A DNA stretch of 64,000 nucleotides from Amoebophrya sp. A120. Its lineage: Eukaryota; Protista; Dinoflagellata. Numbering within the stretch: position 1 is the stretch's first letter; every line of letters starts with the position of its first letter. The stretch covers positions 3,430,587 to 3,494,586 of the forward strand of contig CAJINV010000010.1 in the NCBI GenBank assembly GCA_905178155.1. The letters run 5' to 3'. Positions 1-64,000 of this stretch are shown one piece after another. Below the pieces are notes generated by a model. That model saw only the letters and a list, made by a program, of their open reading frames with translations, ran no database searches and had not been told where the DNA came from. The translations under genes and the position numbers were made by a program.

Positions 1-29
1 TTAGAGTGAACGGCCCAATCGCCCTCATA

Positions 30-2062
30 TTTGTGTTGTAGTGTTGGTGGAAGATGTTGCTGTGTTGTAGCTGTGGTGGTTGTAGTGCTGGTGGTAATTA
101 TTCTGGTCGTACGCTGAAGCTCCGTAGTTGCAGCTCATCATCTGCGCATTGTGATGACCATGCCCCGGCGTCGGGTTAAAATTGCTGTACGCTCCAGGTC
201 CAGCTTGGTAAGAAGTGTGTTGCTGCTGGTGCTGGCCGCTGGTGGTCGTGCTGTTCAGCATCTCAGCATTTCCTGTTGTACCAGCTACACCACCTGCAGT
301 TCCTGACTGAGCAGTACCAGCGGAGTTTTGTTGATTCTGCCCGACCTGCTGCCGGCGCAAGTGCGGAGCCACATACAATTTCGCTTTGGTCGGACTGGCT
401 GGCGGGTTGTTGTTTGCATTGGGCGCGCCATGAAGAACATCCGTCGATTCATTTGCCTTTCCTGCACTAGGAGGAGCTTCTGGTGCGCCAGTCGTGTTTG
501 AAGGCAGTTGCACCGGTGCACCGCCAGGTTGTAATTGTAAAGTCGTTGCACCAGAACAAGTTCCTTCTGGATGATTTTCCTGCGCCGCACCCTGCGCCAG
601 TTGACTCCCATTGTTCAACATTCTCGGTGACGACTGCAAGGAGTTGTTTTTCGAGCTCTGTACGGATCCGTTTTTCGAGGAGTTTTCGCTCGAGGAGGTT
701 TTCTGCACGGCTATCAGCTTCGAGCACATTGGCGAGGGGAGCTCTAAGTCGAAACCTATCGCGAGAAAAAACTGTTTCACTGTGAACTTGTGATGCATAG
801 AATGGAAGACAGAACTATTTGAATTTGTCTTGCCACACCTGCAAGACCTCGAGGACTCTTTAGCGGTGTTTTTCCTTTGGAAGCGCGCATGGCAAATTTT
901 CTGTGTCATGTGTAACAAACTTGTGATGCAGATCTTGCAAGACCATCACAGTGAAACAGTTTTTTCGCGGGATAAAACCAAAACTGGACTTATTGTTATT
1001 CTGCGGAGCAGGAGCAGCTGGTGGCAGAACCGATGAAACGGTGCTGGTTGTAACTACCGGGGCGGGTGGAGCTGCTGCGGGAATTTGTGGTTGTCCCGCC
1101 GCGCTCGTAGAAGTTGCCGGCTTCATTACAGAGAGATTTTTAACCGTCGACGTGCTGTTGGGAACAAGACCACCAGCAGTACTACTGTTCAAAGCAGGAA
1201 CTTCTACAGGAAGTGGTCCACCTGCTGCCACGACTTCTTTTGAAGAAGAAGATGCTGGTGCGCCATTCATCTTTGGCACAACGACGACACTGGTACTAGA
1301 ACTCGTGCTGCTTGTCGGGTTAAAAACATCGTATGACGCCACCTTGCTCGGTTGTCGCTCCTCCTTTGACAAGTTCTTCACCGGGGAAGCAGACCCGGAA
1401 GTTTTGGAGTAATTTGGCGCAGCTGCTGTAGTAGAAGTTGCACCAACTACTAAAGAGCCAGCAGGAGGAAGAAGTCCAGGGACTGCAGGTGGGATCGATT
1501 TGCTGTTCTGGACATCTTTATTACTGCTAAGACTGTTAGAAGAAGAGCTCGATAAAATTTTCGACATCGCCAAAGCACTATTCATCCCGCCAAGCCCGAC
1601 GTAGGAATGCAGCTGCATCTCGACCCGGAAAAATTTCTCCTTCGCGATGTCATCCGTACCGTTCACGATCTTGTGCGTCTCTCGAAGAACTTTTTCGAAC
1701 TTCACTGCGAAGTTGTGTTTCAGCTTCTTCGGATTCATTTTTGAAGAAGTACTTTTTTGGTCATCCGTGGCAGCAGGTTCGTCGTTGGAGGAGCAAAACC
1801 CTTCATGGTCGTCGATCGGGCAGGTTAAGATCATCTTTTTACTCTCCTGCTTGTTGTTCAAGAGCGGGGAAGGAGAACTGCTACTCAACATCATTCCTGC
1901 ACTAGTACTTCCACTGTGCGTCATATTAGCATCGCTGTCGATGTGAACGGGCAAAAACGGATCTGCGACAGCGAGTAGACAGGGCGATTGCCGCTCTTCC
2001 TGGTCGCCGTCGAGGGAGAGAAGGGGGATCTGCCTTGTTTTATTCCCTTTGTTCAGCTTCAT
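30..2062 (-). CDS. Low-complexity (S/T/A/P/Q/N-rich) hypothetical protein; probably continues past the window start
   Basis: ORFs 860-2167 and 25-918 join in frame (KSSFG|FDLELPSPM) after removing element 757-974 plus 5 nt. First ATG at 2062. The apparent stop at 25-27 lies in a TATG start resembling another element end. Confidence 0.7.
757..974. mobile_element. Introner family E
   Basis: TIR TATCGCGAGAAAAAACTGTTTCACTGTGA; direct repeat AAACC. Confidence 0.92.
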
Positions 2063-2296
2063 GTTATCAGAAAGTTGCTCCGCCCTTCGCGTGAGAAAAC
2101 GAACCAACCGGCAAAAAAGCCCAGAAGCGGAGGAGCCGATGGTGTCGAGACGGCGCCTGATACACAAAAAATATCATATAAATATATCCGGTATTTCTAG
2201 GAAATTACTCTTACAGTTGTACTTCTGTGTGAATCCTCGTGATATCATGGCATCACAGAAAGATAATGCGGTAGAGTTTTCGCAAGGTAATAAATA

Positions 2297-3984
2297 CTAG
2301 TACCTGCACTCCGCGTCTTCCTTCGACTGCGAACCCACGCTGCTCCAGTTTCCGTCAAACGCAGTGCAGACACCGTCGATTTTGTCCGAATTGGATGCCC
2401 CCGCCAATCCGAATCCAGTAGGGGGCGTTGCGCTTGTTCCACCACTTGCCGCTCGCAAATCCGGTATCAAATTCTCGAACCGCAGAAACGACAACACAAG
2501 TAGGCACATTTCGTAGCTGCCCCAGTGCAGCTGCAGAGCGTGATGCGATGTTGAACGGGCGTTGTCCTTATCATCATCGATAATATCGTGCAGCTGCAAC
2601 ACTTTCTTTTCGTAAAACGTTTCCCACAATTGGAGCTATCAAATGTAAAAATGTCTGGGTCTGGAAAATTGTGATGCTGGGTGGCGTATCATGAGGACGC
2701 CACAAGTGCTCGCTCAGCATGACAAGTTTCTGAGCTTCTAGGTGTTGCCTATTCTGCATGACAAACTGCGTTTCTGCATGACAGAAAAGTGGCGCTCTTG
2801 GGTAAGGTGCATGACAGATTTGAGAGTCATGCCAGACAAGCATGACAAACATGCACTCTTCCAGACCCAGACATTTTTACACTTGATAGGAGCAGCTCGT
2901 TCACAAACCCTGCGTTCTCCCGGTATTGCTTGATCAGCAACCAGCCCCGCTTTCGCCACAAGTTTTGGTTCGACCAAAGCCGAACTTCTTGGCGGGAAAC
3001 TGGTGTCCTCGGGATCATTTTGGTTGTACTACTATTAGCTGCGCTGGTGCTCTGCTTGTTCAGAACCGCGATAACGACGGTTAACGCTTGATGCTGGTCA
3101 CCACCAGGAGCATCACCATTACCAGCAGTCCCTCCTCCTGTGCCCGTACAACTGTAGGTTTTCGCAAAGGAGAACGACCAGGCGGAGGTGCTGGAACTCG
3201 AAAGCACAATATGGATTGTGAAAATGTCTGGGTCTGGAAGAATGCATGTTTGTCATGCTTGTCTGGCATGACTCTCAGATCTGTCATGCACGTTACCCAA
3301 GAGCGCAACTTTTCTGTCATGCAGAATGGCACTTTGTCATGCAGAATAGGCAGCACCTAGAAGCTCAGAAACTTGTCATGCTGAGCCAGCACTTGCGGCC
3401 TCCTCATGATACGCCACCGAGCATCACAAGTTTCCAGACCCAGACATTTTTACATTTGATACACAAATTGCTGTTGCAATTTCTCTATCCTCTGCAAAAG
3501 TATCGCACTCGTAGTAATCGCAGTCATGCATTACAAATCTCGTCCAGCCCAAGGAAAAACAGCATGACAAATGCATTCGTCATGCTGAGCCAATTTGTAT
3601 TGCAAGTTATACCAGTACGATACTTTTGCATTGCATATTCTCCAAGCTAACACTCGAGTCCGCGAGCAATTCCAGAACAAAATTATTTTTCCCCCCGCTG
3701 TTCGTAGTTGCAACGCCACCCGCAGTCGGCGCCGTCGCAGCTGCGGTTGTAGAAGACTTCCGCAGCAGGATCGGTTTCCACGGTTTCAGCTGGAAAGACA
3801 GCTCGTCCAGGAGCTTGTTGTCGGGCGTTTCTGGAAGAGCAGTCGGGGGTAGGGGTGGAACCATGTGGTTTGATGTTCCTACGTGGACGTTACTGTGCTG
3901 CTGCATGCCGTTGCCGACTCCTGTCTCCACCCCGCGACCTAGCGCGCGTTCTTGCGTCGTAGAGACGTTTAGGTTTTTCCTCAT
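2297..3984 (-). CDS. Hypothetical protein, 4 exons including a micro-exon of about 20 nt
   Basis: Continuous frame SVSLE|KLQQQFV|LSSSS...FVNELL|QLWETFY after removing three TIR elements. Confidence 0.75.
2637..2888. mobile_element. Introner family A (252-bp subfamily)
   Basis: TIR TATCAAATGTAAAAATGTCTGGGTCTGGAA; direct repeat GGAGC. Confidence 0.93.
3210..3461. mobile_element. Introner family A (252-bp subfamily), inverted relative to 2637-2888
   Basis: Reverse complement of 2637-2888; direct repeat CACAA. Confidence 0.93.
3486..3637. mobile_element. Introner family B
   Basis: TIR core TGCAAAAGTATCG; direct repeat TTCTC. Confidence 0.92.
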
Positions 3985-4969
3985 GTTTTTTTTTCGTGGA
4001 AAGTTGTATCAGTCTAGGCTCGCTGATTTCTATACATGATAAACGCCCTTGCCAGTATTCAAAAGTCTGGCTTGTTTCTCGTGAAATTAGTTTCGATGTT
4101 GTTCTTGATTTTTAAGCTCGACTTTTAAAATGTCACTAGTAGCTGTCAACAATGTATTAAAGCTAGGCTGTACGCACTAATGTGCCGGCTGCGCGACCAA
4201 CTTAAACTTTTACTTTTAGTTATGAGACACTTACGTATATATAATAAATCCCCTTGCTAGAAAAAAACGCGCTGGTAGACCACCTGAGAATACAATACGT
4301 TTTAGAATGAAAATTTTGACGAATTTCAATTTGAAGTGTTCACCTCTTCATTCCATAACGTTAACGACCATCACGAAGATGCTATACTTTACGAACCACG
4401 AACTCAGTGATCAAGCTTCACAACCATGCAGACGATTTTCGGGTCGATACGTACCAACATCCGCTTGCACTGCAGACATTGATGTGCCTTTTACGATTCT
4501 ACCATATTGACACTACATGCTTCATGAAATACTTAAATGCCACGATTACAACACACTGCCTGGGAATAAAAGACTCACATACGACCCAAACGACGAATTC
4601 ATTGTAATCTTCTTCACGAAAGGAATACACATCAGACCTCTGGACCCACCTGACGTGGACTTTTGTTCAATCAATCTACGGAGCGCATAATTGAATCTCG
4701 TACGATTATCAGCAGAACACCTTCGGGAAACGAAGAAAAGACCGCAACGTTTTTGCTTTTGTAAGTTTTTACTTTATGCTGACATGGCTGAGATCTGTGA
4801 GACCGGCTCAACAAACTCGTTGCGAGTTTCCGGCCTACCGGCACCGGCTTTGAGCGCGCTGTCATCATGTATCTATTCACGTTGATGTGAAAAGCAATCT
4901 TCATTTTTGCAGAACCTTGGCATCAAATTCAAATCATACAAACTTAAAAAAAAAGTCAAACCGCATATA

Positions 4970-5660
4970 AATTTAGCATCTTGGATGCGCGGGATTCATC
5001 ACTATAGTTTTGCGTTTCAGGATGCACTGTGCGGAGAGGAATAGAATAAAACGACTCAAAACTAGACAAAACTTTTTGGCACCATTTTTCGCAGACAACA
5101 GATCCTCTTTCACTTTCCATCAGTTCTTCCTCAGACCGCGATCAGAAAAAGATTGCCTTTGAGGACTGACAACCAATGCATCATTCTCAATACCCATCCT
5201 CTTGCTGCGGGCCGGAGGTCGTGCTTTCGGATTGGCCCACCGTTCCATCGGAGCCCACCACGGGTAAAAAGCTGCTTGAAGTGTATGACGACCTGGTCAA
5301 ACGTTACAATCTCAAACGTTAAAATTAGCATCTTGGATGCGCGGGGTTCATCGCTATAGTTTTTCAGGATGCGTTGCGTCACGCTACAAACTGTGCGGTG
5401 AGGAATAGACTAAAACGACTCAAAACAAGACAAAACAGTATCTGAAACCATTTTCGCCATCAGTTCTTCCTCAGACCGCAATCAAAAAAAGATTGCATTT
5501 GAGGACTGACAACCAATGCATCATTCTCAATACCCATCCTCTTGCTGCGGGCCGGAGCTCGTCCCTTCGGATTGGTCCACCGTTCCATCGGAGCCCACCA
5601 CGGTCAAAAAGCTGCTTGAAGCGTATGACCTGCTCAATCGTTACAATCTCAAACGTTACA
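4970..5660. repeat. Diverged tandem duplication of about 340 bp
   Basis: 4970-5320 resembles 5321-5660; ORFs 5153 and 5493 translate to near-identical peptides. Confidence 0.85.
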
Positions 5661-6610
5661 ATAGAGTCTAAATTTTGTCTCGCACAGCTATAAACAGACT
5701 GCGCGGCTCCTACACCGAAAGGATCTAGATTTTCTCTTGCATGATGAGCATGACAGAATCGCAGAGCGTTCCCGTTCCATCTTCTGCAATACAAATTTCC
5801 CCAGGAGATTCTAGTGCGGATTGGGGCTCCGAAACTTGTCATGCGCAATCCTATGGAACTAGGCTAGACCATGCAGTGCTTGCATCACAGATTTCCATCA
5901 TCTATTGTACCGCTTGAGATTGTAACACCTGAGCGGGTTATAAAGCGGACGCTCTGAGCCGGAGGGGCGAATGCTCCGCTGGTACCGCTGGTACCTCATA
6001 TACGTACTTCTGCATCAGTTGGAGCTGCGCTCTCAATGCCGCGACTTCGGTTTCGCACTCTGCCAGAGCAGCCGACCAGTCGGCCGGCTCCGACGAGTGT
6101 GACAACGGAGACGCGGGCGAGGAAGGAAACGAGCAGCCGTCAGAATGCGACGCCGGGGCCGTCGACGAGGAGGGGGAGTGGTGCGCGTGGCTGTGGTGGC
6201 CGTGGGGGGGGGGGGGGGGGGGGGTGACTCTTGTCGTGGTGGCCGTGGCCGTGGTGGCCGCGGCCGTCGTGCGCGACATGACCGTGTCCAGAAGCAGTCA
6301 GGTGTTTCATGCGTTTTGCATGCTCTTGCTCCGCCTTATTAGCAGCAGCTTCAATTCGCTTCAATCGTTCCGCTTTGTCCTCCGCGCTCAGAATGGTTCT
6401 TGGCGATAATTCGTCCACACTGCTTGCGTATACGGACACAAAACCAGGACGAAGAGCCTTTTTCTCAATCATGGAAACTGCACCAGTTGGAGACCCCCGC
6501 TGCAGCGCTGCATCTTGTTCATTGAGGCCATCACTGCACGGCGTGTCGGTGTGCTCCGAAGTCGCAACTGCGAAGCGCAGCAATGCTGTGATAACCAGAA
6601 GCAAATACAT
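5527..6610 (-). CDS. Putative secreted His/Pro/Ser-rich protein; frameshift at the poly-G run near 6204-6224
   Basis: Signal-like MYLLLVITALLRFAVA. ORFs 6140-6628 and 5938-6279 overlap at the G-run. Removing element 5624-5942 gives RASA|SSSFLT...QQEDGY-stop. Confidence 0.65.
5624..5942. mobile_element. Introner family C
   Basis: TIR TAT..CTCAA..GTTACAATCTCAA; direct repeat AAGCG. Confidence 0.9.
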
Positions 6611-9064
6611 CGGCCAATAATAGGACAAGGGCTCAGCTGTTTGTAGTTGACTTAGACTTTCTAAGTATTTTCAAAAAATGATGATGATGTTGGCAGCGTG
6701 CCCTTTGGCGGACTGCTGCGTGCTACTCCCTCCTCCAGCCCGAGGGCGACTCCTGAGCACCGACCTGCTAAGGTGAACAGTTGTTGACCTATGTATACCA
6801 TAAGGGTGCGGCTGCTATGTTGAGGCATACACAAAAATAGGAACACTCATACTCTTCTCCCTCTGTGTTGACGGAGGAAGTGAAGTGAAGTGATCTAGAA
6901 GATCAAATTACGACAAGAGAGAGTGCCAGCGCCGATGATTGCGCGGGCGCGGAAAAGATATCACGTTGGTGTGATCATACAAACACGTACTTAGAACAGC
7001 GCCCGATAGAAAAACCAAACCTAAAGCAACGCACTCGTCGCGCCGGCAGCAGGCCTCTGCGATAGCTGAGCCTGCACGACTCACTCGCATTGGCTTACTC
7101 GGACACAAGTATCGGGTCGTGTTGAAGCAGAAAAGCAAAAGAGTTCTCAAGATATTGTAGTTCCTTTGCAGAATAGATTTTTCGAGCATCTCGTCTGTTC
7201 AAACGTCCAAGAGATCACCAGTGCATCTACTTGGGACGCACATAATCACAACTTCAACAGCAGAACCGAATTTCATAGTATTAAAAAACCACAGCATGAT
7301 TTGCATTCCAGGAACATCAAATTCAGTAAGCTTTAGTAGATCAAAAGTCAGTAGTCAAAGCGAAGGAGTAGGATGTACATTTCAGCAAATTTTCTTCAGC
7401 AGATGGAGCGCGAAAGTTTTGGTAATCCGAAACAATTGTAGAGATCAACATCAACTCAAAGGTCGTGGTTTCATATAGTAGAAATCATCAAGCAAAAGCA
7501 ATCGAGCAATAGAAAATAATCAGAATCAAAGAATTCAAGGCGTACTAATAAATACGTAGCGAGAAAGAGGTCTGCAATCTGAAAAATGGCCTAGTAAAGG
7601 ACTGGATAGGCTTGTGGTTTCGCAGGCAAAGAAGGTAATTCAATCTCGGGGACGAAAGGAGCTAACAATTGATCGAGTCGGAAGCGGTGTTCGGTCTTTG
7701 AAGAACGGAGTGGCCATAATATCTTCAGCAGCTCTTTCTCGATCATCAAAAGTCGTGCTTTGCTTGTTGAACGAAAGATTTTGTAAATTGAATTGCGAAA
7801 AAAAGGTAACAGCTTCTGCAAACATTCTGCAAAAATATTAACGAAATAGAAATGATTTTGCATATAGTAGAAAATTTTTCTGAAAACAAGTCCTCAGCTG
7901 GTAGTTCTAGAGTCATTATCTAACTTCTTTGCAGGAGCTAAATTGAGTTGTATTTTTCCACCAGCGAACTTGTTGTAGTTGTAGAGAAGAAACAAGAGTA
8001 GAGAAAAATCGTGCCTCTCCATGGTACATCAGCAACATTTTAGCCCTAACGCACATGGAAGGCCAGCCTCAAAATTTTTCCGCTTGAGTATCTCTATTTA
8101 ATGTCTATTTTCATATAGTTTTTCAAGCAATTCAAAATACAAAATCTATTTCCTCTTTCGTGAAAGATATATCGAATAAATGTTCTGAATTTTATTCATT
8201 CGCCCCCGAGGTTCATTCTGATACAGATTATGGCCGCATAAAGATCATGGCCGAAAGAAAGCGCTTTGTCAATCTTTATGAAAAAAAACTACATTTGAGG
8301 TTTAGAACATCAACCGAACCAGGTGCCCCTTGTACGTTGTGTAAGTTAGTAGTGCTATTTATTTTTTGTAAATTTTCGAAACCAAATTTCTATGCGATAA
8401 AATACCATTGGGCTGAAAGGTGCGTGTGGTTGCATATTTTTACGTTCAACATCTCCTAACTACTGACAATTGATCTTTTGAGGCATTCGGCAAAAGCAGC
8501 GTCGCGTTTAAAGGTTTCTTCAAAAGTGGAGCCGTTTCTTCGAGTTCGTTAGTATTTTTTCTCAAAAGCTATCAGTCGCAGAAGTAGAGATGATTTATTT
8601 GATGGTTCTTGCATAGTAATTTGCGAAAAGAAACCTTCGGGCATAGGTAGGTACTTCTTAGAATCTCAACAACTCCCGTAGAAATTCACGCTGTCACAAC
8701 AGAATTTGCCTGCCAACGTGACAGCGTAAATGACCATAGGCGTCGAATTCGATTCTTGGTATTAGTAATCAATACGCAACGGTAGAGAGCATCATTGTGT
8801 CGCAATGGAGATAGTAGTACCGTAATTTATTTTTTCCCATGCCTATTTCTATCATGTCGTGAGAAACGTATTTATTCTTATAAAAGCCGTAAAATTCATA
8901 TCTTTGGCATGTTTTTGTCTCTGTCAATTCATTTTTTGTACTGCTTTTCTCAATTTTGAAACTCAAAACCGATTGGACACGTACTAAATTCGTACCAAAT
9001 AATTTACAAAGAAAAATGCAGAATTGTTTTAGACGGTGGCTGCAACGATGAAGCGATGAAGAGC

Positions 9065-9093
9065 TCATCATCATCATCATCATCATCATCATC
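9065..9093. repeat. (TCA)n microsatellite
   Basis: About 9 TCA units. Confidence 0.9.
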
Positions 9094-9385
9094 CCAACCG
9101 CCGCCTAAAAAAGAAGAACGAAACAAAATTTTGAGAAAGGATTCTGTCTTTGGATAGCACTTGCTCCCACCAGCAGCTCGGTAAGAAGTACTACGGGTCA
9201 CCACTTGTCGTTTTGCTTTCCTCTTGCAGCAGCTGCTGTGGAGTATCTATCGTAGTGTTTCTATTTTCATCTTCCAGGTGGTATTTCTCTTGATTTTTGA
9301 CCTACGGGTGACGAAAAATTTCGGCGACGTTACATTACGTTTCTTTACGTATTTTCCATTTATATCCGACTCTCGTGAAGACCAC

Positions 9386-12300
9386 TTACGCGCCGCCATG
9401 GTAGCCGCACTTCTCGTCCATCTTCTGTTTCTCCGCGGTTTCCAGAGCATGCTCCCCAGCCCGCGTGGTTGGGATCGACGGAGTGTTTTGGTGACCGGCG
9501 CCGCCTAAGAGGCCAGACGCACCTGAGATGATTGAACAAGCGGAGAATGCGCGTTTAGGGATTATTGCATGCAATGCCTACTGCGACTGCATACTTACAA
9601 CGGATACAACAACTACTTTGGATCTTGCACGCGCTTAGTTCTCGAACAAGCTTACCGCCGTTGGCCGCACCCATGAATTCCTGATCAAAAGCGCCGGCAT
9701 TAAAAAAACTGTCGTAGCCCGCATCCATCTGGTAACCCATGCCAGCACCCGGAGCATCTGATTTGTGGTGGTCATTTGTCGTGCGGGAAACACATCAAAA
9801 CGATAAACTTGTATTGCTTTTTTGTTTCGCTAGATGTCCTACAAAAGATAAAACTTGTCATGCAGTTGCTTCCATGCTAGTGCAGTTTGCTCATGCGTCG
9901 AAACCTAAATACAGTAAAAAGAAGTACTCAAAGCGTTCGCCATTCCCGCGGAGTAGGAGTTCTGGTAGTTCTTCCAGGACTGTATCAAACAAAAAAAAAT
10001 TTCACGATCACTCATCGACAATCTTGCAATACAAACAGCCTCTGCCATGCATGAAGATGCATCACAATCAAATCTGATACGGGATTTCTCTGGTGCTTTT
10101 GCAATACTACAAGAAAGGCCTCCAAAATTTCTCGTGCGAAAACTGCAAGTGACGAGTGATGATGACCAACTTTCTTCTGTCCATAGACTGCGAAGCACCG
10201 CTACCACGCTTGGAACTGGTATGAAAGTAAAAAACCTTTTTGCTTGTTGTGTTGTACAGAACAACTGCATCACAGGTAGAGGCAGTCAGTTCTTAGTCTA
10301 CTAATCTAGGCTATTCTTGCATCACAAGTTGCGTTGTACGTGTTCTCTCACGTAGACTATAAGCCACGCATCACAGCCCCCGCCGAACTCTGTCATGCTG
10401 ATCCGACACTACAAGCTTTCTACTTCGATTTCCGATCATACCCCGACGCGTTCGACCACTTGTTCCACTCGGCCCACTCCTCGTGACCATACCCAGCACC
10501 GTAGTTCTGATGGTTTTTTTGCATCGCAGGTTTCCTTCGTTTTGGTGAAAACAGCATGACAGAGTTTTGACACTTTTTCTTCGTTCGGGTAAGGACCATA
10601 CGCACTTGTGCTGCTGCATGACGACCTTTCTTGAAGCCAAGAACATGCTGATCATTCTATATCACAAACACAATACTATACCCTCGCAGCAGCGGCCGTC
10701 GCGGCGGAATGGTGGGCGTGCGCCGCCGCCGCGCCCATGTGGGCCGCATATCAAAAGGAAAAATCCTCCCTCCCTAGATCAAAACGGAAATTTGTGATGC
10801 AGGTTTGTGGTCACAAATCATCTTTGTCTTGCATATAAGATCATAGGAGCCATTTAACGCGTTCATGAGCAAGTCTGTCATGCGCTTTCGACTACTGCAA
10901 ACCTGTTTGCCATGCGCAATTGCTAGCCTTCTGCATACTCAAACAGGCTCAGAAAATGCCGCCAAGCACTTTCTGCACGACAAATCTGATTTGTGTACGC
11001 AAATTCAGCATCAGAGACTTCGTTGCGATATGGGGAGGGGGGATTTTTCCTTTCAATACCGCAGCCAGGTTCGCCGTGGGGTTTGCGTTGGCAAATTCGT
11101 CGTTGACCCCAAACCCGTATGGATTGCAAATACGTCTGGGTCTGGAAACTTGTGATGCAAGTCGGTCAATAACAAATGCACTGTAATGCGCCGCCAAGCA
11201 TGACAAGTTGTCTCGTGCTTCTGTGCTGCGTTTTCCGCATGAGAAACTGCGTTTTTGCATGACAGGCGAGAGAGGCTGTTTCGATGGCCCCAAGCAATAC
11301 AGATTTAAGGGCCATTCCAGATCAGCATGACAAATCTCGCAATCTTCCAGACCCAGACATATTTGCACTCCATAACCCGCCGTGATTCCCGGCGCCAGAC
11401 CCGGCGCCAAACGCAGCAGCTCCGAGGGAGTTGACGCCAGCAGATCCCTGTAACCCGCCCGCGGCAGCAGCACCCATGTTCGCCGCGGCGGCAAACTGCG
11501 CAGCGGACAGCTGCGAGGCCGCGTGGTTGGGGACTACGCCCGTGGAGCTGCCATATCCTGAGTAAAAACGTACCCACACCAGAGTCAGGATGGGGATTTT
11601 GCAACAAAAACCTAGGAGGTTTGTGAGTCACGCATGACAAGTTGCACTCTGCAGTGTAGTGCAGGTTAGCAACTGCAGCCGCATCACAAATCCATTTGCT
11701 CATCCTGTTCACAGCATCACAAATTCCAAAACACGACTGGCAATGGCTCTCATGGGGATGCGCGTTACAAGTCTTCCTGTCTTTGCAAATCTGCATTACA
11801 ACTCTGGTGTGGGTACGTTTTTACTCAGGATATGCCACCGTGCATGTTCAAAGCGTTGCCAAACGGGTTCGCGGTGTTGACCCCCGGTAAGTTGCCAAAC
11901 GGGTTCCCGTATGAAATGCAAAAGCAACGTACTAGTATGAATTGCATCACAAATTTCCCCAGCATGAAAAATAAAATTTGTAATGGGGATTTAACTTGAG
12001 AAAGAAATTTTTGAATGCATAAAAGCAATCACTACGAGTACGATACTTTTGCAATGCATATCCCGGTGTTCACCCCCGTCGCAGCACCGCTGGTCTGCGC
12101 CAACATGTTCATCATCGCGTCCAGCTGGGTCTGCTGCGCCTGCAGGTGCTGGCTAATCGCCGCGGAATTCTGCTGTCCCTGCATCTGCTGTTGCTGCTGC
12201 TGCAGAAGCAACTGCTGGTTGTTGTTTCCATTGTTGTTTCCGCCCATGTTGTTCAGGTTGTTCTGGCCGACGTTGTTCTGGCCGTTATTGTTGGCGTTGT

Positions 12301-15300
12301 TCCCGGCACCTCCCATGTTGTTCGCGTTGTTGACGTTCTGTCCATTATTGTGCTGCTGCTGATGGTTGCCGTTGACATTGTGCTGGTTCTGGTTCACGTT
12401 GGGCTGCTGGGTGTTGTTTCCGTTGTTCCCACCAGCAGTGTATCAAATGCAAAAGTGTCTGGGTCTGGAAGATTGGTAGGTTTGTCATGCAGGTTTTCCA
12501 TGACCCACGCGGTCTGCCATGCACGGCCTAGCATGGCAGGCTCTGTGAGATCTCTATCATGCCGTTCCTGCATGAGAAACTGCCTCTAAACTTGTTCAAA
12601 AGTGGACCTCTTTATTTCGTAATCATGCAACACACATTTTTCCACGATCCAGATGTAGCATGACAAGTTGCACTCTTCCAGACCCAGACATTTTTGCAAT
12701 TCATACAGTGTTCAGCCCGTTGTTTCCGCCCTGCTGCTGGTCCAAGTGCCGCACGGAGTTTCCGTTGTTGGCCCCCGAAACAGATCCTGTGCAAAAGCAT
12801 CGTACTCTTTAACTAATCGCAATCATGCAAGACAAATCTTCTTCCCAAGCGAAAGCAGCATGGTGAATTGCATCTGTCATGCTAAGGTCATTTGCCTTGC
12901 GTTTTCTACTAGTACGGTGCTTTTCCGCATGATAAAGTAGACCCATGCTGGCCCAGGGCCGCAGCCATGGCAGCGTTACTAGACGCGTGCTGACTCGACA
13001 GGTGGTGGTAGTTCGCGGCGGCCAACTATTACAGTGAAAAGTGCCCCCCACCCCTAAATTGCAAAAATTTGTGATGCGAAGTTTCCAAATGAAAACTTTT
13101 TGTCATGCATGAAAGGAGTATGAATCTTTCTGATGCAGAATGTAGGCGTGTATCGCATCGCTTGCATGACAAGTGCCGCTCTTGCTGGGGTCTTTTGCAA
13201 TACAAATTTTTGCTATTCACGATTGAAAACCCGTGATGCTGATACATGCAAGAGGGCGAATGTTTCATTTGGAAAGGTTTGCAATACAAATGCTCCCAAG
13301 TTCGGGGGTGGGGGCATTTTTCATCGTAATACCAACTGCCCGGCGTTCAGAGCCGCGGCGTTCGCGTTCAGAGCAGCTGCGTTGCGTTATAACAGTGCAC
13401 AACTCCCCCTCCCGCCCCTCATTTGTATTGCATGAACAGCAACACAAGCAACAGCAGAAAAGGGGCTTTCGCATGACAAAACTGCATGCGGATTCTAGTA
13501 CTATTTGACGTTCCAAAATTTGTCATGCTATCAGTTCCCACCATGCAAGGTGCGAATTTGGTATTTTGCATTACAAATGAGGGGGAGGGGGAGTTGTGCA
13601 CTCTCATATGCGTCCGTCCAGCGCCGCCGCGCCCGGGTTTCCCGCCATCATAGCCGCACAGCCGATCGCGGTGGCCTGCGTATCCTGTGCAAAAGTATCG
13701 CACTCGTAGTCATTGCATTTCTGCATTACAAACCTCTTTCTCAGGGTGAATCAGCATTAGAAATTAAATTTGTATATGCTAATTATTTCTAATGCACTTT
13801 ATACGTAGTACGATGCTTTTCCAATGCATACTGCGCATCGCGGAGCAGCTGGTTGATCTGCGATTCGGGCAGGGCGTTGCGCTGCTTCAAGATACAGGCC
13901 ACGTTCATCGGGTCGCCCTGCTGCGCGCAGGCCTTCATCAGGCAGGAGTAAACCGCGCGGGTGGGCAGACACTTCCAGACGAACGGCATTTGGCGGAAAA
14001 CCAAGTCGATGGCATCGTACAAGCGGTTCACCCCCGCGTACAGGCGCACCAGGATGGAAAAAGTGACGCAGGACGGAGCAATGTTGCACCGCTGCATGTC
14101 CGCGAAAACCATCAGACCTGATTTTTATAATAATGTGTAGTGAAACAGTGCTGTCAGACTTTGATTTCCTTTCACGCATCACAAGCCATTAAGTATTCTT
14201 TCTGCGTTCATCGGAACATATCATGCATGTTGACAGGTCGTTGTAGATAAACACAACAAGCTGAAAAAAAACACGACCCGTACCAGTATCAAAGTCTCCA
14301 ATCTTGGCGCAGCCATCCAACAGAGAGTTGAACATGATCTCATCGTATGGATTGCAAAAGTGTCTGGGTCTGGAAATTTGTGATGCTGGGTGGCGTATCA
14401 TGAGAAGACCACAAGTGCTGGCCCAGCATGACAAGTTTTTGAGCTTCTAGGTGTTGCCTATTCTGCATGACAAACTGCGTTTCTGCATGGCAGAAAAAGG
14501 CGGCTCTTGGGTAACCTGCATGACAGATTTAAGAGTCATGCCAGACAAGCATGACAAACATGCATTCTTCCAGACCCACACATTTTTGCATTTGATACAT
14601 CGACTGGCAAGCGGCGCATCCGGGCCTCGTTGGCGACAAGCAGGGCCTTGCGGAGGTTGCCTTCGTTGCAGAATCCCTTGACCAGGGTGGAGAAGGTGAT
14701 GATGTCCGGCATAATACCTTTATTCGATATAGTATTTTTGCTTCTATCTACGATGCGGATGCGGGACTACGCAAGACAAAAGTTGCTCAGCATGCATGCT
14801 GGATTGTCATGAATCAGAAGTGGAACAAGTAAGTAAGTAAGTAACTTAACTTTTTGATTTCATAATCCAAATCTTTGTGATGCAAAAGCCTGCATAACTA
14901 GACAACATCAGCATCATGGGTCTGTCATGATTTTCACATTACCACTCGCCTGCATCTCCTGTAGGACCATGGCGGCGACCTTCATGTTGTTGCACCGCAC
15001 AGCGACATCAATCAGGGAGTTGTAGGTCACAACGTTGCACGGCACCCGCTCCGACAGCATTTCCTATGGAAAGGAGAAGTCCCCCCGCCCCATAATGAAG
15101 CGGCACGTTTCTCAAAATTTGTGATGCTGATTTGTGGCCACAAATCCTGTCTCTCTTGCATGAGGGCAACCTCAGAGACTCCGCCACGATATGCAGGCGG
15201 TTTGCAATGCTGGAAGGCCTATAGGCTAGACCTCTAGCAAGCTAGGCCCCTACAACAAGAGGCCCCCCCTTAGGATTGCGATCTGCGTGCAGTCCTTTAC

Positions 15301-18300
15301 TGCAAGACAAATCTGATTTGTGTACTCAAATACAGCACCACAGATTTCCGTTTTGTCATGGGGAGGGGGGATTTTTCTTCTTGATATTTCCCGGTACAGC
15401 TTCATGGCACGGGCGAGGTCCTTGATCTTGGCGAAACCTGACAGAGTATGTCAACAGGTAGCTTTGCAACACAAATTTTTTCCAAAATTCTGTTTCGATG
15501 CTACGGCTCCGCATGATTGAAATTGTGATGCATGAAGACCGCTACAATCGTAAGTTATATATCAGTACCTTTGATGATGGTCGTGTACAGAACCGTGTTC
15601 TTGTGCAGGTTGGAGGACTTCATGTCTTCAAAAGTTTGGACGGCCATCTCCACGTGGTTGCACTTCACGCAGGCATCCAGCATGCAGCCGTAGGTGACCG
15701 CGTTCGGGTATCCCACAGAAAAAAGCAGGCAGGGCAGATTTGTAATGCAAAAATAAATACACAGAAAAATCTGTCATGGGCGGCCCCATAGCATGCTGTT
15801 TAGGATATGCTATGCAGACTTTTTTGTGTATTTGTTTTTGCATTACAAATGTGACCTGCCGGCTTTTTTCTGTGTGATATCGGGGGAATATCGGTCTTGC
15901 GCATCTCCTCCCACAACAGCAGAACTGAAAATTTGTATTGCAGAATCCGGATTTGAAAGAGTGGTCTCTGTTGCAGCTGGTGAAAGTGGAACAGCAACAG
16001 CATTTGATACTGAATAAACGGAACCAACGATCCTGGATGCTATTATTTGCAGAAGTTGAAAGCAATTTGTGACGCTGCAATGCAATTATGCAATGCAATA
16101 TCAAAACAACTCCTCTACCGCGATTGAAGTCCCGGAAGGTTCCGTAGGCCTTGATCAGGGTACCGTACGTGACCGCCCCCGGCCGGGCCGAGTACATGTG
16201 CCCACGCAGGTCCACCATCGTTTGTTCCATCGACTGGACGTCCCGGAGTATCAAATGCAAATATGTCTGAGTCTGGAAGAGTGTACTCAAACTTGTCATG
16301 CTGGTTTTCCATGATCCATGAGGTCTGGAATGCGGTACCTAGCATGAAAGACTCTGTGAGGTCTGTATCCTGCCTTTACTGCATGAGAAACTCCGTCCCA
16401 ACTTGGTCGAAAGTGGCCTGCTTTTGGCACTCATGCTCATGCAACACAGACTTCTGCATGATTCAGATTTAGCATGACAAGTTGCCACCTTCCAGACCCA
16501 GACGTATTTGCAGTTGATACGGAGGCGCGCGAAACCATCCAGGCACGTGTTGTACAGACCTTCTTCCGCGTCCTTGGACTTCCGGATATGCAATACAAAT
16601 CTCCCGTACATGTACAAGATGCATCACAAATTTCACCAATTTGGAGCGTGAAACTTATCATGCTAAACTAGGATCGAAGCCAAGTTTTGTCATGCAGAGA
16701 CCGCATTTGCACGTCGTGTACGGGAAATTTACTGTGGATACCGCAGGAATTTTTTCAACAGCGAAAACCCCCGGCGCAGTTTCGCGGTGCGGCTGTCGCC
16801 ATCGAGGGAGATTTTCACGAGCGCGGAGACGGACTGGTAGTCGATCTGGTAGTCGGAGGTCAGCATCTTGTCCACCCACGACCAGGCTTCGTCGACCTTC
16901 TTCCAGCGGATGGCGTGGTCCAGGTACTTTTGGTACCGCATGGCGTTCTCGTCCTGGACAACCGCGGGAGCTGCAGTGGCGGTGGTGTTCTGCTGTTGCT
17001 GCACGTTGGCCGGTTGCGCAGCCGGCTCCTCCTGCAGCTTGGTCTCGGAGGCAACTACATTTTCCACAGTTTGGTCCACCAGAGTCGGTTCCCCAGTATC
17101 AAATGCAAATGTGTTTGGGTTCTTTGGAAGAGTTGTGCCAATTAATTGTCACGCTTGGCCGACGATAAAAGAAAAGTCTGTCATGCTTGTTGCGCGGCTA
17201 CAACGTCACTTCGATTTGTCATGCAAAAAGACAATTTTTCATGCGATTAAGAACGCTACACATTGTAGCCGCTCAGATGAAAGAACTTGTCATGCGCGGC
17301 TCCGCAATACGGTCTGCCGTGTATCATTGGGACATTAGCATGACAACCTTCCAGAGGACCCAGACATATTGGATGCGGTGGATACCCCGCATCAAATGTA
17401 AAAATGTCTGGGTCTGGAAGAACGCGCGATTTGTCATGCAGCTTTTCCACGATCCATGAGGTCTGGAATGCAGGACGTAGCATGACAGATGCTGCGCGAT
17501 CTTTCTCATGCCTCTCCTGCATGAGAAACTGCCTCGCGACTTGGTCAAAACTGGACGACTTTTGGTAATCATGCAACACAGACTTTTGCATGCTTCAGAT
17601 TTAGCATGACAAGTTGCATTCTTCCAGACCCAGACATTTTTACATTTGATACCCCGTCGCCGTCAGCAAATCCGCCGCGCCGGAGTTCAGCAGGGCCGCA
17701 TTCGGATATGCTGTGCAAAAGTATCATAGTAATCTTCGCAGTCACGCATTACAAATCTCCTTCTTGAGGCGAACCCGCATCACAAGTTCCGGTTCTCATG
17801 CTGATAAAATTTGTCATGCGATTTACACTACAACGAGACAACTTTATTTGCAGCGCATATCGGACTGGTCATCACGATCTCGTTTTCTTTGTCACCGATA
17901 TGGGACTCTCAAACGTTACATTCTCAACTGTTACATGATTTGCCATGCAAATTTACCACCAAGATCGCCACGATTAAGCTGCTTCGCATAACAAATCTAC
18001 GAAGGGCTAAACAGCATCTAAATCTGTGCCAAATCTGTAATGCAAAAGGCGCAATCTTGCTCCTTTCACTTTTGCCGTTCTTGCATTACAAATTCGTGTA
18101 ACCGTTGAGAATGTAACATTAGAGAACGCCATAACCGACCGCGCCGGCTTCCATTCCCGACAGCATCTGCAGTTTCTTATGATATGCATTGCAAAAGTAT
18201 CGCACTCGTAGTAATTGCAGTCATGCATTACAAATCTCTTTCGTTAGGTAAATCCGCATTACAAATTTTATTTCTCATGCTGAGAAAATTTGTAATGCAT

Positions 18301-19659
18301 TTATACGAGTACGATACTTTTGCACAGGATATATGAGGGTGCACAACTCTCGCCCCTCCCTGTTCATGCTGTATGGCATGAACAGCAATACAAACACCAG
18401 CACACTTAGACCCTGTGCATGACAAATAACTCGAACCCCAAATGTTAAAAATTTGGAGTACTCAAGTACTGTTTGGGCAGCTTCAGAGCAATTTCTCATG
18501 CAAACAGTGCCACAAAGCAGCAACGAGATTGTGAACTTTGCATCACAATAAACACAAATCAGGGGGAGGGGGACGACTTGTGCACTCTCATATTTCTCAT
18601 TCTCGCAGCAGTCGTCCTCATTCGCATTCGCGATGTTTTTGTGGTCGGTGTCGGTGTCCGGGGTGGTGTGGGCCAGAGATTCGGTGGTTTCGGCCGACGC
18701 AGCAGAGCAGTATCAACTGTAAAAATGTCTGGGTCTGGAAGAATCCAACTTGTCATGCTGATTTTGAATTCTCAAAAAATCTGTATTGCATGAGCAGCAA
18801 AGAGAGTCCAAGTTTTGCTACACGGAAAGAGCATGTGTCAAGCGGTATAGGCATCAGGAAGCCGTCACAAAATCTGTGATGCTAGGGCATGCATCACAGA
18901 CATCAGGAGTCATGCAAAATGTGCATGACATACCTGGCAATCTTCCAGACCCAAACATTTTTACATTTGATAAGCAGGTTTGCTTCTCGATGAACTGGTT
19001 GCATTTCGTGATCGTGCCCGGCTTATGCATGGCAAAAGCATCGTACTAGTAGCAATGGCATCACAAATTTGCTGCTCAGCATGAGACGCCGAACTTGTCA
19101 TGCTGATTTAGCTCGAGAAGCAGATTTGTCATGCATGTACGACTAGGATAGTTTTGCACAGGATAGTGGTTTTTGGTCGGGGTGGTCGGGTGCAGATCCT
19201 GGTCTTGCTGCTCCATTTGCTCCACCTGCTTCTATCGCAAGAAAAAACTGTTTCACTGTGAACTTGTGATGCAGAAAATGCATCTGAGAAGTGTTTGTGT
19301 TGCTACACATGCAAGACAATGGATTTCTGGCTGTGTTTTCCCTCAGGAATCTCGCATGGCAAATTTCCTCTGTGATGTAGAGCAAACCTGTGATGCAAAA
19401 CCTGCAAAATCCTTACAGTGAAACATTTTTTTCTTACGATAGCTTCGCTACCTGGTGTATTAATTCTTGGAGTTCAGTTCCTAAGGAAGAAAGCAAATTC
19501 AGTTCCGCAAACTCTCTAGTCCCGTGGGAGAAGTGAGAGTGACAACCTCTAATGCATAATGACGCATGAGTAGAAACAAGAATTTGATACCGCAGTCTCC
19601 TCCACAGGCAGGGCGGCCACCGAGACGGCGGCCTCTTCCGGGACACCAGTTGCAGTCAT
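9386..19659 (-). CDS. Pentatricopeptide-repeat (PPR) protein with N/Q/G/A-rich C-terminal tail, about 31 introns
   Basis: Reconstructed PPR motifs PGAVTYGTLIKAYG, PNAVTYGCMLDACVK, TVLYTTIIKGFAK, NVVTYNSLIDVAVR, PDIITFSTLVKGFC, DEIMFNSLLDGCAK, PSCVTFSILVRLYA, PTRAVYSCLMKACAQ. About 22 TIR-type introns plus 9 GT-AG introns (9523-9655, 9758-9927, 10216-10441, 10507-10681, 14118-14283, 14718-14942, 15438-15568, 15925-16118, 19452-19590). Confidence 0.9.
9983..10185. mobile_element. Decayed introner
   Basis: TAT..ATA ends, weak TIR, direct repeat GACTG. Confidence 0.75.
10749..11058. mobile_element. Introner family I
   Basis: TIR TAT..AAAGGAAAAATCC..CCTCCC; direct repeat CCGCA. Confidence 0.9.
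11118..11374. mobile_element. Introner family A
   Basis: TIR with GTCTGGGTCTGGAA; direct repeat ACCCG. Confidence 0.92.
11554..11832. mobile_element. Introner family K
   Basis: Perfect TIR TATCCTGAGTAAAAACGTACCCACACCAGAGT; direct repeat TGCCA. Confidence 0.95.
11910..12060. mobile_element. Introner family B
   Basis: TIR; direct repeat TCCCG. Confidence 0.9.
12441..12705. mobile_element. Introner family A
   Basis: TIR; direct repeat CAGTG. Confidence 0.92.
12783..12934. mobile_element. Introner family B, eroded
   Basis: Left end GAT instead of TAT; flanks AAACA/AAGTA; frame restored (GST|SGANNG). Confidence 0.8.
13027..13331. mobile_element. Introner family J
   Basis: TIR TATTAC..TGAAAA.TGCCCCC; direct repeat CCAAC. 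Confidence 0.9.
13388..13608. mobile_element. Introner family F
   Basis: TIR GTGCACAACTCCCCCTCCC; direct repeat TGCGT. Confidence 0.93.
13681..13830. mobile_element. Introner family B
   Basis: TIR; direct repeat CTGCG. Confidence 0.92.
14346..14597. mobile_element. Introner family A (252-bp subfamily)
   Basis: Close copy of 2637-2888; direct repeat CATCG; splits PPR motif LPVD|EIMFNS. Confidence 0.94.
15065..15386. mobile_element. Introner family I
   Basis: TIR; direct repeat TTTCC. Confidence 0.9.
15709..15879. mobile_element. Introner family H (long hairpin)
   Basis: TIR of about 60 bp starting TATC.CACAGAAAAAAGC; direct repeat TCGGG. Confidence 0.93.
16249..16519. mobile_element. Introner family A
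   Basis: TIR; direct repeat CGGAG. Confidence 0.92.
16587..16740. mobile_element. Introner family G
   Basis: TIR core AAAT.TCCCGTACA; flanks CCGGA/CCGCA. Confidence 0.85.
17097..17651. mobile_element. Two family A introners in tandem at one target site (17097-17384 and 17390-17651)
   Basis: Three target copies CCCAG / CCCCG / CCCCG; the elements are separated by only 5 bp. Confidence 0.88.
17707..17859. mobile_element. Introner family B
   Basis: Direct repeat TCGGA. Confidence 0.87.
17899..18133. mobile_element. Introner family C-like
   Basis: TIR core GTTACATTCTCAAC.GTTACA; direct repeat ACCGA. Confidence 0.9.
18178..18592. mobile_element. Family F introner with a family B introner (18183-18331) nested in its terminus
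   Basis: Outer direct repeat TTTCT; inner direct repeat TATGA. Confidence 0.9.
18711..18972. mobile_element. Introner family A
   Basis: TIR; direct repeat AGCAG. Confidence 0.92.
19024..19165. mobile_element. Introner family B, direct repeat lost
   Basis: TIR present; flanks CGGCT/GTGGT; frame restored by removing element plus 5 nt. Confidence 0.8.
19233..19441. mobile_element. Introner family E
   Basis: Homologous to 757-974; direct repeat GCTTC. Confidence 0.92.
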
Positions 19660-19972
19660 CTTGCTCTTATGCAAAATAAAAACTTCCGGGTCATCGGGAT
19701 CATTCGTGACGCGAGTGATTTGAAGGACAGCGACAGCGCGATCTGTGATGCATACACGCGATCTGTGATGCATTACAAGGAAAAATCATTCGCGTTCCTT
19801 CTCCAAGAGAACCAGCACCCAGATTGATATTTTCATTTCCATACGTTATGGTCTGGTCTCCGATCTGCGATGTGTGCCTCTTAGCCGTTTTTGGTCAAGA
19901 GAATTCCCGTCCGTGCTGGTCTGTAGCTTGTCCAATTTCCTTCCAGAATCGGACTACACCACGCTCTTCCTC

Positions 19973-20186
19973 TATCCCACGAAAAAAGTGTTACAGTTAC
20001 ACATTTGTTGTCAATTCAGCAATACAAATTTTCTCTGCATGAGAGGGAGAACTTGTAATGCAGAAATCCTACGGGAAAACACCTAAGAAACGAGGCTTCT
20101 ATGCGTATCCGGCATGACAGAGCTCGTCTGTCTTGCTTGGCCTGCAATATTACAATGTGTAACTGTAACACTTTTTTCTTGCGATA
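19973..20186. mobile_element. Introner family D, probably in the PPR gene 5' UTR
   Basis: TIR core GAAAAAAGTGTTACAGTTACAC; direct repeat TCCTC. Confidence 0.88.
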
Positions 20187-22255
20187 TCCTCTGAAAAACA
20201 GAAGAAGAATCCTTCTCAGGAGAGAGGTATGGAAGTCGAAAAACTTTATTTCGGAGTGTCATGGAAGTTTGTCATGCAGACTGATCTTATCAGCGTAACT
20301 GCTCATGCAGTCTTCGCCTTGCAGGAGTGGATCCTCGGATGCGTGTATGCATTATGTTTTGCTTCATCTTGACATAATGATAATTCTGCATGACAAACAG
20401 TTACCTCCGAAAATAAATAGTGTTGCATTCTGGATAAGACAAGTCTGCTACTCTCTCTCTCGTTTCGTCCTTCTCTGTAATATCGTGCATTTAGCAAATT
20501 GGTTTTTTGATAATAAATAGCTGTTTCTCATGCATAGACGCAATGGGAGGGGGGTAAAATTGTCATGCATCGTCCAATACCTCCTCGTGCGATTGTTCTT
20601 GTAGAGTAATTAAGATAACTTTTTAGTCGAAGACAAAACAGGAGTAAAGTGTAAGCCAGTGGCTTTTCAAAGTGAATATTGTCATTATGTTTATTTTCAT
20701 TGTGTGCGAGTGCCGTAAATAGTGGGGGCACAACATGTTTTTTTTTGCTTGTTTGTCGTCAGATACTTTTTACTTCTACTTGATACAAACTGGATAAGTA
20801 CTTATTCATAGGCGTCGCTTAAGTACGTCTCGGAAATGCAAAAATGGTGAATGAAAATTGATCTTGTTCTCTTTAGGTTTGATAATATCAGCAGGCTGTC
20901 ACAAAAATCCTGTAGCAGTTCTGATGTTGAGTCTGTGCTTCGATATCTATGGGTATGGGGTATCGCACTTATGGTACCAAGTGTTAAGTGCAAAGCCAAA
21001 GGTAACTTGAAAATGTGACTACGGTCGTGAGAGGTCGTTCTTGCACTTGCAGGCTAATAGGATATGTGTAATCGTGTGGTCAGAAGTTTTTTATTAAGAC
21101 GGTGGTGGTGGTGCAGCTAAAGTAATGCACTATGTTTGGACCGTTCTTGTGCTAGGTTTTCACTTTTCGCTCTCTCTCGACAGGATAGTGTTCTACACAG
21201 GTTGAAGTTGATGCTGTGATGGCGCAATACCACACACCATGATTTTATTGTTGCGAGGGAGCTGCAACTACACAGTGAAATCAAACAAACACACAGGGAA
21301 CATCCGCGAAAAGAAACAACAAACGCGATAGGTTCTCCGTGGCGCAAGAACCTGAAGGTCCTCTGATGTCGGCCCTTGCTTGCTCGACAATGAGCGGGCG
21401 GACGTCCTCGCATGGGCGTCGTGAATAGTAAGTACGCCATGCAAAATCTTCATGCTGATAGACAGCAGCATGTGCAGTTGGCCCAGAGAGTGGTAGACCT
21501 ACTTGTGAAACAACGAAACCTCACAATGCGCCAGCGGCGTGGCAGACACAGGAACATGTCCAGAGACGAAAAAGAACAAACAGCACGGGGCTCGGTGGTC
21601 CGGTTCTTGTCATGGGTGTTTTGATATTTGAATTTGTGTGACTTTTGATGAATGTTTCTGAGGGCATGGTAGAAAATGGTCTTCTACTTGATGCATTTCA
21701 TTTTCATCCCACTTATTTCTATACGTGATTTTTCTACAGATGAGTTCTTGCGAATCACGTACGAGGTGCTTTGATTTATTTGATCTCTTTGACACTGTCA
21801 AAATCAAAAGGGAGAGAGTACTGTCCGTTGCGTAGCACTTACACGGTTTCCCGTCGGAACGGAAGTGTAATTCTGTTTCTTGCGGAACACTTCGCGGAAA
21901 GGATTCACGTGGCACCACGTAGGCCGGGTCTCTTCAGACGAAACACACGACCCGCGGGCTGCATGGTGAATTATCAACATGGAACAAAATACGTCCTCGA
22001 CCCATGTTGAATTATGTTGACGGATTTTCATCAATGTCGAGATAATTCGTCGCTGAAACTACATCATCGCTTGCCTGTGGCTGTGTCTGTGTGTCGCTAT
22101 ATGTTTCGCTAATTGTACTCACGTCATGAAAACGAGTTATTCCCGGTTGAGGTGCAAGAAGAAGTACGAGTCTATGCATCGTGACCCATCTTCATCTCGT
22201 CTTCACGCCTTCGGCACAAGATCAAAGAACTGAAACTAAACTAATTCCATGCTAC

Positions 22256-25042
22256 TTACTGCCTCTCCCCGGCAAATACAACTTTGAACGGGTGTGGCTG
22301 CGATAGGATATCGTAGAGCCGCCTGTTCACTTTAAACGTGTCTTTTCCTTTCTTCGTTTCCTCGTTCTTATGTCCTGCTTGTTGTCCACCGATGAAGATG
22401 ACTTTTTTTGCCAAAACATCTTCACTGTGGTCTGGTGTCGCTTCTGCGCCTGCCTTTATTTTTTCCCCAGTGAAAGTGATTTCACTTCGAGCATCCTCGA
22501 TCGGAGAAGAACTCTTTTCATCAACCTCGGCGGCAACAAAGGTGGGCGAAAGCTTCCTTCTGGAGCTTACAGAACCAGCATCACACTCGTCCTCCGGAAC
22601 AGCGGTTTGATCTGCTTGCGTTTCCTTTTTCTCGTCCCAAAACTCCTTCTTTTTCCGAAATAAGCAGCAGAAAAAGGCACCCGTATTGCTGTAATGCGGC
22701 ATCAGGCGGGCGCATTTTCGGAGCTCCTTTTTGATCCAGCGGTGGTCTTCTACTTCGTTATTTTTACCTTCATGATCTACTCCTGCGATGCTTTTAGAAG
22801 TTGTACTTACCGGCCACATCGTCTCTCGGTACTTCTTATCAAATGCAAAAATGTCTGGGTCTGGAAGATTAGAACCTGTCATGCTAAATCTCAATGATGC
22901 AAAAATCTGTGTTGCGTAAGTAGCAAAAGCTGTCCGCTTTTGACCAAGTCGAGAGGGAGTTTCTCATGCAGGAAATGCATGATAGAGACCTCAAAGAATC
23001 TGTCATGCTGGGTCTCGCATTCCAGACCTCATGGGTCATGGAAAACCTGCATCACAAATCTTGGACTCTTCCAGACCCAGACATTTTTGCATTTGATACT
23101 TCTTTCTGTCCTCCTTCCCGAGCAGCTTCTGGGACTCCTGGTAAGAGGAAAGGACCGTGTAGGAGGTGGGGGCGTCTACTGTTGAGCTTCTGCCATTTGA
23201 TGTTCCATTTGCATTTGCCTTTTTTGGTTTTCCACCTCCGTCTGCTGGCAGAATTATTTTCTCTCTTTCCGCGACAACCGTCCAATCTTCCAGACCTCTG
23301 TGCATACGACAGGGTGCGACAATGCCGGATTTCGCACTGTCGTGCACGTCGACGACCTCTACACACCCTTTCGGTATTTTCCGCAGCACTGCCTGCACTA
23401 CGGCCTCGTTTTCTAGCGGATTCAGCGAGCACGTGGAGTAACAGAGAAGACCAGTAGTATCACTCGCCAGCAACTTCAACCCCCTGAGTAAAATCTGCAC
23501 CTGGAGCGAGTGTAATTGCTGTCCGAGAAAAGGGTTCCAGGATCTCCATTTCTCCTCGTATTTCCGCATGGTCCCGTCCCCGCTACAGGGCACATCTGCA
23601 ATGATCCGATCGAATTTCAACAAACTCGTTTTCCCAAAAAATTCGGGGAAAATCTGCGCTCGGTGGTTCGTTACAACCACATTCTTCGCGCCGAATTGCA
23701 CCCGCTTCGCCAGGGTGCCCGCCCGCTTCTGGTCAAACTCGTTGGCGAAGAGGAAGCCTGAGTTAGTCTTTTGAGGACCATGACGTTGCTGACCAGTAGT
23801 CGGGCAAGAAACCAATGAATCAGGAGTCGCTGATGTTGTAGTTGTACTAACATCCAAGATCCGTTCCAACGCCTGGCTGGTTTTCGACCCCGGGCTGGCG
23901 CAGAGGTCCAGCACCCGGTGCGATTTCTGGACGTTCAACAAAAACACCGGGAACATCGAGACGATCTCCTGGCGCTCGAGAACCTTATTTCTGTGCTTCT
24001 CCACCAACCACTTTTGGATCTCGGGGAAAAACTTCTGCATCGTCTTCGCATCGTAACACATCTGGAACGCGACGAGCTGCTTAGTTGGCACTGTAGCTGT
24101 TATTGCCTTTGCCGCCGCGGCGTCAGATGTTGAACCTTTAGAAGTTCTGGGAGCTGCTGTATTAGGTTGATGTTTACCTCGATGTACTAGTTCTCGTCGT
24201 CGCTCTTCCAACCCGAAGCGGAACTTCACCGGTTTTGGCACCGTGCGTCCGGTCGCTGTAATGTACGATGGTTCGAGAAAGTGTTTCTTGACCTCCAGCA
24301 ACGCCTTGCCCACCTCGGCTTTCTTCGATTCCAAAGACGAAAACCGGAAGGAAACGCAGATCGGCTGGTGGAGAAATTTGAAAAATTTCTGCCACTCCGT
24401 CCCGTCGTGGGCGAAGAGTTTCTGGTGCAAATGGTAGTACTCCGTGAAATTTTTGCCGATTTTTTCCTTTTCCAATTGGATCTCCCAATACTTTTCGTCC
24501 GTGAGGTAGGTTTCTTGGTCTTGATCAGCTGCACATCCAAATCCTTCGTAGGTGCTCTTTGCATCACGACAAGCTGCTGAAGCAGCTGTAGGCTTTGATA
24601 TTTTCGACACCACATACGCTTTCTCTTTTCCGCGGATGCTAACCCTGCCGTTGCGGCCGCCCGCTTTTCTTCTTGTTTTCCGGCGTGGACGATGTTGATG
24701 GACTTGAAGAACCGTACTGTTCTTACTAGCACTCCTCGTCGCAGCAGCCACTTGCGCGGTACCAGTTCCAGTACCGGTTGAACTTATAGCATTCGACTTC
24801 GTGGCGGCACTTTCATTTGGCCTCGTCCCGACTGTCTTGCTACACGACGGCTTCTTTCGACCATTTTCGCCCGAAAAGGATGAACAATCCTCGGTAGTTG
24901 TAACAAGCTTCCGCCGCTTGGCTGCCGGAAGAACTTCTACACTGGAATCCATAGTTCCAGTTCGTAGAGCTTGTTCAATATCCGGAGTGAAGTCCTCCGA
25001 TGCTGTCTTTTTCAATTCCGTTTCGCTCCCAGCACCTGCCAT
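22256..25042 (-). CDS. NSUN2: RsmB/NOL1/NOP2/Sun-family RNA m5C methyltransferase, NSUN2/Trm4-like; 3' end uncertain
   Basis: Motifs RQEIVSMFP, VLDLCASPGSKT, FDRIIADVPCSGDGT, YSTCSLNPLENEAVV, RLMPHYSNTGAFF. One introner. A possible GTAAGT donor near 22259 could extend the gene. Confidence 0.88.
22837..23098. mobile_element. Introner family A
   Basis: TIR; direct repeat CTTCT. Confidence 0.93.
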
Positions 25043-26174
25043 CTTTTGTGTTTCTAAGTATATTGGTAGTTGTCCGACTCAATTCATTGCTTCAAAAACA
25101 TTAAAAAGGCGCGATGAGCATACTAAAAACTCTTTCTATAAGTTCAACAGCTGATAGCCATGCCCAACAAACCATCTGACTGCACGTGTACCTCGGACAA
25201 GAACTCTGAGTCATTGATTGATCCAATGGCAACAAAAATCGTCAACCAGTAATGAGATCATGATGGAACAGATTCACTTTTTATTCCAGTGCTGGCAAGA
25301 AGTTATGCCTGTTGATCCTGATCGAAAATAGATCCTGGGGCATGATAGATTCTAATTCTTCGCTCCTTCCCCATACAATTCCTTTTCCGAGGAACACCAT
25401 GACAAATAAATCCCCCTTCTGGGCGACATCGATCGCTGATCAATGCAGCATTTTTTTTTTCCAGCAACACCTGATCCAACCGGCCGATCGCACGAACGAC
25501 TAGAGCAAGGCAGCTGGTGGTGTTCTTAGAAGATTTCGTAGAACAAGATGACCAAGGAACAAGACGTGATGATCAATTATCCACCGTCAAGAAGTTTCAA
25601 ATCGTTTAATATTTTCCCTACACTTCTACAGCGTCGAGTCGATACCTTTTTACACTTTTCGGCAATTTGAACAAAATAAGAACCTCGGATTTTGAATTTT
25701 TCTCTTCCAATATTTTGTGGTTTTAATTTTGAAGATGAACCAAACTGAAGGTATCAAAAACTACTTTACATATTAATCTTTTCTCGTTGTGCATGCTTCC
25801 GGTAAAAATTGCTTTCAACATTATTGAAGACTCACATCCCTACTACTTAATTCAAACGGAAAAAGACGCTTCTCCATACTCAGGCTGGTGCCGTCAACGA
25901 AGTCGAAGTCTCGGGAGGTCGTGTTGGCAATAAAGCAGGTTCGGAGGGGGCAACATCAACTTCGGCTGACGACAAACTTCTATTTTCATCTGCCGGCGAG
26001 GAGGTGGATGCTAGGTGTTGTATCGAGGCTTCGTCTGGACGTCCAGAGGGCAAAGTTGTAGGTGCGAGGAGCTCCTGCTGATGATGATGTTCATCTTGTG
26101 CGGCCTGCTGTTGTAGTTGTCGTGTTCTTATTTCTTCCTCCTCCAGCGTTGCTCCGTCCTTTGCGACGTCCGCA

Positions 26175-29100
26175 TCATTGGTCGAGTGGTCCTCGTCCTG
26201 CCGCCCCCGCCTTCGCCTGTAATTTATTGTTCCTTTCCCGGAGAATCGCCGTCACGAGGCCCAGGTGCGGCGCCGCTTTCCGGTAGGCCGGCAACTCATC
26301 TTCGATTTTCGCAATGTTGCCCAACTTGTGCCCGGTTTCCGCCCTGCTGCTGCCCGCGTCTGTTCTTGCCTCCGCCGCTTCCTCCTCCATCGTCTTTACA
26401 TGCTCAGACAAAGTCTGAAAGTCCTCGCGCACACGGACGAGCGACCTGCCCCGCCAAATTTGGCTGTGCGCGTGCTTGGGCCGGCGGGAGAGATCTAGTA
26501 CCAGGGTGTTGGTGCGGAAATTGTGCTCGTTTTGCAAAGCGGCGCACGCCAAGTGCTGGATGTCGTGCATTCGGGTACTCAAAGATTCCAGCTGCTCCTG
26601 TAGCTCCGGATACGGCACCGAGTCCCAAAACGTGTGCAATTGGACCTCGGCGTCCTTCTTTGTGTAGAGGCTGGAACTGGGAAGCGCCTGCGCGTACTGC
26701 TCCACCAGGGGGCGCACCAGGACCATCTCCACGAACTCTTCGGTGTCCATATCTCCTGAGTCAAACGCGTGAAAGGCCCCGGTGTGGTTCACTTGCCACG
26801 AAGCCAGTAGCGGCAGCGCAAACACGCAGTAGCACAGCAGCAACTCGAATACAAAGGAGCACCGAGCCAGGTGGCGTCTACATTTTTCTTTCCGGAAAAA
26901 CCGTCTCTCCGCGGCCACCGCGTCCTCATCTTCCGAAATTTTTTTGTGTTCTGGCGAAAATAAATCCTGTTCTTCCTGATGCTCCGCACTGACTCTGTTT
27001 TCGATAACATCAGAAGTCCTCCTCCATTCAGGGCGAGCGCTAGAAGTTGCAGCAGGAGGCGGTGAATCATGTTGTTCTGAACGCGCCCTGAAAACGAATA
27101 AAACAAGCTGAAGGAAACTTAGCCCGACCCCAGACATATCAAATGCAAATATGTCTGGGTCTGGAAACTTGTAATGCTGGGCTGTGAGTAGTGAATGCTC
27201 TGTAACGTACAGGCAAGCATGAGAAATACTTGCGCGGCTTAGTGTAAGTGTTGCGTTTTTCGCATGACAAACTGCGTTTTTGGATGACAAGCAACAGGGT
27301 CTCTTCTTCCTTGGACACGCATCACAAGCTCTTCAGTCATGCCAGACAAGCATGACAAACCTTGTATCCTTCCAGACCCAGACATATTTGCATTTGATAA
27401 GACACAACGGCGACGCACAACACCAGGAGCCGCGCCCAAGTGATGGGTTCCCACGGCCGCGGCGAGGTTTGGTAATCCAGGCAACCCGAGTGCCACAGGT
27501 AGCCCCGGCGCGTGAGAAAATTGTCAAACAGATCCACCTATGAAATGTAAAAATGTCTGGGTCTGGAAGATCGCAGATTTTTGTCATGCTGTTTTTGCAT
27601 GACACGGAAGGTCTGGCATGGACGCCCTAGCATCACAGGTTTAGGTTACGCAATGCCTAATCCGCATGACAAATCCTCTATTCCGATGACAGAAAATGGG
27701 TAACTTTTGCTGCCTAAGCATGAGAGATTTCTGCGCGTTGTGAAATGCGCATCACAAGTTCGAATCTTTCCAGACCCAGACATATTTGCAATGCATACCA
27801 CCACGGTGGGGTCGGAGATGGCCGTGAGGTAGGTCAAGGGCATATGAAATGCAAATATGTGTGGGTCTGGAAGAATGCAGATTTTTATCATGCTGTTTTT
27901 GCATGACACAGAAGGTCTGTCATGGAAGCCCTAGCATCACAGATTTCGAGAACCTTCCGCCATGCCCAATCCGCATGACAAATCCTCCTTTTTGGTGACA
28001 GAAAATGCGCGCCTTTTGCTGCCTATGCATGAGAAATTTGTCTGTGTTGCGAAATTCGCATAACAAGTTCCAACCTTCCAGACCACCCAGATACATTAGC
28101 AATGCATACGGCACGTTCTCGCCCCAAAAGAGCTGCAGCCCCTCGAAAAGCACCAGCAGAGCACCCCCGGCCTGAGCGGAAAACGAGTGCAGCCGCCAAA
28201 AGACCTTCGCCGTGCGGGCCCGCGATCGCTTCCACCGGGTACTCTTGTTCTTGGTGCCAGCGTAAATTTGGTCTATCGAAGACCAGTATCAGCTGCAAAA
28301 GTGTGTGGGTCTCTGGAAGAATGCCAGACTTGTCCTGCAGGTTCTTTTCCATGACCCATGAGGTCTGGTATGTAGGACATAGCATGACAGATTCTGATGT
28401 GACAGTTCTATCATGCCTATCCTGCATGAGAACCTGCCTCTCGATTAGGTCAAAAGTGGGCAGCTTTTGGTAATCATGCAACGCAGATTCTTACATGATT
28501 CAGATTCAGCATGGCAAGTTGCTTTGTTCCAGACCCAGATGACATTATTGCATTTGATAACGAATCGGTCGGAATCACAAGAGAACAGCAGAAGGACGGG
28601 ACAATCAGCCAGATGGCACGCAGTATCAAAAGGGAAAATCCCCCCTCCCCATATCGAAAAGGAAATCTGTGATGCTGGGTCTGCGTACACAAATCAGATT
28701 TGTCTTGCAGTAGAGGACTCCACGCAGATCGCGAGCCTAGATAGGGGCCTTTTGGTGTAGGCGCGTAGCATGGTAGACGGCTGCCCCGTAGTCCTTACAG
28801 CATTTCAAATCGCCTGCATAGCGTGGCAGAGAGCCTGGACTTGCCTTCTAGCAAAACAGGCAAGATTTGTGGTCACAAATCTGCATCTCAAATTTTCAGA
28901 GGATACGTTTTCAATATGGGGAGAGGGGATTTTTTCTTGCAATACGCAGGCAAATTTCTTCCGGCGACGTCAGCTTCGGCAGCCCCGTATGAACTGCAAA
29001 AGTATCGCACTCGTCCAAATGCATGACAAATTCCCTCAGCATGAGAAATAAAATTTGTAATGCGGATTTACCTTGAGAAAAAAATTTGTAATGCTGCAAG

Positions 29101-32100
29101 ACTTGCATTCATACGAATACGATACTTTTGCGCAGCATACCCCGGATTGCCCCGCTCGCTCGCCTCCTCGGGCGCCGCCCATTGGCAGAAGGACCGGTAC
29201 GCGTGAAACGGGTACTGGTTCAGCAACGTGGCCACCATGTAGAGTACCAGGCACAGGGTAAAAATTTTGCCCTCGGCCGCTTCCGGGTTTTGGCACACGC
29301 TGGACAGTATGGATTGTAAAAAAGTCTGGGTCCTCTCCTGGAAACTTGTGATGCTGGGTGGCGTATCATGAAGAGGCCACAAATGCTGGCTCAGCATGGC
29401 AAGTTTCTGAGCTTGCTTCTAGGTTTTGCCTATTCTGCATGACAAACTGCGTTTCTGCATGACAGCAAAATGGGGCTCTTGGGAAACGTGCATGACAGAT
29501 TTAAGAGTCATGCCAGACTAGCACGAGGAATCTCGCAATCTCCCAGACCCAGACATTTTTGCATTTGATAGACAGCGTGCCGCTCCTCAGAAACCCTTTA
29601 GGCAGCTGCACCTCCTCGACCGGTCTTTCCTCGAAGCCCGGTGGCATAAAAACTGAGGTGTCGTCTTGCTTCTCCACTCCATCTCCGACTCCTTGGCTTA
29701 CAACAACTTCGCCCAGCAGCGAGGTGCCTTTCATCGTACTAGCATCATCTTTTGCGGTTGTTGATGATGCACCACCTGACTCGGCCGTCTGAACAACTTC
29801 CAGGTGGTGACCAAAAGTAGACTCCGCACGAGGACCTCCTTCGCGTTTCTTCAAAAGATCCTCCAGTTTATTCGGCGCTTTCGTTCTCTTCTTTGCGCGG
29901 CGGCCTGGCTCCTCAGTTCTTGTTTCCTCGTCAACATCGCTTGCACCACTCTGCAGGGCGGAGTCCGGAGCGTTCATACTCAGCACTGGTAAATCTTCGT
30001 CATCGACATGCGGCTCGTTTGTCGATTCACCCAGAAAGACACTGCCTTGACTGAAGCTCCCCTCCAGTCTGCTGCTGGTGCTCGTCTCGATGTCGTCGTG
30101 ATCGACGTCCACTGCAGCCTCACTCCCCTCTCCTCGTCTGCTCGCCGTTTTGATGTTCATCATATTTGAAGAAAGGTGACCTTGACCTCCACCCCGCCTG
30201 CTCTTGCGCACCAGCAGTTTCCGCACGATTGTTTCGGGAAAAAACACGAGCTTCCAGGGAAGCAAAGTCCCGAAAACCACGGCTGTATAACCCGCGACCA
30301 AGAGCAAGAACCCCAGCACCCCGTCCGTCCGCGTGGAACCGACGAAGGCGGACTATGGGAGCGTCAGGCTTGAAGTCAACGAAGTTGTTGAAATGATTTG
30401 CCATGCATAAAATGCAAGGCATGAAGTGCCTGTCTTGCCGGGATGGCAAGTGAGGCAGATTGTGAGCCTATCTAGGGTTTGGAATAGAGCTGCTAAAGGA
30501 GCATGACAGAAGCAGTATTCTGTGCCCAAACAGCATGACAAATTGGATCCGGGTGCTCCGAAAATTTGTCATGCGCCGCTTGATAAGTGGGCTTCCAACT
30601 GGTATCGGCTTTATGCATGACAAACTATTTCAACTCTGACGATTTCGATCCTGACACCCCCATACGGACAGCAGAAACCGGATCAGGCTGAGCGTGACCG
30701 CCCCGCACCACCGCACTCGCTGCAGCGCGTCGTGGAAAAAGTCGTGGTGCTGGTCCAGTTTGTCCTTCAACTGCGCGTATGGATTGCAAAAATGTCTGGG
30801 TCTGGAAACTTGTAATGCTAAAAGTGAATGGCACACGCACTGCAATACGCAGCCACGCATGACAAATTTTTTGGCTCCTATCCCAAAGAAAAAAGCCGAC
30901 AGGTCAGAAAAAAAATAATTAAATAATAATTGTTATCGTCAACAATAAAAGCAAAACAAAACAACAAAAAAAATTGCCGCCATACCATGCGGATTAGCTT
31001 CAGGACAGATCAGCAATCCGCGCGAATCATGGTGGGGCTGCTATTGTCAACAATAAAAGCAAAACAAAACAACAAGAATAAACTGCCGCCATACCATTCG
31101 GATTAGCTTCAGGACAGATCAGCAACCCGCGCGAATCAGGGCGGGACGGCGATCGCCCGCTTTTTTTATTTTTGCGACGAATTTCGCCCATTCGCGCCAT
31201 ACCGTGCGGGCTGGGTTTCGTAGGGGGTTGCCGGTTTCGCCAATCCGCACGCCACGGCGCCCGCAGTCGGTTTTGCGGCTTTTTGCAGATTTTCCATGTT
31301 CGCGCCATAGCGTGCGGGCTGGCTATCTGGCGAAGCTGCCGGCTTCGCGAATCCGCACGGCACGGCGGTCGCAGTTAGTTTTTTAAATTTTGGCGAGTTT
31401 TCTTTGTTTCGCGCCATACCGTGCGGGCTGGGCTTCGTACGGGGTTGCCGGCTTCGCCAATCCGCACGGCACGGCGTCCGCCGTCGGTTTTGCGACTTTT
31501 TGCAAATTTTTGCTGTTCGCGCCATAGCGTGCGGGCTGGCTTTCTGGCGAAGCTGCCGGCTTCGCAAATCCGCATGGCGAGGCGGCCGCGGTTAGTTTTG
31601 TGAATTTTGGCGATTTTTTTCCTTTCGCGCCATACCGTGCGGGCTGGGCTTCATAAGAGGTCGCCGGCTTCGCCAATCCGCACGGCACGGCGCCCGCAGT
31701 CGGTTTTGGGACTTTTGGCGAATTTTCTTTGTTCGCGCCATACCGTGCTGCTGGCTTTCTGGCGAAGCTGCCGGCTTCGCGAATCCGCACGGCACGGCGG
31801 CCGCAATTAATTTTGTAAATTTTGTCGGGCTTGTTCCTTTCGCGCCATACCGTGCGGGCTGGCCTTCGGGCGAAGTTGCCGGCTTCGCGCATCCGCATGG
31901 AACGGCGGCCGCAATTAGTTTTGCGAATTTTGGCGAGTTTTTTGCCTTCACGCCATACCGTGCGGGCTGGCGGTCGCAAGAGGGTGCCGGCGTCGCGAAT
32001 CCGCACGGCACGGCGATCGCAATTATCGCTTCAAAATAGGAAGGCAGGAGCTTGGAAACCGTCGAAGGCTTTGCCAGCTTTGCGAAAGTTCCCGAATGTT

Positions 32101-35100
32101 CGGAGTCGCCGGATTCAGAGGCGGCGAGGCGTCAAACCCTCGCCAAGCTTTTCAACATTTGGGAATGCCAAAAATGCGACCCCCTCCTCTATCTGCGGAA
32201 GCTGGCGCACTTAAAGCAAATTGCTCCCGCTTCTGGTAATTTTTGCCGAGTTCGTCCGCGGATACTTTCGAAGGCTCGGAATCGCTTCAAAATAGGCAGG
32301 CAGGAGCCTGGGAGCTGTCGGAGGCTTTGCCAGCTTTGCGAATATTCCCGAATATTCGGAATCGCCGGAATCAGAGGCGGCGAGACGTCAAACCCTCGCC
32401 AAGTTTTTCAACGCTTGGGAATGCCAAAAATGCGACCCCCGCCTCTATCTGCGGAAACTGGCATCCTTAAAGTAAGTGGCTTCCTCTTCTTCTGGAAACT
32501 TTTGCCCGCCGAGTGTGTCCGCGGATCCTTTCGAATATTCGGAATCGCTTCAAAATAGGCAGGCAGGAGTTTGGAAATTGTCGAAGGTTTTGCCAGCTTT
32601 TCGAATGTTCTCGAATCCTCGGAATCGCCGGAATCAGAGGCGGCGAGGCTTCAAATCCTTGCCAAGTTTTTCAACAATTGGGAATGCCAAAAATGCGACC
32701 CCCGCCTCTATCTGCGGAGGCTGACATACTCAAAGCAAATTACTTCCTCTGCTGGGAATTTTTGCCGAGTTCGTCCGCGGATACTTTCGAATATTCGGAA
32801 TCGCTTCAAAATAGGCAGGCAGGAGTTTGGAAACTGTCGAAGGTTTTGCCAGCTTTTCGAATATTCTCGAATATTCGGAATCGCCGGAATCAGAGGCGGC
32901 GAGACTTCAAATCCTTGCCAAGTTTTTCAACAATTGGGAATGCCAAAAGTGCGACCCCCGCCTCTATCTGCGGAGGCTGACATACTCAAAGCAAATTACT
33001 TCCTCTGCTGGGAATTTTTGCCGAGTTCGTCCGCGGATACTTTCGAATATTCGGAATCGCTTCAAAATAGGCAGGCAGGAGTTTGGAAACTGTCGAAGGT
33101 TTTGCCAGCTTTTCGAATATTCTCGAATATTCGGAATCGCCGGAATCAGAGGCGGCGAGACTTCAAATCCTTGCCAAGTTTTTCAACAATTGGGAATGCC
33201 AAAAATGCGACCCCCGCCTCTATCTGCGGAGGCTGACATACTCAAAGCAAATTACTTCCTCTGCTGGGAATTTTTGCCGAGTTCGTCCGCGGATACTTTC
33301 GAATATTCGGAATCGCTTCAAAATAGGCAGGCAGGAGTTTGGAAACTGTCGAAGGTTTTGCCAGCTTTTCGAATATTCTCGAATATTCGGAATCGCCGGA
33401 ATCAGAGGCGGCGAGACTTCAAATCCTTGCCAAGTTTTTCAACAATTGGGAATGCCAAAAATGCGACCCCCGCCTCTATCTGCGGAGGCTGACATACTCA
33501 AAGCAAATTACTTCCTCTGCTGGGAATTTTTGCCGAGTTCGTCCGCGGATACTTTCGAATATTCGGAATCGCTTCAAAATAGGCAGGCAGGAGTTTGGAA
33601 ACTGTCGAAGGTTTTGCCAGCTTTTCGAATATTCTCGAATATTCGGAATCGCCGGAATCAGAGGCGGCGAGACTTCAAATCCTTGCCAAGTTTTTCAACA
33701 ATTGGGAATGCCAAAAATGCGACCCCCGCCTCTATCTGCGGAGGCTGACATACTCAAAGCAAATTACTTCCTCTGCTGGGAATTTTTGCCGAGTTCGTCC
33801 GCGGATACTTTCGAATATTCGGAATCGCTTCAAAATAGGCAGGCAGGAGTTTGGAAACTGTCGAAGGTTTTGCCAGCTTTTCGAATATTCTCGAATATTC
33901 GGAATCGCCGGAATCAGAGGCGGCGAGACTTCAAATCCTTGCCAAGTTTTTCAACAATTGGGAATGCCAAAAATGCGACCCCCGCCTCTATCTGCGGAGG
34001 CTGACATACTCAAAGCAAATTACTTCCTCTGCTGGGAATTTTTGCCGAGTTCGTCCGCGGATACTTTCGAATATTCGGAATCGCTTCAAAATAGGCAGGC
34101 AGGAGTTTGGAAACTGTCGAAGGTTTTGCCAGCTTTTCGAATATTCTCGAATATTCGGAATCGCCGGAATCAGAGGCGGCGAGACTTCAAATCCTTGCCA
34201 AGTTTTTCAACAATTGGGAATGCCAAAAATGCGACCCCCGCCTCTATCTGCGGAGGCTGACATACTCAAAGCAAATTACTTCCTCTGCTGGGAATTTTTG
34301 CCGAGTTCGTCCGCGGATACTTTCGAATATTCGGAATCGCTTCAAAATAGGCAGGCAGGAGTTTGGAAACTGTCGAAGGTTTTGCCAGCTTTTCGAATAT
34401 TCTCGAATATTCGGAATCGCCGGAATCAGAGGCGGCGAGACTTCAAATCCTTGCCAAGTTTTTCAACAATTGGGAATGCCAAAAATGCGACCCCCGCCTC
34501 TATCTGCGGAGGCTGACATACTCAAAGCAAATTACTTCCTCTGCTGGGAATTTTTGCCGAGTTCGTCCGCGGATACTTTCGAATATTCGGAATCGCTTCA
34601 AAATAGGCAGGCAGGAGTTTGGAAACTGTCGAAGGTTTTGCCAGCTTTTCGAATATTCTCGAATATTCGGAATCGCCGGAATCAGAGGCGGCGAGACTTC
34701 AAATCCTTGCCAAGTTTTTCAACAATTGGGAATGCCAAAAATGCGACCCCCGCCTCTATCTGCGGAGGCTGACATACTCAAAGCAAATTACTTCCTCTGC
34801 TGGGAATTTTTGCCGAGTTCGTCCGCGGATACTTTCGAATATTCGGAATCGCTTCAAAATAGGCAGGCAGGAGTTTGGAAACTGTCGAAGGTTTTGCCAG
34901 CTTTTCGAATATTCTCGAATATTCGGAATCGCCGGAATCAGAGGCGGCGAGACTTCAAATCCTTGCCAAGTTTTTCAACAATTGGGAATGCCAAAAATGC
35001 GACCCCCGCCTCTATCTGCGGAGGCTGACATACTCAAAGCAAATTACTTCCTCTGCTGGGAATTTTTGCCGAGTTCGTCCGCGGATACTTTCGAATATTC

Positions 35101-37763
35101 GGAATCGCTTCAAAATAGGCAGGCAGGAGTTTGGAAACTGTCGAAGGTTTTGCCAGCTTTTCGAATATTCTCGAATATTCGGAATCGCCGGAATCAGAGG
35201 CGGCGAGACTTCAAATCCTTGCCAAGTTTTTCAACAATTGGGAATGCCAAAAATGCGACCCCCGCCTCTATCTGCGGAGGCTGACATACTCAAAGCAAAT
35301 TACTTCCTCTGCTGGGAATTTTTGCCGAGTTCGTCCGCGGATACTTTCGAATATTCGGAATCGCTTCAAAATAGGCAGGCAGGAGTTTGGAAACTGTCGA
35401 AGGTTTTGCCAGCTTTTCGAATATTCTCGAATATTCGGAATCGCCGGAATCAGAGGCGGCGAGACTTCAAATCCTTGCCAAGTTTTTCAACAATTGGGAA
35501 TGCCAAAAATGCGCCCCCCGCCTCTATCTGCGGAGACTGACATACTCAAAGCAACTTCCTTCCTCTCCTGGAAATTTTTGCCGAGTTCGTCCGCGGATAC
35601 TTTCGAATATTCGGAATCGCCCGAATCAGAGGCGGCGAGGCTTCAAATCCTTGCCAAGTTTTCCAACGCTTGGGACTGCCAGAAATGGTATGGCGCGAAA
35701 GAAAAAACCCGCCAAAATTTACAAAACTAATTGCGGCCGCCGTGCCGCGCGGATTCGCGAAGCCGGCAGCTTCACCAGAAAGCCATCCCGCACGCTATGG
35801 CGCGAACAAAGAAAATCCGCCAAAAGTCGCAAAACCGACTGCGGGCGCCGTGCCGTGCGGATTGACGAAGCCGGCAAACTCTTACGAAGCCCAGCCCGCA
35901 TGGTGTGGCGCGAAAGGAAAAAACCCGCCAAAATTTACGAAAGTAATTGCGGCCGCCGTGCCGTGCGGATTTGCGAAGCCGGCAGCTTCGCCAGAAAGCC
36001 AGCCCGCGCGGTATGGCGCGAACAAAGGAAATTCGCCAAAAGCCGCAAAACCGACTGCCGGCGCCGTGCCGTGCGGATTGGCGAGGCCGGCAACCTCTTA
36101 CGAAGCCCGGCCCGCACGGTAAAGCGCAAAAGGAAAAACTCGCGAAAATTTACAAAAATAATTGCGGCCGCCGTGCCGTGCGGATTCGCGAAGCCGGCAG
36201 CGTCGCCAGAAAGCCAGCCCGCACGGTATGGCGCGAACGTAGGAAATTCGCCAAAAGTCGCAAAGCCGACTGCGGGCGCCGTGCCATGCGGTTTGGCGAA
36301 TCCGGCAAACTCTTACGAAGCCCAGCCCGCACGGTATGACGCGAAGCAAAAAAATTCGCCAAAATTTGCAAAACTAATTGCGACCGCCGTGCCGTGCGGA
36401 TTCGCGAAGCCGGCAGCTTCGCCAGAAAGCCAGCCCGAACGCTATGGCGCGAACGTAAAAAATTTGAAAAAAATCGCGAGACCGACTGCGGGCGCCGTGC
36501 CGTGCGGATTGGCGAAGCCGGCAGCCCCCTTCGAACCCCAGCCCGCACGGCATGGCGCGAATAAGCGAAATTCGCCACAAAAATAAAAAAGGCGGGCGAT
36601 CACCGTCCCGCCGTGACTCGCGCCGATTGCTGATCTGTCCTGAAGCTAATCCGCATGGTATGGCGGCAATTTTTTTTGTGGTTTTGTTTTGCTTTTATTG
36701 TTGACAATAACAATTATCATTTAATTATTTTTTTTCTGACCTGTCGGCTTTTTTCTTTGGGATAGCTCCCATGTCTTACGTATTCCGCATGGCAAACTGC
36801 GTTTTTCCATGACAGGTAAGCGGGCCTTTTCGTGCCTATGCAACACAGATTCTCGAGACATGCCAGACAAGCATGACAGACTTGCATTCTTCCAGAGCCA
36901 GACGCTTTTGCATTTGATAGCGAATTCTCGACCTGCAGATGGTGCAGGTTTTCCGCAAACTCCTCCATTTTCCGCTCCAAATACCGAACTCGGTCCTCGA
37001 GGTGTTGTGGTGGAGCAGGAGAATTTGTCCTAGAAGTAGAACGGGCTTCTACTCCATCACCGTGGTCCTCCGCTGGCAGGGTCGTCGCCCACCTGCTCGT
37101 CGGAAACGATGGATCTTCAACATGCGGCTCCGAGTAGAAGAAGTCGGGAGATGTTGAAGCGGAGTTGTCCTCCTGGCGCAGTGGTCCCGTTCCACTTCTC
37201 TGCAGGACCGAGGAGCTTCTAATGGAGCCAGCAACTACATGCGATTCCGGTGTCTCCTCAGAATAGAAGTACTCGACGTCCCCTTGATGATGATCTTCGT
37301 CGTGTGTTCCTTCTTTATCGCCACTTGAAGATGGCAAGTTGTCGAAACCCCCATTTTCGCCTACATCGAGGAAAACCAGAGAACTACTACCGGTAGTAGA
37401 GCCTCGTGCAGAATGACGATGCAGCTGGGGCGATGAATTCCTCTTGCTGCTCTCATGCACAACATCATCATGCTCAGCCACGTGAACAGCTGCCGTGGTG
37501 GTGGCTGCGGCGACGAGGAAAATGATCCCAGGCGTGAAGGAGATCATGGGCGTAGTAGTTGTTTTAGTTTTTCTCATGCTTGAAGAAACGTTGCGGGTAC
37601 TTACATTACGATTACACCAAATATCATCCTCCGGGCCGTTTGTACGACCTGCTCCGCTCCATTTGTAGCTCTTTGGTGGAAACAAAACCGTTGAAAATTC
37701 CTGTTCGACGTCGACCTTTCGCTTTCGTGACCTCGAGAAGAAAAAGTCGCGCCGGAACGGCAT
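26175..37763 (-). CDS. Multi-pass membrane protein of unknown family, 9 TIR introns (one is 6.1 kb); may extend to 25880
   Basis: Continuous frame VENS|QLKDKL...LLS|AFVGST...GTL|SSVCQN...NPG|LPKL...CL|RAIW...TDS|SSIDQ...NVP|LTYL...VV|DLFD...VVS|GVGLSF; several hydrophobic segments. Confidence 0.78.
27137..27399. mobile_element. Introner family A
   Basis: TIR; direct repeat AGACA. Confidence 0.92.
27539..27797. mobile_element. Introner family A
   Basis: TIR; direct repeat CCACC. Confidence 0.92.
27843..28108. mobile_element. Introner family A, close relative of 27539-27797
   Basis: TIR; flanks GGGCA/CGGCA. Confidence 0.9.
28287..28559. mobile_element. Introner family A
   Basis: TIR; flanks ACCAG/ACGAA. 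Confidence 0.87.
28624..28944. mobile_element. Introner family I
   Basis: TIR; direct repeat CGCAG. Confidence 0.92.
28988..29139. mobile_element. Introner family B
   Basis: TIR; direct repeat CCCCG. Confidence 0.92.
29308..29570. mobile_element. Introner family A
   Basis: TIR; direct repeat GACAG. Confidence 0.92.
30354..30664. mobile_element. Introner family L
   Basis: TIR TATGGG.G.GTCAGG; direct repeat CGGAC. Confidence 0.88.
31170..32025. repeat. Left-arm subrepeats of about 107 bp (alternating, about 215-bp dimer)
   Basis: Recurrent TTCGCGCCATACCGTGCGGGCTGG...AATCCGCACGGCACGGCG. Confidence 0.88.
32025..35690. repeat. 256-bp tandem satellite, about 14 copies
   Basis: Near-identical ORFs recur every 256 bp from 32571 to 35387; the edge copies are diverged. 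Confidence 0.96.
35690..36585. repeat. Right-arm subrepeats, inverted relative to the left arm
   Basis: Recurrent CGCCGTGCCGTGCGGATT...CCAGCCCGCACGGTATGGCGCGAA. Confidence 0.88.
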
Positions 37764-38535
37764 ATGTCAAATTCAAAAGTGGTGACACGGACTTTTTGCT
37801 CTGCGCATGTTGTATGTGAAAGTATGTAAGTAACGATTCTTGTTTCCACGACCCATTTTGGAACAGCCCACGACTAAGAACCCCGCTGCCTTTTGGACGA
37901 ACAATGAGAATGAAGATCCACACTTAATTATTTCGAGACCAAGTAGCTACACAAAACTAGCTCCGACGATCGACGAGAACGACATGATCACAAGATGCAG
38001 CCCGCCCCACACGCAGCAGCTAATACCGACCTGTCCCTGTAGTAAAATAGAATCAAAATAAAAGCATCACGAAGATTTCTTTTCGGCAACGAACGACGAT
38101 TTTCTATATCGGTCGACTCCGAGATAATTAATTACTTACTTACTTATCATCGAACTTAGCAGCAACACAACGACGCACAAGGACTCGACAGCATTGCATT
38201 TCTAAGTGTTGCAGCCGGACCGGCAATGCGTAGTTACTGGTCGTGATAGAACTGCGCCCTACTCTTCTTGCAACCGCCTTTTTTTATCGCAGGGACCGCG
38301 GCGTATCAGCCAGGTACTCGGATAACGATAAGCTGACCAGCTTTAGCATTTCTTGACGAATCTTGGATTATCTCCCTTGCCAGTAGAACTAGAATTTGAT
38401 GTTGTATGCTAAATTTTCATTCCTGTAAGTGTGTATCCTGATGCTCCAATGTGCTTATCACTTGTGAAAATCATTTTCGAAGCAGTGCAGACACGACGAC
38501 GTGCTGCGCCCAGTTGTACAAACTTAGTGCCACAA

Positions 38536-41500
38536 TCAATCGCTCTTGATCCTCGCGTAGATGTAGTGGAGAAACCTCGAGCAGCTCCAATAGGTTATCG
38601 CTCCCATCATCAAGAATATCCCGTACGCGATTACCAAGGAGTAGAGAAAGAAAAAGGATCCCTGCAGAAAGGAATCCATTAGCGACGCTTTGAAGTAGGA
38701 GATGCAGTAGAGGTAGAAAAACACCGCCAGGCTGCTCCCGGAATAGAAAGACCTCCACCACCACTTGTAATTCTCGGCATTCAAAGTCCAGTAGACGAAG
38801 AGCACGGACAGCAAGGCAGACACCATGATGGTCAGAACCAAAGTGAGGAGGAGTATCCCAAAAACTCGGTAGCTCGCGTGGCCTGTAACAATGCACAACT
38901 CCCCCTCCCCCTCATTTGTCATGCAAAATACCAAATTCACACCTTGCACGTAAGCACTGCTAGCATGACAAAGTTTGGAACGTCAAATAGTACTACAATC
39001 CGCATGCAGATTTGTCATGCGAAAGCCCATTTTCTGCTGTTGCTTGTGTTGCTGTTCATGCAACACAAATGAGGGGGAGGGGGAGTTGTGCCCTGTCATA
39101 TGGCCCCAAACGGAGTCAAAGATGTAGTGCAGTTCGGCGTACATGGAGAGGAAAGGGAGGCCGCCGCAGCAAATATACTGAATCAGCACGGACCGGGACC
39201 TTGTGAGGAGGGTTTCGATAAAGTTTTGATGTCTTGTTTATTTCGCGCTTTGATATGGGGTGTGGGTGCAACATCAACATGAGCATGACAAGACAAAAAT
39301 GAAATTTTTTGTGTAGTATCTACTTCGTAATAGGATCATCTTCGCAAGACGAGAAATTCACACGGAATGAAAAGCTGCTTCATATAGAAGTACCAAGTCT
39401 TCGCGTGCGGCGGTATGTGCCTCTCCAGCTTGTTGGTCTTGCAGGGAAAGTAGCTGGCAATTTCGCTGGTTTCGAAGTATTTCTTAATCACCACCTGTCT
39501 CCCCAGCACGCCCCCAACCACCGTCAGGGGGATGGTCACACAGATCCATACGAACAGCAGCAGCACTATCGTCGCGAAGGGAACGGCCACGGTGGAGGAG
39601 TAGAAGATCGCGATGGTGTTCAGCACGGACCAAATTACGAAACAGGGTAAAGCGAACATCAGACTGGTGAGTAAGATGTTTAAGGTCCACCTTTCGCCGT
39701 TCAACACTTGTATCCCACAGAAAAAGTAATAGAGACGCAAGTCAGATAATTTGTAATGCAAAAATAATCCGCAGAAAAATCTGTCATGGACGACCCCATA
39801 GCATGCTGTTTAGGGTACGCATTTTTCTGTGTATTCATTTTTGCATTACAAATCTGCCCTGTCTGCTTTTTTCTGGGGGATAACTTGGTACAAAGACCCG
39901 GACACGTAGCCCGCCACGACCGCGCTGCAAACGTAGAAAAACGTATCGCAGAAAAAAACTATGTGAGTGTAAGTCTGTGATGCAGAAAATGCAAAACTGC
40001 TACACTTGTCATGCTGAATGTGCGTCATGGGCTACTTTCATACGTGTCTCCACTACTACTACCTGCGCATGAGAGGTTTTCCCTGCAATGGAAAGCGAAT
40101 TTGTGAGGCTGCTCTTCCTACAAAGTTACACTTACACAGTTTTTATCCTGCATAAAACGCCATGGAGCTGATCACCGCGTTGTTGTGGTAGTGCCCGAAA
40201 CACCCGAAAAACACTACAGAGAGTGACATGATCAGAATTTGCGTGCCGGTTCCCACCATGGAGGCGAACACCGTGCGGAACTTCGGCGGGCGGAACACGT
40301 CGGCATGGAGGAGCTTCTATGCAGTGCAAAAGTATCGCACTCGTATAAATGCATTACAAATTTCCTCAGCGTGAGAAATAAAATTTGTAATGCGGACTTG
40401 CCTCAAGAAAAAGATTTGTAATGCAAGACATGCATTTATACGAGATACGATACTTTTGCAGAGGATAGCTTCCAGCCGGTATGGGACATAAACTCAAAGG
40501 TGTTGTTATCAATCGCAAATATGTCTGGGTCTGGAATATAATTCTGAGACTTGTCATGCACGTTTTGCATGAGCCATGATGTCGGTGATGCATGCCCTAG
40601 CATCACAGGCTTTTTGAGGGATTCTTGATGCCTATTCCGCATGACAAATGCCCTCTCCGCGTAGCAAAAATTAGATTTCTTTTGCTGCTCATGCAACACA
40701 GATTTTTTTGACATCCAAATGCAGCATCACAAGTTGCATTCTTCCAGACCCAGACATATTTATTGCACTTGATAGTTGTCTAAATCGTCGAAGTCAGAAA
40801 CCAAATCGTCCAACGTTTTGGCCTATCAAGTGCAAATATGTCTGGGTCTGGATGAGCAGAAGTGCAGATGTTTGTAATGCAGGTTTTGCATGACCCAGAG
40901 CGTCTGGCATGCAGGGACTAGCATCACCGGTTTTTCGCGGGGGGCTTCGTGATGCCCCCTACTCTGCATGAGAACAAGTCCGCTCTCATCATGGCCAAGA
41001 ATATGAGACATTAATTTTTGCTGTTCATACAAGACAAATTTTTGTGTGAATTGAAATGTGCATCACAAGTTGCAGCATTCCAGATCCAGACAAATTTGCA
41101 ATGCGTATAGCCTGGCCGCCGCCGTCCGCGTTGGCGTTGCCGATTACGTTGTACTATGGATTGCAAAAATGTCTGGGTCTGGAAGATTGCAACTTGTCAT
41201 GCTAAATCCGAATCATGCAAAAATCTGTGTTGCATGAGTGCCAAAAGCTGTCCACTTTCGACCAAGTTGGGAGGGAGCTTCCCATGCAGGATAGGCATGA
41301 AAGAGACCTCACAAACTCTGTCATGCTAGGTCCCGCATTCCGGACCTCAAGGGCAAGGTCACACTCTTCCAGATCCAGACATTTTTGCATTTCATATGTA
41401 CTGCGGCTTCTTACTCGTTGTCGTCTTGCTTTCGTTGCCCATGGCAGTGTTGAACCCCTCGACGAAGGCGTCGGCTAAGTCAGATTGGAGGTTACGAATC

Positions 41501-44500
41501 AGGACGGAAATCACCACCACGGAAACCACACCCATGACGGCGATGGCGTTCAAAATTCCGAACCAGTGGACCTGAAAAAGTAGTTTTTGTCATGCTTCCC
41601 CGGGTTGCATGACAAAGAGGTCTTGTCATGCTTTGTTTTGCATTACAAATTTATGTACCTTCATATGCGCTCGTCCTTCCCTTCCCTCCTCCTCGGACAC
41701 AATTCCGGCGTAGTTGTTATCGTATGTAAAAACGTCTCCACCCTTGTAAGTAATGCAAAACTGCATGCTGAAAATGTTTCTCATGCGAAGCCCCATGAGA
41801 AGCATTGCCTAGTCGTGTTTTGGAATTTGTCATGCTCCAATCTGCATCATATACGAGATCTGTGATGCTGCTGAACTACCTCAAACAGCACTACACTACG
41901 AGTCCAAATTTGTCATGCAAAACGGCCAAAACATGTGGACTTGTCTAGCCGATTCCCCATCTTGACTATGGGATCGTGGGGACGTTTTTACATAGGATAG
42001 TTGTGCATGATTTGGTACTCCAGCGCCTCGTCCCGGGTCATCCCGTAGTCCGTGTGCGGAAACCAGTGCACGGACATCGTGAACTGGACCTTCATATGCA
42101 TTGCAAAAGTATCGCACTCGTATAAATGCATTACAAATTTTCTCAGCATTAGAAATAAAATTTGTAATGCGGATTTACCTTAAGAAAAGGATTTGTAATG
42201 CATGATTGCAATTACGTACGAGTACGATACTTCTGCACAGGATACTTCAACGACTTTTTCATGTTCGTGTTCATTTTCGCATCCCCATCTATGCATCTTC
42301 AGAAAAGTTATCGCACTACTAGAAATTGCCTTCCAACTTTTTCCAGATGGCATGATTTTTAATGCTAATTTTCTTCAAACAGAGGAAACTTGTCAGCATG
42401 CGTCATCGATGCAAAAATTAGCACGAGTACTATGCGATACTTTTGTAGAAGATACCCTCAGGGAAAGAACCGCTGAAGGAGAAGTATAACTTGCTCAAGC
42501 GTTACAATCTCAAACGTTACAGTAGAATATAGAAATCTGTGATGCAAGAAGTGCATGAGCTAACCTACTCTCACAGGGTTGCGCATGACAAGTTTCGGAG
42601 CCCCAAACCGCACTAGAATCTGCCGAGATCTGTATTGCAGAAAGTGGAACGCTCCGCGATTCTGTCATGCCTAGCATGCAAGACAAAATCCAGATTCTAT
42701 TGTAACGTTTGAGATTCTATCGTTTGAGCGGGTCATATGAAGAGCGGGATGTCGGGTAGCTCCGTCATGTCGGATAGAAGCGGCGAGGTCATCTTCACCT
42801 GCATGATCTCCCCCTTGCTGTGCGTGACCTCAAAGTCGTAGTGGTTGCGCAGGTAGTACTTGGATTTCTTTTTCAGATCCTCCTTCTCCTCTTCCGACAA
42901 ATTCATGTCCTGCTCGTTGTCAATCAGGCCCTCCCTTTTGTGGTACAATTCCGAGACGTACACGCTCCACATCTTCTCGGCCAGATTTTGCTTGTGGAAC
43001 GGCGTTATGGACTGCAAATATCTATGTCTGGGTCTGGAAACTTGTGATGCTAAGATGTGAATGGTGAGCGCAGCCGCAGTGCAATACGCCGTCAAGCATG
43101 ACAAATCTTTGGGCTGCTAATCTGTTTCGTTTTCCGTATGGCAAACTGCGTTTTTGCATGACAGGCAACCAGCCCTTCTCCTGCTCATGCATCACAGATT
43201 TATGAGTCATGCCAGCCTAGCATGACAGATCTTGCATTCTTCCAGACCCAGACATATTTGCAGTTCATAGGCGTCTCTTCCGGGCGGAGGCTGCTTTCCG
43301 CGATCTCCTTGTCCCCTTCCTTCTCCAGTTCTTCATAGTGCTTGGCGTTATTTATCCAACGAAAAAAGTGTTTCACTGTGATAAATTTGCAAGATCCGCA
43401 TCACAAGTTTCTTTACACATGACACAGAAAATTTGTCATGCGCGCTGCCACAGGGAAAACACCCTCCACGAGTCAAGGCCGTGCAGGTGTAGCAACACAA
43501 AAAGTTCTGTGTTCCATTCTATGCATCACAAGTTCACAGTTTTTTCTTTCGATATTATTCGGGGACAGCTTAATGCCGATGAAATCCGAGACGGGAAACT
43601 GATCCACAGAGAGCTCGGCGATGTACCTGGTGGTGTCGCGTGTTCTTTATGTTGTATGTACAACACGTGAAGATGATGCAAGATAGACCTAAACTTGCCA
43701 TTATGGTGCTGGATGATCACATGCATCGTTATGTGCTGCTATTCTGGTACTACGTGCCTTGATGTTGACCACGTGCACGTGCTAGGTTCATTTCTCTGGT
43801 GCCACCATTCATCAAAACAATTTTGTGGTGCCTCCAAAGTAGTACAGAACAAGTGGTCCTCCATGTAGTAACTAAAGCAAGTAAGTACCACTCATCAATC
43901 CCCTTTCTTAGCATCGCGATCTCCCAGGGATTCAGCTCGCGCTCGCAAATAACCTTGGTCTTGGTCTCATACACAAACGCGGAACCCGGTTGACTCGCCT
44001 CTACCTTCCAAAACTGGGAAGGCAGGCGTTTGAAATCTAGCTGGGAAGAAAGCAGCCGGTCGCCCTGGAGTATCTGGCCCAAGGTCATAAACTGCGGGAT
44101 CGGCAACTCGGGGGCGCAGACTAACGGGAAGTCGTAGTACCTGTTGGTGATGTGATATCATAGCATTTGATGTTGACAAACACCCACAACGCGGAAAACA
44201 TGTAGCATGTGCAGCTGCAAAATTTTCATATCCAAAAACTTGTCCAACGTGTCGCATAAAATACCCCAGACGAACTACTGCTCTTACCTGTATGTTTCCT
44301 GCGGGTTTTCGCTCGGCCAGATTTTGTTATCAAAGCGAAAAAAAGCCACCACCCCATAGAAAACAAGAAATTTCTGTTGCTGGATTTCTGTACACAAATC
44401 AGGGCTGTATTGCACATGGCGCTTGGAGGCACTTCCTAAGCCTGAATGATGGGTATGCAGCAAGCTAGCAGTTAGGCAGGGCAGACACCTTTGCAGTATG

Positions 44501-46026
44501 CAAAAGCGCATCACAGATTGGCTGTGGAATGCGCCAAGCGGCTCCCATTTGCCCCATATGCAAGACAGACCTGATTTGTGGTCACAAATCAGCATCACAA
44601 ATTTCCTTCTCGGTATGGGGAAGAGGGATTTTTCCTCACAATACTTGTTGACAAAAACCCGCACGTCATTTGCGTAATCCTTGACGTAAGATTTTGCGGA
44701 TTCCAGATACTGCGTATCCGGTAGAAGTTTGTGGATGAATTTGGTGTAGACGTGCGACTCTGGGATGCTATCAACTGTAAAAATGTCTGGGTCTGGAAGA
44801 TTCTGACACTTGGTTGGTTGGTTGGGTAGCGCCTGTCGCCGGTGCAGGTCCCATCCTCCATCGATTGCGATCCGGAGTAGCCGGAACACGAGGCCCTAGT
44901 GGCACAACTTGTCACGCACGTTTTGCATGAGCCACGATGTCTGTGATGCATACCCTAGCAATACAGATTTTTTGAGGGCTTCTTGATGCCTATTCCGCAT
45001 GACAAATGCCTTCTCAGCGTAGCAAAACTTGGGTTCTCTTTGCTGCTCATGCAATACAGACTTTTTTAGAATCCAAAATCAGCATGACAAGTTGGATTCT
45101 TGCAGACCCAGACATTTTTACGGTTGATAGATGCCATCGTGGTCGTAATCCGCCTCCAACACCCCGTCGCGATCCACATCGGACGTGTGGTGCTCGCGCA
45201 AGTGCTCGACTTCCTCGCTACTCGGATTCCCGCCCAGTAAGGACACAAGCTCCATGTCCTGTTGCGTACTTGTACCGTCGTTGTCTGCCATCATATTGCC
45301 ACCCACCTCCACATCGTCACTCAGCGCGCGACGGTATTCCGATTCCGTTCTGGGAACCTTCAAACCTGATGCGCTAGGAAAACTTCTACCATGCTCTTGT
45401 TTTTGTCCTGCTGTCGTGAGCGAATTGTCTGTAGCATAATTTGCGCCGACCTGGTCTGTTGCAGCCTGGTTGTGCCTACTGTTTGAAGATGAGTCAACTG
45501 CATCCTCGCTTGGTGCTCCTGCCGCCGCTGCACCATGTGAAGATCCTCCTCTTTGGTCCGTTGTCCCACTGCTTGGAGCGGCTGCATCCTCTTGCAACCG
45601 CCTTGGCAGTGCACCTGCGTCCCGACCGGCTCCGGATGTTGAAGTACTACTTCTAAATCCCGCATCTTCGACACCAGCAGCTTGCCGCACCAGATTTCTT
45701 TCCTCTTCAGCGGCCCGGAGCTGTGGCGGTGGTGCGTCGCCTGAGGCGCTGGCGCTGCTACTGGGAAGATTAAGATTATGTTTGTCTTCCGACACCAGCG
45801 CCTGGGCCGCTGCTCCTGGTTCATTATCCGCATCGGAAATTCCCCCGGCCTGTCGGTCCGCGGTGCAAGAGTAAAAATGAGAAAAATGCCCATGAAACTG
45901 CAGTCCGGCGGTTGCGAGAGCCACCACCCGTTGCCGTCGCCTGCTTGAGGAGGCAGATGTCGGTAGTAGGGACGTCGGCTTGCAGCTCCTTTGTGATCTC
46001 CGCATTTTTTCCTCACCCATTTTCAT
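38536..46026 (-). CDS. Transmembrane 9 superfamily (TM9SF/EMP70 nonaspanin) protein, 15 TIR introns plus several GT-AG introns
   Basis: Motifs YYDFPLVC, LGQILQGDR, VHWFGILN, GWKLLHADVFRPP, GGLPFLSMYAELHYIFDSVW, AENYKWWWRSF and C-terminal IYARIKSD. Confidence 0.92.
38884..39100. mobile_element. Introner family F, inverted relative to 13388-13608
   Basis: Left end TGT; direct repeat TGGCC. Confidence 0.9.
39711..39882. mobile_element. Introner family H
   Basis: Homologous to 15709-15879; direct repeat ACTTG. Confidence 0.92.
39944..40154. mobile_element. Introner family D-like
   Basis: Direct repeat AAACG. Confidence 0.87.
40318..40467. mobile_element. Introner family B
   Basis: Direct repeat GCTTC; splits GWK|LLHADVFRPP. 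Confidence 0.93.
40507..40774. mobile_element. Introner family A
   Basis: Direct repeat GTTGT. Confidence 0.9.
40824..41107. mobile_element. Introner family A
   Basis: Flanks TGGCC/TAGCC; right end GTA. Confidence 0.85.
41155..41396. mobile_element. Introner family A
   Basis: Direct repeat TGTAC. Confidence 0.92.
41718..41999. mobile_element. Introner family K
   Basis: Direct repeat GTTGT; inverted homolog of 52950-53229. Confidence 0.9.
42095..42244. mobile_element. Introner family B
   Basis: Direct repeat CTTCA. Confidence 0.92.
42290..42454. mobile_element. Introner family B-like
   Basis: Flanks CCATC/CCCTC. Confidence 0.83.
42485..42737. mobile_element. Introner family C
   Basis: Homologous to 5624-5942; flanks AGAAG/TGAAG. 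Confidence 0.9.
43006..43269. mobile_element. Introner family A
   Basis: Direct repeat GGCGT. Confidence 0.92.
43353..43554. mobile_element. Introner family E
   Basis: Direct repeat TTATT; inverted homolog of 757-974. Confidence 0.88.
44328..44643. mobile_element. Introner family I
   Basis: Flanks TTTGT/CTTGT. Confidence 0.87.
44769..45129. mobile_element. Introner family A carrying a 94-bp insert
   Basis: Direct repeat GATGC. Confidence 0.9.
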
Positions 46027-47360
46027 CGTCGACCGATACCTTTAGAACGGCGCAGGAGCTTCGCGGTCATTAAAAACAGCCCAGGCGGAGGTCGACGTCG
46101 TGCTGGTGGTGGTGGTGTACTTACACACTCTGTCTAGATCGAAAAATGTTACCTCCACGAGTTGTAGTACTAGCACAAGCGGACCGCATTTTTGTAGAAC
46201 TTGATGTGGTTGTATGAAAATCTTGTACTACTTCTTACCGCAAACTACACTTCTCGAAATAATGAAGACGGCTACTGTACAAGAGAGGTGGACAACATGA
46301 CGAAACCATCATAAGACCTCATCCAAAAACGATCGGACTAAAAAGGAGTTTTGTTTGATGAGCATACTAGTACTCAAGAACTACACGTATACACTCTTGT
46401 CAACCTACTGAAACACACGAACCTCGCAGCTTGATACAAATTCAGAACATGGCGTGAATGTGAAATAGATCTGGCATCACTGAGGAATGGAACCGCATTG
46501 GACGATCAACATCACATCTAAATCGCTGCACCTTACTATAGCTTCTGCAGCAAGAAAGAATTTTTCATGTTTCCAGTAAAGATGGCGGAGCCCATAGCAT
46601 CACTGACAGCTACCTGGTAAAGTTCGTCGTAGCAATAGGAACACAGGACCTCACTCATCTTCAAAGGAAGAAATCCGTCACAGACATAGCCTGCCGGTCC
46701 ATTTCGGAAAATCCTCGGCAGAAACGGCAAAGCCGTTTTCTATTCCAATTTCGTTTTGTTTTTCGTACAGAATCATACAGTCAGCCATTTATAATTGTGG
46801 TGCATTTTCAAAAAAAATTCTAATTGTTGCGGAAAAAAATTCCAAATCACAAGACTGGTAGTATCTATCTCTCTTCAATACTACGCATTTCTAATCGGTG
46901 CTTGTCTTTACTCCTTCGGTAAAAAAGACGGGCATTGTCTTCGTGACACGCTGCGTCCTTCACAGCGCCACTTTCTTCCCGCTCCTGTTCGGTCGCACTC
47001 TTCGCCGTTACTTGATTTTCCAGACAATCAGAATCCCTCTTCCCCGCATTGTTCCTTTCGTGGTTCCATCATGTTAGTTCTAGTTGAGTGATGTTCTAAT
47101 TTCTGTTTCTCATCTATAAAAAGTCACAACATCAATCTTCTACCCGTTCTTTAATTTGCTTGCTCCATAAGTGATGCTGTGCCATCTATGTCTATGCTTC
47201 GCACACGATAAAGCAGATTGTTGCAGGTAGTGTTTCTTTAATTTTGAAGCAAGATTCTTTTCCAAGACATGAATTTTCCTAATAAAATCAGGAGATCCGT
47301 CCTTCTGCACGGGCAGCAACTCCCAACCTTGTTTTTCCGCACGGCGACAAGCTCTGTCTA

Positions 47361-49649
47361 CTAATATCGCTTGTGCGGCTTCCCCCGGTGCTGCAGTCGG
47401 AGGATAGATGAAGCCGACGGAAACTGCCTCCTCGTTGCCGCAGGACTAGGGGTAGTTGTGGCAAGATTCCCCCAATTCCTCTCCTCGTCCTCGTCCTGGG
47501 AGTAGAATTTCACTTCCTCTTTAGGTTGTGCCTCCACCACCGCAGGAGCTGTTCTCGCAGGTTTTTTCTTCTCTACGTGCGGCGTAATTTTCGGAACGAG
47601 TTGCAACTGCTCGTGCAACTCCAATTCCAGAGAACGCAGAGGGCTATTTCTTCTGTCCTGCGCGGAGACATGCGAAGCGTTCAGGTCCTGCTGGAACAGA
47701 AACAAAGCGTGTTTCAACAGATCCAAAAACTGCTGTTTCATCGCATCCATAGTTTTATTTCCGGTCTTCGTCACTAGCTCCTGGTCTACCCAGATTATGG
47801 ATTGCAAATATGTCTGGGTCTGGAAGAGTGGAACTTGTCATGCTGAGTCTGGATTATGCAAAAATCTGTGTTGCATGATTACCAAAAGTTGCCCCATTTT
47901 GACCGAGTTGAGTGGGAGTTTCTCATGCAGTATGGGCATGATAGAGACCTCAAAGAATCTGTCATGCTATGTCCTACATACCAGACCTAATGGGTCACGG
48001 AAAAGCTGCATGACAAGTCTGGCATTCTTCCAGACCCAGACATTTTTGCATTTGATACAGATCTCGGCGAAGCCAAACCAACGCGGGAAGAACTCTGTCT
48101 CGATTTTTACTTTGAAGCTTGTCATCATCCACCAGGGCATCAAGTTCTGGCGTGAGGACCAATTTCTTCCTTGTGGTTTTCCGTCATACACTTCTTGCAA
48201 TAAGTACTTGTTGTACAGGTCCGTCATATACCGGTCCGTCAAAACCCTGTGCAACGCCTTTCCGATCCGTTTCGCGAGCTCCGCTTCCAGCCCAGGATCC
48301 ACGCGCTTCTCCTTCTGCGCCGGAAGAGCAGCTCCCGAGCTGTTTTGATTTTTCCCCTTGCCCCTGTTTCTTTCTTTCTCCACTTTCGACAAACTATTTT
48401 TCAGACTCGTTTGGATCGAGGTCCCAATGGTCACAGCCGCGTCCTTTAGCCCGGTGAGGTGAAATTTGTATTTCGACCGCTCTTGTTCACTTTCGCGAGA
48501 GTTTTCTTCTATGTCACCAAGAAAAACGAAATTAGTATCCTCTGGTCGTGTCAGAGCTTCCCTTTTTCCGCTAGTAGGTGAAACAATGGATATCCTGAAA
48601 TCCTGGGCGTCGAGCCAGTCTTCGTACTTCTGCTTGTTTGCGGTATAATTTTCAGCCTCTTCTGTCTCTTTCACCAACTGCGCGACGTTGTTTACAAAGG
48701 ACTCCCGCTTTGCTTCGTCGAATTGAAACGTCGAATTATCACGACCCCTGAGTAGAGGTGCAGCCCCTTCTCCTCGCTGACTGCCACGGCTACTTCCACC
48801 CCCGCTCCTCGAAGAAGCCTTGGATCGTGCCGACGAGGAAGAAGCGGCTTCAACACCGTTGCCCGCCATAATTATCGGAGTTGGAGTTCCACTTTCCACG
48901 GCGCCATAAAAATCCTGCTGAGAATCGGGAGACGAGCGCGAGGGCATAGCGGAAACATCACCGGTGGCTGTCGTCGCGCCGTCGAAGCTCGGCCGTTGTT
49001 CAACAACACCAGTGGAATCATCAGCAGAAGTCGGATTATCGTTTAAGAGCGTGAGGAGCTCAAGCTTCATCTTCCGTTGTGTCTTTGGCGCGATGGGCAG
49101 CTGCTGCTGCAAATGGAACCGATCAACTACCTCGACCTCCGATGCTGTTGCAGGAGCTGCGGATGAAGCAGAAGCTTCGTCGCAAGCTGCTTCAGATCCT
49201 ACATTTAGTCGCAACCTGCTGCCTGTAGTACAGAGGGGTCGTGAAAGAACCACCTGCACCGGGTCCGTGGCACTCAAGCCAGCAACCGCGTTGTAGGGAA
49301 CAGTCGTGCTAGCCCCCGCGGGACGATCAGCGGCTGATGTAGTTGCGTACGAGGTGGACGCCGGAAGATGAACGTATTGTGGTGAAGCAGGAGTGTTGCG
49401 GAAATCGCCAGAGGAGTCCTGGTTTTCCGCGACCAACTGGCGCTTGCGAACGGAGTTCCTGCCAGCCCGGAAACCCGCGGCATAGACTGCCTTCCAGTGT
49501 GCGCCGGCTTTGGATGTTGAAGGCGAAGAACCTGGTGTACCAGCCGACAAGGCATACGTCGGCGTCAGCGAGTGCGGTGTCGCCGCGAGGAGTAGAGAAA
49601 CGAGCTGTACCAAAGCGGTACTTGTTCTCTTCGAGCTGAGATCGAACAT
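47361..49649 (-). CDS. Hypothetical protein with a signal-peptide-like N-terminus
   Basis: ORFs 47967-49649 and 47361-47807 join (FAEI|WVDQEL) after removing element 47796-48057 plus 5 nt. Confidence 0.78.
47796..48057. mobile_element. Introner family A
   Basis: TIR; direct repeat CAGAT. Confidence 0.93.
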
Positions 49650-51286
49650 GATGATTGGAGGTTGTGTTTGTCTTTCGATACTTATGTCTCTACAGAAGTT
49701 TAATTAAATACTGTTCTTGATGCGCCTGAAGTCGTTTACACAGATTTTATTTCAATTATAATATACGTTCTTATTTTCTCTACAGAAACATCTATGCGTC
49801 AGCAAAATCTTTGGACAAGTTGTTTGAAGAGGTTGCGAGGTGCCATGTATTCGTAAAGGTAAAAAAAGCTAAAAGTGAAAGTAAAACCTGCTCAGTGTGG
49901 AGTCAAGAAATTTTCATTTTAATTTTGTCCAAAAGGTACGGCAACTATCTTGAGGACCAATGGGTACGAGCGCCGCCACTTTTGATGTGCCACCGGCTTG
50001 GATCTTCTGGTGCTTGGATCGATCAATGTATCGTGAGGTGGACGTGAGAGATGTTGCTCTCGTGTTGTAGCTCCTCGCCGTCGTTCTTGATCAGATCTTC
50101 TAATACATAGCCTCCATGCATTTCTATTTTCGTATTCGGATCGCTGGTGTGGTTTGAGTTGTTCACGATCTCTGTGGTCCACACGACTTTTGCGGCGCTG
50201 CCCCTTACTTTATCGTCTTCATTTTGATACTAAATGATAATGAGAACTACCGGTTACGGTTAATAAACATAAAGCACTATGTTCAAAGCGCAGTTCACTT
50301 TTGCTCTCTACTCCTACCAACAAATACCAAACGAACAGGGCGGCGTCGATGGCTACGCACAATGCAGGCACCAATCCGCTGTGCCTGGCGAAGAAGTTCT
50401 TTCCTTTCCTTCCAAGGCATTTGTTCTCACGAGGATGTCGGCGGCCGGGCCGGGCCTGGCGCCGGATGGATCGTAGACGCAGCAAGGCAGTGCGGCTTCG
50501 CGGCGCAGAGAGAAGTCGGAGTAAACTTACATGCTCACTGGTGGCCCGGCACGAGGTCCGTGGTATCCTTACACAGCAGGGCGCAACAAGTCCGCAGGGA
50601 CACGCGCGCGCGGCTGGTACTTAGTTAGTTTGTATTCCCACAGTGCAGGGGAGTGAAAGGGGCCCGCAGTATCGTCAACGCGGACGCCACCGCCATCAGC
50701 TCGTGCCGAAACACGTCGCCAGTTGCTGCAGGAGCAGTGGATTTCTCGTTCAACCGGTCACGGTTCCCTCCGCCTCCTCCTTTGATTGTCGACCACCTGG
50801 CTGGCTGCTTCATGTTCGCCCGCAAGTCCTGCCATTTTCGCTCTGTCCCAGCGGGAAACAGATTTCCGGCCGCATTCTTCCCCGGCCCCTGCGGCGGCGG
50901 CAGCAAGTTCTGACTGTTGCCGAAGACCGCCGGTCAGCAAAAAACTGCAAGCCCTTGCGCTCGCGCGGGCGCGAAGCCACAGCGCCGCCCCTGGATCCGG
51001 CCCGACAACAGCGCCGCGGCCGACTAAGACGCACCAACTGGCGCCGCGGGCGAGACCATGCGAAGCGCCAGCGTGCCGCGAAGACATCTATTTGCGGTGC
51101 GCTTTTAGATCGCTCTTGCGAGGCGCATGCTACGCTGAAGTTGCAGTTGGTATTTATTATCATCCAGTGCGGGTCTACTTCCGGGACATGTGTAAATTCA
51201 GATTCACACTCCTAGTCGGGCTCAGGCGCTCGCTCATTGCGTGAAAAAGTCATGACTTGCTCTTGCCACCCTCAGGCTCGTTAAAC

Positions 51287-51325
51287 AATGTGCTCCTCAC
51301 CCTCTGAGAGGGTGAGGAGCACATT
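51287..51325. repeat. Perfect palindrome with 19-bp arms
   Basis: AATGTGCTCCTCACCCTCT G AGAGGGTGAGGAGCACATT. Confidence 0.92.
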
Positions 51326-52264
51326 CTGCCTCAGTTACCTACCTCCATTCTGCCGCAGTTAGAATACGGCTTTCAGCTCTGGGTAGCACACGCCAGGACC
51401 CCGCCTGAATTTCTGAGTTGCAGAAACACTTGTCACAAGAGCAACCACGGCATAGAACAGGCACATAGAATAGGCACGACATGCGTACTTACGTCGGCGA
51501 CGGCCAGAACCAAACCCGTACTACAGACCTGGCAGAGCAGAATCGGTGCCCCCTCACCGCATGAAATAAATTAGCCGACAACGAAATGTCGACAATATCT
51601 GTTTTGTTGTTCTTGTTGCGTCTACAATTTTCCTCCTGTTCATGTTCCGTTGAGGTTACTGAAGCACATGAAAACGACCTATGGGACGCAAAAGTCCTAG
51701 TGCTTCTGGGGAAGCAGCTTGTTTGTCCCGTTTAGTAGACCGAGATATTTTTCTAGTACAAGTGATGGAATAGGAATCATGTTGGGTACTACTACAAATT
51801 TGTAAGCACAACTACGACAAACCATGTATGACGTCTCTAGATCTTCGTTGGGGGGACAACTTCATCTACTACCACTGGAAGGATTGGATTCGGCATCGGT
51901 GGATTCTTTCTCTTTCCTCTCGGTGGCTAAAAAAATCACTATCACTTCGAGATTCCATTTCGAATAATCAAATGCCTTCGCATTTTTATATATTTTTGGC
52001 TAGCAAGTCCGGAGATAAAAACATGAAAACGAGTATAGGGGGCACTTGATGGTTTGCAGGTTATGCAAACGATTGTCCTACACCTGAATGTGTCTACGTA
52101 TTAATGTCGGCATGTAAAAATGCCAGTTCCTCTAATAATTGTCGTTGTCCCGTCTAGAGATACTACTAACTTCGAGGACGGAAAAACTCTTCGTAAGTGC
52201 AGCTGCTGGTACTATACAATCTTTGTTATTGTGTCTATCGTTCCCTCGTTCTGCAGCAATTATA

Positions 52265-55200
52265 CTACACGTCTCCCAGAGACGTGACCGGCGCCTTTCG
52301 CTTTCCAGCAGCTTGCGATGCCGTGAGGATGCTCTTGTGCTCTTTTCTTCCTGCAAATAAGCTATCCTGTGCTTCATTATCATTTCCCCGTGAGCAGCAG
52401 CTGCTGCCGGTAGAAGTATGACGACCACCCGCCTCCAGCTGAGCGGCTGCCAGTCGCTCCGCTGGACCAAATTTTGTGACCACTTCCTCATCAGAGCCCC
52501 ACGAAAAGTGGTCGCCGCGGTAGAAATTTCCGACGAAATCTTGAGTCCCCAACTCACCCTCGAGTTGTCGTAGCGTAAACAGCACTGCGTTTTGCCTTCG
52601 GTCTACCAGAGCTAGGTCCTTGGCAGACAGCTCGTCCAGCTGTGCGGGTCCATTGCCATCAATTGCGGATGAACAAGAAGAATTTCTATCTTGTTGTCCT
52701 GGGCATGATACAAGAATTCTGCGCTGTTCATTACCATCTTGATCTGGTGCAAGATCAACATCATCTTCGAGAAAGCGCCGCCAACACAGCCCTCTGTTGG
52801 CGATTTCTGCCAGCTTTTCAGCAGCCCGGCGTGCGGATTCCACGGAGGGGATTTTCTTTCGGTGCCGCCAACTGGCATCCTCGGGTCCCGAGCGCAGAAA
52901 ATCCACCACTTTCGACGACAGACACGAATACAGCGCTCGGATCGAAAAGTATCCTGAGTAAAAATGTCCCCACACCATAGTCAAGATGGGGAATCGGCTA
53001 GACAAATCCACAAGTTTTGGCTGTTTTGCATCACAAATTTGGACTCGTAGTGTAGTGCTGTTTGAGCTACCTCAGCAGCATCACAGACCTAGCACACCAT
53101 GCTGATTGGAGCATGACAAATTGAAAAACACGACTAGAAACTGCTTCTCATGGGGCTCCGCATGAGAAACATTTTCAGCATGTAGATTTGCATTACAACT
53201 ATGGGGTGGGGACGTTTTTAAATAGGATAAAAAGTCTTGCATCGTCACCTTCGCCACCCTTGCGTTTCTGTTCCCCTCCTCAACAATGGCGGCCCGGGCT
53301 CTTATTTGTTCGTCCTGCGATGAAAGTAATTGGCTTGTTACCGTTGGGACAACTCCTACACTGCGATCGCTTGTGCTCTGTGCATTTCTTGCAACACCTC
53401 CAACATCTTCCCCCGACCTCCCAGGCCCCGACGCTACTGGAGATCTTGACCGGTGAGCGGCTTCTTGTTGTCCCCGCGGCTCGTTTGGTATACTAGTACC
53501 AGCGGTAGATGATGTTCTTGTTCTTCCCTGTGTATCGACCGGTTCTGGTCCGTCATCAGAGGACGTCGAGGGAGCCAGTTGTGGCTCGACGCTACCCCAC
53601 CTTCCCGTGGCTGCAGAAGGAGAAGTTGAAGTAGGAGGCGTTGTACTAGAACCACGTGATGGCGGTGTACAACTCGACCCTGCTACGGTGTACAACAACT
53701 GCTCGGGATCAAGATTAACACCTTCCCCACCATCAATACTTCCGTCTGTTCGACTGGCAGGCGGTTGATTGTTTCTCACACTTCCTCCTACAGTGTCACT
53801 TCTGGTGGTGCTGCCACTTATACCATGGTCTTCATCGCTTCCCGAACCTGCAACAGTCGCAGTAGTAGACCCACCTTCACGATGATCACTTCCGTCTGTA
53901 GCAGAAGTTGCGGAGGCAATAAAGCCTGGACTTCTACTTCTGTCGTCGCTTTTTGGTTGAGGTGGTGGTGGAGGTGGAGATGGTGGATCTGCAGCTCCGG
54001 CAGCACCCCCCGCTGATAAATGACCTTGACCTCCGCCTCCAGCAGCAGTTGATCTACCTTGACCTCCCCCCATAATTCCCGTACTATTGCGCGCCGGCGG
54101 CCAAAAAATGGTGCGAGCAGGAGAAGGGACAACTCCCCTGGAGGGACTTGTTAAGCTGGTCGTCGGTGCCGCATCTTCCTTCGGCTTCGTCGCTGATGTC
54201 CTAATACCGCCATCCTCGTCGTGCTCGCCCACTTGATCATGTTCGTCCCTATTTTGAGAATGTGTCTCCGCAACAAACACGCCACAGCAAACCGCGACGG
54301 TAACTGGCAGGGAAAGGAGGACGCAGGCGAGCAGGATTTTCCCGAGCAGGGTCGCGGGCGACAGGAAAGACATGAAAGTGCTTGTTGAACAGCAACCTTT
54401 ATCTGTGTCCTCGTCTCCTGCTTCTAAAGAAAGATCCGAACCACAATCTACTACTTCCTCCCAATTATTATGCTCGCGCCGTGGGAGTTGTTCGGGCAAA
54501 AAATCTACTGTGGTTCTGGTTTCGTCCTGCAGTTCTTGCGTCGGCAAGAAGGAGTGGTCTTCATAGGACTTCTGCGCGGGCGCCGCGAGCCGCACGCCAA
54601 AACCTTCTTCAAAAAAGTAGGCGGACGGAGTCTCTTCGTCTTCCGCAGTTTTATCGGTGAAGGTCAGAGTTTTTGTATCTTCGGTAATTACAAGAGCACT
54701 TTTTCGTCCACGACGGCCTTCGCGGTTCGCGTAAATTTCTTGCAGGTTTAATATCCTTCCCCCGTACAGGTCGAGATTTTGATTTTGGTCTTCTGGGTTT
54801 GTTTTCTTCTCAACAAAGTAGTTCGCATTTTCGTCTCGCAGGCCTTGATCAGAAGCATGATGAAGATCGACGTCCTCTTGTTTATTATTTCCCGCAGCAA
54901 TAAAGTCAAGCGGCGCAAAACCTTGTCGTTGTGCTCCTTCAGCTACTCCGAAGTAGTTGTACAACAAATCTTCCTCCTGAAAGTTGTACCCGACTTGTTT
55001 TATTTCACCACCGCTTCTTTCTTGTGCTCCACCCGGACGCGAGACGAGAGCTACCGGAATGTGTTTTTTGTGCAGGACCGTCGCAGTGCTGCCCGGGATG
55101 GGCCGAATAGGGGCTTGCTGGAAGTCGAAACAAAGTTCTGGATCGTGGTGATGAAAGTTGTTCTGCTCCGCAGAAGATGAGTCAACATTTCTCCCGGTCG

Positions 55201-57934
55201 CACAAGAACGATCTCGTCCCTGCGAGTTTATTGCAGATGCAAACGTAGTACTAGTACGGCTGGCTCCCGCTGCAAACGTAGCACAAGAACTGCCACTCGA
55301 CGTCGTCGCTCCACCGCTACAACTGCCCTCAGCCCCGCCGCATACCAACGCTTCCAGCCCGCACAGCTCCGCTTCAAACTCCGCCGCGGTTATGCGCTTT
55401 TCGATGTCGCGCTCCAAGCATTTCTGCAACAGAAACATCAAATGCTCCATCTTTCGTGCCTCCAGATCATCATGTTGAGAAGTCTTGTTGTAGCTCTCAT
55501 CGTTGCTCATCGTGAAGATCGTCCCGGCAGCTTTGCAATTATACTCCTCTTTTCTCGGCCAGCCCAAGCTTACCCTTTCCGGATACTGTATCTTCATCCA
55601 CGCGTCGACGATGCAGAACATGACCCGATTCGTTCCCCCCGGCTGACTCAGCAAGTAGTCGTGCGGCGGCTTTCCGTAGATCATCGCGTACAGGATGATC
55701 CCCAGCGACCACACGTCCGTGCCCGGCCGCATCTTCATCGTGTTTTCGTACTGCTCCCCCTGGTGCAGCGCCTCCGGCGCCATGTAGAGCACAGTCCCGC
55801 AGTGGCCAAACCGACTGATGTGCGATTTATCACAATCGACCACCCGCGCCAGCCCAAAGTCGGACAGCTTCACGGTTGTTCGGTTGTCAAACATCAGAAA
55901 GTTCGCGGGCTTCAAGTCGAAGTGGACAATGTTCCGGCTGTGGATGAAACTCACCGCCTTCGCCATCTGGGTGATGCAGTGCAAGATTTGCGGCAGCGGC
56001 ATAAAGTAGAAAATCTCGGCCGCGAGGTCTCGGTTGGAGTCGCTCACATTACTCGTCAATTTCCTCATATTATGATCTTGCCCTTGCGGTCTTTTGCTTC
56101 CACATAGTAAATCAGTTCCTTGTCCTAGTCCTTCCCCAGCTTGCTTCCACAAAAAGGATTTCTGGTAGGTCCGGAAGTCGCAATCCGCGCACTCCAATAC
56201 GATGAAAAGATTCAAGTTCTCCTCGAACCGCTTCGACCCGTAGCATTTCACGATGTGCTTTTCCCCGATCCTGTCGTCTTTCGTCAACTGCTCCAGCAGC
56301 ACCGCCTCTTTATCAAATGCAAAAATGTCTGGGTCTGGAAGAATGTGCGATTTGTCATGCAGCTTTTCCATTACCCATGAGGTCTGGAATGGAGGACCTA
56401 GCATGACAGATTCTGTGCGATCTCTCTCATGCCTATCCTGCATGAGAAACTCCCTCCCGACTAGGTCAAAACTGGACGACTTTTGGTAATCATGCAACGC
56501 AGATTTTTGCATGCTTCAGATTTAGCATGACAAGTTGCACTCTTCCAGACCCAGACATTTTTACACTTGATACTCCTGCTGAAACTGCAACAATTTCTGC
56601 CGGCTGTCGGCCGAAACAATCTTCAACGCGTAAAACTTCTTTTTTGATTCGGCCTTGTACACCTCCGCGAAGCCCCCGCGACCCAGCAATTCGCCGATGG
56701 AAAACTCCGTGTTATTGAACGTGAAAACGGAAGTTGCAGCTCCCCGGGAGCTTTGCGCCGCCGGCGGATTCAAGTTCAACACAGACAGGTCGTTTACTAG
56801 CTTTATTTCGGCAGGATGTGGATGTGGATACGTCGTGATATTTTGATTCCCGCGCCCACAATTTCTGGTCATTTTTCCCTGCTCCCGATAGCACGCTTCG
56901 AGTTGTGGTGGTCCTGGTGGTCTTGTATGTTCTTGACCGCGTTGGTCATCTTCGTCCTGTGGACGTGGATCTCCTACTAGCACCGTGGATTTCATATTTT
57001 CACCACAACTGCGCCCATTATCGTCGTGAATATTAACCGGGTTGTTGTAGATGGTCGGATGATGAACATCAATCCGAGGCCGCTTCTTGTCTGCTCCTCC
57101 TCCACCAGCTCTTGGTGCACAAATATCGACAATATCTTCCTCCGGAGGTTTGGCAGCTGCAGGTAACGAAAAATCTACTTGCCGACCCTGCAGTTTTTCT
57201 CTCAATGAGGTCTCTTCACTTCGCCCATTCGCAACCGCGCTTTCCACCAAGTGGTCCACTCTCGTCGGCGGAGGGACCGACGGGAGAGACAATGCGACCT
57301 CGAGCCGGGTCAGACCAGCAGGAATAACCCGAGCCCGCCCCGGGAGCTGATGCGCCGGCTCTTGGGGAAGACAAAAACCACCACCGCCTTGCGCCGCTGG
57401 TCGCACTGGACTAGTGGTAGAGCTACAAGAACTTCTACAATGGGAGGGAACATCAACTTCCGCCAATTGGTCTCTCTTCTCGTCGTGCTGGGGGCTTCGG
57501 ATTTCATCGCGGAGGTCTTTACTTTCAATGTTTTCACGATCACGACCCAGGGGCGGGGCCGGGGGAACTACAGGCATATAATCTGGCTCCACCCAACGGA
57601 CACGGTGCGTCGATACTCCTTGCAGTTCATCTCTAAAAATTATAGGGTGATTTGTCTCCACTTGAATCTTCTCTCCTCGCGCAGGGGCCGGCACATTACT
57701 TTCCTCCTCTTCGCGGCCTGCTTTATTTCGGTTCACCTTATCCCATCTCGGCGATGAACCGAGGTGGTCTACTACTTCGCCGGACGAGGAGGTCCTCGTA
57801 CCCGTTGTGCAGCAAGAATCGTTGGCCGCGGCTAAGCGTGCTGGTGCAGCAAGACATTTTCTTTCTCCGGAAGAATCATTCCAGTCGTGCTGTCTCGACT
57901 TGGAGGTAGAGGTCCACGCCGTTTTTCTCAGCAT
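52265..57934 (-). CDS. Protein kinase, Mps1/TTK-like catalytic domain, with a downstream hydrophobic segment
   Basis: GRGGFAEVYK, YALKIV, HFDLKPANFL, SDFGLAR, GTVLYMAPE, DVWSLGIILYAMIYGKPP; joins QQE|AVLL and MQDF|SIRAL across two introners. Confidence 0.88.
52950..53229. mobile_element. Introner family K
   Basis: TIR; direct repeat AAAAG. Confidence 0.92.
56311..56572. mobile_element. Introner family A
   Basis: Flanks CTCTT/CTCCT; splits the kinase alphaC region. Confidence 0.92.
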
Positions 57935-59851
57935 TATCGTCCCAGTTCTACTTCCGGCGCCAATTTTGGCGTTGATACGAAAACTGCATAAGTATAGCAG
58001 GATAAGAACAATTTACAATTATATTTTGGATGTCTATGGATCAGAAAACAAGTACTTTTATTTTCTTCATCTTTCGATCTGGGAATAAAGCCGGGCAGTG
58101 TTGAGCAACCATTTCTAGTAATTTTTTCACATTTGATAGTTTTCAAACTACAACAATTTCTACTTCCGGCAAGGGGGGAGAACTACATGAAATTCTCTCG
58201 CATTGGATGACGGGGAACTTATACTTGGTTGTCTTCAAGTTCAATATTATTATTAATAGATACAAACGTAATATAAAAGTAGAAATAAAAACGTATCGAA
58301 AACTTCATCACGACCTAGAAGAAGAAGCTATAAAAATGCTGCTATTTTTTTAAACTGCCCTTCAGACGCAACACCGATAGAACAAGTATGAGGGCATTAA
58401 AACCAAGTATGCTCCACCTTCCTGTTGTTTGTTCCTGGTGCTGTGGGTAATTGCATTTGCAAGAGTGCTGATGTCGAAGAACAGAATTACACAATTACAA
58501 TTACAATTTATTCGCGAGAGGATCTCGCGAGAATCCGACTAATATCACTCCTTCATGATTTTTCAAGGATCTTTATCTATCATCAGAAGATCTTTCAGCA
58601 TTTTTCTCGTGCGGGATCTTCGCCATTTCTGCTGTAGTTTCAAGACCGATTTAGTATTTCATCATTGCCACACATATAATTCTGCAAGAACATTTTGGAA
58701 TCACAAAACAGCGAAAAGGATAAGACCTGAACATTTCAACTACTTCCCTTGCAGACCAGAACGATAGAAACCCATTTCAGTTGGAAGCACCTACCGACGC
58801 CGGACATTTAAATTCAGCCCTTCTGCTCACACAAACGCACACATTGATCCATTTCGATCCAACAATCATTTCAAAGCGTGATCATGGATCTTTTACTTGT
58901 TGACCGATGTACTTTCTTCTCGATTTTTTCGATCATATCAAAATTACATCAAAAAGGCATTTATTTTTCGTGCGGGATCATCACATGGGAGATCTACTTC
59001 CGCCACGCTTCCAAATGTTGCTTTCGCAGGAGGTAAGACCGAGAAAATAGGAGGGCTGGTCGTGCGAGTTTGCATCACAAACAACAACAAGTGAAGCATT
59101 AGTGCAGACCATGCATCACAGATCAATCCAACACGGAGTTAAGTAGACGTGCTAGCCGAGCGGCGTTCAGAACCTGCATGTGTCTTGCAATCTTCCTGTC
59201 AGTGTGAGTGACAATATACTTGCGCGTACAGTGACACTTGTGCACTACAATTGCTAATTTACAAAAAACACAAATGGGCATACTGGCGTTCTACCATCAT
59301 AGGGCTTCCAACAAGATCATAACGGTCATGGAACATTCATCTATGCAAACGCAAGCAAAAGCTGTTTTCTGTGAATGACAAATACTGGAAATCAACTCAC
59401 ACGGAGAGAGTGGAAATGAATAAAAACGATTCTATGTTCTTTTTTGTAATGTAAACTGAAACTGATAGATGAGACCGCCCCTGCATCAAGAACGTGATCT
59501 CATGATGTGCTACAGGAAATAAACGAAAGAGAAAATGTGGATGTGCTCATTTTTGAAATAAATCATGATCATTGCAGAAGAAAAACGATCAGCTTGTAGT
59601 TCTATGCACTTCTACATAAAATCTACAGCATTTCCTCCCTGGACATATCAACCGACGACGCAAACCCGATACTGCGCCTCTGGTTCATCCGTGCGGAATC
59701 TGCCGTGTATTCATCCGGCGTATCCGATAGCTCCGCGACCATTTGCTGGCTCATGGTCAAATTCACCGCAAACGATCATATCCTGTGCAAAAACACGGGC
59801 CCCACGAACCCGCCGCATTGGTCGTCGTGCAGGTACTAGTCTGCACTTCGA

Positions 59852-62800
59852 CTACGGGCGGGTGCTGTGGTCCTCGTTTTTGCTCAGGATAAACGACCCC
59901 ATGGCGGCGCCGCTGCCGTCCCGGAGAATTCCGTCAGCCGGAAAGTTCACGGTGCCGCCTCCCGCACGGGTAGCGGTTCTTGCTCCAGTCCTAGCTGCAC
60001 CATCGCCGCCAAGATCTCCCGTCGAAGTCGTTGTGATTATTTCCGCGTGGCCCTCAAAGTGCGTGGTCACCGCGTCTTGCAGCTGATGAATCATGGCTTC
60101 CACGTCGATCTCATTTGCTCGTCCCGCCAAGGCGGACGAGTTAATATCTTGCGTCGCGTCTAGGACAGGGGTCTGTAGTTGTCCTAGATTCAGTTTCGCC
60201 TTCTCCAGCGAGTCAGTGTTGTTCATCAGCATTCGGGTTAACCCTATCGCACGGAAAAACTAATGCTTCACATTCTACACGAGTAACAATGCCGTTTCTT
60301 GGTGTCCTTGCATCGGTATTAAGTATAGCAAGGCAACCAGGTCGTTGTGTGCTCTAAAAAATTTTCCGCATCACAACAAGTGCAACAATGTCAACAGCAC
60401 AGTTTTGTCGTGCGATACACTCAGACAGTTTTTTGATCGTCGCATTTTTCCCTTTGATCACACCCTTCAGCTGCTATCGTATGGAAAAGCCGATAGTGCC
60501 CCCGCCCTATAGTGGTCACGATGATCGAAAAGGAAAACTCCGCCGACGGCGCACAAACACCAGTAGGAAGACAAACTCTCGGTCTCCTCATGGTGCTCCT
60601 GCGCATGAGAAATTTGCATGACAAACGTGAGATGATACATATGGGTTGCACCATCGGTTTTCACGAAGCATAGCTCCTTCGTTTTCTTCGACAGGTTAGC
60701 CAGCTCCGCCTGATATTATGTGTAATCAGTTGATCTTCGATACAGTTGCAATTCCATTTTTAGTATTCGTGAAGATGATCATGCAGCTCTTAGACACTAC
60801 CAGACCACTACTTCTACTTCACGAATCTTTTACTTGTTACAACAAGAAACAGAAGGCTGCACAGGTGCTGGCATCAAGGCAGTATCAACATGGCGTAAGT
60901 ACTTACAACTAGCGTGTGAATCTTCATGCGTCGTCCTGTGGACGAGCACGAGTGACTATGAATCTATACCGCGTTGTCTGCAGCCACGTCGTCGATTGAG
61001 CTCCTAACGACGCCCAGTTCGGCTTTCATTTTTTCTTCTTTCAATTCTAAGCGGTCAATCTTCAAGCGCTATGCACTGCAAATAAGTACTGATCTGAGCG
61101 TAGTTCTCCTTCACCTGGCTTCCGAAGGCTTATTTTGCCGAGCATGCTTCGCAGGTTTTTTCCCAAACTGCTTGTGTCCAACTCCATCCCTATCGTCCCG
61201 CATGAGACGTACTTTCTTAATGTGACGAAAATTGGACAGATGCTGTTCATGCAATACAGATTGTAAAAAATAAGTTCGCATGACAAGTTGCAGTTGTAAG
61301 TTCCAGATGATGTGGACTTGTTCCCAGAGGACAGTAAAACTTGCAATGCATAAATCCTTTTCCCGGCACATTTCCTCCATCTCTAGCAAAGCCTTTTTCA
61401 ATTGCTGAATTTCGGCCTTTTGCTTCTCGATTTCTACCTGTTGCTCCAAAATCTTGTCCTGTTTCTCTTGGACCAAAGCGTCTTTTTCCGAAACCTCGAA
61501 GTTCAGTTTCGTGATGGCTAGCGACTCCCGGTCTTTTTTCGATTCCTTCCCTTGCACGCTCGTTCGGTCGTGTTCCAGCTTTTCTTGTCGCAGGTTCTTG
61601 ATTTCGTTTTCTAGTCGAGGGATTTCTTGCTCATACTTTCGCAGCTGCTCGATCAGGGCAACGTCTGCTTTTATCGAATGCAAATATGTCTGGGTCTGTC
61701 ATGCTGAATGGTCATGATTGAGTGCGCCTGTACTGTTTTGTGTGCAGTGAAGCATGACAAATTCTTCAAACACTTTTTCATGGGTAAACACGCACTACAA
61801 AATCAGATATTGCATGACGAAAATGTGGTGCTTGTTTTGCTGCTCATGCAATACAGATCTATGAGGAATGCGAGACACGCAATACAGGTTCAACCTTTCC
61901 AGACGAGCCAGACATATTTGCAATGCATAGCTTTACTGTTTTGCTGAAACGGAAAAGTTGAACTGTCAAAAGAAACCGACGCTTTGTTCAGTGTGGTGGC
62001 CCGCGCGAAGCTGACCCGGCTGTCTGCGTGGTTCAATTCCGCCTCTTCTAGCATCTTCTCCAGCTTTTTGATCTGCAGCTGATACCTCTCTTGCAACTTC
62101 TTCATCTCTTGTCGGGCTTCCTCCTTGACCTGCTATCAAAATGAAAAATCCCCCCTCCCCATATCAGAACGAAAATCTGTAATGCAGATTTGTGATCACA
62201 AATCAGCTTTGTCATGCTAGAAGGGAAAAAATATATGCGAACTGTAGTGCTGGGTGGCGTGGAAAGCAGGCCTTGCATCTTCAGCATGACAAGAGGCAGC
62301 TGGACGTGGGAAACAGCATGACAAATTGCCTGTAAACGAGGCCACGACTGCGCCTATATGCCTTCTAGCAATACAAGTCGACTTGTGTACTCAAAAACAG
62401 CATCACAAAATTCGTTTTCGATACGGGAAGGGGGACTTTTTCCTCACAATACCTGCTTCTCGAAATTTTTTTCCCGCAGTTCCCGCGCCGACCCGGTGGT
62501 CGGCGGACTCTGCTGCCGTGCGGTCTTTATGCATTGCAAATATGTCTGGGTCTGGGAGATTGGGAGATGACTTGTCATGCAGGTTTTCCCCTGGCGTGCA
62601 GGACATAGCATAACGTCTGGCGTGCAGGACATAGCATGACAGATTCTGTGAGATCTTTCTCAAACCTAGCCCGCATCCGAAACTTCCTCGCTAGGTGGTC
62701 AAAAGTGGACCACAACTTTTGGTACTAACCATGCAACACAGATTTTTTTTTTTCACAGTCCAGCCTTAGCATGACAAGTTACAACCTTCCAAACCACCCA

Positions 62801-64000
62801 GACATATTTGCATTTTATAGTCTTTCCGTCTTTCACCTCCAAGGCCTGCAGCTTCTGGTTCATCAGGATCAGATCGTTCCCGAGCGACCAATTCTTGTGC
62901 TTCAGATCCGCGTTCACTCGTTCCAGGGAATCCCGGCTGTGGGCCGTAGTTTTTAATTCCTTCTCCAATTTTTCCTGTGCGAACTTCAACTCTTGCAGCT
63001 TTTCCTTGTACTTCTGTTCGACCGAGTCCTTCCACGACTTATCTTTCATTAAATTATGCAAGAAAAAAACTGTGTGAGTGTAACTTTGTCTTGCAGATGT
63101 TGCGCTACAGTTACACTTGTTATGCTGGATATGCTTTAGAAGCTATTTTGATACTTACGTGTTTAGTTTTCGCGTACTAGCGACGCATGACAGGTTTTCT
63201 CTGTCACGCAAAACAAATCTGTCATGCTGTTCCTGCCAAAAAGTTACACTTACACACTTTTTTTCTTGCGATACAAATCGCCCGCCCCCCAGTACGCCAG
63301 CTCCTCCTTGCACTGCCGAATGGTCTGCAGGGCCACCTGGATGTCCCGCAGCATCTGCTCGTGAGACGTTCCTTTCGTCAAGCTCGTGACGCTGGTGCTG
63401 GGAGACAGCAACGCCGCGGATATGACAGTGCACAACTCCCCCTCCCCCTCATTTGTGTAGCATGAACGGCACTGCAAGCCACAGCCAGAATGCACGTTTT
63501 GCATCACAAATTTGCATAGGATTGTAGTGCTCTTTGGGCTGCCAGAACTTGTCATGCAAACGCTGCTCAGAGGCACGGACTGCATTGGGCATTTTGCATG
63601 ACAAATGAGGGGGAGGGGGAGTTGTGCACATTCATAGCGGAGTTGCCGGACTGAAAAGACGTCGTGGACAATTTCGACCCCAGCCTCTTATATCAAATGC
63701 AAATATGTCTGGGTCTGAAATAAACTTGTGATGCTGGGTGGCGAGTCCTGAGGACGCCACAAGTGATGGCTCAGCATGCCAAGTTTCTGACTTGCTAGGT
63801 GTTGCGTATTGTGCATGACAGACCGCGTTTCGGCATGACAGAACAGTGGGGCTCTTGGGTACTAACGAGCATGACAGACTTTGGAGTCATGCTAGCAGAG
63901 CATGACAGATCTTCCATTCTTCCAGACCCAGACCTTTTTGCAATCCATATCGCAGGGGACAACGATCCCCCACCCGTCGCCGTCCTTGGGTGCTGCTGAA
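59852..64000 (-). CDS. Coiled-coil protein; 5' part lies beyond the window and the 3' exon structure is tentative
   Basis: E/K/Q-rich heptad-like exons (KYKEKLQELKFAQEKLEKEL, EIEKQKAEIQQLKKALLEME) separated by 7 introners. Confidence 0.72.
61070..61352. mobile_element. Eroded introner
   Basis: TATGCA.TGCAA ends; direct repeat lost; frame restored (EKD|LKIDRL). Confidence 0.75.
61672..61929. mobile_element. Introner family A
   Basis: Direct repeat GCTTT. Confidence 0.9.
62134..62451. mobile_element. Introner family I
   Basis: Direct repeat CCTGC. Confidence 0.9.
62528..62819. mobile_element. Introner family A
   Basis: Direct repeat GTCTT. Confidence 0.9.
63055..63273. mobile_element. Introner family D-like
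   Basis: TIR core AAGAAAAAAA.TGTGT.AGTGTAAC; flanks TAAAT/CAAAT. Confidence 0.88.
63421..63636. mobile_element. Introner family F
   Basis: Direct repeat GCGGA. Confidence 0.92.
63691..63949. mobile_element. Introner family A
   Basis: TIR; flanks TCTTA/TCGCA. Confidence 0.88.

What the first reader, a model, noticed from the sequence alone, without database searches (positions are those of the whole stretch)
757..63949. About 65 MITE-like TAT...ATA elements with 5-bp duplications act as introns without GT-AG
Seen: about 12 families share TAT/ATA ends, TIRs and 5-bp direct repeats of varied sequence. They interrupt conserved motifs (PPR, kinase alphaC, TM9SF GWK|LLHADVFRPP), and deleting element plus 5 nt restored the frame at every junction I translated. 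Most cannot give GT-AG in the shared register. Known: Amoebophrya genomes were reported to carry invasive non-canonical introns with inverted and direct repeats, and the excision machinery is unresolved as far as I know. Inferred: one shared removal system (RNA splicing, or possibly DNA excision) recognises the element ends rather than canonical splice sites.
Basis: partly seen in the sequence, partly recalled or inferred. Interest (0 to 1): 0.9.

Follow-up and report, generated by a model that had tools for sequence, protein, structure and literature searches.

The report
Amoebophrya introners share one cut position
About 70 small transposon-like inserts interrupt genes of the algal parasite Amoebophrya A120 and, wherever transcripts could be checked, are missing from them although they lack normal intron ends; the class is already published, but the cuts fit one fixed position, likely a shared splicing rule.

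Summary
Real, but mostly known. The window is Amoebophrya sp. A120. It holds 71 TAT...ATA elements with terminal inverted repeats; 51 have a perfect 5-bp duplication. These are the published A120 introner elements (PMC7789003, sections read; '5-bp TSD, TA/TA termini' in a PMC12130899 dataset).

Contigs from four runs of one sample (RNA is a guess) lack the element plus 5 nt at 15 of 15 directly shown element joints, and also lack GT-AG introns. Four public proteins cross 41 of 43 elements the same way.

New here: 13 junctions with unequal duplicate copies all fit one register, a cut 1 nt before TAT and 4 nt after ATA. The published text calls these borders variable or unknown. This register gives an N-U-A donor, like the GTA of 11 of 11 canonical introns seen, and no AG acceptor. 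Removal most likely uses a relaxed, hairpin-guided spliceosome (inferred); DNA excision is unlikely.

The scan noted similar hairpin introns in other genomes, none for this sequence.

The parts
757..3637 (-). Four elements in two unnamed ORFs: 757-974, 2637-2888, 3210-3461, 3486-3637 (2637 and 3210 are one family in opposite orientations; 19-nt exon between the last two)
5624..5942 (.). Element with perfect duplication, outside any mapped gene
9389..19216 (-). PPR gene (public A120 protein P0121, 999 aa) with 24 elements: 9983-10185, 10220-10440, 10749-11058, 11118-11374, 11554-11832, 11910-12060, 12441-12705, 12783-12934, 13027-13331, 13388-13608, 13681-13830, 14346-14597, 15065-15386, 15709-15879, 16249-16519, 16587-16740, 17097-17384, 17390-17651, 17707-17859, 17899-18133, 18178-18592 (nesting 18183-18331), 18711-18972, 19024-19165; plus 7 canonical GT-AG introns
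19024..19165 (-). Element whose two duplicate copies differ at 3 of 5 places; the public protein matches only the 4+1 register
10220..10440 (-). Worn element that reads as a GT-AG intron with TAT at +2 and ATA four bases before the acceptor cut
19233..20186 (-). Elements 19233-19441, 19668-19843 (doubtful, duplication 1/5) and 19973-20186, upstream of the annotated PPR start
22837..23098 (-). Element in an NSUN2-like methyltransferase gene; an X3 contig skips 267 = 262+5 nt; the spliced product equals public protein P0001 (839 of 839 aa)
26178..37577 (-). Gene of public protein P0123 (1035 aa, identical across all 9 outer elements): 27137-27399, 27539-27797, 27843-28108, 28287-28559, 28624-28944, 28988-29139, 29308-29570, 30354-30664, 30778-36919
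30879..36764 (.). 5.9-kb TAT...ATA element with a perfect 5-bp duplication, long inverted arms built of 108-bp arrays and a core of 14 x 256-bp repeats, nested in a 251-bp family member; the 6.1-kb composite is skipped in P0123
40824..42737 (-). Three elements with unequal duplicate copies whose transcript joints bracket the register: 40824-41107, 42290-42454, 42485-42737
47796..48057 (-). Element skipped as 267 = 262+5 nt in contigs of all four runs
   Evidence: table 8
52950..56572 (-). Elements 52950-53229 and 56311-56572 in a protein kinase gene (1731-codon ORF after removal; no transcript joint seen)
59779..63949 (-). Ten elements in the gene of protein P0125: 59779-59891, 60245-60417, 60475-60672, 61070-61352, 61672-61929, 62134-62451, 62528-62819, 63055-63273, 63421-63636, 63691-63949

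Best explanation
These are the Amoebophrya A120 introner elements: TAT...ATA inserts with 5-bp duplications that are absent, together with 5 nt, from spliced transcript contigs, and that are likely removed from pre-mRNA by the resident spliceosome, guided by the end-to-end hairpin instead of a GT-AG pair. Step 1 (inferred): a transposase acting in trans, Ginger-like by the published label for one A120 family, inserts non-autonomous copies at nearly any 5-bp site in either orientation. Step 2 (shown at 15 joints directly, 4 by length): the transcript loses element + 5 nt, which restores the empty-site sequence. Step 3 (fits 13 of 13 informative junctions): the 5' cut lies 1 nt before TAT and the 3' cut 4 nt after ATA. 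Step 4 (inferred): the TA of the inverted repeat supplies donor positions +2 and +3, as in this organism's GTA donors; +1 and the acceptor are free, and the 3' cut is measured from the base of the stem.
For: Identity: 100% matches to proteins named Amoebophrya sp. A120; published end signature TAT, 7 variable nt, >=3 A equals the logo here.

RNA-level removal: one contig per run in X3, X4 and X6 (two in X5) spans TM9SF and lacks 13 elements as element+5 and 2 GT-AG introns; all 15 joints shown are in all four runs (table 5). 47796 (table 8) and 22837 (table 8) are skipped likewise.

Register (k = bases of the duplication kept from the upstream copy): the transcript joints allow k 4-5 (40824), 3-5 (42290) and 0-4 (42485), so only 4 is common. 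I then tested this on 10 further junctions in public proteins: all allow 4, and 19024 allows only 4. By hand, the chance that those 10 all admit k=4 under a random register is about 6e-4.

Spliceosome hints: 11 of 11 canonical introns seen begin GTA; sense-strand ends start TA in 71 of 71, while the 3' ATA is altered in 3 of 71; the same transcripts use both intron types; the paper reports 83 of 89 spliceosomal proteins and U2, U4, U5, U6 in A120. 9 of 9 predominant A120 non-canonical site types in its Table S4 start NT. Hairpin: 63 of 65 short elements fold with z below -2, median -6.8 (12 shuffles each).
Against: No test of the machinery was possible: no lariat, branch point or knockdown data. 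X3-X6 are one sample, are assembled contigs, and RNA is a guess of the tool. The public proteins derive from transcript alignments and may rest on related data; the annotation also prefers long ORFs, which bears on 59779 and 60245. Only 1 of 13 junctions fixes k=4 alone; the rest do so only if one register is shared. The TA-intact versus ATA-altered contrast (0 vs 3) is too small to be significant, and the list was seeded on TAT/ATA. NT donors in Table S4 could come from the read mapper's tie-breaking. Worn elements show no drift to an AG acceptor at this register (1 of 21 at <=3/5; 10 of 222 at 5/5). The public PPR protein departs from element+5 at 13027 and 13388 and is 12 aa short after 11910. 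The folding scores follow from the inverted repeats and do not show that the stem is used in splicing. U1 snRNA was not detected in A120. 6 joints and 1557 were not shown.
Confidence: 0.6

Rival explanations
1. Same RNA-level removal and same register, but by a separate, non-spliceosomal or second-spliceosome activity that recognises the stem, as proposed for euglenid nonconventional introns.
For: No donor +1 or acceptor preference; both orientations of one family are removed (40507, 40824, 43006 against 22837, 41155, 47796); the offsets of 1 and 4 nt resemble the Euglena code with 3 and 5-6 nt spacers (PMC12501133 abstract and discussion); U1 not detected; exons of 19-50 nt and one of zero length between elements; an octamer shared by 64 of 66 elements could bind a dedicated factor.
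Against: The register places U+2 and A+3 exactly as in the canonical donors; 3 of 71 elements are GT-AG at this same register; in Fritillaria non-canonical transposon-derived introns are attributed to a modified spliceosome (review section; preprint abstract).
Confidence: 0.3
2. The elements are excised from DNA in an expressed copy of the genome, like ciliate internal eliminated sequences, and transcripts come from element-free templates.
For: Loss of element plus one duplicate copy is also what precise excision would leave. The DNA-like run X1 and runs X3-X6 are different samples, so a stage-specific DNA change was not tested directly.
Against: All 8 listed X1 pieces run from unique flank into element ends without a mismatch at depth 41-47, and none joins two flanks (table 8); only some of these ends have 31 or more bases on both sides, X1 may be the assembly's own source, and 1557 joints were hidden. 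Contigs of X3-X6 also hold other element copies still attached to flanks at the exact termini (table 7). A fixed, strand-asymmetric 4+1 register is expected of a transcript-level cut. A unicell without a separate germline nucleus would inherit the loss (general knowledge, recalled).
Confidence: 0.04
3. Removal is real but the cut slides within the duplication from element to element, as the published text implies, and the 4+1 fit is partly an artefact of few junctions and annotation choices.
For: PMC7789003 Fig. [quoted passage not shown]
Against: With a perfect duplication any of six registers maps equally well, which alone yields mixed annotated ends; none of 13 informative junctions breaks k=4.
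Confidence: 0.12

Closest known systems
Introner elements / non-canonical introns of Amoebophrya sp. A120 (Farhat et al. 2021, PMC7789003; abstract, sections 10-12, 16, 25, 32 and supplement legends and Table S4 rows read; figures not visible)
   Same: Same organism; ends TAT + 7 nt + A-run; direct repeats of 3-5 nt (Fig. S19 legend: 5 bp); hairpins; RNA-supported removal; many families; public proteins already skip these elements.
   Different: The text calls the borders variable or unknown; here one 4+1 register fits all informative junctions. Their intron analysis stopped at 1000 bp, so the 6.1-kb nested composite lay outside it. [quoted passage not shown]
A120 introner families in Gozashti et al. 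2025 (PMC12130899; passages and 22 of 58 A120 rows of supplement file 8 seen)
   Same: TIR DNA elements of 150-320 bp; family 38 labelled Ginger, '5-bp TSD, TA/TA Termini'.
   Different: Duplication lengths of 2-5 and mixed splice sites are listed per family; TIR-first counts here give 5 bp almost only. I did not match window families to their family numbers by sequence.
Euglenid nonconventional introns (PMC12501133 abstract and discussion; PMC11282704 section 6)
   Same: No GT-AG, paired ends, MITE-like origin, cuts at fixed and unequal distances from the paired motif.
   Different: Motif CAG/CTG with 3 and 5-6 nt spacers and a purine at the exon start, excised as circles; here TAT/ATA with 1 and 4 nt and no exon-start preference seen.
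Fritillaria borealis non-canonical introns (PMC11282704 section 6; preprint 10.1101/2025.08.15.670264 abstract)
   Same: MITE-derived introns with TIR and TSD, handled by an altered spliceosome.
   Different: They keep preferred terminal dinucleotides (AG-AC, AG-AT) and a preferred target; A120 duplications show no sequence preference.

Membership tests
Amoebophrya A120 introner elements | Found in strain A120 | tested here: met
   100% identity to proteins named A120
Amoebophrya A120 introner elements | Inverted repeat starting TAT, seven variable bases, then at least three A | tested here: met
   End logos: A at positions 11-13 in 56-62 of 67 ends of each side
Amoebophrya A120 introner elements | Direct repeat of 3-5 nt at the exon/intron boundary | tested here: met
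   51 of 71 perfect 5-bp repeats; TIR-first tests
Amoebophrya A120 introner elements | Removed from transcripts without GT-AG | tested here: met
   15 direct joints; GT-AG possible for 4 of 70
Amoebophrya A120 introner elements | Repeated in families | tested here: met
   10 multi-copy clusters, largest 25; further copies in L001-L154
MITE / non-autonomous TIR transposon | Short, non-coding, TIRs, constant duplication length | tested here: met
   113-415 bp apart from the 5.9-kb element and its 6.1-kb composite; 5-bp duplication
MITE / non-autonomous TIR transposon | Cognate autonomous element or transposase | tested here: inconclusive
   None seen in the window or among long pairs in 154 loci; no whole genome held
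Ginger DNA transposons | Integrase-like transposase and Ginger-type termini | not tested
   Only the published label for family 38; the same paper says that element lacks the expected Ginger termini and homology
U2 spliceosomal intron | GT...AG ends | tested here: not met
   3 of 71 at the 4+1 register; only donor +2 and +3 match
U2 spliceosomal intron | Lariat intermediate and dependence on U2/U6 | not testable with these tools
   Needs lariat sequencing or knockdown
Euglenid nonconventional intron | N3-CDG ... CHG-N5-6|R signature | tested here: not met
   Ends are N-TAT ... ATA-N4 with any base next; works alike in geometry only
Programmed DNA-eliminated sequence | Element-free DNA copies | tested here: inconclusive
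   None among 8 listed X1 pieces; most joints hidden and contigs drop rare variants

The most novel reading that the evidence does not exclude
The tens of thousands of A120 introners are not variable-border introns but one class with a single geometric code, N|TAT ... ATA-NNNN|, that works in either orientation and from 113 nt to a 6.1-kb nested composite. A spliceosome without detectable U1 would read only U+2, A+3 and the stem, making almost any insertion of this transposon group silent. I did not find this rule stated in five literature searches, though unseen figures of PMC7789003 may show it.
Probability: 0.5. Interest if true: 0.65.

Novelty: already known. Interest (0 to 1): 0.42.

Why it matters
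The elements themselves are published. How they are removed is still open in the papers read. A fixed register turns about 30,000 ill-defined borders (published count) into one rule that fixes the annotation and predicts the exact ends of the excised RNA, so lariat, circle or linear products can be told apart.

Tried and rejected
No whole genome is held, so no genome-wide count and no search for snRNAs or a transposase. No RNA holder was on record as RNA. Laying X1 swamped the joint table with repeat artefacts. Kinase-gene elements 52950 and 56311 showed no joint among the rows displayed; low cover there is no evidence. Idea that old elements drift to AG acceptors: not supported (the peak at offset 3 follows from the duplication itself). 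Target-site or strand bias toward G donors or AG acceptors: none clear (donor +1 G 25, A 16, C 15, T 14). Family pattern absent from viral contigs. ORFs in the 5.9-kb element are repeat-derived stop-free frames and were not searched further. My per-element frame score favoured +5 for 45 of 65, other classes for 19, one tie; it was confounded by unmapped canonical introns. The tandem pair 17097/17390 was left out of the register count because the script's test is not valid for it. First boundary guesses 42294, 44337, 63054 and 9982 were corrected to 42290, 44328, 63055 and 9983. Scan look-ups by first word set, by place and by sequence returned nothing.
Full report
1. Observation. The elements are real. 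A mechanical scan found 46 TAT...ATA pairs with a perfect 5-bp direct repeat and clear inverted repeats; at TIR >=17/25 there are 44, against a mean of 0.01 in 100 shuffles. Searching with known ends and mapping introns from a public protein raised the list to 71 elements covering 22,415 of 64,000 bases: 51 with 5/5, 10 with 4/5 and 10 with 3/5 or fewer matching duplicate bases. 67 of the 71 lie inside nine mapped ORFs or genes, all on the minus strand. Pairing by inverted repeat first, an exact 5-bp repeat flanks 30 of 40 pairs in the window and 174 of 226 pairs in 154 loci fetched from the metagenome collection; 3, 4 and 6 bp are almost never seen. The ends share TAT-N5-G/T-N-AAAAA. BLAST clustering gave 10 multi-copy families and 13 singletons among 67.

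2. Organism and prior art. Three searches returned 100%-identical proteins named Amoebophrya sp. A120. PMC7789003 (sections 10-12, 16, 25, 32 read) describes A120 introner elements with inverted repeats starting TAT, direct repeats of 3-5 nt, 29,850 copies and no U1 snRNA detected; its Fig. S19 legend shows 5-bp repeats. A PMC12130899 dataset lists A120 TIR families of the same lengths and labels family 38 'Ginger, 5-bp TSD, TA/TA Termini'. The system is therefore known.

3. Removal. Deleting element + 5 nt in a script opens long frames (59 of 64 junctions in ORFs of 150 codons or more, against 40-48 for the other frame classes; +2 and +8 are not distinguishable by frame). Contigs of runs X3-X6 (one sample; RNA is the tool's guess) settle the length. 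Of 21 joints in 38601-57000, 15 are shown: 13 skip element + 5 nt and 2 skip GT-AG introns, each in all four runs (table 5). Two more element joints stand in table 8 (47796; 22837). The loss of GT-AG introns and the uneven, gene-bound cover mark these contigs as spliced RNA. Public proteins agree: P0001 equals the scripted product at 839 of 839 residues, P0123 at 1035 of 1035 across 9 elements including the 6.1-kb composite, and in all 41 of 43 outer elements in four proteins are crossed as element + 5. The two exceptions, 13027 and 13388, lie in a low-complexity stretch of the PPR protein.

4. DNA or RNA. All 8 listed pieces of the DNA-like run X1 pass from unique flank into element ends and none joins two flanks (table 8). 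This is weak: many have under 31 bases inside the element, X1 may be the assembly's source, and 1557 joints were hidden. Together with element copies still attached to flanks in X3-X6 (table 7) and the strand-asymmetric register below, RNA-level removal is much the likelier.

5. Register, the one addition. A perfect duplication hides the cut, but unequal copies reveal it. Let k be the number of duplicated bases kept from the upstream copy on the sense strand. Transcript joints give k 4-5 at 40824-41107, k 3-5 at 42290-42454 and k 0-4 at 42485-42737; only 4 is common. I then checked public proteins: 10220, 12783, 28287, 61070 and 63691 allow 3-5; 30778 and 60475 allow 2-5; 59779 and 60245 allow 2-4; 19024 allows only 4. 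So 13 of 13 informative junctions admit k=4; k=5 is excluded by four and k=3 by two. Of the other unequal elements, three are synonymous in the proteins (16587, 27843, 63055), three have no data (19668, 44328, 56311) and the tandem pair 17097/17390 was left out. The intron is N-TAT ... ATA-NNNN. PMC7789003 calls the sites variable and the border unknown, yet 9 of 9 predominant A120 site types in its Table S4 begin NT, which fits, though mapper bias could also produce it. Its figures were not visible to me and may bear on how new this is.

6. Mechanism. In this register the element's TA falls on donor +2 and +3. All 11 canonical introns seen begin GTA. The sense 5' TA is intact in 71 of 71 and the 3' ATA is altered in 3; two elements with altered ends (38884, 40824) are still removed. 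Donor +1 and the acceptor dinucleotide are free, both orientations of the main family are removed, and 63 of 65 short elements fold far better than shuffles (examples). I favour a relaxed spliceosome that reads U+2, A+3 and takes the 3' cut from the stem (0.6), over a separate stem-reading enzyme as suggested for Euglena (0.3). Against my reading: no drift to AG in worn elements, no U1, and no direct test of any intermediate. The transposase was not found.

7. Other features. An octamer, TGT[CGA][AT]TGC, occurs at 14.5 per kb in elements and 0.87 per kb outside, in 64 of 66 short elements of all families, pointing inward from both ends; it could bind the transposase or a splicing factor. A 5.9-kb element with arms of 108-bp arrays and a 14 x 256-bp core is nested in a short one and lacks the octamer.

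8. Verdict. Observation confirmed, interpretation supported, system already known. The fixed 4+1 register was not found stated in five searches and makes the open question of the machinery easier to test. Interest 0.42.

Noticed in passing
window 30879-36764: 5.9-kb foldback-like TAT...ATA element: about 1.1-kb inverted arms of 108-bp arrays around 14 copies of a 256-bp unit, perfect 5-bp duplication, nested in a 251-bp element inside a coding exon; the public protein skips the whole 6.1 kb.
   Followed up: partly
all short elements; clusters outside at 9810-10554, 14176-16688, 20270-20561, 41588-41640, 59072-59181: Octamer TGT[CGA][AT]TGC shared across families, oriented inward; copies also lie in canonical introns and between genes, which may be worn element remains.
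   Followed up: partly
window 17097-17651: Two elements of one family separated only by the 5-bp duplication, leaving a zero-length exon; removed as 560 nt in the public protein.
   Followed up: partly
window 18178-18592: A 149-bp element inserted 5 bases into the end of another element, duplicating that element's first five bases.
   Followed up: partly
window 10220-10440 and 19668-19843: Worn elements that read GT...AG at the 4+1 register; no general trend of this kind in 275 elements.
   Followed up: yes
window 13027-13608 and 11870-11910: The public PPR protein lacks 16 and 12 residues that element+5 removal predicts; an X3 contig keeps the 72-nt exon before 11910, so the annotation may be mis-joined in repeats, or an exon is skipped.
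   Followed up: partly
window 4960-5660: A tandem duplication of about 370 bp that includes a truncated copy of the 5624-5942 element's left end at 5287.
   Followed up: no
canonical introns at 39200, 41572, 43627, 44141: All four TM9SF canonical introns are followed by an exon that begins GT.
   Followed up: no
L001-L154: Contigs under one accession prefix in the metagenome collection carry the same element families at about 67-85% identity, with no match to the window's unique sequence among the rows shown.
   Followed up: partly

Follow-up and report, generated by a model that had tools for sequence, protein, structure and literature searches.

A short internal word of introner elements in Amoebophrya sp. 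A120 that also occurs in some ordinary GT-AG introns

Amoebophrya A120 is a parasite of algae. Across a 64,000-bp stretch of its genome (the window) and loci of a related assembly, the nine-letter word GCAWNACAR recurs inside short introner elements and in a minority of ordinary GT-AG introns. Judged from sequence, the word is somewhat more probably than otherwise a site for a protein that binds double-stranded DNA, set in phased arrays in nearly all A120-type introner families and kept by the host in some ordinary introns.

GCAWNACAR has 269 matches in the window (154 on the plus and 115 on the minus strand) where 100 dinucleotide shuffles gave 13.1 +/- 3.6 and at most 24, which confirms the recurrence reported in the initial annotation; the most frequent 9-mer of the window is GCATGACAA (n=81). 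Elements contain 239 of the 269 (89%), or 14.4/kb over 16,595 bp, and GT-AG introns 20 in 2,402 bp (8.3/kb). Intergenic and UTR sequence holds six in 15,299 bp (0.39/kb), exons three in 24,105 bp (0.12/kb) and the satellite one in 5,599 bp, so the scarcity claimed for exons and satellite holds; exonic and intergenic densities are near background, and no clear equality of frequency between introns and these compartments was found. The interiors of the element families had been described as unalignable, which does not hold throughout: in 14 of 91 family pairs motif-masked similarity exceeds all 60 shuffles. A spacing of about 20 bp turned out to be minor, with five adjacent same-strand pairs at that distance versus 50 at 31-33 bp, and a 20-bp periodicity was rejected; the pair noted earlier (2756/2776) lies inside element 2637..2888.

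The window contains about 70 short TIR introner elements between 757 and 63949, usually with several motif copies apiece. They are non-coding, run from TAT-N7-AAA to TTT-N7-ATA, are bounded by a 5-bp target duplication and insert in both orientations; their excision restores long reading frames. Elements were set by TIR/TSD scans, with some ends placed by hand, and a perfect 5-bp repeat flanks most of those detected from TIRs alone. Their positions, with strand unassigned except where given, are as follows.

757-974, 2637-2888, 3210-3461, 3486-3637, 5624-5942, 9983-10185, 10749-11058, 11118-11374, 11554-11832: elements from TIR/TSD scans
11910-12060, 12441-12705, 12783-12934, 13027-13331, 13388-13608, 13681-13830, 14346-14597, 15065-15386, 15709-15879: elements from TIR/TSD scans
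16249-16519, 16587-16740, 17097-17384, 17390-17651, 17707-17859, 17899-18133, 18711-18972, 19024-19165, 19233-19441: elements from TIR/TSD scans
18178-18592: element with a nested element at 18183-18331
19668-19843: decayed element
19973-20186, 22837-23098, 27137-27399, 27539-27797, 27843-28108, 28287-28559, 28624-28944, 28988-29139, 29308-29570: elements from TIR/TSD scans
30354-30664: element
30778-36919: element that is host to a nested element
38884-39100, 39711-39882, 39944-40154, 40318-40467, 40507-40774, 40824-41107, 41155-41396, 41718-41999, 42095-42244: elements from TIR/TSD scans
42290-42454, 42485-42737, 43006-43269, 43353-43554, 44328-44643, 44769-45129, 47796-48057, 52950-53229, 56311-56572: elements from TIR/TSD scans
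59779-59891, 60245-60417, 60475-60672, 61070-61352, 61672-61929, 62134-62451, 62528-62819, 63055-63273, 63421-63636, 63691-63949: elements from TIR/TSD scans
2637..2888: example of family 0, motif offsets -32, +80, +119, +139, +172, +203
30879..36764: 5,886-bp element with the same TAT...ATA ends and a 5-bp duplication (GCTCC), nested in a family-0 element
13681..17859, minus strand: nine spliced-out elements, skips of element + 5 nt (155, 257, 327, 176, 276, 159, 560, 158)

The eight joints cover nine elements, since the skip of 560 spans two adjacent ones; they come from one contig each of X1, X2 and X3, which belong with X4 to one sample presumed to be RNA. No splice joints were seen in X4 contigs, X8 and X9 matched element pieces only, and a joint at 14559-17616, found at low depth in X1 alone, was taken as a repeat artefact. 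The 5,886-bp element has a 150-bp TIR (145/150) and carries a satellite of 14 units of 256 bp; it lacks a motif array and contains only the rare variant GCAAAACAA, three times.

The genes and GT-AG introns of the window considered here are all on the minus strand.

9555..19657, minus: PPR-repeat gene, about 1,050 aa once spliced, the most element-rich
22259..25042, minus: NSUN2-like methyltransferase gene, whose searched region has 100% identity to a protein of Amoebophrya sp. A120, which identifies the organism
38539..46028, minus: EMP70/TM9SF gene with many elements and four GT-AG introns, two with the motif
2157..2303, minus: intron, one motif (2250), frame restored, also predicted
9758..9927, minus: intron, two motifs (9809, 9855), PPR frame restored
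10216..10423, minus: intron, four motifs, family 2 matched weakly over the full length (15 bits)
10507..10681, minus: intron, one motif (10554), frame restored
14118..14283, minus: intron, one motif (14176), RNA-like joint, skip 166
14718..14942, minus: intron without TIR, two motifs (14771, 14875), RNA-like joint, skip 225
15438..15568, minus: intron without TIR, two motifs (15466, 15523), RNA-like joint, skip 131
15925..16118, minus: intron, one motif (15933), RNA-like joint, skip 194
39233..39323, minus: intron, one motif (39283), frame restored
41572..41658, minus: intron of 87 nt without TIR, five motifs
19452-19590, 43627-43888, 44141-44287, 60710-60969, minus: introns without an exact motif

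In the PPR-repeat gene, seven of eight GT-AG introns contain the motif. The three motif-bearing introns originally singled out are real: the RNA-like contigs of X1-X3 (one sample) show CT..AC joints for 14718-14942 and 15438-15568, and the genome-to-contig offset is constant once 41572-41658 is removed. In run X5, the depth of the bin at 39233..39323 is 72 versus 67 in the adjoining exon bin, near single-copy.

Wider counts derive from at least 158 loci of a single related assembly, 576 kb without redundancy, found by the family-0 TIR; family 0 and element-rich regions are over-represented among them. One protein compared between this assembly and A120 shows 95% identity, so the assembly represents a close relative and is only partly independent. 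Window and listed loci together comprise 437 elements with 16 multi-copy families, and the element library consisted of 14 profiles. The end logo of 379 elements in the relative's listed loci, in which the TAT start was imposed by the search, has A at positions 11-13 in 85-93%, and a perfect direct repeat was scored at 312 of the 379 (<=1 mismatch permitted). Element lengths in the listed loci cluster by family. The relative's introns are predictions with no RNA behind them, from a procedure that found 12 of 13 hand-set window introns and made many false calls; 1,090 raw predictions were reduced to 126 by score filters, to 104 that were clean and also free of profile hits of at least 20 bits, and to 73 by requiring GTA and the dominant strand. 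A TIR scan and a three-motif-array scan of viral contigs returned no matches.

Within this sample the word is present in 429 of 437 elements, and all 16 multi-copy families share it (416 of 419 elements). In 13 of 14 families the element interior is better conserved at motif columns than elsewhere (e.g., 0.82 vs 0.63), a contrast inflated by the definition of motif columns from the consensus. Family consensuses of TIR elements place short motif repeats near both ends, with the first site starting at least 32 bp from the element end and further ones at steps of about 10.5 bp; no site starts in the first 31 bp, and the word is therefore outside the TIR. Distance to the nearer end is periodic at 10.5 bp (R=0.45, 57 consensus sites; permutation p=7e-4 over 28 ends), as is the spacing of adjacent pairs (R=0.70 for 24 same-strand and 0.49 for 29 opposite-strand pairs), though these statistics are inflated since the phase reference was picked among eight positions and families share modules. 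The spacing analysis thus points to a phase of about 10.5 bp both from element ends and between copies, and copies of either orientation mostly share one helix face. At one end of family 0, two main length classes have the first site at 33 or at 41-42. The word is not strictly required, since exact copies are missing from the 5.9-kb element, whose ends are the same, and from ten short elements. Older element copies show less decay at the motif (+0.024) than at the inner TIR (+0.047; bootstrap P=0.005); slower decay than at conserved interior columns was not significant in old elements (P=0.12), and in non-exonic copies motif and inner TIR are lost alike.

Among ordinary GT-AG introns of the window and listed loci, 30 of 87 contain the exact word and 57 do not, the window being unusually motif-rich (10 of 14 introns positive versus 20 of 73 in the relative). 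The top 8-mer of the relative's 73 predicted introns is GCATGACA (14 vs 0.8 expected). These introns hold nine sense copies where 1.4 were expected and 16 antisense copies where 2.5 were expected, an enrichment of about 6.5-fold on both strands rather than on the sense strand only, and none of 234 permuted patterns reached the observed 25 copies. A 10.5-bp phase was detected neither relative to the splice sites of GT-AG introns (p 0.26 and 0.37; n 27 and 18) nor from one motif to the next within them, and 20 of the 30 positive introns have a single site. The strand-symmetric binding site proposed initially is thus supported by enrichment on both strands, helical spacing and conservation in 13 of 14 families. 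The accompanying suggestion of a universal intron-definition signal is weakened because most introns lack the word, it shows no splice-site phasing and a few elements do without it; a general intron-definition code is not supported.

It is unlikely, in our assessment, that the word represents transposase-binding subterminal repeats only and that motif-bearing GT-AG introns are old elements or fragments in neutral decay. Such an origin would suit the 89% of window copies found inside elements, the position of intron sites 24-50 nt from an intron end, as for the first sites of elements (28/45 vs 16.5 expected; range picked post hoc), the clustering of motif-positive introns (p=0.016) and their location in element-denser regions (1.36 vs 0.82 per kb, p=0.003; relative alone p=0.07). 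Intron 10216-10423, with its weak match to family 2, is possibly a converted element on sequence grounds, and in the accessible part of their article Farhat et al. (PMC7789003) report IR/DR organisation at 15% of the canonical introns of A120 and count 1,954 families, compared with the 14 profiles used here. However, the word lies outside the TIR, and most of the intron copies are exact, decayed ones not being in corresponding excess: one-mismatch excess over exact copies is 0.85 in the relative's GT-AG introns versus 0.67-0.82 in fresh elements, where simulated decay that hid most fragments from the profiles gave at least 3.75, and a decayed pattern was found instead in other non-coding DNA (ratio 2.0). 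Flanks of the intron motifs match element flanks at 17.1/32 versus 16.8 when shuffled and 27.0 at element sites, and so are not element-like. The 30 positive introns have no detectable homology to elements (14 profiles; rare families outside the sample), and TIR or TSD relics, sought at their ends and within them, were rejected, none being seen. Few relics are expected in introns because exons carry about ten times the element density of non-coding DNA (389 vs 34). These comparisons indicate that the exact motif copies in the relative's GT-AG introns are not accounted for by old elements decaying neutrally; decay at the rate of neighbouring intron bases was not clearly seen, although in elements the comparison with conserved interior positions stayed non-significant, as given above.

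Intrinsic bending or nucleosome-like positioning, in which phased CA/TG steps beside A/T tracts would allow an element to wrap a chromatin particle in the absence of any sequence-specific reader, seems improbable. The two best-fitting phase references are two CA steps half a turn apart, motif flanks are T-rich upstream and A/T-rich downstream, and nucleosome linkers are associated with other introners (PMC9860276, in the part accessible). A shape signal, however, needs no fixed word, and here one word recurs across unrelated families and singly in introns; motif-masked A/T-dinucleotide autocorrelation is weak, peaking at 0.094 at lag 12 over about 0.075. Slightly more improbable still is an RNA-level signal, whereby word and complement fold the intron or an RNA-binding protein defines introns in a lineage reportedly without U1. 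Folded element RNA pairs motif bases more than other interior bases (0.77 vs 0.61), 0.43 of motif bases pair with another motif copy, the word is enriched in introns and lies near splice sites, and U1 was reported as not detected in A120. This is countered by enrichment on both strands of GT-AG introns, by the single-site introns, which hold no partner, by exact copies in one orientation only in 103 of 437 elements (window and listed loci) and by the 10.5-bp period, a property of B-DNA.

Under the preferred reading of a protein site on double-stranded DNA, several protein molecules would bind one helix face of an element and may bend or wrap its 110-360 bp, bringing both ends together; the joined ends could then be mobilised in trans, by analogy with subterminal repeats of other DNA transposons. 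The same protein may also serve gene bodies, in chromatin organisation or as a help to co-transcriptional splicing, and exact copies would thus be kept in some GT-AG introns, 24-50 nt from the intron end, where no codons stand in their way. The candidate protein would be of host or domesticated origin. Searches of the fetched loci found no binding protein, nor any transposase family among 67 of their long ORFs (of 158 listed), and eight longer elements contained no transposase or autonomous element; candidates for the latter were rejected, e.g., L022 505-1608, a low-complexity insert. A bolder extension, which we regard as doubtful, is that A120 marks introns on DNA: a host or domesticated transposon protein on phased GCATGACAA arrays would show the co-transcriptional splicing machinery, for which U1 was not detected, where an intron lies, array-bearing hairpin-ended elements would be spliced cleanly whatever their terminal dinucleotides, and the host would have spread the mark into GT-AG introns.

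Two questions in the accessible literature are what moves some 30,000 introners when A120 has yielded no transposase, and how splicing of non-GT-AG introns can be exact though U1 is undetected. That one word with defined geometry is shared by all 16 multi-copy families sampled suggests a single trans-acting factor acting on them, for whose purification the word could act as bait. Host retention of the word in ordinary introns would mean that a signal of transposons was domesticated, or else that one of host chromatin was hijacked. Even as no more than a subterminal repeat, the word would bring many 'unrelated' families under one machinery.

The elements themselves are already published. Accessible parts of Farhat et al. 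(2021; PMC7789003) describe A120 introners with an IR of TAT, seven variable nucleotides and AAA, 5-bp direct repeats, non-canonical splice sites and no internal transposase, and state that no transposase was found in A120. Organism and elements are the same as here, and the window elements match in their TAT-N7-AAA IR, direct boundary repeats (published range 3-5 nt), non-canonical removal and repeated families. That account, in the same parts, describes terminal repeats only and makes no mention of a family-spanning internal word, of phasing or of copies in GT-AG introns, and neither GCATGACA nor TGTCATGC occurs in the supplement text, figures apart. Gozashti et al. (2025; PMC12130899) list 58 A120 families, two A120 rows being 'TIR DNA, unknown superfamily'; their family 38 combines TIRs with Copia/Gypsy-like ORFs and might supply a mobilising enzyme; 'subterminal' is absent from the text accessible and the word from 12 of 14 supplement files. 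None of the literature matches listed combines Amoebophrya with the word, for which no earlier report was found. Nonconventional introns of euglenids (PMC11282704) are alike in being non-GT-AG, with TIRs, TSD-like repeats and ends joined in RNA, but the accessible account describes end-pairing only and no internal strand-symmetric, DNA-phased word. The transposase-bound subterminal repeats of MITEs and TIR transposons, such as Emigrant/Lemi1 (PMC1636448, in part, where Sleeping Beauty, pogo, CACTA and hAT are cited too), are likewise short motifs inward of the TIRs in both orientations, whose arrangement matters and whose non-autonomous element is mobilised in trans. Emigrant repeats, as described there, duplicate one half of the TIR and occur in a single family, whereas the A120 word lies outside the TIR, is helically phased, extends over 16 families with differing inner TIRs and also stands as exact copies in host GT-AG introns.

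The word GCAWNACAR occurs 269 times in the window (154 on the plus strand, 115 on the minus) against 13.1 ± 3.6 in 100 dinucleotide shuffles, and the enrichment reported on both strands by the initial annotation is genuine. Its commonest forms are GCATGACAA (81), GCATCACAA (38), GCATGACAG (35), and GCATTACAA (28). Density is 14.4/kb in the short window elements, 8.3/kb in the 14 window GT-AG introns, 0.39/kb in intergenic/UTR DNA, 0.18/kb in the satellite, and 0.12/kb in exons, an ordering that bears out both the scarcity claimed for exons and satellite and the excess in introns over intergenic and exonic DNA that it suggested checking. A wider sample was drawn from one related public assembly, one protein of which is 95% identical to its A120 counterpart; its 158 loci among the matches listed (576 kb non-redundant) hold 379 elements vs 4 in a shuffled control. 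In the loci of at least 2 kb the word occurs at 13.6/kb in elements, 1.8/kb in predicted GT-AG introns (25 observed vs 3.8 expected), 0.41/kb in other non-coding DNA (74 vs 36), and 0.18/kb in exons (39 vs 31). Among elements under 420 bp from both sources, 429 of 437 carry the word.

The elements themselves are already known. The annotated window genes all lie on the minus strand and are broken up by approximately 70 short elements with TAT-N7-AAA...TTT-N7-ATA ends and a 5-bp target duplication, in agreement with the introners that Farhat et al. (2021; PMC7789003) described in A120, for which a supplement legend gives “direct repeats of 5 bp.” Long reading frames, including a PPR gene of approximately 1,050 aa, return once each element and one duplicate are excised. 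The product of one long exon is an NSUN2-like methyltransferase, 100% identical over the searched region to an Amoebophrya sp. A120 protein. Three RNA-like runs, all of one sample, have contigs that share 12 joints at 13600-17950, eight skipping exactly an element plus 5 nt and four being GT-AG introns. Across the TM9SF gene, removal of the elements and intron 41572-41658 leaves a constant offset between genome and contig, and an 18-nt shift farther along is explained by a proposed acceptor change from 43645 to 43627. Two elements 5 bp apart (17097-17651) are excised jointly, the skip of 560 equaling both plus two duplications, while at 18178-18592 a family-1 element (18183-18331) sits 5 bp inside another element’s TIR, forming an intron within an intron. 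The duplications at 16582-16586 and 17092-17096 differ, and the RNA-like contig retains the transcript-upstream copy; an AG ending is impossible for these introns. The interval 4100-9200 is poorly explained: besides a tandem duplication of approximately 300 bp near 4970-5620, it holds 2 kb of AT-rich DNA without long ORFs and a short GC-rich segment resembling an ORF.

The 437 elements, drawn from the relative’s 379 and the window’s 66 listed, group as 16 multi-copy families and 18 singletons. Exons hold far more elements (389) than the remaining DNA (34). The earlier description of unrelated families with unalignable interiors holds for most pairs but not for 14 of 91, in which interiors remain similar with the motif masked, so the families are not fully independent. 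Pieces of related elements occur in other contexts in two further sequencing runs (X8 and X9; window 41165-41239 and 41914-41967), and the families are therefore present in a further strain; RNA reads of these runs bear the same species label and do not cover the window exons.

Within elements the word is arranged in a regular array. In the consensus sequences of 14 families, the start of a site never falls in the 31 bp next to an end; first sites that point outward gather at 32-33, 42-44, and 53-55, and inward-pointing ones at 35-37 and 45-49. Up to 110 bp from an end, the 57 sites follow a 10.5-bp period (R=0.45, permutation p=7e-4, phased on the CA step of GCA, the best of eight references tried, alongside its half-turn twin), as do adjacent sites (same-strand: 24 pairs, R=0.70; opposite-strand: 29 pairs, R=0.49). 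Periodicity was thus found where the initial annotation had suggested looking for it; its spacing of about 20 bp proved minor, with 5 adjacent same-strand window pairs at 20 bp vs 50 at 31-33 bp. In 13 of 14 families, conservation is higher at motif columns than in the rest of the interior. Such geometry would be expected of a protein on one face of B-DNA.

There are exceptions, among them:

30879-36764: satellite-holding element of 5,886 bp, with TAT...ATA ends, a perfect 5-bp duplication, and no array

It contains a 256-bp satellite repeated 14 times with inverted 108-bp arrays on its flanks, and is nested in a 251-bp family-0 introner itself inside an exon; if spliced, that intron would span approximately 6.1 kb. 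A 1.1-kb element of the relative (L022, 505-1608), motif-bearing on the left and low-complexity and motif-free on the right, is the second introner seen to have taken up repeats. Ten short elements lack an exact copy, and two of these are unusually strong hairpins, at window 59779-59891 and in locus L018 at 1641 (111 bp), with predicted folding energies of -0.56 and -0.64 kcal/mol per nt, whereas the average is -0.37; in very short elements the motif may be replaced functionally by a long stem. Since motif-free elements exist, the word is an aid to transposition or splicing, not a prerequisite.

An exact copy is also present in 10 of the 14 GT-AG introns of the window and 20 of the 73 predicted in the relative, where GCATGACA is the top de novo 8-mer (14 vs 0.8). 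Enrichment there extends to both strands (9 vs 1.4 on one, 16 vs 2.5 on the other), and the observed count is reached by no permuted pattern among 234. The outer 24 nt contain 4 sites where 14.2 would be expected, and of 45 sites 28 concentrate at 24-50 nt (16.5 expected, a range picked post hoc); no 10.5-bp phase was found in these introns. All 14 window introns begin with GTA, and many in the window and loci end in an A/C-rich tail and CAG without a pyrimidine tract. In the relative, a C5 cytosine DNA methyltransferase gene (L019, 2625-6080) is split by a motif-carrying intron (4457-4711).

These copies could be remnants of elements. Positive introns are clustered (p=0.016) and located in element-dense regions, and one of them, 10216-10423, possibly arose by conversion of a family-2 element. 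TIR/TSD signal, whether at the ends or inside, is no higher in positive introns than in negative ones, in line with the initial annotation’s description of three of them as lacking TIRs; motif flanks score 17.1/32 against the element library (n=41), close to shuffles (16.8) and below element sites (27.0). The one-mismatch over exact excess is 0.85, like fresh elements, compared with 2.0 in other non-coding DNA and 3.75 at a simulated 30% divergence, at which 31 of 120 fragments were still detected. With few decayed copies and no element-like flanks or TIRs, neutral relics of the sampled families fail as an explanation, though relics of rare families outside the sample may account for the copies. 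Among elements, the mismatch gain of 121 older copies (mismatched duplication) over 182 young ones is 0.024 at conserved motif columns vs 0.047 in the inner TIR (P=0.005) and 0.036 at conserved interior columns (P=0.12 vs motif). Copies outside exons have diverged further, in the motif as well as in the inner TIR, and the evidence for post-insertion selection on the word is suggestive only.

We lean toward the word being the site of a double-stranded-DNA-binding protein: phased arrays would bend or wrap the short elements, enabling mobilization, and the host would retain the site in some GT-AG introns. That it is a DNA-encoded intron mark seems unlikely. An RNA-level signal ranks lowest; predicted folds of the elements show elevated pairing at motif bases, but a single site, in either orientation, is all that two thirds of the positive GT-AG introns contain, and 103 elements hold exact copies in one orientation only.

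No transposase was found among 67 long ORFs of the related assembly’s loci, and Farhat et al. (PMC7789003) report that neither a transposase nor U1 was found in A120; among the TIR families of A120, Gozashti et al. (PMC12130899) describe one that has Copia/Gypsy-like ORFs. A shared phased word with exact GT-AG-intron copies was not found in the literature searched or in searchable supplement text. As a DNA-binding site, the word may act like the subterminal repeats of the Emigrant MITE, to which Lemi1 binds (PMC1636448); unlike that class of repeats, it is neither a piece of the TIR nor restricted to elements.

Follow-up and report, generated by a model that had tools for sequence, protein, structure and literature searches.

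Introner elements of the dinoflagellate Amoebophrya sp. A120 have been described by Farhat 2021 (PMC7789003). In the available text of that paper, their inverted repeats start with TAT, seven nucleotides and AAA, they carry direct repeats of 3-5 nt and form hairpins, and inverted and direct repeats are also reported for 15% of the canonical introns of A120. The splice sites of these introners are described as variable and their borders as unknown, and Table S4 gives nine predominant non-canonical classes, all with NT donors. Nearly all spliceosomal proteins were found, together with U2, U4, U5 and U6, and U1 was not detected. The same text states neither a single splice register nor a conversion path, and it reports no second splicing machinery. 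In the tables of Gozashti 2025, the A120 families have mixed donor classes and target site duplications (TSDs) of 2-5 nt.

Similar introns are found in other lineages. In Polarella and Symbiodinium (Roy et al., bioRxiv 2020.10.14.339549), introners are elements with terminal inverted repeats (TIRs) whose splice sites lie across the boundary between TSD and element, as in A120; class 12 uses the last G of the 5-nt TSD plus the first element base, and suboptimal donors convert with age from GA to GC. These introns still depend on GT, GC or GA together with AG and reach these signals by a shift of frame, whereas in the elements of A120 the register stays the same and any base is accepted. Fritillaria borealis has, according to the review PMC11282704, MITE-derived non-canonical introns with TIRs and TSDs that are removed by an adapted U2 spliceosome, with a preference for AG-AC or AG-AT ends and an exonic TAC target, whereas the ends in A120 are near-random. 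The nonconventional introns of euglenids (Nomura 2025, PMC12501133; Milanowski 2016, PMC4770533) belong to an unrelated lineage, but share with A120 ends that are independent of GT and AG, a terminal stem set at constant distance from the cut, TSD-like repeats, a proposed MITE origin, intermediates and a suggested type conversion. Their paired motif is CAG/CTG at +4/-6, in contrast to TAT/ATA at +2/-5 in A120. In Euglena, the spacers measure 3 nt before and 5-6 nt after the paired motif, the donor being strict and the acceptor looser (PMC12501133). Euglenid introns are reported as circles and not lariats in the review PMC11282704.

Introner Elements and Host Genes

The window analysed here is a stretch of 64,000 nt from contig CAJINV010000010.1 (assembly GCA_905178155.1), in which exon translations are 100% identical to A120 proteins. 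All genes and introns given below lie on the minus strand. Most junctions read in RNA are in a PPR-protein gene (9106-21046, A120 protein P0001). The other two genes are an EMP70/TM9SF gene model (38536-46026, P0003), with 19 introns, and the 3' part of a gene for a 1919-aa protein without a Pfam match (59626-64000, P0010), with 11 introns within the window.

A curated set of 70 exon-interrupting elements was obtained, 49 of which have a perfect 5-nt direct repeat at the exon/intron borders, within the published range of 3-5 nt; with such numbers, the pattern is not due to chance. The end profile of 45 perfect elements reads TAT, seven less conserved bases and a run of A, in agreement with the text of PMC7789003, and transcript-type contigs skip the elements. 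As in MITEs and other non-autonomous TIR DNA transposons, the elements have TIRs and locus-specific TSDs, are multicopy and non-coding, and occur in both orientations. Nested insertions are present, each bearing its own 5-nt repeats. A search of the three ORFs of a 5.9-kb element gave no Pfam match. Judged by their sequence, the TAT…ATA elements with 5-nt repeats are the introners of Farhat 2021 (PMC7789003), the organism and the elements being identical. The elements themselves were thus already known, and the splice rule discussed below was not found in the published literature. The initial annotation of this DNA had missed the identity with the published introners.

A Common Splice Register

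The initial annotation proposed a fixed register, -1/+4, with one cut lying a single base ahead of the terminal TAT and the other four bases past the terminal ATA, which gives NT donors. This proposal held: all 16 informative junctions are compatible with it, eight from RNA (among the joints listed) and eight from annotated protein. None of the other registers fits all 16: register -2 fits 14, register 0 nine, register -3 seven, and registers -4 and -5 two each. Register 0 is ruled out by seven junctions and -3 by nine, and -2/+3 by two junctions only, the two that are exactly fixed. Under a uniform random register, such agreement would have a probability of 7e-6 for all 16 junctions, 9e-4 for the eight RNA junctions and 0.015 for the six non-GT-AG RNA junctions.

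The RNA joints were read from 15 of 76 and 15 of 50 rows, the latter mostly repeat joints of X5, and from the ends of contig pieces. The contigs of X1, X3 and X4 are only presumed to be RNA, none of the records being registered as such; they come from one study and at most two samples, and minority isoforms are hidden in them. Raw reads (X9, X10) match almost exclusively repeats, and the coverage of the genes comes from contigs. The count leaves out 44328, 63055, 40824 and 17097, where the annotated protein fits several registers alike, 56311 and 30778, which have no data, and 19452, an exception given separately below. The A120 protein annotation and the RNA contigs are in conflict at two junctions, 13028-13608 and about 11870-12061. 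DNA polymorphism with empty sites was rejected as the origin of the joins: a single contig lacks 15 introns in succession, and X5, which is possibly the assembly's own source, is continuous and without differences over 18944-19258 and 19404-19997.

Both exactly fixed junctions come from transcript-type contigs. The first is a GT-AG intron (19664-19844) from a decayed element (19668-19843), reading G-TATGG…ATA-AGAG on the transcribed strand. The X3 pieces 19588-19663 and 19845-19967 are adjacent at record positions 329/330, and the X4 piece begins at 19845. The first in-frame Met follows it, which puts the intron in the 5' UTR, a position missed by the initial annotation. The second is a CT-CC intron of 147 nt (19020-19166, element 19024-19165) with no canonical base at either end. 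Its joint, 19019|19167, has a slide of 0, is present in X1, X3 and X4 and absent from X5, and the register is also unique from P0001.

The remaining RNA junctions are compatible with the same register. A GT-AG intron from a decayed TAT…ATA element (10216-10441, element 10220-10440) has its joint at 10215|10442 in X1 and X4, with a slide of one base. A TT-TT intron (12779-12935) has a joint with a slide of 2 and allows registers 0 to -2. At a GT-CC intron (27839-28109), which is placed by record arithmetic and an X1 piece that begins at 28110, register 0 is excluded because the RNA keeps the downstream fifth base. A TT-GG intron (28283-28560), placed by an X1 piece end at 28281 plus length arithmetic, excludes registers -3 to -5. 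A TT-TC intron in the 5' UTR (20224-20437) lies between X3 pieces 20222|20437 with a slide of 3; it was removed as element plus 5 nt although no frame has to be preserved there.

Junctions derived from annotated protein include an AT-TC intron in P0003 (42481-42738), which excludes register 0, and, in P0010, an AT-AG intron (63687-63950) and a TT-GC intron of 288 nt whose repeat is largely lost (61066-61353), both allowing registers 0 to -2. The removal of element plus 5 nt despite loss of the repeat, claimed earlier for the elements at 19024 and 61070, was confirmed from RNA and annotated protein, respectively.

Among the joints listed, element plus 5 nt was removed in 16 of the 17 element introns for which RNA gave both ends. 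A possible exception to the register is a GT-AG intron (19452-19590; RNA joint 19232|GC|19588) with TAT at +2, whose AG lies six bases past the nearest ATA; it ends at +6 from this ATA, or at +4 when counted from a decayed ACA. Next to it is an in-frame microexon of 9 nt (19443-19451), placed between two element-derived introns with its borders taken from the -1/+4 reading; two letters stand between the pieces in X1, X3 and X4, and the frame is open.

These junctions show that the element and exactly one 5-nt repeat are removed, and that GT or AG is not needed for this. The asymmetry of the cut follows the transcript and not the element, as observed in one pair: the elements at 12779 and 19024 belong to one family of about 150 bp but lie in opposite orientation (score 103 opposite vs 44 same). 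For a family of about 260 bp, the orientation comparison gave no clear assignment.

With BLAT, junctions of ambiguous placement are shifted towards GT-AG or CT-AC. Because the A120 annotation used BLAT, the NT donors of Table S4 were not taken as independent support for the rule. The published family tables contain GC and GA donors in fam12 (21 and 23 of 331). A strict NT rule does not allow for these, except where they result from misplaced junctions within ambiguous repeats.

Terminal Dinucleotides and Hairpins

In the -1/+4 register, the 70 elements have four donor classes and 16 acceptor classes; GT-AG is found in three and neither signal in 38. The GT…AG termini of U2-type introns are not a feature of these elements, as the CT-CC intron fixed by RNA also shows. 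The fifth base is G in 16 of the 49 perfect repeats, similar to the other positions (14-18), and GT-AG occurs in one of the 49. The insertion sites would therefore appear not to be filtered for G or AG.

In the three genes, whose introns were placed from RNA or protein, each of the 48 non-GT-AG introns is a TAT…ATA element, in a few cases with one terminal base decayed. A strong hairpin, with a fold z of -2.5 or lower, was observed in 46 of these 48 and in 3 of 16 GT-AG introns (p 8e-8), a contrast that is confounded by age. The terminal stem sits at a fixed distance from both cuts, which works like the euglenid feature without implying membership: the euglenid signature N3-CDG … CH'G-N5-6 is absent, and A120 introns pair TAT at +2 with ATA at -7 to -5. 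All 15 GT-AG introns checked have GTA at the donor, which the N-TAT of the elements mimics. Neither a lariat nor a branch point was observed. The first A of ATA was considered by eye as a branch point and dropped, as T is found two bases upstream in only about 42% of the ends.

Possible Conversion towards GT-AG Introns

The initial annotation also claimed that ageing elements become ordinary GT-AG introns. The examples on which this was based read as described. The introns 10216-10441 (G-TATGA…ATA-CCAG) and 19664-19844 are GT-AG in the -1/+4 register and are skipped by RNA-type contigs, and in each of them neither canonical signal is shared with the exonic copy of the repeat. In 10216-10441, with repeats CGGGG/CCAGT and a fold z of about -2, GT and AG would be changes of the intronic copies, provided that the exonic copy represents the ancestral state. 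The element at 63691 bears AG at +3/+4. Where the repeats differ at the fifth base, the upstream copy is indeed G at 27843, 44328 and 63055 and A at 42485; the latter was given as the exception, and a second case, the element at 19024 with C upstream and G retained, had been missed. The elements at 19024 and 61070 seem to have shifted away from canonical.

The repeat mutations lean in the claimed direction, with 10 towards GT/AG, two away and eight neutral. This excess has a p of 0.003 against a neutral gain share of 40% and of 0.05 without the two flagship introns (10216 and 19664), being borderline over the range obtained without them (0.05-0.31). The trend with age that had been predicted did not reach significance in the window: G at -1 is found in 10/21 mismatched and 16/49 perfect repeats (Fisher p 0.18), AG in 4/21 and 5/49 (p 0.26) and GT-AG in 2/21 and 1/49 (p 0.21), and the Spearman test gave p 0.21. 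These statistics leave out 19458 and 60714, which were picked as GT-AG, and the nested elements 18183 and 30879, which lie inside introns.

Possible traces of elements are present in ordinary introns. ATA at -7 to -5 is found in 3/15 GT-AG introns, all three with TAT donors (p 0.001 and 0.02). One GT-AG intron in P0010 (60710-60969), a candidate late intermediate, combines TAT at +2 with ATA at -7 to -5 and has no recognisable TIR. In 11 GT-AG introns lacking TIRs, a motif from inside the elements was counted 20 times, compared with 1.9 times in shuffles.

It is possible, but unlikely, that the register is fixed and no conversion path exists, the GT-AG element introns being born canonical (a few per cent) or produced by neutral hits, and the TIR-less GT-AG introns being unrelated old introns with acquired element fragments. 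The intron 62130-62452, with a perfect repeat and GT-AG ends from the outset, would fit this explanation, as would the non-significant age tests, the borderline gain excess without the flagship introns and a BLAST search with the GT-AG introns, to which the window gave short motif matches only. It is opposed by the canonical signals of 10216 and 19664, by the upstream G in 6/9 fifth-base mismatches, compared with six intronic and eight exonic G at control positions 1-2, and by the presence of the motif in 11/15 GT-AG introns and its rarity outside introns. That ageing elements turn into GT-AG introns is plausible on sequence grounds, and some hairpin introns have likely decayed into ordinary ones.

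Possible Splicing Mechanisms

All readable junctions of the transposon-derived introns fit -1/+4, and on balance it seems probable that they are cut by the relaxed spliceosome of A120 itself, with the hairpin and the N-TA start replacing GT/AG. A non-autonomous TIR DNA transposon would insert with a 5-nt target duplication at a site unfiltered for G or AG, and the TIR stem would bring the element ends together. The +2T/+3A of N-TAT would take the role that GTA has at the donors of ordinary introns in this genome, the lineage being one for which no U1 was detected, and the distance from the stem would set the acceptor. Changes in the intronic repeat copies that give rise to G at +1 or to AG may then be favoured, after which the hairpin would be free to decay.

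It is rather unlikely that the register, although real, is made by separate structure-guided machinery, non-spliceosomal or a second spliceosome, like that proposed for the nonconventional introns of Euglena, with GT-AG introns as a parallel class and intermediates that switch pathway. The acceptance of any dinucleotide at both ends, the hairpin kept in 46/48 introns and the lack of a detected U1 (available text of PMC7789003) would agree with such machinery, and so would the fixed spacers of Euglena with their strict donor and looser acceptor (PMC12501133), which could accommodate the +6 case. However, the TA of the elements falls exactly on +2/+3 of the GTA donor (15/15), the repeat mutations lean to GT/AG, and the available text of PMC7789003 reports no second system. 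A register that wobbles between -1/+4 and its neighbours, mostly -2/+3 and sometimes a nearby AG, would be invisible in mRNA because a perfect repeat yields the same product, and is consistent with the 14/16 junctions that also fit -2/+3, the +6 end of 19452-19590, the sites called variable in PMC7789003 and the mixed donors and TSD lengths of Gozashti 2025, but it is improbable, given -1/+4 in both fully readable junctions, the exclusion of register 0 by seven junctions and of -3 by nine, and published variability that can come from junction placement inside perfect repeats (49/70).

Conclusions

A120 is a standard case of introns that lack a splice code, with more than 60% being non-canonical. 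With a single register, dozens of apparent dinucleotide classes become one rule in which neither GT nor AG is needed. The register tells where the end of a lariat or circle would be and gives a correct way to re-annotate the A120 genome. More tentatively, the tens of thousands of "variable" A120 introns could share one code, N-TA…ATA-NNNN, supplied by the transposon hairpin and read by a U1-less spliceosome that ignores terminal dinucleotides. Insertions would then be harmless at birth, the full life cycle from transposon through hairpin-dependent intron to GT-AG intron would be present, and many canonical introns would be old elements. The maturation of a transposon into an ordinary spliceosomal intron can be tested directly with the public genome and RNA-seq data.

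Introner elements and their host genes

Elements in the window were detected by scanning for TAT…ATA inverted repeats (TIRs) with 5-nt direct repeats, together with an end profile, followed by curation, which resulted in 70 exon-interrupting elements, 49 of them with perfect repeats. In the accessible part of Farhat et al. 2021 (PMC7789003), A120 introner ends are described as TAT, 7 variable bases and an A run. The window elements agree with this description and are therefore already known: they are A120 introners, and the feature is real.

All genes examined in the window are located on the minus strand, resembling the unidirectional clusters described for Amoebophrya. Exon translations match A120 proteins at 100% identity, namely P0001 (a PPR protein) and P0003 (EMP70/TM9SF; Pfam), and a third annotated protein, P0010, was also matched to window exons. 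In P0003 (45130-46026), about 300 low-complexity N-terminal residues precede the EMP70 domain, and its length is 1062 aa versus 536-624 aa in relatives; it is possibly a fused gene model. Long exons contain what we take, by eye, to be an RNA m5C-methyltransferase-like ORF (23036-25078) and kinase-like ORFs (53081-58012). Downstream of element 5624-5942, a block of about 300 bp with a partial element end is duplicated (5020-5620).

A probable fixed splice register

The initial annotation proposed a fixed -1/+4 register, with cuts 1 nt before the terminal TAT and 4 nt after the terminal ATA on the transcribed strand. Only mismatched repeats are informative, because a perfect repeat yields identical mRNA in all six registers. 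Among 23 mismatched cases, 16 are informative, 6 are synonymous or have no data, and 1 is an exception (19452-19590). The -1/+4 register is compatible with all 16 informative junctions, 8 read from RNA-type contigs (a single study, in which minor isoforms are hidden) and 8 from annotated proteins (annotation and RNA disagree at two junctions). Register 0 is compatible with 9/16, -2 with 14/16, -3 with 7/16, and -4 and -5 with 2/16 each; -2/+3 is ruled out by two introns only. In RNA, the elements starting at 19024 and 19668 allow only -1, 10220 allows -1 or -2, 12783 and 28287 allow 0 to -2, 16587 and 20228 allow 0 to -3, and 27843 excludes 0; the limits at 16587, 27843 and 28287 come from contig piece borders, in one run for the last two. 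The annotated proteins are compatible with -1/+4 at 42290, 42485, 59779, 60245, 60475, 60714, 61070 and 63691.

The most telling example is the CT-CC intron 19020-19166, read without slide in three runs and showing that the register is independent of GT or AG. This intron and 12779-12935 belong to one family of about 150 bp in opposite orientations; the latter rules out the mirror register, so in this one pair the asymmetry goes with the transcript.

An element plus exactly 5 nt is removed in 16/17 element introns with both ends seen in RNA, including two 5' UTR introns, where frame imposes no constraint. The seventeenth, 19452-19590, is GT-AG with its AG six bases past the nearest ATA; a 9-nt in-frame microexon lies at 19443-19451. 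The GT-AG introns first highlighted have the sequence claimed: 10216-10441 is spliced in runs X1 and X4 with a 1-base slide, and 19664-19844 exactly (run X3, record positions 329/330). Also confirmed were the upstream G in repeats differing at the fifth base (27843-28108, 44328-44643 and 63055-63273), the exception at 42485-42737, the AG of 63691-63949, and the element-plus-5 lengths removed at 19024 and 61070.

The P0001 annotation departs from the RNA contigs at 13028-13608, where a 51-nt exon is skipped, and at about 11870-12061, where a repeated stretch is shortened; these may be annotation errors or minor isoforms. In the RNA-derived frame, about 36 further codons precede the annotated P0001 Met.

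The -1/+4 splice rule is well supported in this window; considered on its own, the register is very probable. In the portions available, PMC7789003 gives A120 introner borders as variable or unknown, and PMC12130899 lists mixed donor classes and mechanism calls for A120 families (22/58 A120 rows, supplement file 8). A fixed A120 register was not found in the text or Table S4 rows of PMC7789003 (Figs 3 and S19-S23 could bear on novelty), nor in the available parts of PMC12130899, bioRxiv 2020.10.14.339549, PMC11282704, PMC12501133, PMC4770533, PMC9860276, PMC11453091, 10.1101/2024.09.05.611473 and PMC12621601; PMC13326754 gave no match. The comparison covered no subscription papers, among them Roy 2023 (Curr Biol) and Henriet 2019. 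The elements themselves are known; the rule appears to be unpublished.

Splice signals, hairpins and mechanism

As proposed for NT donors, every element donor reads N-T-A in this register. The 70 donors comprise GT (26), CT (15), AT (15) and TT (14), and the acceptors cover all 16 dinucleotides; 38/70 elements have neither GT nor AG, and 3/70 have both. The fifth base of perfect repeats shows no enrichment of G (16/49 versus 14-18 at other positions). All 15 GT-AG introns checked start with GTA (GTAC 6, GTAT 5, GTAA 3, GTAG 1), indicating that positions +2/+3 of the host donor are provided by the element.

In three genes, 64 introns were delimited via RNA or protein, independently of the TIR search, and all 48 non-GT-AG introns are elements. 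Fold z, rough because 14 shuffles were used per intron, is <= -2.5 in 46/48 of these (median -7.1) and in 3/16 GT-AG introns (median -1.0), a contrast confounded by age, although old unstructured non-canonical introns are almost missing (2/48). With modest confidence, we infer that splicing is most likely performed by a relaxed major spliceosome. The hairpin would bring the intron ends together, N-TA would substitute for GTA in a host where U1 went undetected (Farhat, PMC7789003, accessible part), the acceptor position would be gauged from the stem, and canonical bases would be beneficial yet dispensable. The main rival, a structure-guided, Euglena-like route, is considered rather unlikely.

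Nested and tandem elements

A 5.9-kb element with a perfect 5-nt repeat (30879-36764) is nested in a small element within 30778-36919. It has 158-bp TIRs (95.6%) and mirrored 108/216-bp repeats, plus a tandem array of 14 x 256 bp; three internal ORFs gave no Pfam matches. This arrangement would produce a 6.1-kb intron: predicted -1/+4 splicing leaves a 1098-aa open frame, and the length agrees with the contig. The tandem elements 17390-17651 and 17097-17384 have a common 5-nt repeat and a zero-length exon between them; according to P0001, 560 nt are removed. The pair (17097-17651) is a candidate for recursive splicing. Element 18183-18331 lies within 18178-18592, in the last 5 nt of the host element's TIR (duplication TCATA), and according to P0001 the two are removed together as 420 nt.

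Proposed conversion into GT-AG introns

The proposal that ageing elements become ordinary introns is supported by the two introns at 10216 and 19664 and by the direction of repeat mutations; its age trend is not significant. In both introns, both canonical signals sit in intronic repeat bases differing from the exonic copy. With the exonic copy assumed to be ancestral, gains number 10 at the three positions able to make G…AG, compared with 2 losses and 8 changes that are neutral; this gain excess has p 0.003 when a 40% share of gains is taken as neutral, and p 0.05 without these two introns. G bias is absent at control positions 1-2 (6 vs 8). In the window, neither G at -1 (p 0.18), AG (p 0.26) nor GT-AG (p 0.21) is significantly more frequent in mismatched elements than in perfect ones, and canonical score does not correlate with TIR identity (rho -0.15, p 0.21). 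The elements at 19024 and 61070 shifted away from canonical, and 62130-62452 was GT-AG from birth.

TAT and ATA are in register in 3/15 GT-AG introns; the accessible part of PMC7789003 gives inverted and direct repeats in 15% of A120 canonical introns. The element-internal motif TG[TC][ACG][AT]TGC, defined by eye and counted on both strands, is dense across all element families and most GT-AG introns (per kb: elements 16.5, GT-AG introns 10, exons 0.3, between genes 1.0), with 20 copies in 11 TIR-less GT-AG introns versus 1.9 when shuffled. It could be a transposase-binding repeat, an intronic splicing signal or a mark of inserted fragments, the last two readings counting against conversion. 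Conversion of elements into GT-AG introns is a plausible path in A120, and one that is probably real.

Follow-up and report, generated by a model that had tools for sequence, protein, structure and literature searches.

The window, a 64,000-nt stretch of Amoebophrya sp. A120 DNA, carries on its minus strand a gene (9389..19215, bounds approximate) for a 999-aa pentatricopeptide-repeat protein. Pfam PPR_2 scored above the cut-off in three of the five exon pieces scanned, and the exon adjoining the introner pair described below (16742..17092) matched P0001, a 999-aa Amoebophrya sp. A120 protein, at 100%. The host gene is conserved, with 71% identity over 533 aa to an Amoebophrya A25 protein; the same exon was 74% identical to the A25 protein, and these two proteins were the hits obtained from 301 candidates. 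The A25 orthologue is unconserved at the junction with the pair, so that the frame at this point cannot be tested by protein conservation. A Pfam match of this exon to HlyE (E = 0.011) lay under the cut-off and was dismissed as chance. Elsewhere in the gene, exons at 13337-13387 and 11838-11909 encode short repeated peptides in frame that are missing from P0001, which may reflect either an annotation artefact or extra micro-introns.

Across the window we identified 64 elements of 140-360 nt with TAT...ATA terminal inverted repeats (TIRs) and 5-nt direct repeats, of which 25 fall in the region of the host gene (9500-20300). A first pass detected 58 of these, excising them exposed one more, and five were added by hand (the element E1 described below and those at 12783, 19024, 28287, and 61070, the last being doubtful with three flank mismatches); detection extended to a length of 450 nt and was subject to score thresholds. 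The 5-nt flanks were identical in 50 of the 64 elements, far beyond chance, and TAT was present at 124 of 128 element ends. The four deviant ends belong to 12783-12934 and to the ends at 17390, 38884, and 41107. In the likely gene directions, the two deviant 3' ends keep AT with a change in the last A, and the two deviant 5' ends keep the first T; speculatively, given n = 4, base +2 (T) of the intron and an A located 7 nt ahead of the 3' cut may be what is recognized, in the manner of a donor and of a branch point at a fixed distance. Element lengths clustered at approximately 150, 170, 200-220, 250-265, 280-290, and 305-322 nt. A 6.1-kb stretch (30778-36919, flanks GCGCG/GCGAA) is bounded by the same TIR family and contains inverted 108-bp arrays together with roughly 14 tandem copies of a 256-bp unit; it may represent a very large family member.

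Two of the elements, here called E1 and E2, stand side by side in the host gene at 17092-17656. The sequence-only reading had described the plus strand as CCCAG-[17097-17384]-CCCCG-[17390-17651]-CCCCG, and every coordinate and letter proved exact. In transcript sense, the order is exon-CGGGG-[E2]-CGGGG-[E1]-CTGGG-exon, all features being on the minus strand. The 50-nt upstream exon (17653..17702, PNAALLNSGAADLLTAT, residues 94-111 of P0001) is delimited by the contig joints 17701→17860 and 17091→17652 in the splice register given below. It runs into the first target-site copy (17652..17656, CGGGG in transcript sense), the first four nucleotides of which are exonic, with intron E2 beginning at the fifth; RNA-like contigs keep the second base of this copy. 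E2 itself (17390..17651) is a young 262-nt TIR introner that is transcribed first, has a 30-bp terminal stem, and carries an A-to-G change in its last base (CAT on the plus strand). The middle target-site copy (17385..17389, CCCCG on the plus strand) contributes four nucleotides to the end of intron E2 and one to the beginning of intron E1, and is absent from spliced contigs. E1 (17097..17384) is an old 288-nt TIR introner of another subfamily, whose 5' (inner) TIR lacks the A-tract at positions 11-13. The first four nucleotides of the third target-site copy (17092..17096, CTGGG in transcript sense) are intronic and the fifth starts the next exon; the sole mismatch among the three copies lies in this intronic part. 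The downstream exon (16742..17092, 351 nt) reads GEPTLVDQ...KKFL and is matched by contig pieces at 16741-17091 with 0 differences.

We compared contigs and reads from eight of twelve sequencing runs (X1 and X5-X11, with X2, X3, X4, and X12 left out). Runs X5-X8, comprising two samples of one study, are taken as RNA by inference and not by record; two ordinary GT-AG introns are likewise missing from their contigs. The X5 and X8 contigs join 17091→17652, skipping 560 nt with three ambiguous letters, and those of X6 and X7 place 123 letters between 18593 and 17091, equal to exons of 39, 34, and 50 nt, such that the record coordinates imply the same full skip. Hence, all four RNA-like contig runs support an in-frame skip of the full 560 nt. 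No part of the region was retained and no other junction was used in any of these runs, the two outcomes that the sequence-only reading had named as counting against it. Its claim that the frame is restored by dropping both elements was likewise borne out, since taking out 560 nt yields ...ADLLTATG|EPTLVDQ on the minus strand. All four alternatives, i.e., keeping the middle 5 nt, E1, E2, or both elements, meet a stop before EPTLVDQ, and joining the gene by its RNA joints gave 368 stop-free codons across 12 pieces.

Contigs drop rare forms, and this bears on two further observations. No joint with a single element removed occurred among the 15 of 21 contig joints listed, and depth in the E1 interior was 0 in at least one bin for X6, X7, and X8 and 0.61 for X5, which for that reason is no evidence against intermediates. 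The 15 joints listed from X1 among TIRs of other loci give no spacer lengths. Run X9 covers repeat parts only, and the raw-read runs X10 and X11 contain no reads on exons, only 90-95% matches to repeats. Approximately 100 raw RNA reads of X10 align to 17565-17651 at 90-95% identity and combine an E2-like end with foreign flanks; these derive from a family member retained in the transcript of another locus or strain.

The splice register was pinned by a neighboring stand-alone introner (19024..19165, minus strand) whose flanks differ at three of five places. In both X6 and X7, a piece of the contig begins at 19167 and is separated from 18705 by 47 letters, and P0001 reads KNQG at this point; these piece boundaries place the cut between the fourth and fifth flank base. 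The intron therefore runs from 1 nt before the 5' TAT to 4 nt after the 3' ATA, a register (-1/+4) that is pinned at this one intron and compatible at two more. The -1/+4 register proposed by the sequence-only reading is compatible with the focal pair, where the mRNA (ACG GGG GAA) draws its second base from the upstream target copy, as it also does at 16587-16740. This register does consume the middle 5 bp as had been claimed, but the observation is not specific, as any fixed register would arithmetically do so. Together with the 560-nt skip in the RNA-like contigs, the register leaves a middle exon of 0 nt, located between 17386 and 17385. In the same register, E2 is a GT..GG intron of 267 nt, E1 a GT..GG intron of 293 nt, and the fused unit a GT..GG intron of 560 nt; no GT..AG reading fits within the three ambiguous letters of the joint. 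When all 25 introners of this gene were read in -1/+4 (one, 12783, with a wrong 5' bound), one ended in AG and nine began with GT.

That the arrangement arose by something other than double insertion, i.e., by tandem duplication, by transposition of a pre-formed dimer moving as a unit, or through an assembly error, appears extremely improbable. E1 and E2 are only 58% identical, which rules out tandem duplication, and the middle 5 nt equal the flank rather than a foreign site; tandem duplication and a dimer were rejected, as was a 5-nt micro-exon, whose retention shifts the frame. Tandem repeats are common trouble spots for assembly, but one contig of the DNA-like run X1 crosses E1, the middle repeat, and E2 with 0 differences (16750-17417, from the exon through the first 28 nt of E2), though with just these 28 letters in E2. 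A second X1 contig spans the far end of E2 (17630-17765). X1 is possibly the source sample of the window and is not independent of the assembly. The RNA skip of exactly 560 nt further argues against an origin other than double insertion. As far as can be told, the pair is not an assembly slip.

The two elements differ in apparent age. E2 has identical flanks, a copy elsewhere in the window that is 92% identical (56311-56572), and TIRs with one difference in their first 33 positions. The closest element to E1 in the window is at most 65% identical, the TIR core being common to the family, and its far flank has drifted at one intronic base. Summed X1 contig depth, which serves as a rough guide only, was about 130,000 or more for E2, 142-170 for the interior of E1, and 46 for the exon. 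Given that E2 has identical flanks, a 92% copy, and high X1 depth and that E1 shows none of these, we infer that E1 inserted first and E2 second. E1 would have inserted long ago, and E2 would later have entered the transcript-upstream target copy of E1 and duplicated that copy; it is most likely that E2 landed in E1's target copy. Since the gene contains 25 introners, a second hit requires no special mechanism.

We next consider the ends of the elements, as the sequence-only reading had held that the inner ends are altered and the outer ends intact. Fifty ends were ranked with a 14-nt matrix built from 46 other ends of the family. The inner end of E1 was the lowest of the 50 (-3.5; next 12.4) and that of E2 sixth to seventh lowest (15.2), whereas both outer ends scored above the median (21.7 and 23.0). 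At positions 11-13, the 50 ends read AAA (45), AAT (2), GAA (1), or TAA (1), and ATC was found only at the E1 inner end; the A-tract after seven variable bases is accordingly present at the other three ends of the pair. TAT is present at three of the four ends and CAT at one, the E2 inner end being one of just two among 128 with a changed terminal T. The claim thus stands for the inner ends and for the outer scores, but the outer TIR of E1 is intact in its first 14 nt only and then differs from its partner. The CAT end had been considered as proof of a dead inner end and was rejected as such: in RNA, a U.G pair is predicted to close the stem, and a change of the last base (ATC) is likewise present in the stand-alone element 12783-12934, which is nevertheless absent from the annotated protein.

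For the removal of the pair, the sequence-only reading had allowed for both recursive splicing and fusion into one intron. Because removal of E2 first, removal of E1 first, and removal in one step all produce the same mRNA, mature RNA cannot discriminate between these routes. Our interpretation is that two introners share one 5-base target with no exon between them and are probably removed sequentially, the younger upstream one first. In this scheme, E2, being transcribed first, would fold its own 30-bp stem and be cut out as G-TAT...ATG-CGGG. Its removal would rebuild the old exon/E1 junction exactly, and E1 would then be excised as before; the reverse order would lead to the same product. 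The lean towards two steps comes from the fold of the pair, the strength of the E2 stem, the splicing of elements with weaker stems, and a donor match at E1. The predicted minimum free energy fold consists of two separate hairpins, with 24.7 expected pairs between E2's own TIRs and 18.9 between those of E1, compared to 4.8 for the outer pair. The predicted E2 duplex, at -47.7 kcal/mol, is the third strongest of 62. Two stand-alone elements with duplexes weaker than that of E1 (17707-17859 and 19024-19165) are spliced, and the inner donor of E1 is identical over its first 8 nt to the donor in use at 16587-16740.

A fused 560-nt intron is the less probable reading, yet one that deserves consideration. 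Here, the unit G-TAT...ATA-CTGG would be removed with one cut at the outer ends, as in the skipping of a 0-nt exon, and the inner ends would be decaying. The ranking of the inner and outer ends is what relaxed constraint on the inner ends predicts, the first 15 nt are predicted to pair better in the outer pair than between E1's own ends (-12.9 vs -3.7), and both the contigs and the annotated protein display the full skip only. However, the E2 stem is predicted to outcompete the outer pair (-27.0), and three stand-alone ends carry small insertions near positions 12-17 too. E2 also looks too young for several changes to have accumulated at the E1 inner end since its arrival; its single TIR difference implies that the distortion of E1 may predate E2.

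Such an earlier distortion could also mean that the 5' end of E1 was already poor and that selection retained E2 as the source of a fresh one. The bottom rank of the E1 inner end among the 50 despite the apparent youth of E2, together with the conservation of the host gene relative to A25, would fit this rescue, but stand-alone elements with equally weak stems are spliced and we consider it unlikely. Overall, the data lean slightly, though not decisively, towards two-step removal, which we hold to be somewhat better than an even prospect, with one-step removal clearly behind; both routes may run.

A second stacked pair lies approximately 500 bp upstream in the same gene (18173-18597, minus strand). 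Excising the inner 149-nt introner (18183..18331) revealed its outer, older partner (18178..18592, flanks TTTCT/TTTCT); the target that the inner element duplicated consists of the last 5 nt of the partner's 3' TIR. In X5 and X8, contigs join 18172→18593, skipping 420 nt. This pair is also predicted to form two hairpins, with the outermost 3' ATA left unpaired as long as the inner element is present, and it is still removed cleanly. If stems define the cuts, the inner introner would have to go first.

The sequence-only reading had spoken of repeat targeting of one site. Two independent introners do occupy one target site, but a preference over chance was not supported: under sequential random insertion, the expected number of exact re-hits is 0.07 across the window and, within this gene, 0.06-0.14, compared to one seen. 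In simulations over different target spaces, at least one exact re-hit had a chance of 0.06-0.13, and two or more hits that were exact or near an end had a chance of 0.04-0.20. By a rough estimate of N^2/L, near 8 exact cases would arise by chance from about 30,000 elements in an assembly assumed to measure roughly 100 Mb. At such values, and with many windows scanned, one re-hit needs no targeting. It is nonetheless possible, as a tentative alternative, that the transposase favors existing introner ends, through TIR binding or accessible linker DNA. Each of the two stacked insertions detected lies close to the end of an existing element, at distances of 0 and 5 nt, and the gap ranking next in shortness measures 19 nt. 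Within the detection limits of 450 nt and the score thresholds, none of the 64 elements was nested in the interior of another, where about eight are expected under uniform insertion. A linker bias is reported for other introners (PMC9860276), and double insertion is common for P-elements according to McGurk and Barbash (10.1101/158386). Against this stand the simulated re-hit probabilities under chance and the fact that the window was picked from many, and the missing nests may reflect selection, exon preference, or detection limits. The end hits in the two pairs are suggestive; they come from one gene and are open to selection and detection bias. A scan of metagenomes for TIR-N(0-30)-TIR returned one locus (L001:1272-1802), where two introners of the same TIR family are separated by a 21-nt gap corresponding to a 16-nt exon. 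Guided insertion would concern the origin of the pairs and can be combined with either splicing route.

The pair is real at the level of RNA contigs and is of value for testing the splicing mechanism. Amoebophrya has tens of thousands of non-canonical introns and no detected U1 snRNA (PMC7789003). Stacked pairs are natural experiments on how such introns are removed: if the hairpin is the recognition unit, one-element intermediates must exist, whereas machinery that reads the outermost ends only does not require them. The locus indicates that introners can pile up at one codon with the protein unchanged, and its neighboring intron supplies a fixed splice register for a border that the published figure leaves undefined. 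A wider model, which we rate as rather unlikely, would be a transposon-built, AG-independent form of recursive splicing that operates at dozens to hundreds of sites in the genome. Introners would be drawn to the ends of earlier ones, stack into compound introns, and be removed one hairpin at a time, the cuts being placed by distance from the stem (1 nt before, 4 nt after) rather than read from the sequence. If the pair instead arose from a random re-hit and is spliced out in one step, it is a curiosity.

Several known systems resemble the pair in part. Introners of Amoebophrya A120 are described as having TIRs that start from TAT, an A-tract at positions 11-13, a mean length of about 240 nt, and hairpins, with direct repeats of 3-5 nt over the exon/intron borders and non-canonical splice sites (Farhat et al., 2021, PMC7789003); a role of the hairpins in defining the splice sites is put forward there as a hypothesis and not a result. 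The pair shares TAT ends, 5-nt repeats (identical for E2, one mismatch for E1), membership of a repeated family, and non-GT-AG removal from mRNA, and by these sequence features the window elements belong to the class of A120 introners. The difference is that the legend of Fig. 3 of that article gives the border position as unknown, whereas one intron here pins it at -1/+4. Stacked or nested elements are not described in the portions of PMC7789003 available to us, and the words 'nested' and 'tandem' have no hits in the text of its supplement, figures aside. Genes of Amoebophrya can carry tens of introners (PMC12130899), and 'nested', 'tandem', and 'recursive' gave no match in the available text of that article; PMC11282704 and PMC9860276 offer general introner background. 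In a literature search with subscription papers and supplementary figures outside its scope, we found no paper on stacked Amoebophrya introners.

Closer parallels for the stacking itself come from other organisms. Nested or merged introner elements are mentioned for Micromonas (Verhelst et al., 2013, PMC3879977), in comparison to which the A120 pair has a triplicated target site and non-canonical ends. Dimers of P-elements and hobo consist of two elements parted by a single copy of the target-site duplication (McGurk and Barbash, 10.1101/158386). Similarly, one target copy lies between E2 and E1, and the series CCCAG/CCCCG/CCCCG shows it to equal the flanks but for one mismatch. However, those dimers are of the same family and involve no splicing, whereas the A120 pair unites two subfamilies in a coding exon and both members are removed from the RNA.

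With respect to splicing, the zero-nucleotide exons of Drosophila ratchet points have AG/GT junctions within large introns and are proven by intermediates and lariats (10.1101/006163). If its inner sites are used, the focal pair is similar in that its 3' and 5' sites abut and the first step recreates a donor. It differs in having a GG/GT junction, a unit of 560 nt, and a transposon origin, with no one-element joint among the contig joints listed. With its GG/GT junction the pair is not a classical ratchet point, but it may work like one. Fungal stwintrons and other complex introns can be excised by two successive steps, with a single step as an alternative in L. starkeyi, and have canonical U2 signals (PMC7138796). 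The second pair (18178-18592), nested in the 3' terminus of its outer element, follows the same logic. The introners of this gene depart from canonical U2 signals, with one AG end and nine GT starts among 25, and the A120 elements have TIRs and target duplications. Moreover, two-step removal has been demonstrated in stwintrons, whereas the elements of the focal pair abut and either order gives the same product.

What the first reader, a model, noticed from the sequence alone, without database searches (positions are those of the whole stretch)
18173..18597. Introner nested 5 bp inside another introner's terminus, duplicating TATGA
Seen: TTTCT-TATGA-[family B 18183-18331]-TATGA-rest of family F-TTTCT. 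The insertion separates the outer TAT tip from its TIR. It shows a 5-bp duplication made in non-exonic DNA, so the repeats are true target-site duplications. Ending the intron at the inner ATA of B would add 5 nt and shift the frame, which suggests ordered (twintron-like) removal or precise end selection.
Basis: partly seen in the sequence, partly recalled or inferred. Interest (0 to 1): 0.72.

Follow-up and report, generated by a model that had tools for sequence, protein, structure and literature searches.

The report
Transposon intron nested in another's tip
In a gene of a marine parasite-type genome, one small transposon-like intron sits in the very tip of another with a 5-base duplication, and the messenger RNA has lost both exactly, which likely means the inner one is cut out first by a still unknown splicing machinery that appears to cut at fixed distances from the element ends.

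Summary
Real, and spliced precisely. Element B (18183-18331) sits at the end of element F with TATGA duplicated, inside a minus-strand PPR gene. RNA-like contigs of 4 of 4 runs join 18172 to 18593 (420 nt removed, frame kept); three runs of one sample have 39 nt on the short side, the second sample 25. One correction: the duplicated 5-mer is F's own last 5 bp, so F (18332-18592) is complete and the spare part is the outer 5-mer. Six spliced neighbours with unequal direct repeats share one cut register, N-TAT...ATA-NNNN (only one fixes it alone). Removing F first, or pairing F's start with B's end, never gives the observed junction. B-then-F is the best route (0.65); no intermediate was seen, and one long cut remains possible. 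Tip nesting is rare: 1 of 545 neighbour gaps. The elements fit the published Amoebophrya A120 introners; nested introners and fungal stwintrons are known elsewhere.

The parts
18593..18705 (-). Upstream exon of the host PPR gene; its last bases are the upstream copy of F's direct repeat (18593-18597)
   Evidence: RNA-like contigs, no other letters
18593..18597 (-). F target-site duplication, upstream copy (TTTCT on + strand); inferred donor cut between 18594 and 18593
   Evidence: sequence; register inferred from neighbours
18332..18592 (-). Element F, complete 261-bp TAT...ATA introner, probably the older one (nearest relatives 67-69% identical)
18332..18336 (-). Inner copy of B's duplication, which is F's own terminal 5 bp; predicted to pair with F's other end
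18183..18331 (-). Element B, 149-bp TAT...ATA introner of a high-copy family, probably the later insertion (nearest relative 94% identical)
18178..18182 (-). Outer copy of B's duplication: a spare 5-mer with no subterminal motif behind it
18173..18177 (-). F target-site duplication, downstream copy; inferred final acceptor cut between 18174 and 18173
   Evidence: sequence; junction 18172-18593 slides over 5 nt; register inferred
18134..18172 (-). Downstream exon (39 nt as laid)
17097..17651 (-). Second composite in the same gene: E1 (17390-17651) and E2 (17097-17384) back to back around one shared 5-mer; a zero-length exon under the inferred register; 560 nt removed in the mRNA
19019..19170 (-). 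B-family intron 19024-19165 with diverged repeats; alone fixes the register at 1 nt before TAT and 4 nt after ATA
   Evidence: joint 19019-19167 with no slide in 4 of 4 runs, 47 nt on the short side
15300..21046 (-). Host gene as far as RNA contigs were laid: open frame across the junction, PPR repeats downstream
   Evidence: Pfam PF13041 E=5.8e-11 and PF01535 E=6.9e-08 on 15570-15704

Best explanation
Two MITE-like TAT...ATA introners lie head to tail in one intron of a PPR gene, the mRNA lacks both exactly, and they are likely removed in two consecutive cuts, inner B first and then F. DNA history (inferred): F inserted into the exon duplicating TTTCT; later B inserted by a staggered 5-bp cut whose target was exactly F's last 5 bp, which left F complete and a spare 5-mer beyond B. 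RNA step (register inferred from six neighbours): each intron runs from 1 nt before TAT to 4 nt after ATA whatever those bases are. B's cut then falls inside F's terminal ATA and inside the spare 5-mer, and rejoining them rebuilds F with its normal flank; F's cut restores the exon. Whether the order is enforced, or wrong-order transcripts are made and destroyed, is not known.
For: Shown: junction 18172-18593 in 4 of 4 RNA-like contig runs (depths 12.1, 27.4, 69, 10.8), with contig offsets leaving no letters between (table 8: 123 = 50+34+39); open frame across it. Shown: 16 of 16 RNA-bridged TAT...ATA units lose element plus 5 nt, and the 6 with unequal repeats all allow 1 nt before TAT, the only value they share. 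Computed: for every register 0-5, B-then-F gives the observed junction, while F-first and the F-start/B-end cut never do. Computed: forcing F's start to pair with the outer 5-mer costs about 11 kcal/mol, and the outer tip scores -10.2 on the terminus profile, below the 1st percentile (-5.7), against 21.8 for B and 5.6 for F's inner tip. Repeat identity is not needed for a correct cut: the repeats at 19024-19165 match at 2 of 5 positions. Analogy: in Euglena non-conventional introns, lengthening the 3' spacer by 3 nt nearly abolished the transcript (PMC12501133 section 8).
Against: No B-less intermediate (a 154-nt skip) is among the 15 joints or the 15 of 18 shown; contigs drop rare forms, so this decides nothing. 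The register rests on one intron that fixes it alone, one more lower bound and four upper bounds. All RNA contigs come from one study and 2 samples, and X1 has only 25 nt on the short side. B's own three tip pairs are predicted unpaired (0.001-0.003), as are the tips of 18 of 54 window elements, so tip pairing is not required and the folding argument against the outer tip is weaker than it looks. F is transcribed before B, so something must delay F or waste some transcripts.
Confidence: 0.65

Rival explanations
1. One cut removes the whole 420 nt: F's donor is paired with the outermost ATA, or with a site 9 nt past B's ATA, and B is simply looped out.
For: It gives the same mRNA; no intermediate was seen; tip pairing is not universal (36 of 54 above 0.5); fungal stwintrons are sometimes removed as one big intron (PMC12403724 passages).
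Against: The outer tip lacks the subterminal motif and its pairing costs about 11 kcal/mol. The machinery would have to pass two better-scoring ends, and no +5 or F-only joint is listed.
Confidence: 0.2
2. The acceptor is chosen by matching the direct repeats: the machinery, or a repair-like ligation, picks the 3' site whose flank equals the 5' flank, which here is the outer TTTCT.
For: It explains the outer choice with no ordering; 393 of 526 element pairs have perfect repeats.
Against: Six introns with unequal repeats, one matching at 2 of 5, are cut with the same net loss and fit one register.
Confidence: 0.08
3. The junctions are reverse-transcriptase template switches across hairpins flanked by direct repeats, or the elements are excised from DNA copies, and are not RNA splicing.
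For: Hairpin plus short repeat is the classic setting for such artefacts (own knowledge); the runs are only guessed to be RNA; no DNA run was laid.
Against: One 1824-nt contig carries all joints of the gene together with GT-AG introns removed; the joined form is the main contig in 4 of 4 runs; the frame needs it; the 19019-19167 joint has no shared letters to switch on.
Confidence: 0.04
4. The insertion site is no accident: these elements are drawn to the ends of resident elements.
For: Two composites touch an element end in this one gene. Gaps of 0-7 nt hold 6 of 545 neighbour pairs against 2 in gaps of 8-22 (Poisson p=8e-4, bins chosen after seeing the data).
Against: With gaps 8-35 as baseline p=0.31. 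Gap 0 occurs only here, and the two other nestings are internal, 33 and about 96 nt from an end. No target-site consensus. This concerns the insertion only and can hold together with the best explanation.
Confidence: 0.15

Closest known systems
Introner elements of Amoebophrya sp. A120 (Farhat et al. 2021, PMC7789003; sections 10-11, passages and supplement legends read, figures not seen)
   Same: Inverted repeats that start with TAT, seven variable bases and a run of A; 3-5-nt direct repeats; non-GT-AG ends; repeated families; genes on one strand.
   Different: 'Nested' occurs 0 times in the main text or the supplement text. The paper calls the splice position relative to the hairpin variable or unknown; here six introns fit one register. 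[quoted passage not shown]
Fungal spliceosomal twin introns, stwintrons (PMC12403724, passages read)
   Same: An internal intron sits in a terminal element of an external one and has to leave first; the one-step mis-cut leaves extra bases.
   Different: Stwintrons are GT-AG U2 introns with a detected intermediate. These introns have no GT-AG, arose with a 5-bp duplication, and the duplication leaves a complete-looking but booby-trapped outer intron.
Nested or merged introner elements of Micromonas pusilla (PMC3879977, passages read)
   Same: Introners found inside or merged with other introners.
   Different: That passage argues for RNA-level mobility of GT/GC-AG introns; it mentions no duplication in the nested cases and no order of removal (supplementary figures not seen).
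Euglena non-conventional introns, N3-CAG...CTG-N5 (PMC12501133, sections 5 and 8 read)
   Same: Paired ends, inverted triplet motif, fixed spacers longer at the 3' side, direct repeats that hide the cut, register found from non-slidable introns, machinery unknown, MITE origin proposed.
   Different: Other motif (TAT/ATA), other spacers (1 and 4, inferred), unrelated lineage; 'nested' and 'Amoebophrya' occur 0 times in that paper.
Zero-nucleotide recursive splicing in Drosophila (10.1101/006163, search listing only)
   Same: The pair at 17097-17651 would have one intron's acceptor at the same bond as the next one's donor.
   Different: GT-AG ratchet points in long introns; here one-step and two-step removal give the same product, so nothing is shown.

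Membership tests
Amoebophrya A120-type introner element | 8-20-nt inverted repeats at the two ends | tested here: met
   B 18 of 22, F 17 of 22 complementary
Amoebophrya A120-type introner element | 3-5-nt direct repeats at the borders | tested here: met
   TATGA and TTTCT, both exact
Amoebophrya A120-type introner element | End motif TAT, seven variable bases, at least three A (element B) | tested here: met
   sequence; same profile over 410 elements
Amoebophrya A120-type introner element | End motif TAT, seven variable bases, at least three A (element F) | tested here: not met
   F and its three window relatives read TAT, eight bases, then ACAA (one copy has a changed tip): a variant family
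Amoebophrya A120-type introner element | Repeated family | tested here: met
   B: 78 of 542 library elements at 70% cover or more; F: 2 of 542, plus 3 window copies by alignment
Amoebophrya A120-type introner element | Removed from the mRNA without GT-AG ends | tested here: met
   no AG or G bias at the inferred cuts (AG in 6 of 56, G in 20 of 56)
Amoebophrya A120-type introner element | Host is Amoebophrya strain A120 | not testable with these tools
   no genome held; run names are coded; the assignment rests on the motif only
MITE (non-autonomous TIR DNA transposon) | Short, inverted ends, fixed-length duplication, many copies | tested here: met
   median 260 bp; exact 5-bp repeat in 393 of 526; duplications also in non-exon targets
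MITE (non-autonomous TIR DNA transposon) | Cognate transposase and empty-site allele | not tested
   no protein or allele search was run; the 5.9-kb long member is mostly tandem arrays
Stwintron | Both introns are canonical U2 GT-AG introns | tested here: not met
   inferred ends are N-TAT and ATA-NNNN
Stwintron | Internal intron interrupts an element needed to excise the external one | tested here: inconclusive
   holds if the cuts are measured from the element ends; the required elements are not known
Stwintron | Intermediate lacking only the internal intron | tested here: inconclusive
   not listed in contigs, which drop rare forms; the three raw-read runs did not cover these exons
Euglenid non-conventional intron | N3-CAG...CTG-N5 signature | tested here: not met
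   ends are TAT/ATA with inferred spacers 1 and 4
Euglenid non-conventional intron | RNA stem that brings the ends together | tested here: met
   predicted only: subterminal stem above 0.5 in 51 of 54 window elements

The most novel reading that the evidence does not exclude
These introns are cut by a non-canonical machinery that measures from the TAT and ATA ends (N-TAT...ATA-NNNN) without reading the cut bases, and that holds back an already complete upstream intron until the downstream one is gone: an obligate-order twin intron of a new splicing code, born from one transposition event, with zero- to two-base exons as a second test case.
Probability: 0.35. Interest if true: 0.75.

Novelty: new variant of a known kind. 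Interest (0 to 1): 0.55.

Why it matters
How Amoebophrya removes tens of thousands of introns without GT-AG ends, with no U1 snRNA detected, is an open question in the papers read (PMC7789003, PMC11282704). This locus gives two handles. Unequal direct repeats read out where the cut lies, which the source paper left open; the 1/4 register can be tested on thousands of introns with existing data. The nested pair offers three candidate ends within 160 nt and the mRNA shows only one, so one RT-PCR or long-read run separates ordered splicing from long-range end choice. Duplications made in non-exon DNA also argue for DNA-level staggered-cut insertion and against reverse splicing. The nesting itself looks like a rare accident, and introners, nested introners and twin introns are each known.

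Tried and rejected
Own genome: none held, so no genome-wide count. Raw RNA runs X9-X11: reads fell only on repeat pieces, none on this gene's exons, so no read-level test. No run was on record as an RNA holder; X1-X4 are guessed RNA. Intermediates: none listed; not evidence of absence. End-targeting: not supported on the broader baseline. Hidden GT-AG or G bias at the cuts: not found in 56 window elements. Target-site consensus: none. Frame test of very short exons in related loci: of 6 close pairs, 2 could not be paired, L049 was ambiguous, L073 favoured keeping its 2-nt exon, and both L030 pairs favoured keeping theirs. My automatic nesting search is conservative: it missed the outer partners of 30879-36764 and 17390-17651, which I found by eye, and four further rows (L008, L032, L050, L053) were dropped as poor outer ends. 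A HlyE hit on one exon (E=0.011, 15.5 bits, cutoff 25) was rejected as noise. Roy et al. 2023 (PubMed 36543167) is not held and may bear on novelty.
Full report
Observation. The sequence is as described: TTTCT (18173-77), TATGA (18178-82), a 149-bp TAT...ATA element B (18183-18331), TATGA (18332-36), the rest of element F to 18592, and TTTCT (18593-97). Removing B and one 5-mer in silico yields a 261-bp element with TTTCT on both sides that aligns over its length with three other F copies in the window at 64-67%. B matches eight other window copies at 77-90%. A 71-nt contig of run X1 reads across exon, TTTCT, TATGA and the start of B without a mismatch. It may be unspliced RNA or DNA; either way it supports the assembly at that end.

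Setting. The window is crowded with such elements (56 paired automatically, and about ten more by eye). Their ends fit the motif given for Amoebophrya A120 introners: TAT, seven variable bases, a run of A (PMC7789003 section 11). The organism is inferred from that motif only; no genome is held. The host gene is on the minus strand and carries PPR repeats (PF13041, E=5.8e-11). A pattern scan of metagenome contigs gave 126 loci (695 kb, some overlapping) with the same families; with the window they hold 578 elements. An exact 5-bp repeat flanks 393 of 526 terminus pairs against 1.4 after shuffling, and other lengths are at or near chance (partly circular).

The duplicated 5-mer is exactly F's last five bases. 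In the RNA the order is: exon, complete F, complete B, spare 5-mer, exon. F's start is predicted to pair with the inner copy at 0.99-1.0 and with the outer copy at 0.0; forcing the outer pairing costs about 11 kcal/mol. F's nearest relatives are 67-69% identical and B's 94%, which fits F first and B later, although the library is enriched for another family and small for F.

RNA evidence. Contigs of X1-X4 (guessed RNA, 2 samples, 1 study) all join 18172 to 18593, skipping 420 nt, at depths 12.1, 27.4, 10.8 and 69. X2, X3 and X4 (one sample) have 39 nt on the short side; X1 has 25, under the tool's 31-nt bar. Offsets in the 1824-nt X3 contig leave no room for extra letters. The same contigs lack GT-AG introns, so they are spliced transcripts. 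The exons as laid give one open frame across the junction, and a +5 form stops 22 codons later. No +5, B-only or F-only joint is among the 15 joints or the 15 of 18 shown; contigs drop rare forms. The raw-read runs X9-X11 did not cover these exons. No DNA run was laid.

Where the cuts lie. All 16 TAT...ATA units bridged by these contigs (the composite and the back-to-back pair each counted once; one has only 22 nt on its short side) lose the element plus 5 nt. Ten have perfect repeats and slide. Six have unequal repeats and limit the number of intron bases before TAT: 0-3 (16587, 17097, 20228), 0-2 (28287), 1-5 (27843) and exactly 1 (19024, in 4 of 4 runs). The only shared value is 1, giving N-TAT...ATA-NNNN. 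I predicted the result at 27843 and 28287 before laying. The cut bases show no GT-AG bias (AG in 6 of 56, G in 20 of 56). [quoted passage not shown] The pattern parallels Euglena's N3-CAG...CTG-N5 rule, found from non-slidable introns and tested by editing (PMC12501133). An unchecked scan note on another protist (e1-7134071) reports a fixed cut two bases past a motif; I did not test it.

Mechanism. For each register from 0 to 5, B-then-F gives the observed junction. F-first destroys B's start (registers 0-4) or changes the exon sequence (register 5), and a single cut from F's start to B's end leaves 5 extra bases. What remains is B-then-F, or one long cut at the spare 5-mer. The spare tip lacks the subterminal motif (score -10.2, below the 1st percentile) and its pairing is costly. 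Against this, tip pairing is absent in the prediction for B and for 18 of 54 window elements, so the folding argument is moderate. I put ordered removal at 0.65 and one long cut at 0.2. F is transcribed first and looks complete, so the order is either enforced or some transcripts are lost; the data do not say which. The unspliced X1 branch at B's 3' end (depth 2.29 against 12.1) is a hint of slower removal there, no more.

Insertion. Duplications in non-exon targets are seen three times: here, at 30879-36764 inside 30778-36919 (GCTCC; the outer element returns to 251 bp and aligns with its family), and in L007 (GAAAT). This supports staggered-cut DNA insertion; reverse splicing would carry old flanks and not copy the new site (inference). 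Tip nesting is rare: gap 0 occurs in 1 of 545 neighbour pairs, this one. Gaps of 5-7 nt occur 5 times, 8-22 nt twice, and 36-60 nt 118 times. The small cluster is significant only on the narrow baseline (p=8e-4 against p=0.31), and short-read contigs may lose such composites. I treat the site as an accident that splicing tolerated.

Second case in the gene. At 17097-17651 two elements share one 5-mer, and 560 nt are removed (X3 only). Under the register the first intron's acceptor and the second's donor are the same bond. One-step and two-step removal give the same product there.

What is known. A120 introners are published, and a review already reads their repeats as target-site duplications (PMC11282704 passages). 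Nested or merged introners are reported in Micromonas (PMC3879977 passages). Obligate inside-first removal defines fungal stwintrons (PMC12403724 passages), but those are GT-AG introns, so this works like one and is not one. I found no report of nesting, order of removal or a fixed register for these introns in seven searches. 'Nested' occurs 0 times in PMC7789003 text and supplement text, PMC12130899, PMC9860276, PMC11282704 and PMC12005148, all read as passages or sections. Roy et al. 2023 is not held, and figures and supplements not seen may bear on this.

Verdict. A real, RNA-supported, rare nested pair in a known introner system; a new variant of a known kind. Its value is as a natural test of an unknown splicing mechanism, together with the 1/4 register. 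Interest 0.55.

Noticed in passing
window 30778-36919: A 251-bp introner holds a 5.9-kb nested element (30879-36764, 22 of 22 complementary ends, GCTCC duplicated) made mostly of tandem arrays: 14 copies of a 256-bp unit at 97% matches between 108/216-bp arrays. Removing the whole 6.1 kb joins a predicted 990-codon frame; splicing was not checked.
   Followed up: partly
window 17097-17651: Two introners back to back around one shared 5-mer; zero-length exon under the inferred register; one end reads ATG in place of ATA and the pair is still removed exactly.
   Followed up: yes
window 19442-19451: A micro-exon of about 9-10 nt lies between a GT-AG intron (19452-19590) and an introner (19233-19441); present in 4 of 4 runs.
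   Followed up: partly
window 19452-19590: This GT-AG intron starts with G followed by TATCAAAT, like the commonest introner end: possibly a decayed introner that became canonical.
   Followed up: no
L060 3422-3428; L049 19631-19638; L050 14676-14683; L073 488-495: Neighbouring introners 6-7 nt apart, which would leave exons of 1-2 nt; the frame in L073 favours keeping the 2 nt.
   Followed up: partly
window and L001-L126: Neighbouring elements are rarely closer than about 35 nt (22 of 545 gaps under 36 nt, against about 4.7 per position at 36-60): a minimum exon size or an insertion exclusion zone.
   Followed up: partly
L007 1603-2034: A 111-bp TAT...ATA element nested 33 nt inside another, with GAAAT duplicated.
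   Followed up: yes
window 19973-20186 and 20228-20436: Two introners upstream of the first in-frame Met are removed with the same net loss, so the rule seems to hold in a likely 5' untranslated region.
   Followed up: partly
window 15775-15807, 17565-17651, 18183-18204: Raw RNA runs X9-X11 have about 50-600 reads on these introner pieces with foreign flanks: other copies of these families are abundant in RNA, retained or in unspliced transcripts.
   Followed up: no
window 38800-45200: A gene with 15 introners whose predicted product looks like a TM9SF/EMP70 protein (name recalled, not searched); four have unequal repeats (40824, 42290, 42485, 44328) and would test the register.
   Followed up: no

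Follow-up and report, generated by a model that had tools for sequence, protein, structure and literature searches.

Introduction

Introners of the dinoflagellate Amoebophrya sp. A120 have tips that start with TAT, followed by seven variable bases and then three or more A, according to the sections of Farhat et al. (2021, PMC7789003) consulted here. In the same sections, the A120 gene models are described as built from transcript alignments, intron clustering is restricted to introns of up to 1 kb, and putative transposases are reported only in A25 and none in A120, with the authors arguing against mobilisation by a transposase. Longer repeats of this genome were catalogued by Gozashti et al. 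(2025, PMC12130899), in whose available tables family 38 appears with "5-bp TSD, TA/TA termini", a length of ~810 bp and ORFs similar to Copia/Gypsy integrase. The consensuses of families 25, 60, 86 and 122 measure 1.6-6.8 kb and contain satellites or simple repeats, and one 5627-bp consensus of family 25 has terminal inverted repeats (TIRs). No foldback structure is described in that paper, and the word "foldback" does not occur in its main text. The A120 introner system, its TAT/5-bp end signature and large satellite-bearing consensuses are already published.

Foldback transposons with long modular TIRs are known from Drosophila. For Tetris of Drosophila virilis, the account in PMC4079207, as far as consulted, gives few complete copies, and the enzyme was not found. 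For dinoflagellates, we found no description of a foldback element in the mostly open-access literature searched.

Here we analysed a 64,000-nucleotide stretch of the A120 genome (hereafter, the window) that contains a multi-kb foldback-like element inserted within an intron. Such an insertion with a clean 5-bp duplication bears on what moves Amoebophrya introners. The resulting 6147-nt intron also touches on the question of how introns with non-canonical borders are spliced in Amoebophrya, where no U1 snRNA has been detected.

Structure of the foldback-like element

The initial annotation placed the element at 30879-36764, with TAT…ATA termini and an exact duplication of GCTCC, and all of these were reproduced (Table 1). 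The two ends are identical over 46 bp, and 136 of the 139 outermost positions match. The inverted arms of about 1 kb built from ~107-bp modules that it had described were recovered as a left arm of 1146 bp (30879-32024) and a right arm of 1078 bp (35687-36764), which share 88.3% identity over 1035 aligned columns. The modules are 108 bp long (range 107-109) and alternate between an A and a B form, which makes a 216-bp dimer. The tandem duplication in the outer domain of the left arm (30934-31145) is absent from the right arm.

A 15-bp motif occurs as two inverted copies in each arm module, and one copy is also found in the outer domain. In total, the motif has 28 matches in the large element vs none in 105 small elements. 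Long modular inverted arms, internal tandem repeats and a target-site duplication make up a Foldback-type architecture, as the initial annotation had suggested, and the structure of the large element is confirmed. That annotation had overlooked the nesting of the element in a small introner, the 109-bp duplication of the left arm and a second copy of the small introner family H (39711-39882).

Table 1 Coordinates of the foldback-like element, its host introner and exons, and the family H introners in the window.
Feature	Position	Strand	Description
Foldback-like element	30879..36764		5886 bp; TAT start, ATA end, GCTCC on either side
Left target-site duplication copy, GCTCC	30874..30878	+	one copy aligns with the empty site of eight host-introner relatives
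Right target-site duplication copy, GCTCC	36765..36769	+	
Left tip, 30 bp	30879..30908	+	sole part in common with family H; TAT, 7 bases, A run
Left-arm outer domain	30879..31190	+	with 109-bp tandem duplication
Left-arm modules	31191..32024	+	7.6 x 108 bp, A/B alternation
Satellite core	32025..35686	+	~14 head-to-tail 256-bp units
Right-arm modules	35687..36561	-	8.1 x 108 bp, in the opposite orientation to those of the left arm
Right-arm outer domain and tip	36562..36764	-	
Host introner, left part	30778..30878	.	commonest 250-270-bp family of the window, split by the insertion
Host introner, right part	36765..36919	.	own flanking duplication decayed to 3/5
Host gene, upstream exon	36920..37577	-	residues 1-219 of P0001
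Host gene, downstream exon	30665..30772	-	about residues 220-255 of P0001
Family H small introner, copy 1	15709..15879	.	171 bp, 5-bp duplication
Family H small introner, copy 2	39711..39882	.	172 bp, 5-bp duplication

Satellite core and evidence for other copies

The 256-bp satellite core reported earlier was also recovered, with 14.0 copies counted by TRF. Nine consecutive units in its middle are letter-identical, and the first two units are 87-88% like the remainder. The A120 assembly consists of Illumina scaffolds treated with GapCloser; the identical units could partly reflect gap-filling, and the total number of core units may be off. Derivation of the core from the arm module was considered and rejected, the best alignment being no better than E 0.48. 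An Rfam search of 30700-33300 returned no matches, and none of 207 candidates from a protein collection (proteins of 123-394 aa) matched the translation of the core. As a separate observation, one core unit (33036-33291) has 2 stop triplets on the plus strand vs 8.7 expected from dinucleotide shuffles, a deficit reached in 2 of 1000 shuffles in a post hoc test of two strands.

Short-read contigs from two sequencing runs (X1 and X2) were compared with the element. In X1, a 93-bp contig bridges the junction between the core and the right arm with 0 differences at a depth of 22.8. A second contig over the core-arm junction has 4 differences and depths of 52.2 (X1) and 90.7 (X2), and a nearby single-copy contig of 870 bp has depths of 32.5 and 43.4, respectively; summed contig depth is not to be read as copy number. 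The short-read contigs also include variants of the arm and of the core. The two runs are not independent, because they represent one sample, which is possibly the source of the assembly.

Because the core-arm junction occurs in a second sequence version beside the contig without differences, the genome likely contains at least two copies of the element, perhaps three, with the same core beside the right arm. The earlier proposal that copies occur elsewhere gains likely support from this variant. None of 12 loose contig ends, out of 18, points to another interior, and no contig among the 16 pieces listed bridges the outer junction (30878/30879). A search of metagenome contigs with the tip pattern yielded eight loci (L001-L008), all of them small family H elements of one related assembly and none large. 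The arm pattern was found in none of the eight, and viral contigs had no matches to the tip or arm patterns. The arm and core sequences are distinctive and could be used to probe cleanly for the few other copies.

Host introner, host gene and splicing

The large element lies inside a small introner that spans 30778-36919. After removal of the insert and one GCTCC, the host introner is 251 bp long and is colinear from end to end with eight relatives (252 bp). The GCTCC duplication is real because the empty site is known from this comparison, and a clean 5-bp duplication at a known empty site argues for insertion at the DNA level through a staggered cut.

The exon adjoining the element had a 100% match to a protein of 1035 aa ("unnamed protein product [Amoebophrya sp. 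A120]"; hereafter, P0001). The NCBI model of P0001 joins the upstream and downstream exons across the entire 6147-nt compound intron and retains the upstream copy of the decayed duplication of the host introner. None of the four possible placements of the intron borders is GT-AG. The exon borders belong to the host introner, and the large element itself does not lie at them.

The host gene (minus strand, 26178-37577) contains nine introner introns, and excising each introner together with five extra bases leaves an open frame that deviates from P0001 at only 2 residues, each at a decayed introner duplication. In a search of longer proteins, no protein other than P0001 matched that could guide the exon join. 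Because the A120 models are transcript-based and no other guiding protein was found, the 6147-nt compound intron is probably spliced, as judged from one gene model. Raw RNA runs X10 and X11 gave no coverage of the host gene and runs X3 and X9 gave nothing at the core-arm junction, neither of which is informative about expression. Runs X3 and X4 contained 0.55-0.56 of the words of a stretch that is ~54% exon, a figure that was set aside.

The predicted MFE fold of the pre-mRNA has 938 arm-to-arm pairs, and the ends of the host introner are still paired. Any inverted repeat would pair in this way, so the fold shows only compatibility with a hairpin model. The locus represents a natural experiment, in which a self-pairing insert has lengthened a 251-nt non-canonical intron 24-fold, with removal still at the original borders according to the gene model.

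Other genes of the window, all on the minus strand, encode a PPR protein (13792-14124), an RsmB/NSUN-type RNA methyltransferase (23039-25078), an EMP70/TM9SF protein (38539-44157) and a protein kinase (53084-56515).

Small introners in the window and related loci

One scan detected 49 small TAT…ATA elements, which together occupy 11,965 bp of the window. When 53 elements from seven related loci were added, in a set chosen without selecting on the duplication, the flanking duplication was exactly 5 bp in 73 of 102 small elements and in no case 3, 4, 6, 7 or 8 bp. The large element shares this 5-bp length, and the signature is sharper than the 3-5-nt direct repeats that had been reported. The related loci are contigs of another assembly. 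The introner families of the window, family H among them, recur there with 5-bp duplications; one insertion is represented in both L004 and L008, and L008 was dropped from the counts.

Among 105 small introners from many tip families, 103 contain an internal motif of 8 bp, GCAT-G/T/C-ACA or the complementary sequence. Its density is 10.9 per kb in small introners vs 1.3 per kb outside, and it often lies 30-49 bp from an end. Possible roles are as a site for the transposase or as a splicing signal of these non-canonical introns, and we did not find the motif described in the portions of the A120 introner literature examined.

Two introners of the commonest family (2627-2881 and 3217-3470) are 93% identical, inverted and ~330 bp apart within one gene; the pair is a recent local hop that produced a composite inverted repeat. 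A 372-bp direct duplication with 81% identity (4968-5662) includes introner-type sequence.

Relation to family H

The tip of the large element had been matched to the family H end at 15879 at 25 of 28 positions, and this match holds. The 105 small elements supply 210 tips, of which 12 score 22-25/28, all of them from family H (copies of 171-179 bp); the copies in L001-L007 were fetched by the tip pattern, and the scores from these loci are selected because of this. The best tip from outside family H scored 18/28. The similarity is better than chance, with none of 2000 shuffled tips scoring above 22.

Homology between the large element and family H ends at 28-30 bp, with longer runs comprising only A/T-rich gapped matches, and blastn of the large element against the eight loci gave matches at positions 1-30 only. 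The 60-bp inverted arms of family H are absent from the large element. The internal motif of small elements, which lies at +33 in the family H copy that starts at 15709, is also absent, though this is weak evidence taken alone given ~0.7 kb of non-redundant sequence in the large element and a background of 1.3 per kb.

The possibility that the arm modules are arrays of the small-introner motif was rejected, with best scores of -0.1 to 7.5 bits vs a median of 17. In a weight-matrix scan of the arms, five of six parts fell inside the shuffled range.

The initial annotation had proposed the large element as a candidate large relative or parent of family H. The relationship stands for the tips only, and parentage is not supported, with homology ending at ~30 bp. 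An origin of family H by internal deletion of the large element is unlikely from these alignments, because nothing is in common beyond ~30 bp and the internal motif is missing from the large element and its arms. It can reasonably be inferred that one transposase would mobilise both the large element and family H.

Coding capacity

The absence of a transposase ORF from the large element, noted earlier, was confirmed by a Pfam search of 17 frames covering it, which gave no family at threshold. Transposase or integrase families were likewise not detected in 10 neighbouring frames, 64 further frames of the window or 108 frames of L001-L007, making a total of 199 unspliced frames with a minimum length of 125-135 aa. 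The suggestion that other copies carry the missing transposase gene is unsupported: the second core-arm junction, at least at the junction itself, carries the same satellite.

Proposed mechanism and alternative explanations

We conclude, with a probability of roughly 0.7, that the large element is a non-autonomous foldback-type DNA transposon that is moved in trans by the transposase of the family H introners. A DDE transposase, probably related to integrases, would bind the tips and make a 5-bp staggered cut. Our best guess is a DDE enzyme of the integrase-related kind, because A120 family 38 has TA/TA ends, a 5-bp duplication and integrase-like ORFs. The lack of transposases in A120 in the genome paper and in the 199 frames searched here speaks against it. 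The arms would have grown via tandem duplication of the 108-bp unit with its paired 15-bp motif, and the core would have expanded by unequal exchange or slippage, differently among copies.

By analogy with Galileo, the arm motif may add binding sites for the transposase, and the proposal that these are extra sites for the same enzyme is weakened because the motif is absent from the 105 small elements. The copy would have been tolerated because it landed within an intron that is still removed. Pairing between the arms is predicted in the pre-mRNA; it would loop the insert out without disturbing the terminal hairpin of the host introner.

Alternatively, the large element could belong to a transposon family of its own that has a distinct enzyme, and its likeness to family H at the tips would stem from common descent within the A120 TAT system rather than from present-day use of one transposase. 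The tips of the large element differ from all family H tips examined at 3 or more of 28 positions, which fits this explanation, as does the mutual exclusion of the arm motif and the small-element motif. However, the family H tips differ as much among themselves (18-23/25 within one copy), and no other family exceeds 18/28; we regard a separate family as unlikely.

We consider a broader scenario to be quite unlikely. In it, TAT introners and the giant foldback would be passengers of an undescribed integrase-type lineage with TA…TA ends and a 5-bp duplication, sister to IS3EU/GingerRoot, with the transposase in another copy between satellite blocks. The kb-long arms would then be an adaptation that hides a multi-kb element in introns through folding out of a hairpin-guided, U1-independent splicing process.

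It is very unlikely that the element is a decayed autonomous parent, from which family H arose by internal deletion and of which another copy keeps a transposase gene between satellite blocks. The tip match of up to 25/28 agrees with such descent, and other copies are likely and possibly have different interiors. Nevertheless, this reading is at odds with the lack of homology past ~30 bp, the missing 60-bp arms and internal motif of family H, the same satellite at the second core-arm junction, the 12 loose ends out of 18 without another interior, and a core translation without a protein match.

Least probable of all, and highly improbable, is a one-off local structure or assembly product, i.e., a pair of family H-type ends inflated in place or filled in at a gap: the nine identical core units, the GapCloser-treated Illumina scaffolds and the outer junction missing from the 16 contigs would suit it, but the duplication is clean and lies inside a colinear host, the arms are unequal and 12% diverged, and the core-arm junction occurs letter for letter in a short-read contig, together with a distinct variant.

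Comparison with known systems

Compared with the A120 introners in the consulted sections of Farhat et al. (PMC7789003), the large element has the same tip pattern, a flanking direct repeat and no transposase, and it lies in the same genome. Unlike those introners, it is ~25 times longer and has modular arms and a satellite core, without the internal motif of the small elements; it is also nested in an introner and is not itself at an exon-exon boundary. It resembles family 38 in its TA/TA ends and 5-bp duplication and differs from it in having no integrase-like ORF (0 of 17 frames with a Pfam match at threshold). The 5627-bp consensus of family 25 may be the family of the large element, a comparison made by table description rather than by sequence.

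Among transposons of other organisms, IS3EU and GingerRoot share TA…TA termini in the descriptions consulted (PMC10045372, PMC6839031), and membership in that group was rejected on the duplication, which is 6 bp there vs 5 bp here. Galileo, a foldback of the P superfamily, likewise has long and internally repetitive TIRs; unlike the large element, it is described in the consulted part of PMC3688188 as having a THAP transposase and demonstrated binding sites in its TIR repeats.

The architecture has a close precedent in Drosophila, and the element itself yields no enzyme. In the part of PMC4079207 consulted, Tetris has 8-10-bp duplications of the Mutator-like type, and the 5-bp duplication of the large element rules out membership among Mutator-type foldbacks. 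The satellite of Tetris derives from a TIR repeat, whereas the 256-bp core shows no relation to the arm module here. The large element is nonetheless like Tetris in being a non-autonomous foldback with modular TIRs whose module motif recurs in the outer domain and, as in Tetris and DAIBAM, only its TIR ends are in common with a MITE.

Follow-up and report, generated by a model that had tools for sequence, protein, structure and literature searches.

A foldback transposon nested in an introner forms a 6.1-kb intron in a coding gene of Amoebophrya sp. A120: a model of end-defined removal

In the marine parasite Amoebophrya sp. A120, the genes abound with small transposons that function as introns. 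In the window analyzed here, a stretch of 64,000 nucleotides of its genome, the gene at 26175-37577 has nine introns, all of them TAT...ATA elements, and the one separating exons 1 and 2 is an introner that hosts a second, much larger element (Table 1). Removal of the nine elements, each with one copy of its flanking repeat, yields a frame of 1,035 aa with the sequence of P0001, a public Amoebophrya sp. A120 protein, and the giant intron is therefore already part of the public gene model; the exon upstream of it showed a 100% match to this protein. P0001 has a signal-like N-terminus and several hydrophobic segments, and a coiled-coil-like stretch spans the junction. No Pfam family matched it above the cut-off, the homologue searches returned P0001 itself only (1 of 5,240 and 1 of 476 candidates), and none of the 155 candidate stretches from the metagenome scans was confirmed. 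The preliminary description of this DNA had reported no decay near the junction, a claim that holds only in the sense that the 1,035-aa frame is open and that contigs and window did not differ at any of the 956 nt compared.

Table 1. Features of the giant intron and of its host gene (window coordinates; a dot marks features given without strand).
Feature	Position	Strand	Remarks
Exon 1	36920..37665	-	1,035-aa frame, first ATG 37577; X1 contig
Segment absent from mature RNA	30773..36919	-	6,147 nt, comprising the outer element and the 5-bp repeat downstream of it; cut slides by up to 3 nt
Outer family-A introner	30778-36919		6,142 bp including insert; family-A terminal inverted repeats
Outer introner, 5' arm with ~30-bp terminal inverted repeat	36770..36919	-	family-A alignment
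Inner target-site duplication, copy 1	36765..36769	.	5/5
Inner non-autonomous foldback element (putative)	30879..36764	.	5,886 bp; TAT-N7-AAA ends; multi-copy in DNA-type run X5
Inner inverted arm A	35687..36764	.	108-bp subrepeats at 35687-36561, 8.1 copies
Inner central tandem array	32025..35620	.	256-bp unit x 14, 97% matches
Inner inverted arm B	30879..32025	.	109-bp duplication 30934-31145; 108-bp subrepeats 31191-32015
Inner target-site duplication, copy 2	30874..30878	.	5/5
Outer introner, 3' arm with terminal inverted repeat	30778..30878	-	family-A alignment
Outer target duplication, downstream copy, leaves with intron	30773..30777	-	3/5 match
Exon 2	30665..30772	-	108 nt; X1 and X2 contigs
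Next introner, other family	30354..30664	.	311 bp; absent, together with 5 nt, from X1 and X2 contigs
Remaining host gene: 8 exons, 7 more TAT...ATA elements between	26175..30348	-	computed splice = P0001; RNA on 30250-30348 only

The whole 6.1-kb block is missing from spliced RNA, as supported by assembled contigs and by the public protein. A contig of 3,920 nt in run X1 corresponds, without other letters, to 37665-36920 at record positions 1-746, then to 30775-30665 at positions 744-854 and to 30348-30250 at positions 855-953, and behind 30775 the loose contig end carries, in X1 as well as in X2, the window sequence from 36923 onward. In these cDNA-derived contigs the exon join, which was read from the coordinates of one contig record and from loose ends in two runs and not from one continuous alignment, skips 6,147 nt, i.e., the element plus 5 nt, and gives the peptide LQVENS/QLKDKL that had been predicted for an in-frame junction. 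The lack of a spliced join or separate transcripts for the two halves had been named beforehand as outcomes contrary to splicing; the exons are joined in the X1 and X2 contigs, and separate transcripts were rejected. Rejected as well was the use of a canonical AG 2 nt downstream as the acceptor, by which 6,149 nt would be skipped instead of the 6,147 missing from the contigs. Runs X1-X3 are contigs from one sample, taken as RNA by inference, no run being annotated as RNA, and contigs drop rare forms; X1 was judged to be cDNA because eight introns of a neighboring gene are skipped in it and depth is zero in three intergenic bins. Exon 2 is uncovered in X3, and the cover of X5 is interrupted at 30675-30749; such contig holes prove nothing. 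The raw-read runs X8, X9, and X10 gave 2, 2, and 0 reads at the locus, respectively, the sequence not being in those runs. In the three RNA-type runs aligned at 30850-30990, inside the block, none (0/3) had RNA cover.

The outer element is a family-A introner interrupted in its interior. Other family-A copies align at their start with its left 101 nt and at their end with its right ~155 nt. After subtraction of the insert and of one 5-bp repeat, it measures 251 bp and reaches 80% identity, with no large gap, to the copy at 43006-43269 (best of the 24 window copies compared). It grew because a second transposon was inserted into it. The earlier observation that the giant element sits within a family-A introner is borne out by the alignment of both arms to family-A ends and by the separate duplication of the insert, and the expansion of a ~255-bp introner to 6.1 kb, put at about 24-fold, agrees with the measured increase from 251 to 6,142 bp (6142/251, ~24.5-fold). 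That removal tolerates such an expansion, as had also been proposed, is supported by the RNA contigs and by P0001. The terminal bases of the outer element are complementary at 24 of 30 positions, and the element has the TAT-N7-AAA inverted ends, the 3-5-nt repeat class, the multiple copies and the removal at sites other than GT-AG of the A120 introners. Its 5-bp repeat is imperfect (3/5), while that of 17 of the 19 family-A copies tested is perfect; five further copies scored 4, 3, 5, 4, and 5 out of 5. The last 5 nt of exon 1 are the upstream copy of this duplication and are retained in the mRNA.

The inner element has fully complementary ends (30/30 terminal bases) and a perfect 5-bp duplication. 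The span 30879-36769 named in the preliminary description comprises the element and one 5-bp repeat, the element proper ending at 36764. Its arms, ~1.1 kb each, are complementary at 915 of 1,036 aligned bases (arm B vs. arm A). Among the units of the central array that were compared, nine of 12 are identical, so their copy number may be misassembled and the intron may in truth be longer or shorter than 6.1 kb. The inner end occurs in the DNA-type run X5 beside a second, different flank and with high summed depth, which indicates that the insert belongs to a multi-copy family. No Pfam family was found in the three insert ORFs scanned, no Rfam match was obtained, and the inner end had no match in the metagenome scans. 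The possibility of an autonomous transposon was rejected; the insert encodes no recognizable protein. The insert combines the end motif of the A120 introners and a 5-bp duplication with long inverted arms made of tandem subrepeats, as in foldback elements, and has no transposase. Foldbacks of the Mutator/FB type generate target duplications of 9-11 bp, unlike the 5 bp found here. On its sequence features, the insert is best described as a non-autonomous, foldback-shaped member of the TAT...ATA group with 5-bp duplications. Its ends match those of a 171/172-bp introner family, with copies at 15709-15879 and 39711-39882, at 26 of 30 bases (next best 19/30 among the 62 ends compared), and judging from this similarity the small introners and the giant insert are likely to represent one transposon lineage.

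Other parts of the window offered further observations on these elements. The window is densely populated by short TAT...ATA elements with inverted ends and 5-bp repeats, and a scan for them returned 60 candidate pairings, a few of which are due to chance; two long pairings, 10749-16740 and 56071-60637, with 11/16 end matches, were set aside as possible chance products. The family-A copy at 44769-45129 has ~100 extra interior bases with respect to the copy at 18711-18972, with no evident TAT...ATA ends on the extra part. Two family-A copies (2637-2888 and 3210-3461) lie 321 nt apart in inverted orientation, are 93% complementary and could pair in the transcript, skipping the exon between them. 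The region 45130-61600 has few introners and long open frames (e.g., one of 1,144 codons between stops at 53084-56515), in contrast to the left half of the window, where introners are dense.

An EMP70/TM9SF-family gene on the minus strand (38322-41573 and beyond) neighbors the host gene, and one contig skips eight of its introns, seven of the element type and one GT-AG. At six of the eight joints a listed element is skipped together with 5 further nt, one involves a 5-nt repeat with similar ends, and the last is the GT-AG intron; introners with unrelated interiors and lengths of 150-284 bp are thus skipped by one rule. The family-A copies at 40507 and 41155 have opposite orientations, as judged from their interiors only, and both are skipped in one contig, which argues against a strand-specific interior signal. 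The 39711-39882 copy of the 171/172-bp family is spliced on its own. At the two RNA-supported joints with mismatched repeats the upstream repeat copy is retained, and the permitted donor offsets are 0 to -3 at the giant intron and only 0 or -1 at 40824; if one rule holds for both junctions, the cut falls at 0/+5 or at -1/+4. P0001 is consistent with retention of the upstream copy at a third mismatched site. None of the four possible cuts of the giant intron is GT-AG or GC-AG and none ends in AG, while one has a GC donor. Introners with mismatched 5-bp repeats occur in the window at 27843-28108, 28287-28559, 40824-41107, 42485-42737, and 56311-56572; such repeats fix a cut position that perfect repeats otherwise hide, and at 27843-28108 the two copies differ, synonymously and hence without a trace in P0001, at the position next to the 5' end, by which offsets 0 and -1 can be told apart.

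We assign a probability of about 0.6 to end-defined excision of the whole block, with optional inside-out removal of the insert. According to this model, a single type of transposase that acts on TAT...ATA ends and produces 5-bp staggered cuts would have inserted both elements. In the transcript, the cuts would be set by the paired terminal repeats: on the 5' side at the element's end or 1 nt ahead of it, and on the 3' side 5 or 4 nt beyond it. The excision process would ignore the interior, hence the tolerated length, and would be the same that removes the ordinary 150-320-bp introners of the genome. In a share of the molecules the insert is likely to be excised alone, leaving a normal 251-nt introner, which is predicted to fold like other members (24.9 expected pairs vs. 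17.1-30.1 in eight others). This step would be optional because both outer ends are intact, and the insert is itself a likely substrate because its ends match the 171/172-bp family, whose 39711 copy is spliced alone. Pairing of the ends is a prediction of the folding model, and the data are just as compatible with a protein that recognizes both end motifs; the same end-defined reading also covers a spliceosome modified so as to be guided by the ends.

A one-step removal, in which the insert is never a substrate and its ~1-kb stem folds away, holding the outer ends as close as in an ordinary introner, appears unlikely. The preliminary description had suggested that the foldback brings the outer ends together, and in the predicted fold of the whole intron the insert does pair with itself, being closed right at its ends by an 85-bp helix, with 1,026 long-range pairs in total and 29 of the 35 outer terminal bases paired. 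However, the outer ends also paired in 3/3 controls with shuffled inserts (25, 21, and 29 pairs vs. 29 in the native fold; three shuffles only), under an energy model that puts little penalty on distance, and the fold can therefore not show that the foldback is needed. The match of the insert ends to a spliced family also speaks against a single step. In its favor, an intermediate lacking only 30879-36769, proposed earlier as a check, was not seen in the contigs examined, which would not be expected to show one.

The sequential, twintron-like route, the other suggestion of the preliminary description, is plausible insofar as the insert has intron-type ends, but its intermediate was not seen and the route need not be obligatory, the outer ends being uninterrupted. 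An obligate twintron, in which the outer introner could be removed only after the insert had been cut out, is accordingly quite improbable. The insert has the better ends of the two elements and a perfect duplication, and its transcript is complete while the outer end is still 101 nt away from being transcribed; on the other hand, neither outer end is interrupted, the family-A copy at 44769, a putative intron, keeps intact ends despite its ~100-bp interior insertion, and A120 introns reach 35 kb.

Less probable again is that the mRNA derives from cells with a 251-bp introner allele, the insertion being recent or polymorphic, or that the assembled length is wrong. The RNA-type and DNA-type runs are indeed different samples, no RNA contig was seen to cross from the outer into the inner element, and the array of mostly identical units makes the assembled length soft. 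Against this, a 69-nt DNA contig of X5 corresponds to 30839-30907 without differences, at a depth of 69.9 (flank 43.4), and spans the outer/inner junction with 40 and 29 letters, just below the 31-letter bridging threshold; no letter of the RNA contigs deviates from the window, and the perfect duplication and matched ends of the insert speak against a misjoin. Removal by a conventional spliceosome through canonical or recursive splice sites, with the inverted ends incidental, is very improbable, since the absence of AG at the possible cuts (0/4) and the splicing of family A in both orientations outweigh the presence in A120 of most spliceosomal proteins and of U2, U4, U5, and U6 (in the text of PMC7789003), the GT-AG intron of the neighboring gene and the single GC donor.

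The A120 introner elements described in the text of Farhat et al. (2021; PMC7789003) have inverted ends of TAT, 7 nt and AAA, direct repeats of 3-5 nt, multiple copies and RNA support. The same source gives an average of 240 nt for the non-canonical introns and 35,152 bp for the longest annotated A120 intron, states that two thirds of A120 introns lack GT-AG ends and that U1 snRNA was not found, and proposes ends joined by a hairpin; canonical introns and U1 are reported for another Amoebophrya in PMC12005148. Both elements of the giant intron fit this end motif, while their nesting, and the two mismatched repeats that narrow the cut, are features beyond the description in the text of PMC7789003. 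No account of nested introners in A120 was found in the literature searched, and the word "nested" is absent from the main and supplement text of PMC7789003 and from the main texts of PMC12130899 and PMC9860276. In Gozashti et al. (2025; PMC12130899), family 38 is filed as Ginger, with a 5-bp TSD and TA/TA termini, and the satellite-bearing families 25 and 86, kb-sized TIR elements (automated lengths 1,619 bp; 1,474-5,627 bp), are listed as intron-generating. In that source, small families yield alignments 4-24 kb wide, a hint of common long members, although such summed widths can arise without any single copy being that long. The inner element has the 5-bp TSD and TA/TA termini given for the Ginger-like family 38; no recognizable protein was found in the three ORFs scanned (0 Pfam matches). 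Given the 35,152-bp intron and the kb-sized, satellite-bearing TIR introner families, length alone is not new.

Plastid twintrons of Euglena are introns within introns, possibly removed from the inside out, in which the inner intron splits an essential signal and the order is forced. Fungal stwintrons, the subject of PMC8469720 and PMC9024468, likewise consist of an intron within an intron and may be removed inside-out, in an order again imposed by the split signal. The giant intron resembles both in that one intron-type element lies inside another, but the insertion is interior and the outer ends are whole, so that no order is forced, and it lacks the U2-type GT-AG ends of stwintrons. Nested or merged introner elements in Micromonas, spliceosomal and with GT/GC donors, are mentioned in the text of Verhelst et al. 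(2013; PMC3879977); the introner within an introner is common to both cases, whereas the sites are non-canonical here and the insert is 23 times its host element. Nonconventional introns of euglenids are presented in the text of PMC11282704 with TIRs, TSD-like repeats, non-canonical ends, lengths of up to several kb and a CAG...CTG motif, and they parallel the giant intron in repeats, ends and length, in another lineage and with another end motif.

By analogy, the nearest known mechanism is SOS splicing, in which, according to the text of Zhao et al. (2025; PMC12779559), DNA transposons are removed from mRNA through pairing of their inverted ends, rarely at GU-AG, in an imprecise reaction that leaves indels and involves the factors AKAP17A, CAAP1, and RTCB. 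The predicted pairing of the ends and the orientation independence of family A would fit such a process, unlike the dominant product, which restores the frame at every joint seen, in contigs that drop rare variants. Taken further, the locus may tentatively be regarded as a non-canonical nuclear twintron, in which a U1-less machine guided by end pairing would excise any TAT...ATA transposon with its downstream repeat precisely and recursively, so that a whole superfamily would be invisible in RNA even with a nested 6-kb foldback, as a precise counterpart of animal SOS splicing; we hold this broader proposal to be possible rather than probable.

The giant intron is an introner-type giant within an introner; support for its splicing comes from RNA contigs and from the public gene model. 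The surprise is limited, as transposons in introns are common, nested introners are known from Micromonas and the intron was already in the public model, and the value of the locus lies more in the tests that it permits: it would represent a natural test case for the removal of the unusual A120 introns, recursive or in one step, and for the exact cut. That the process tolerates a 24-fold increase in length and an interior of foreign origin points to the ends as determinants, and end-defined removal would explain the persistence of large transposons inside the coding genes of a compact genome.
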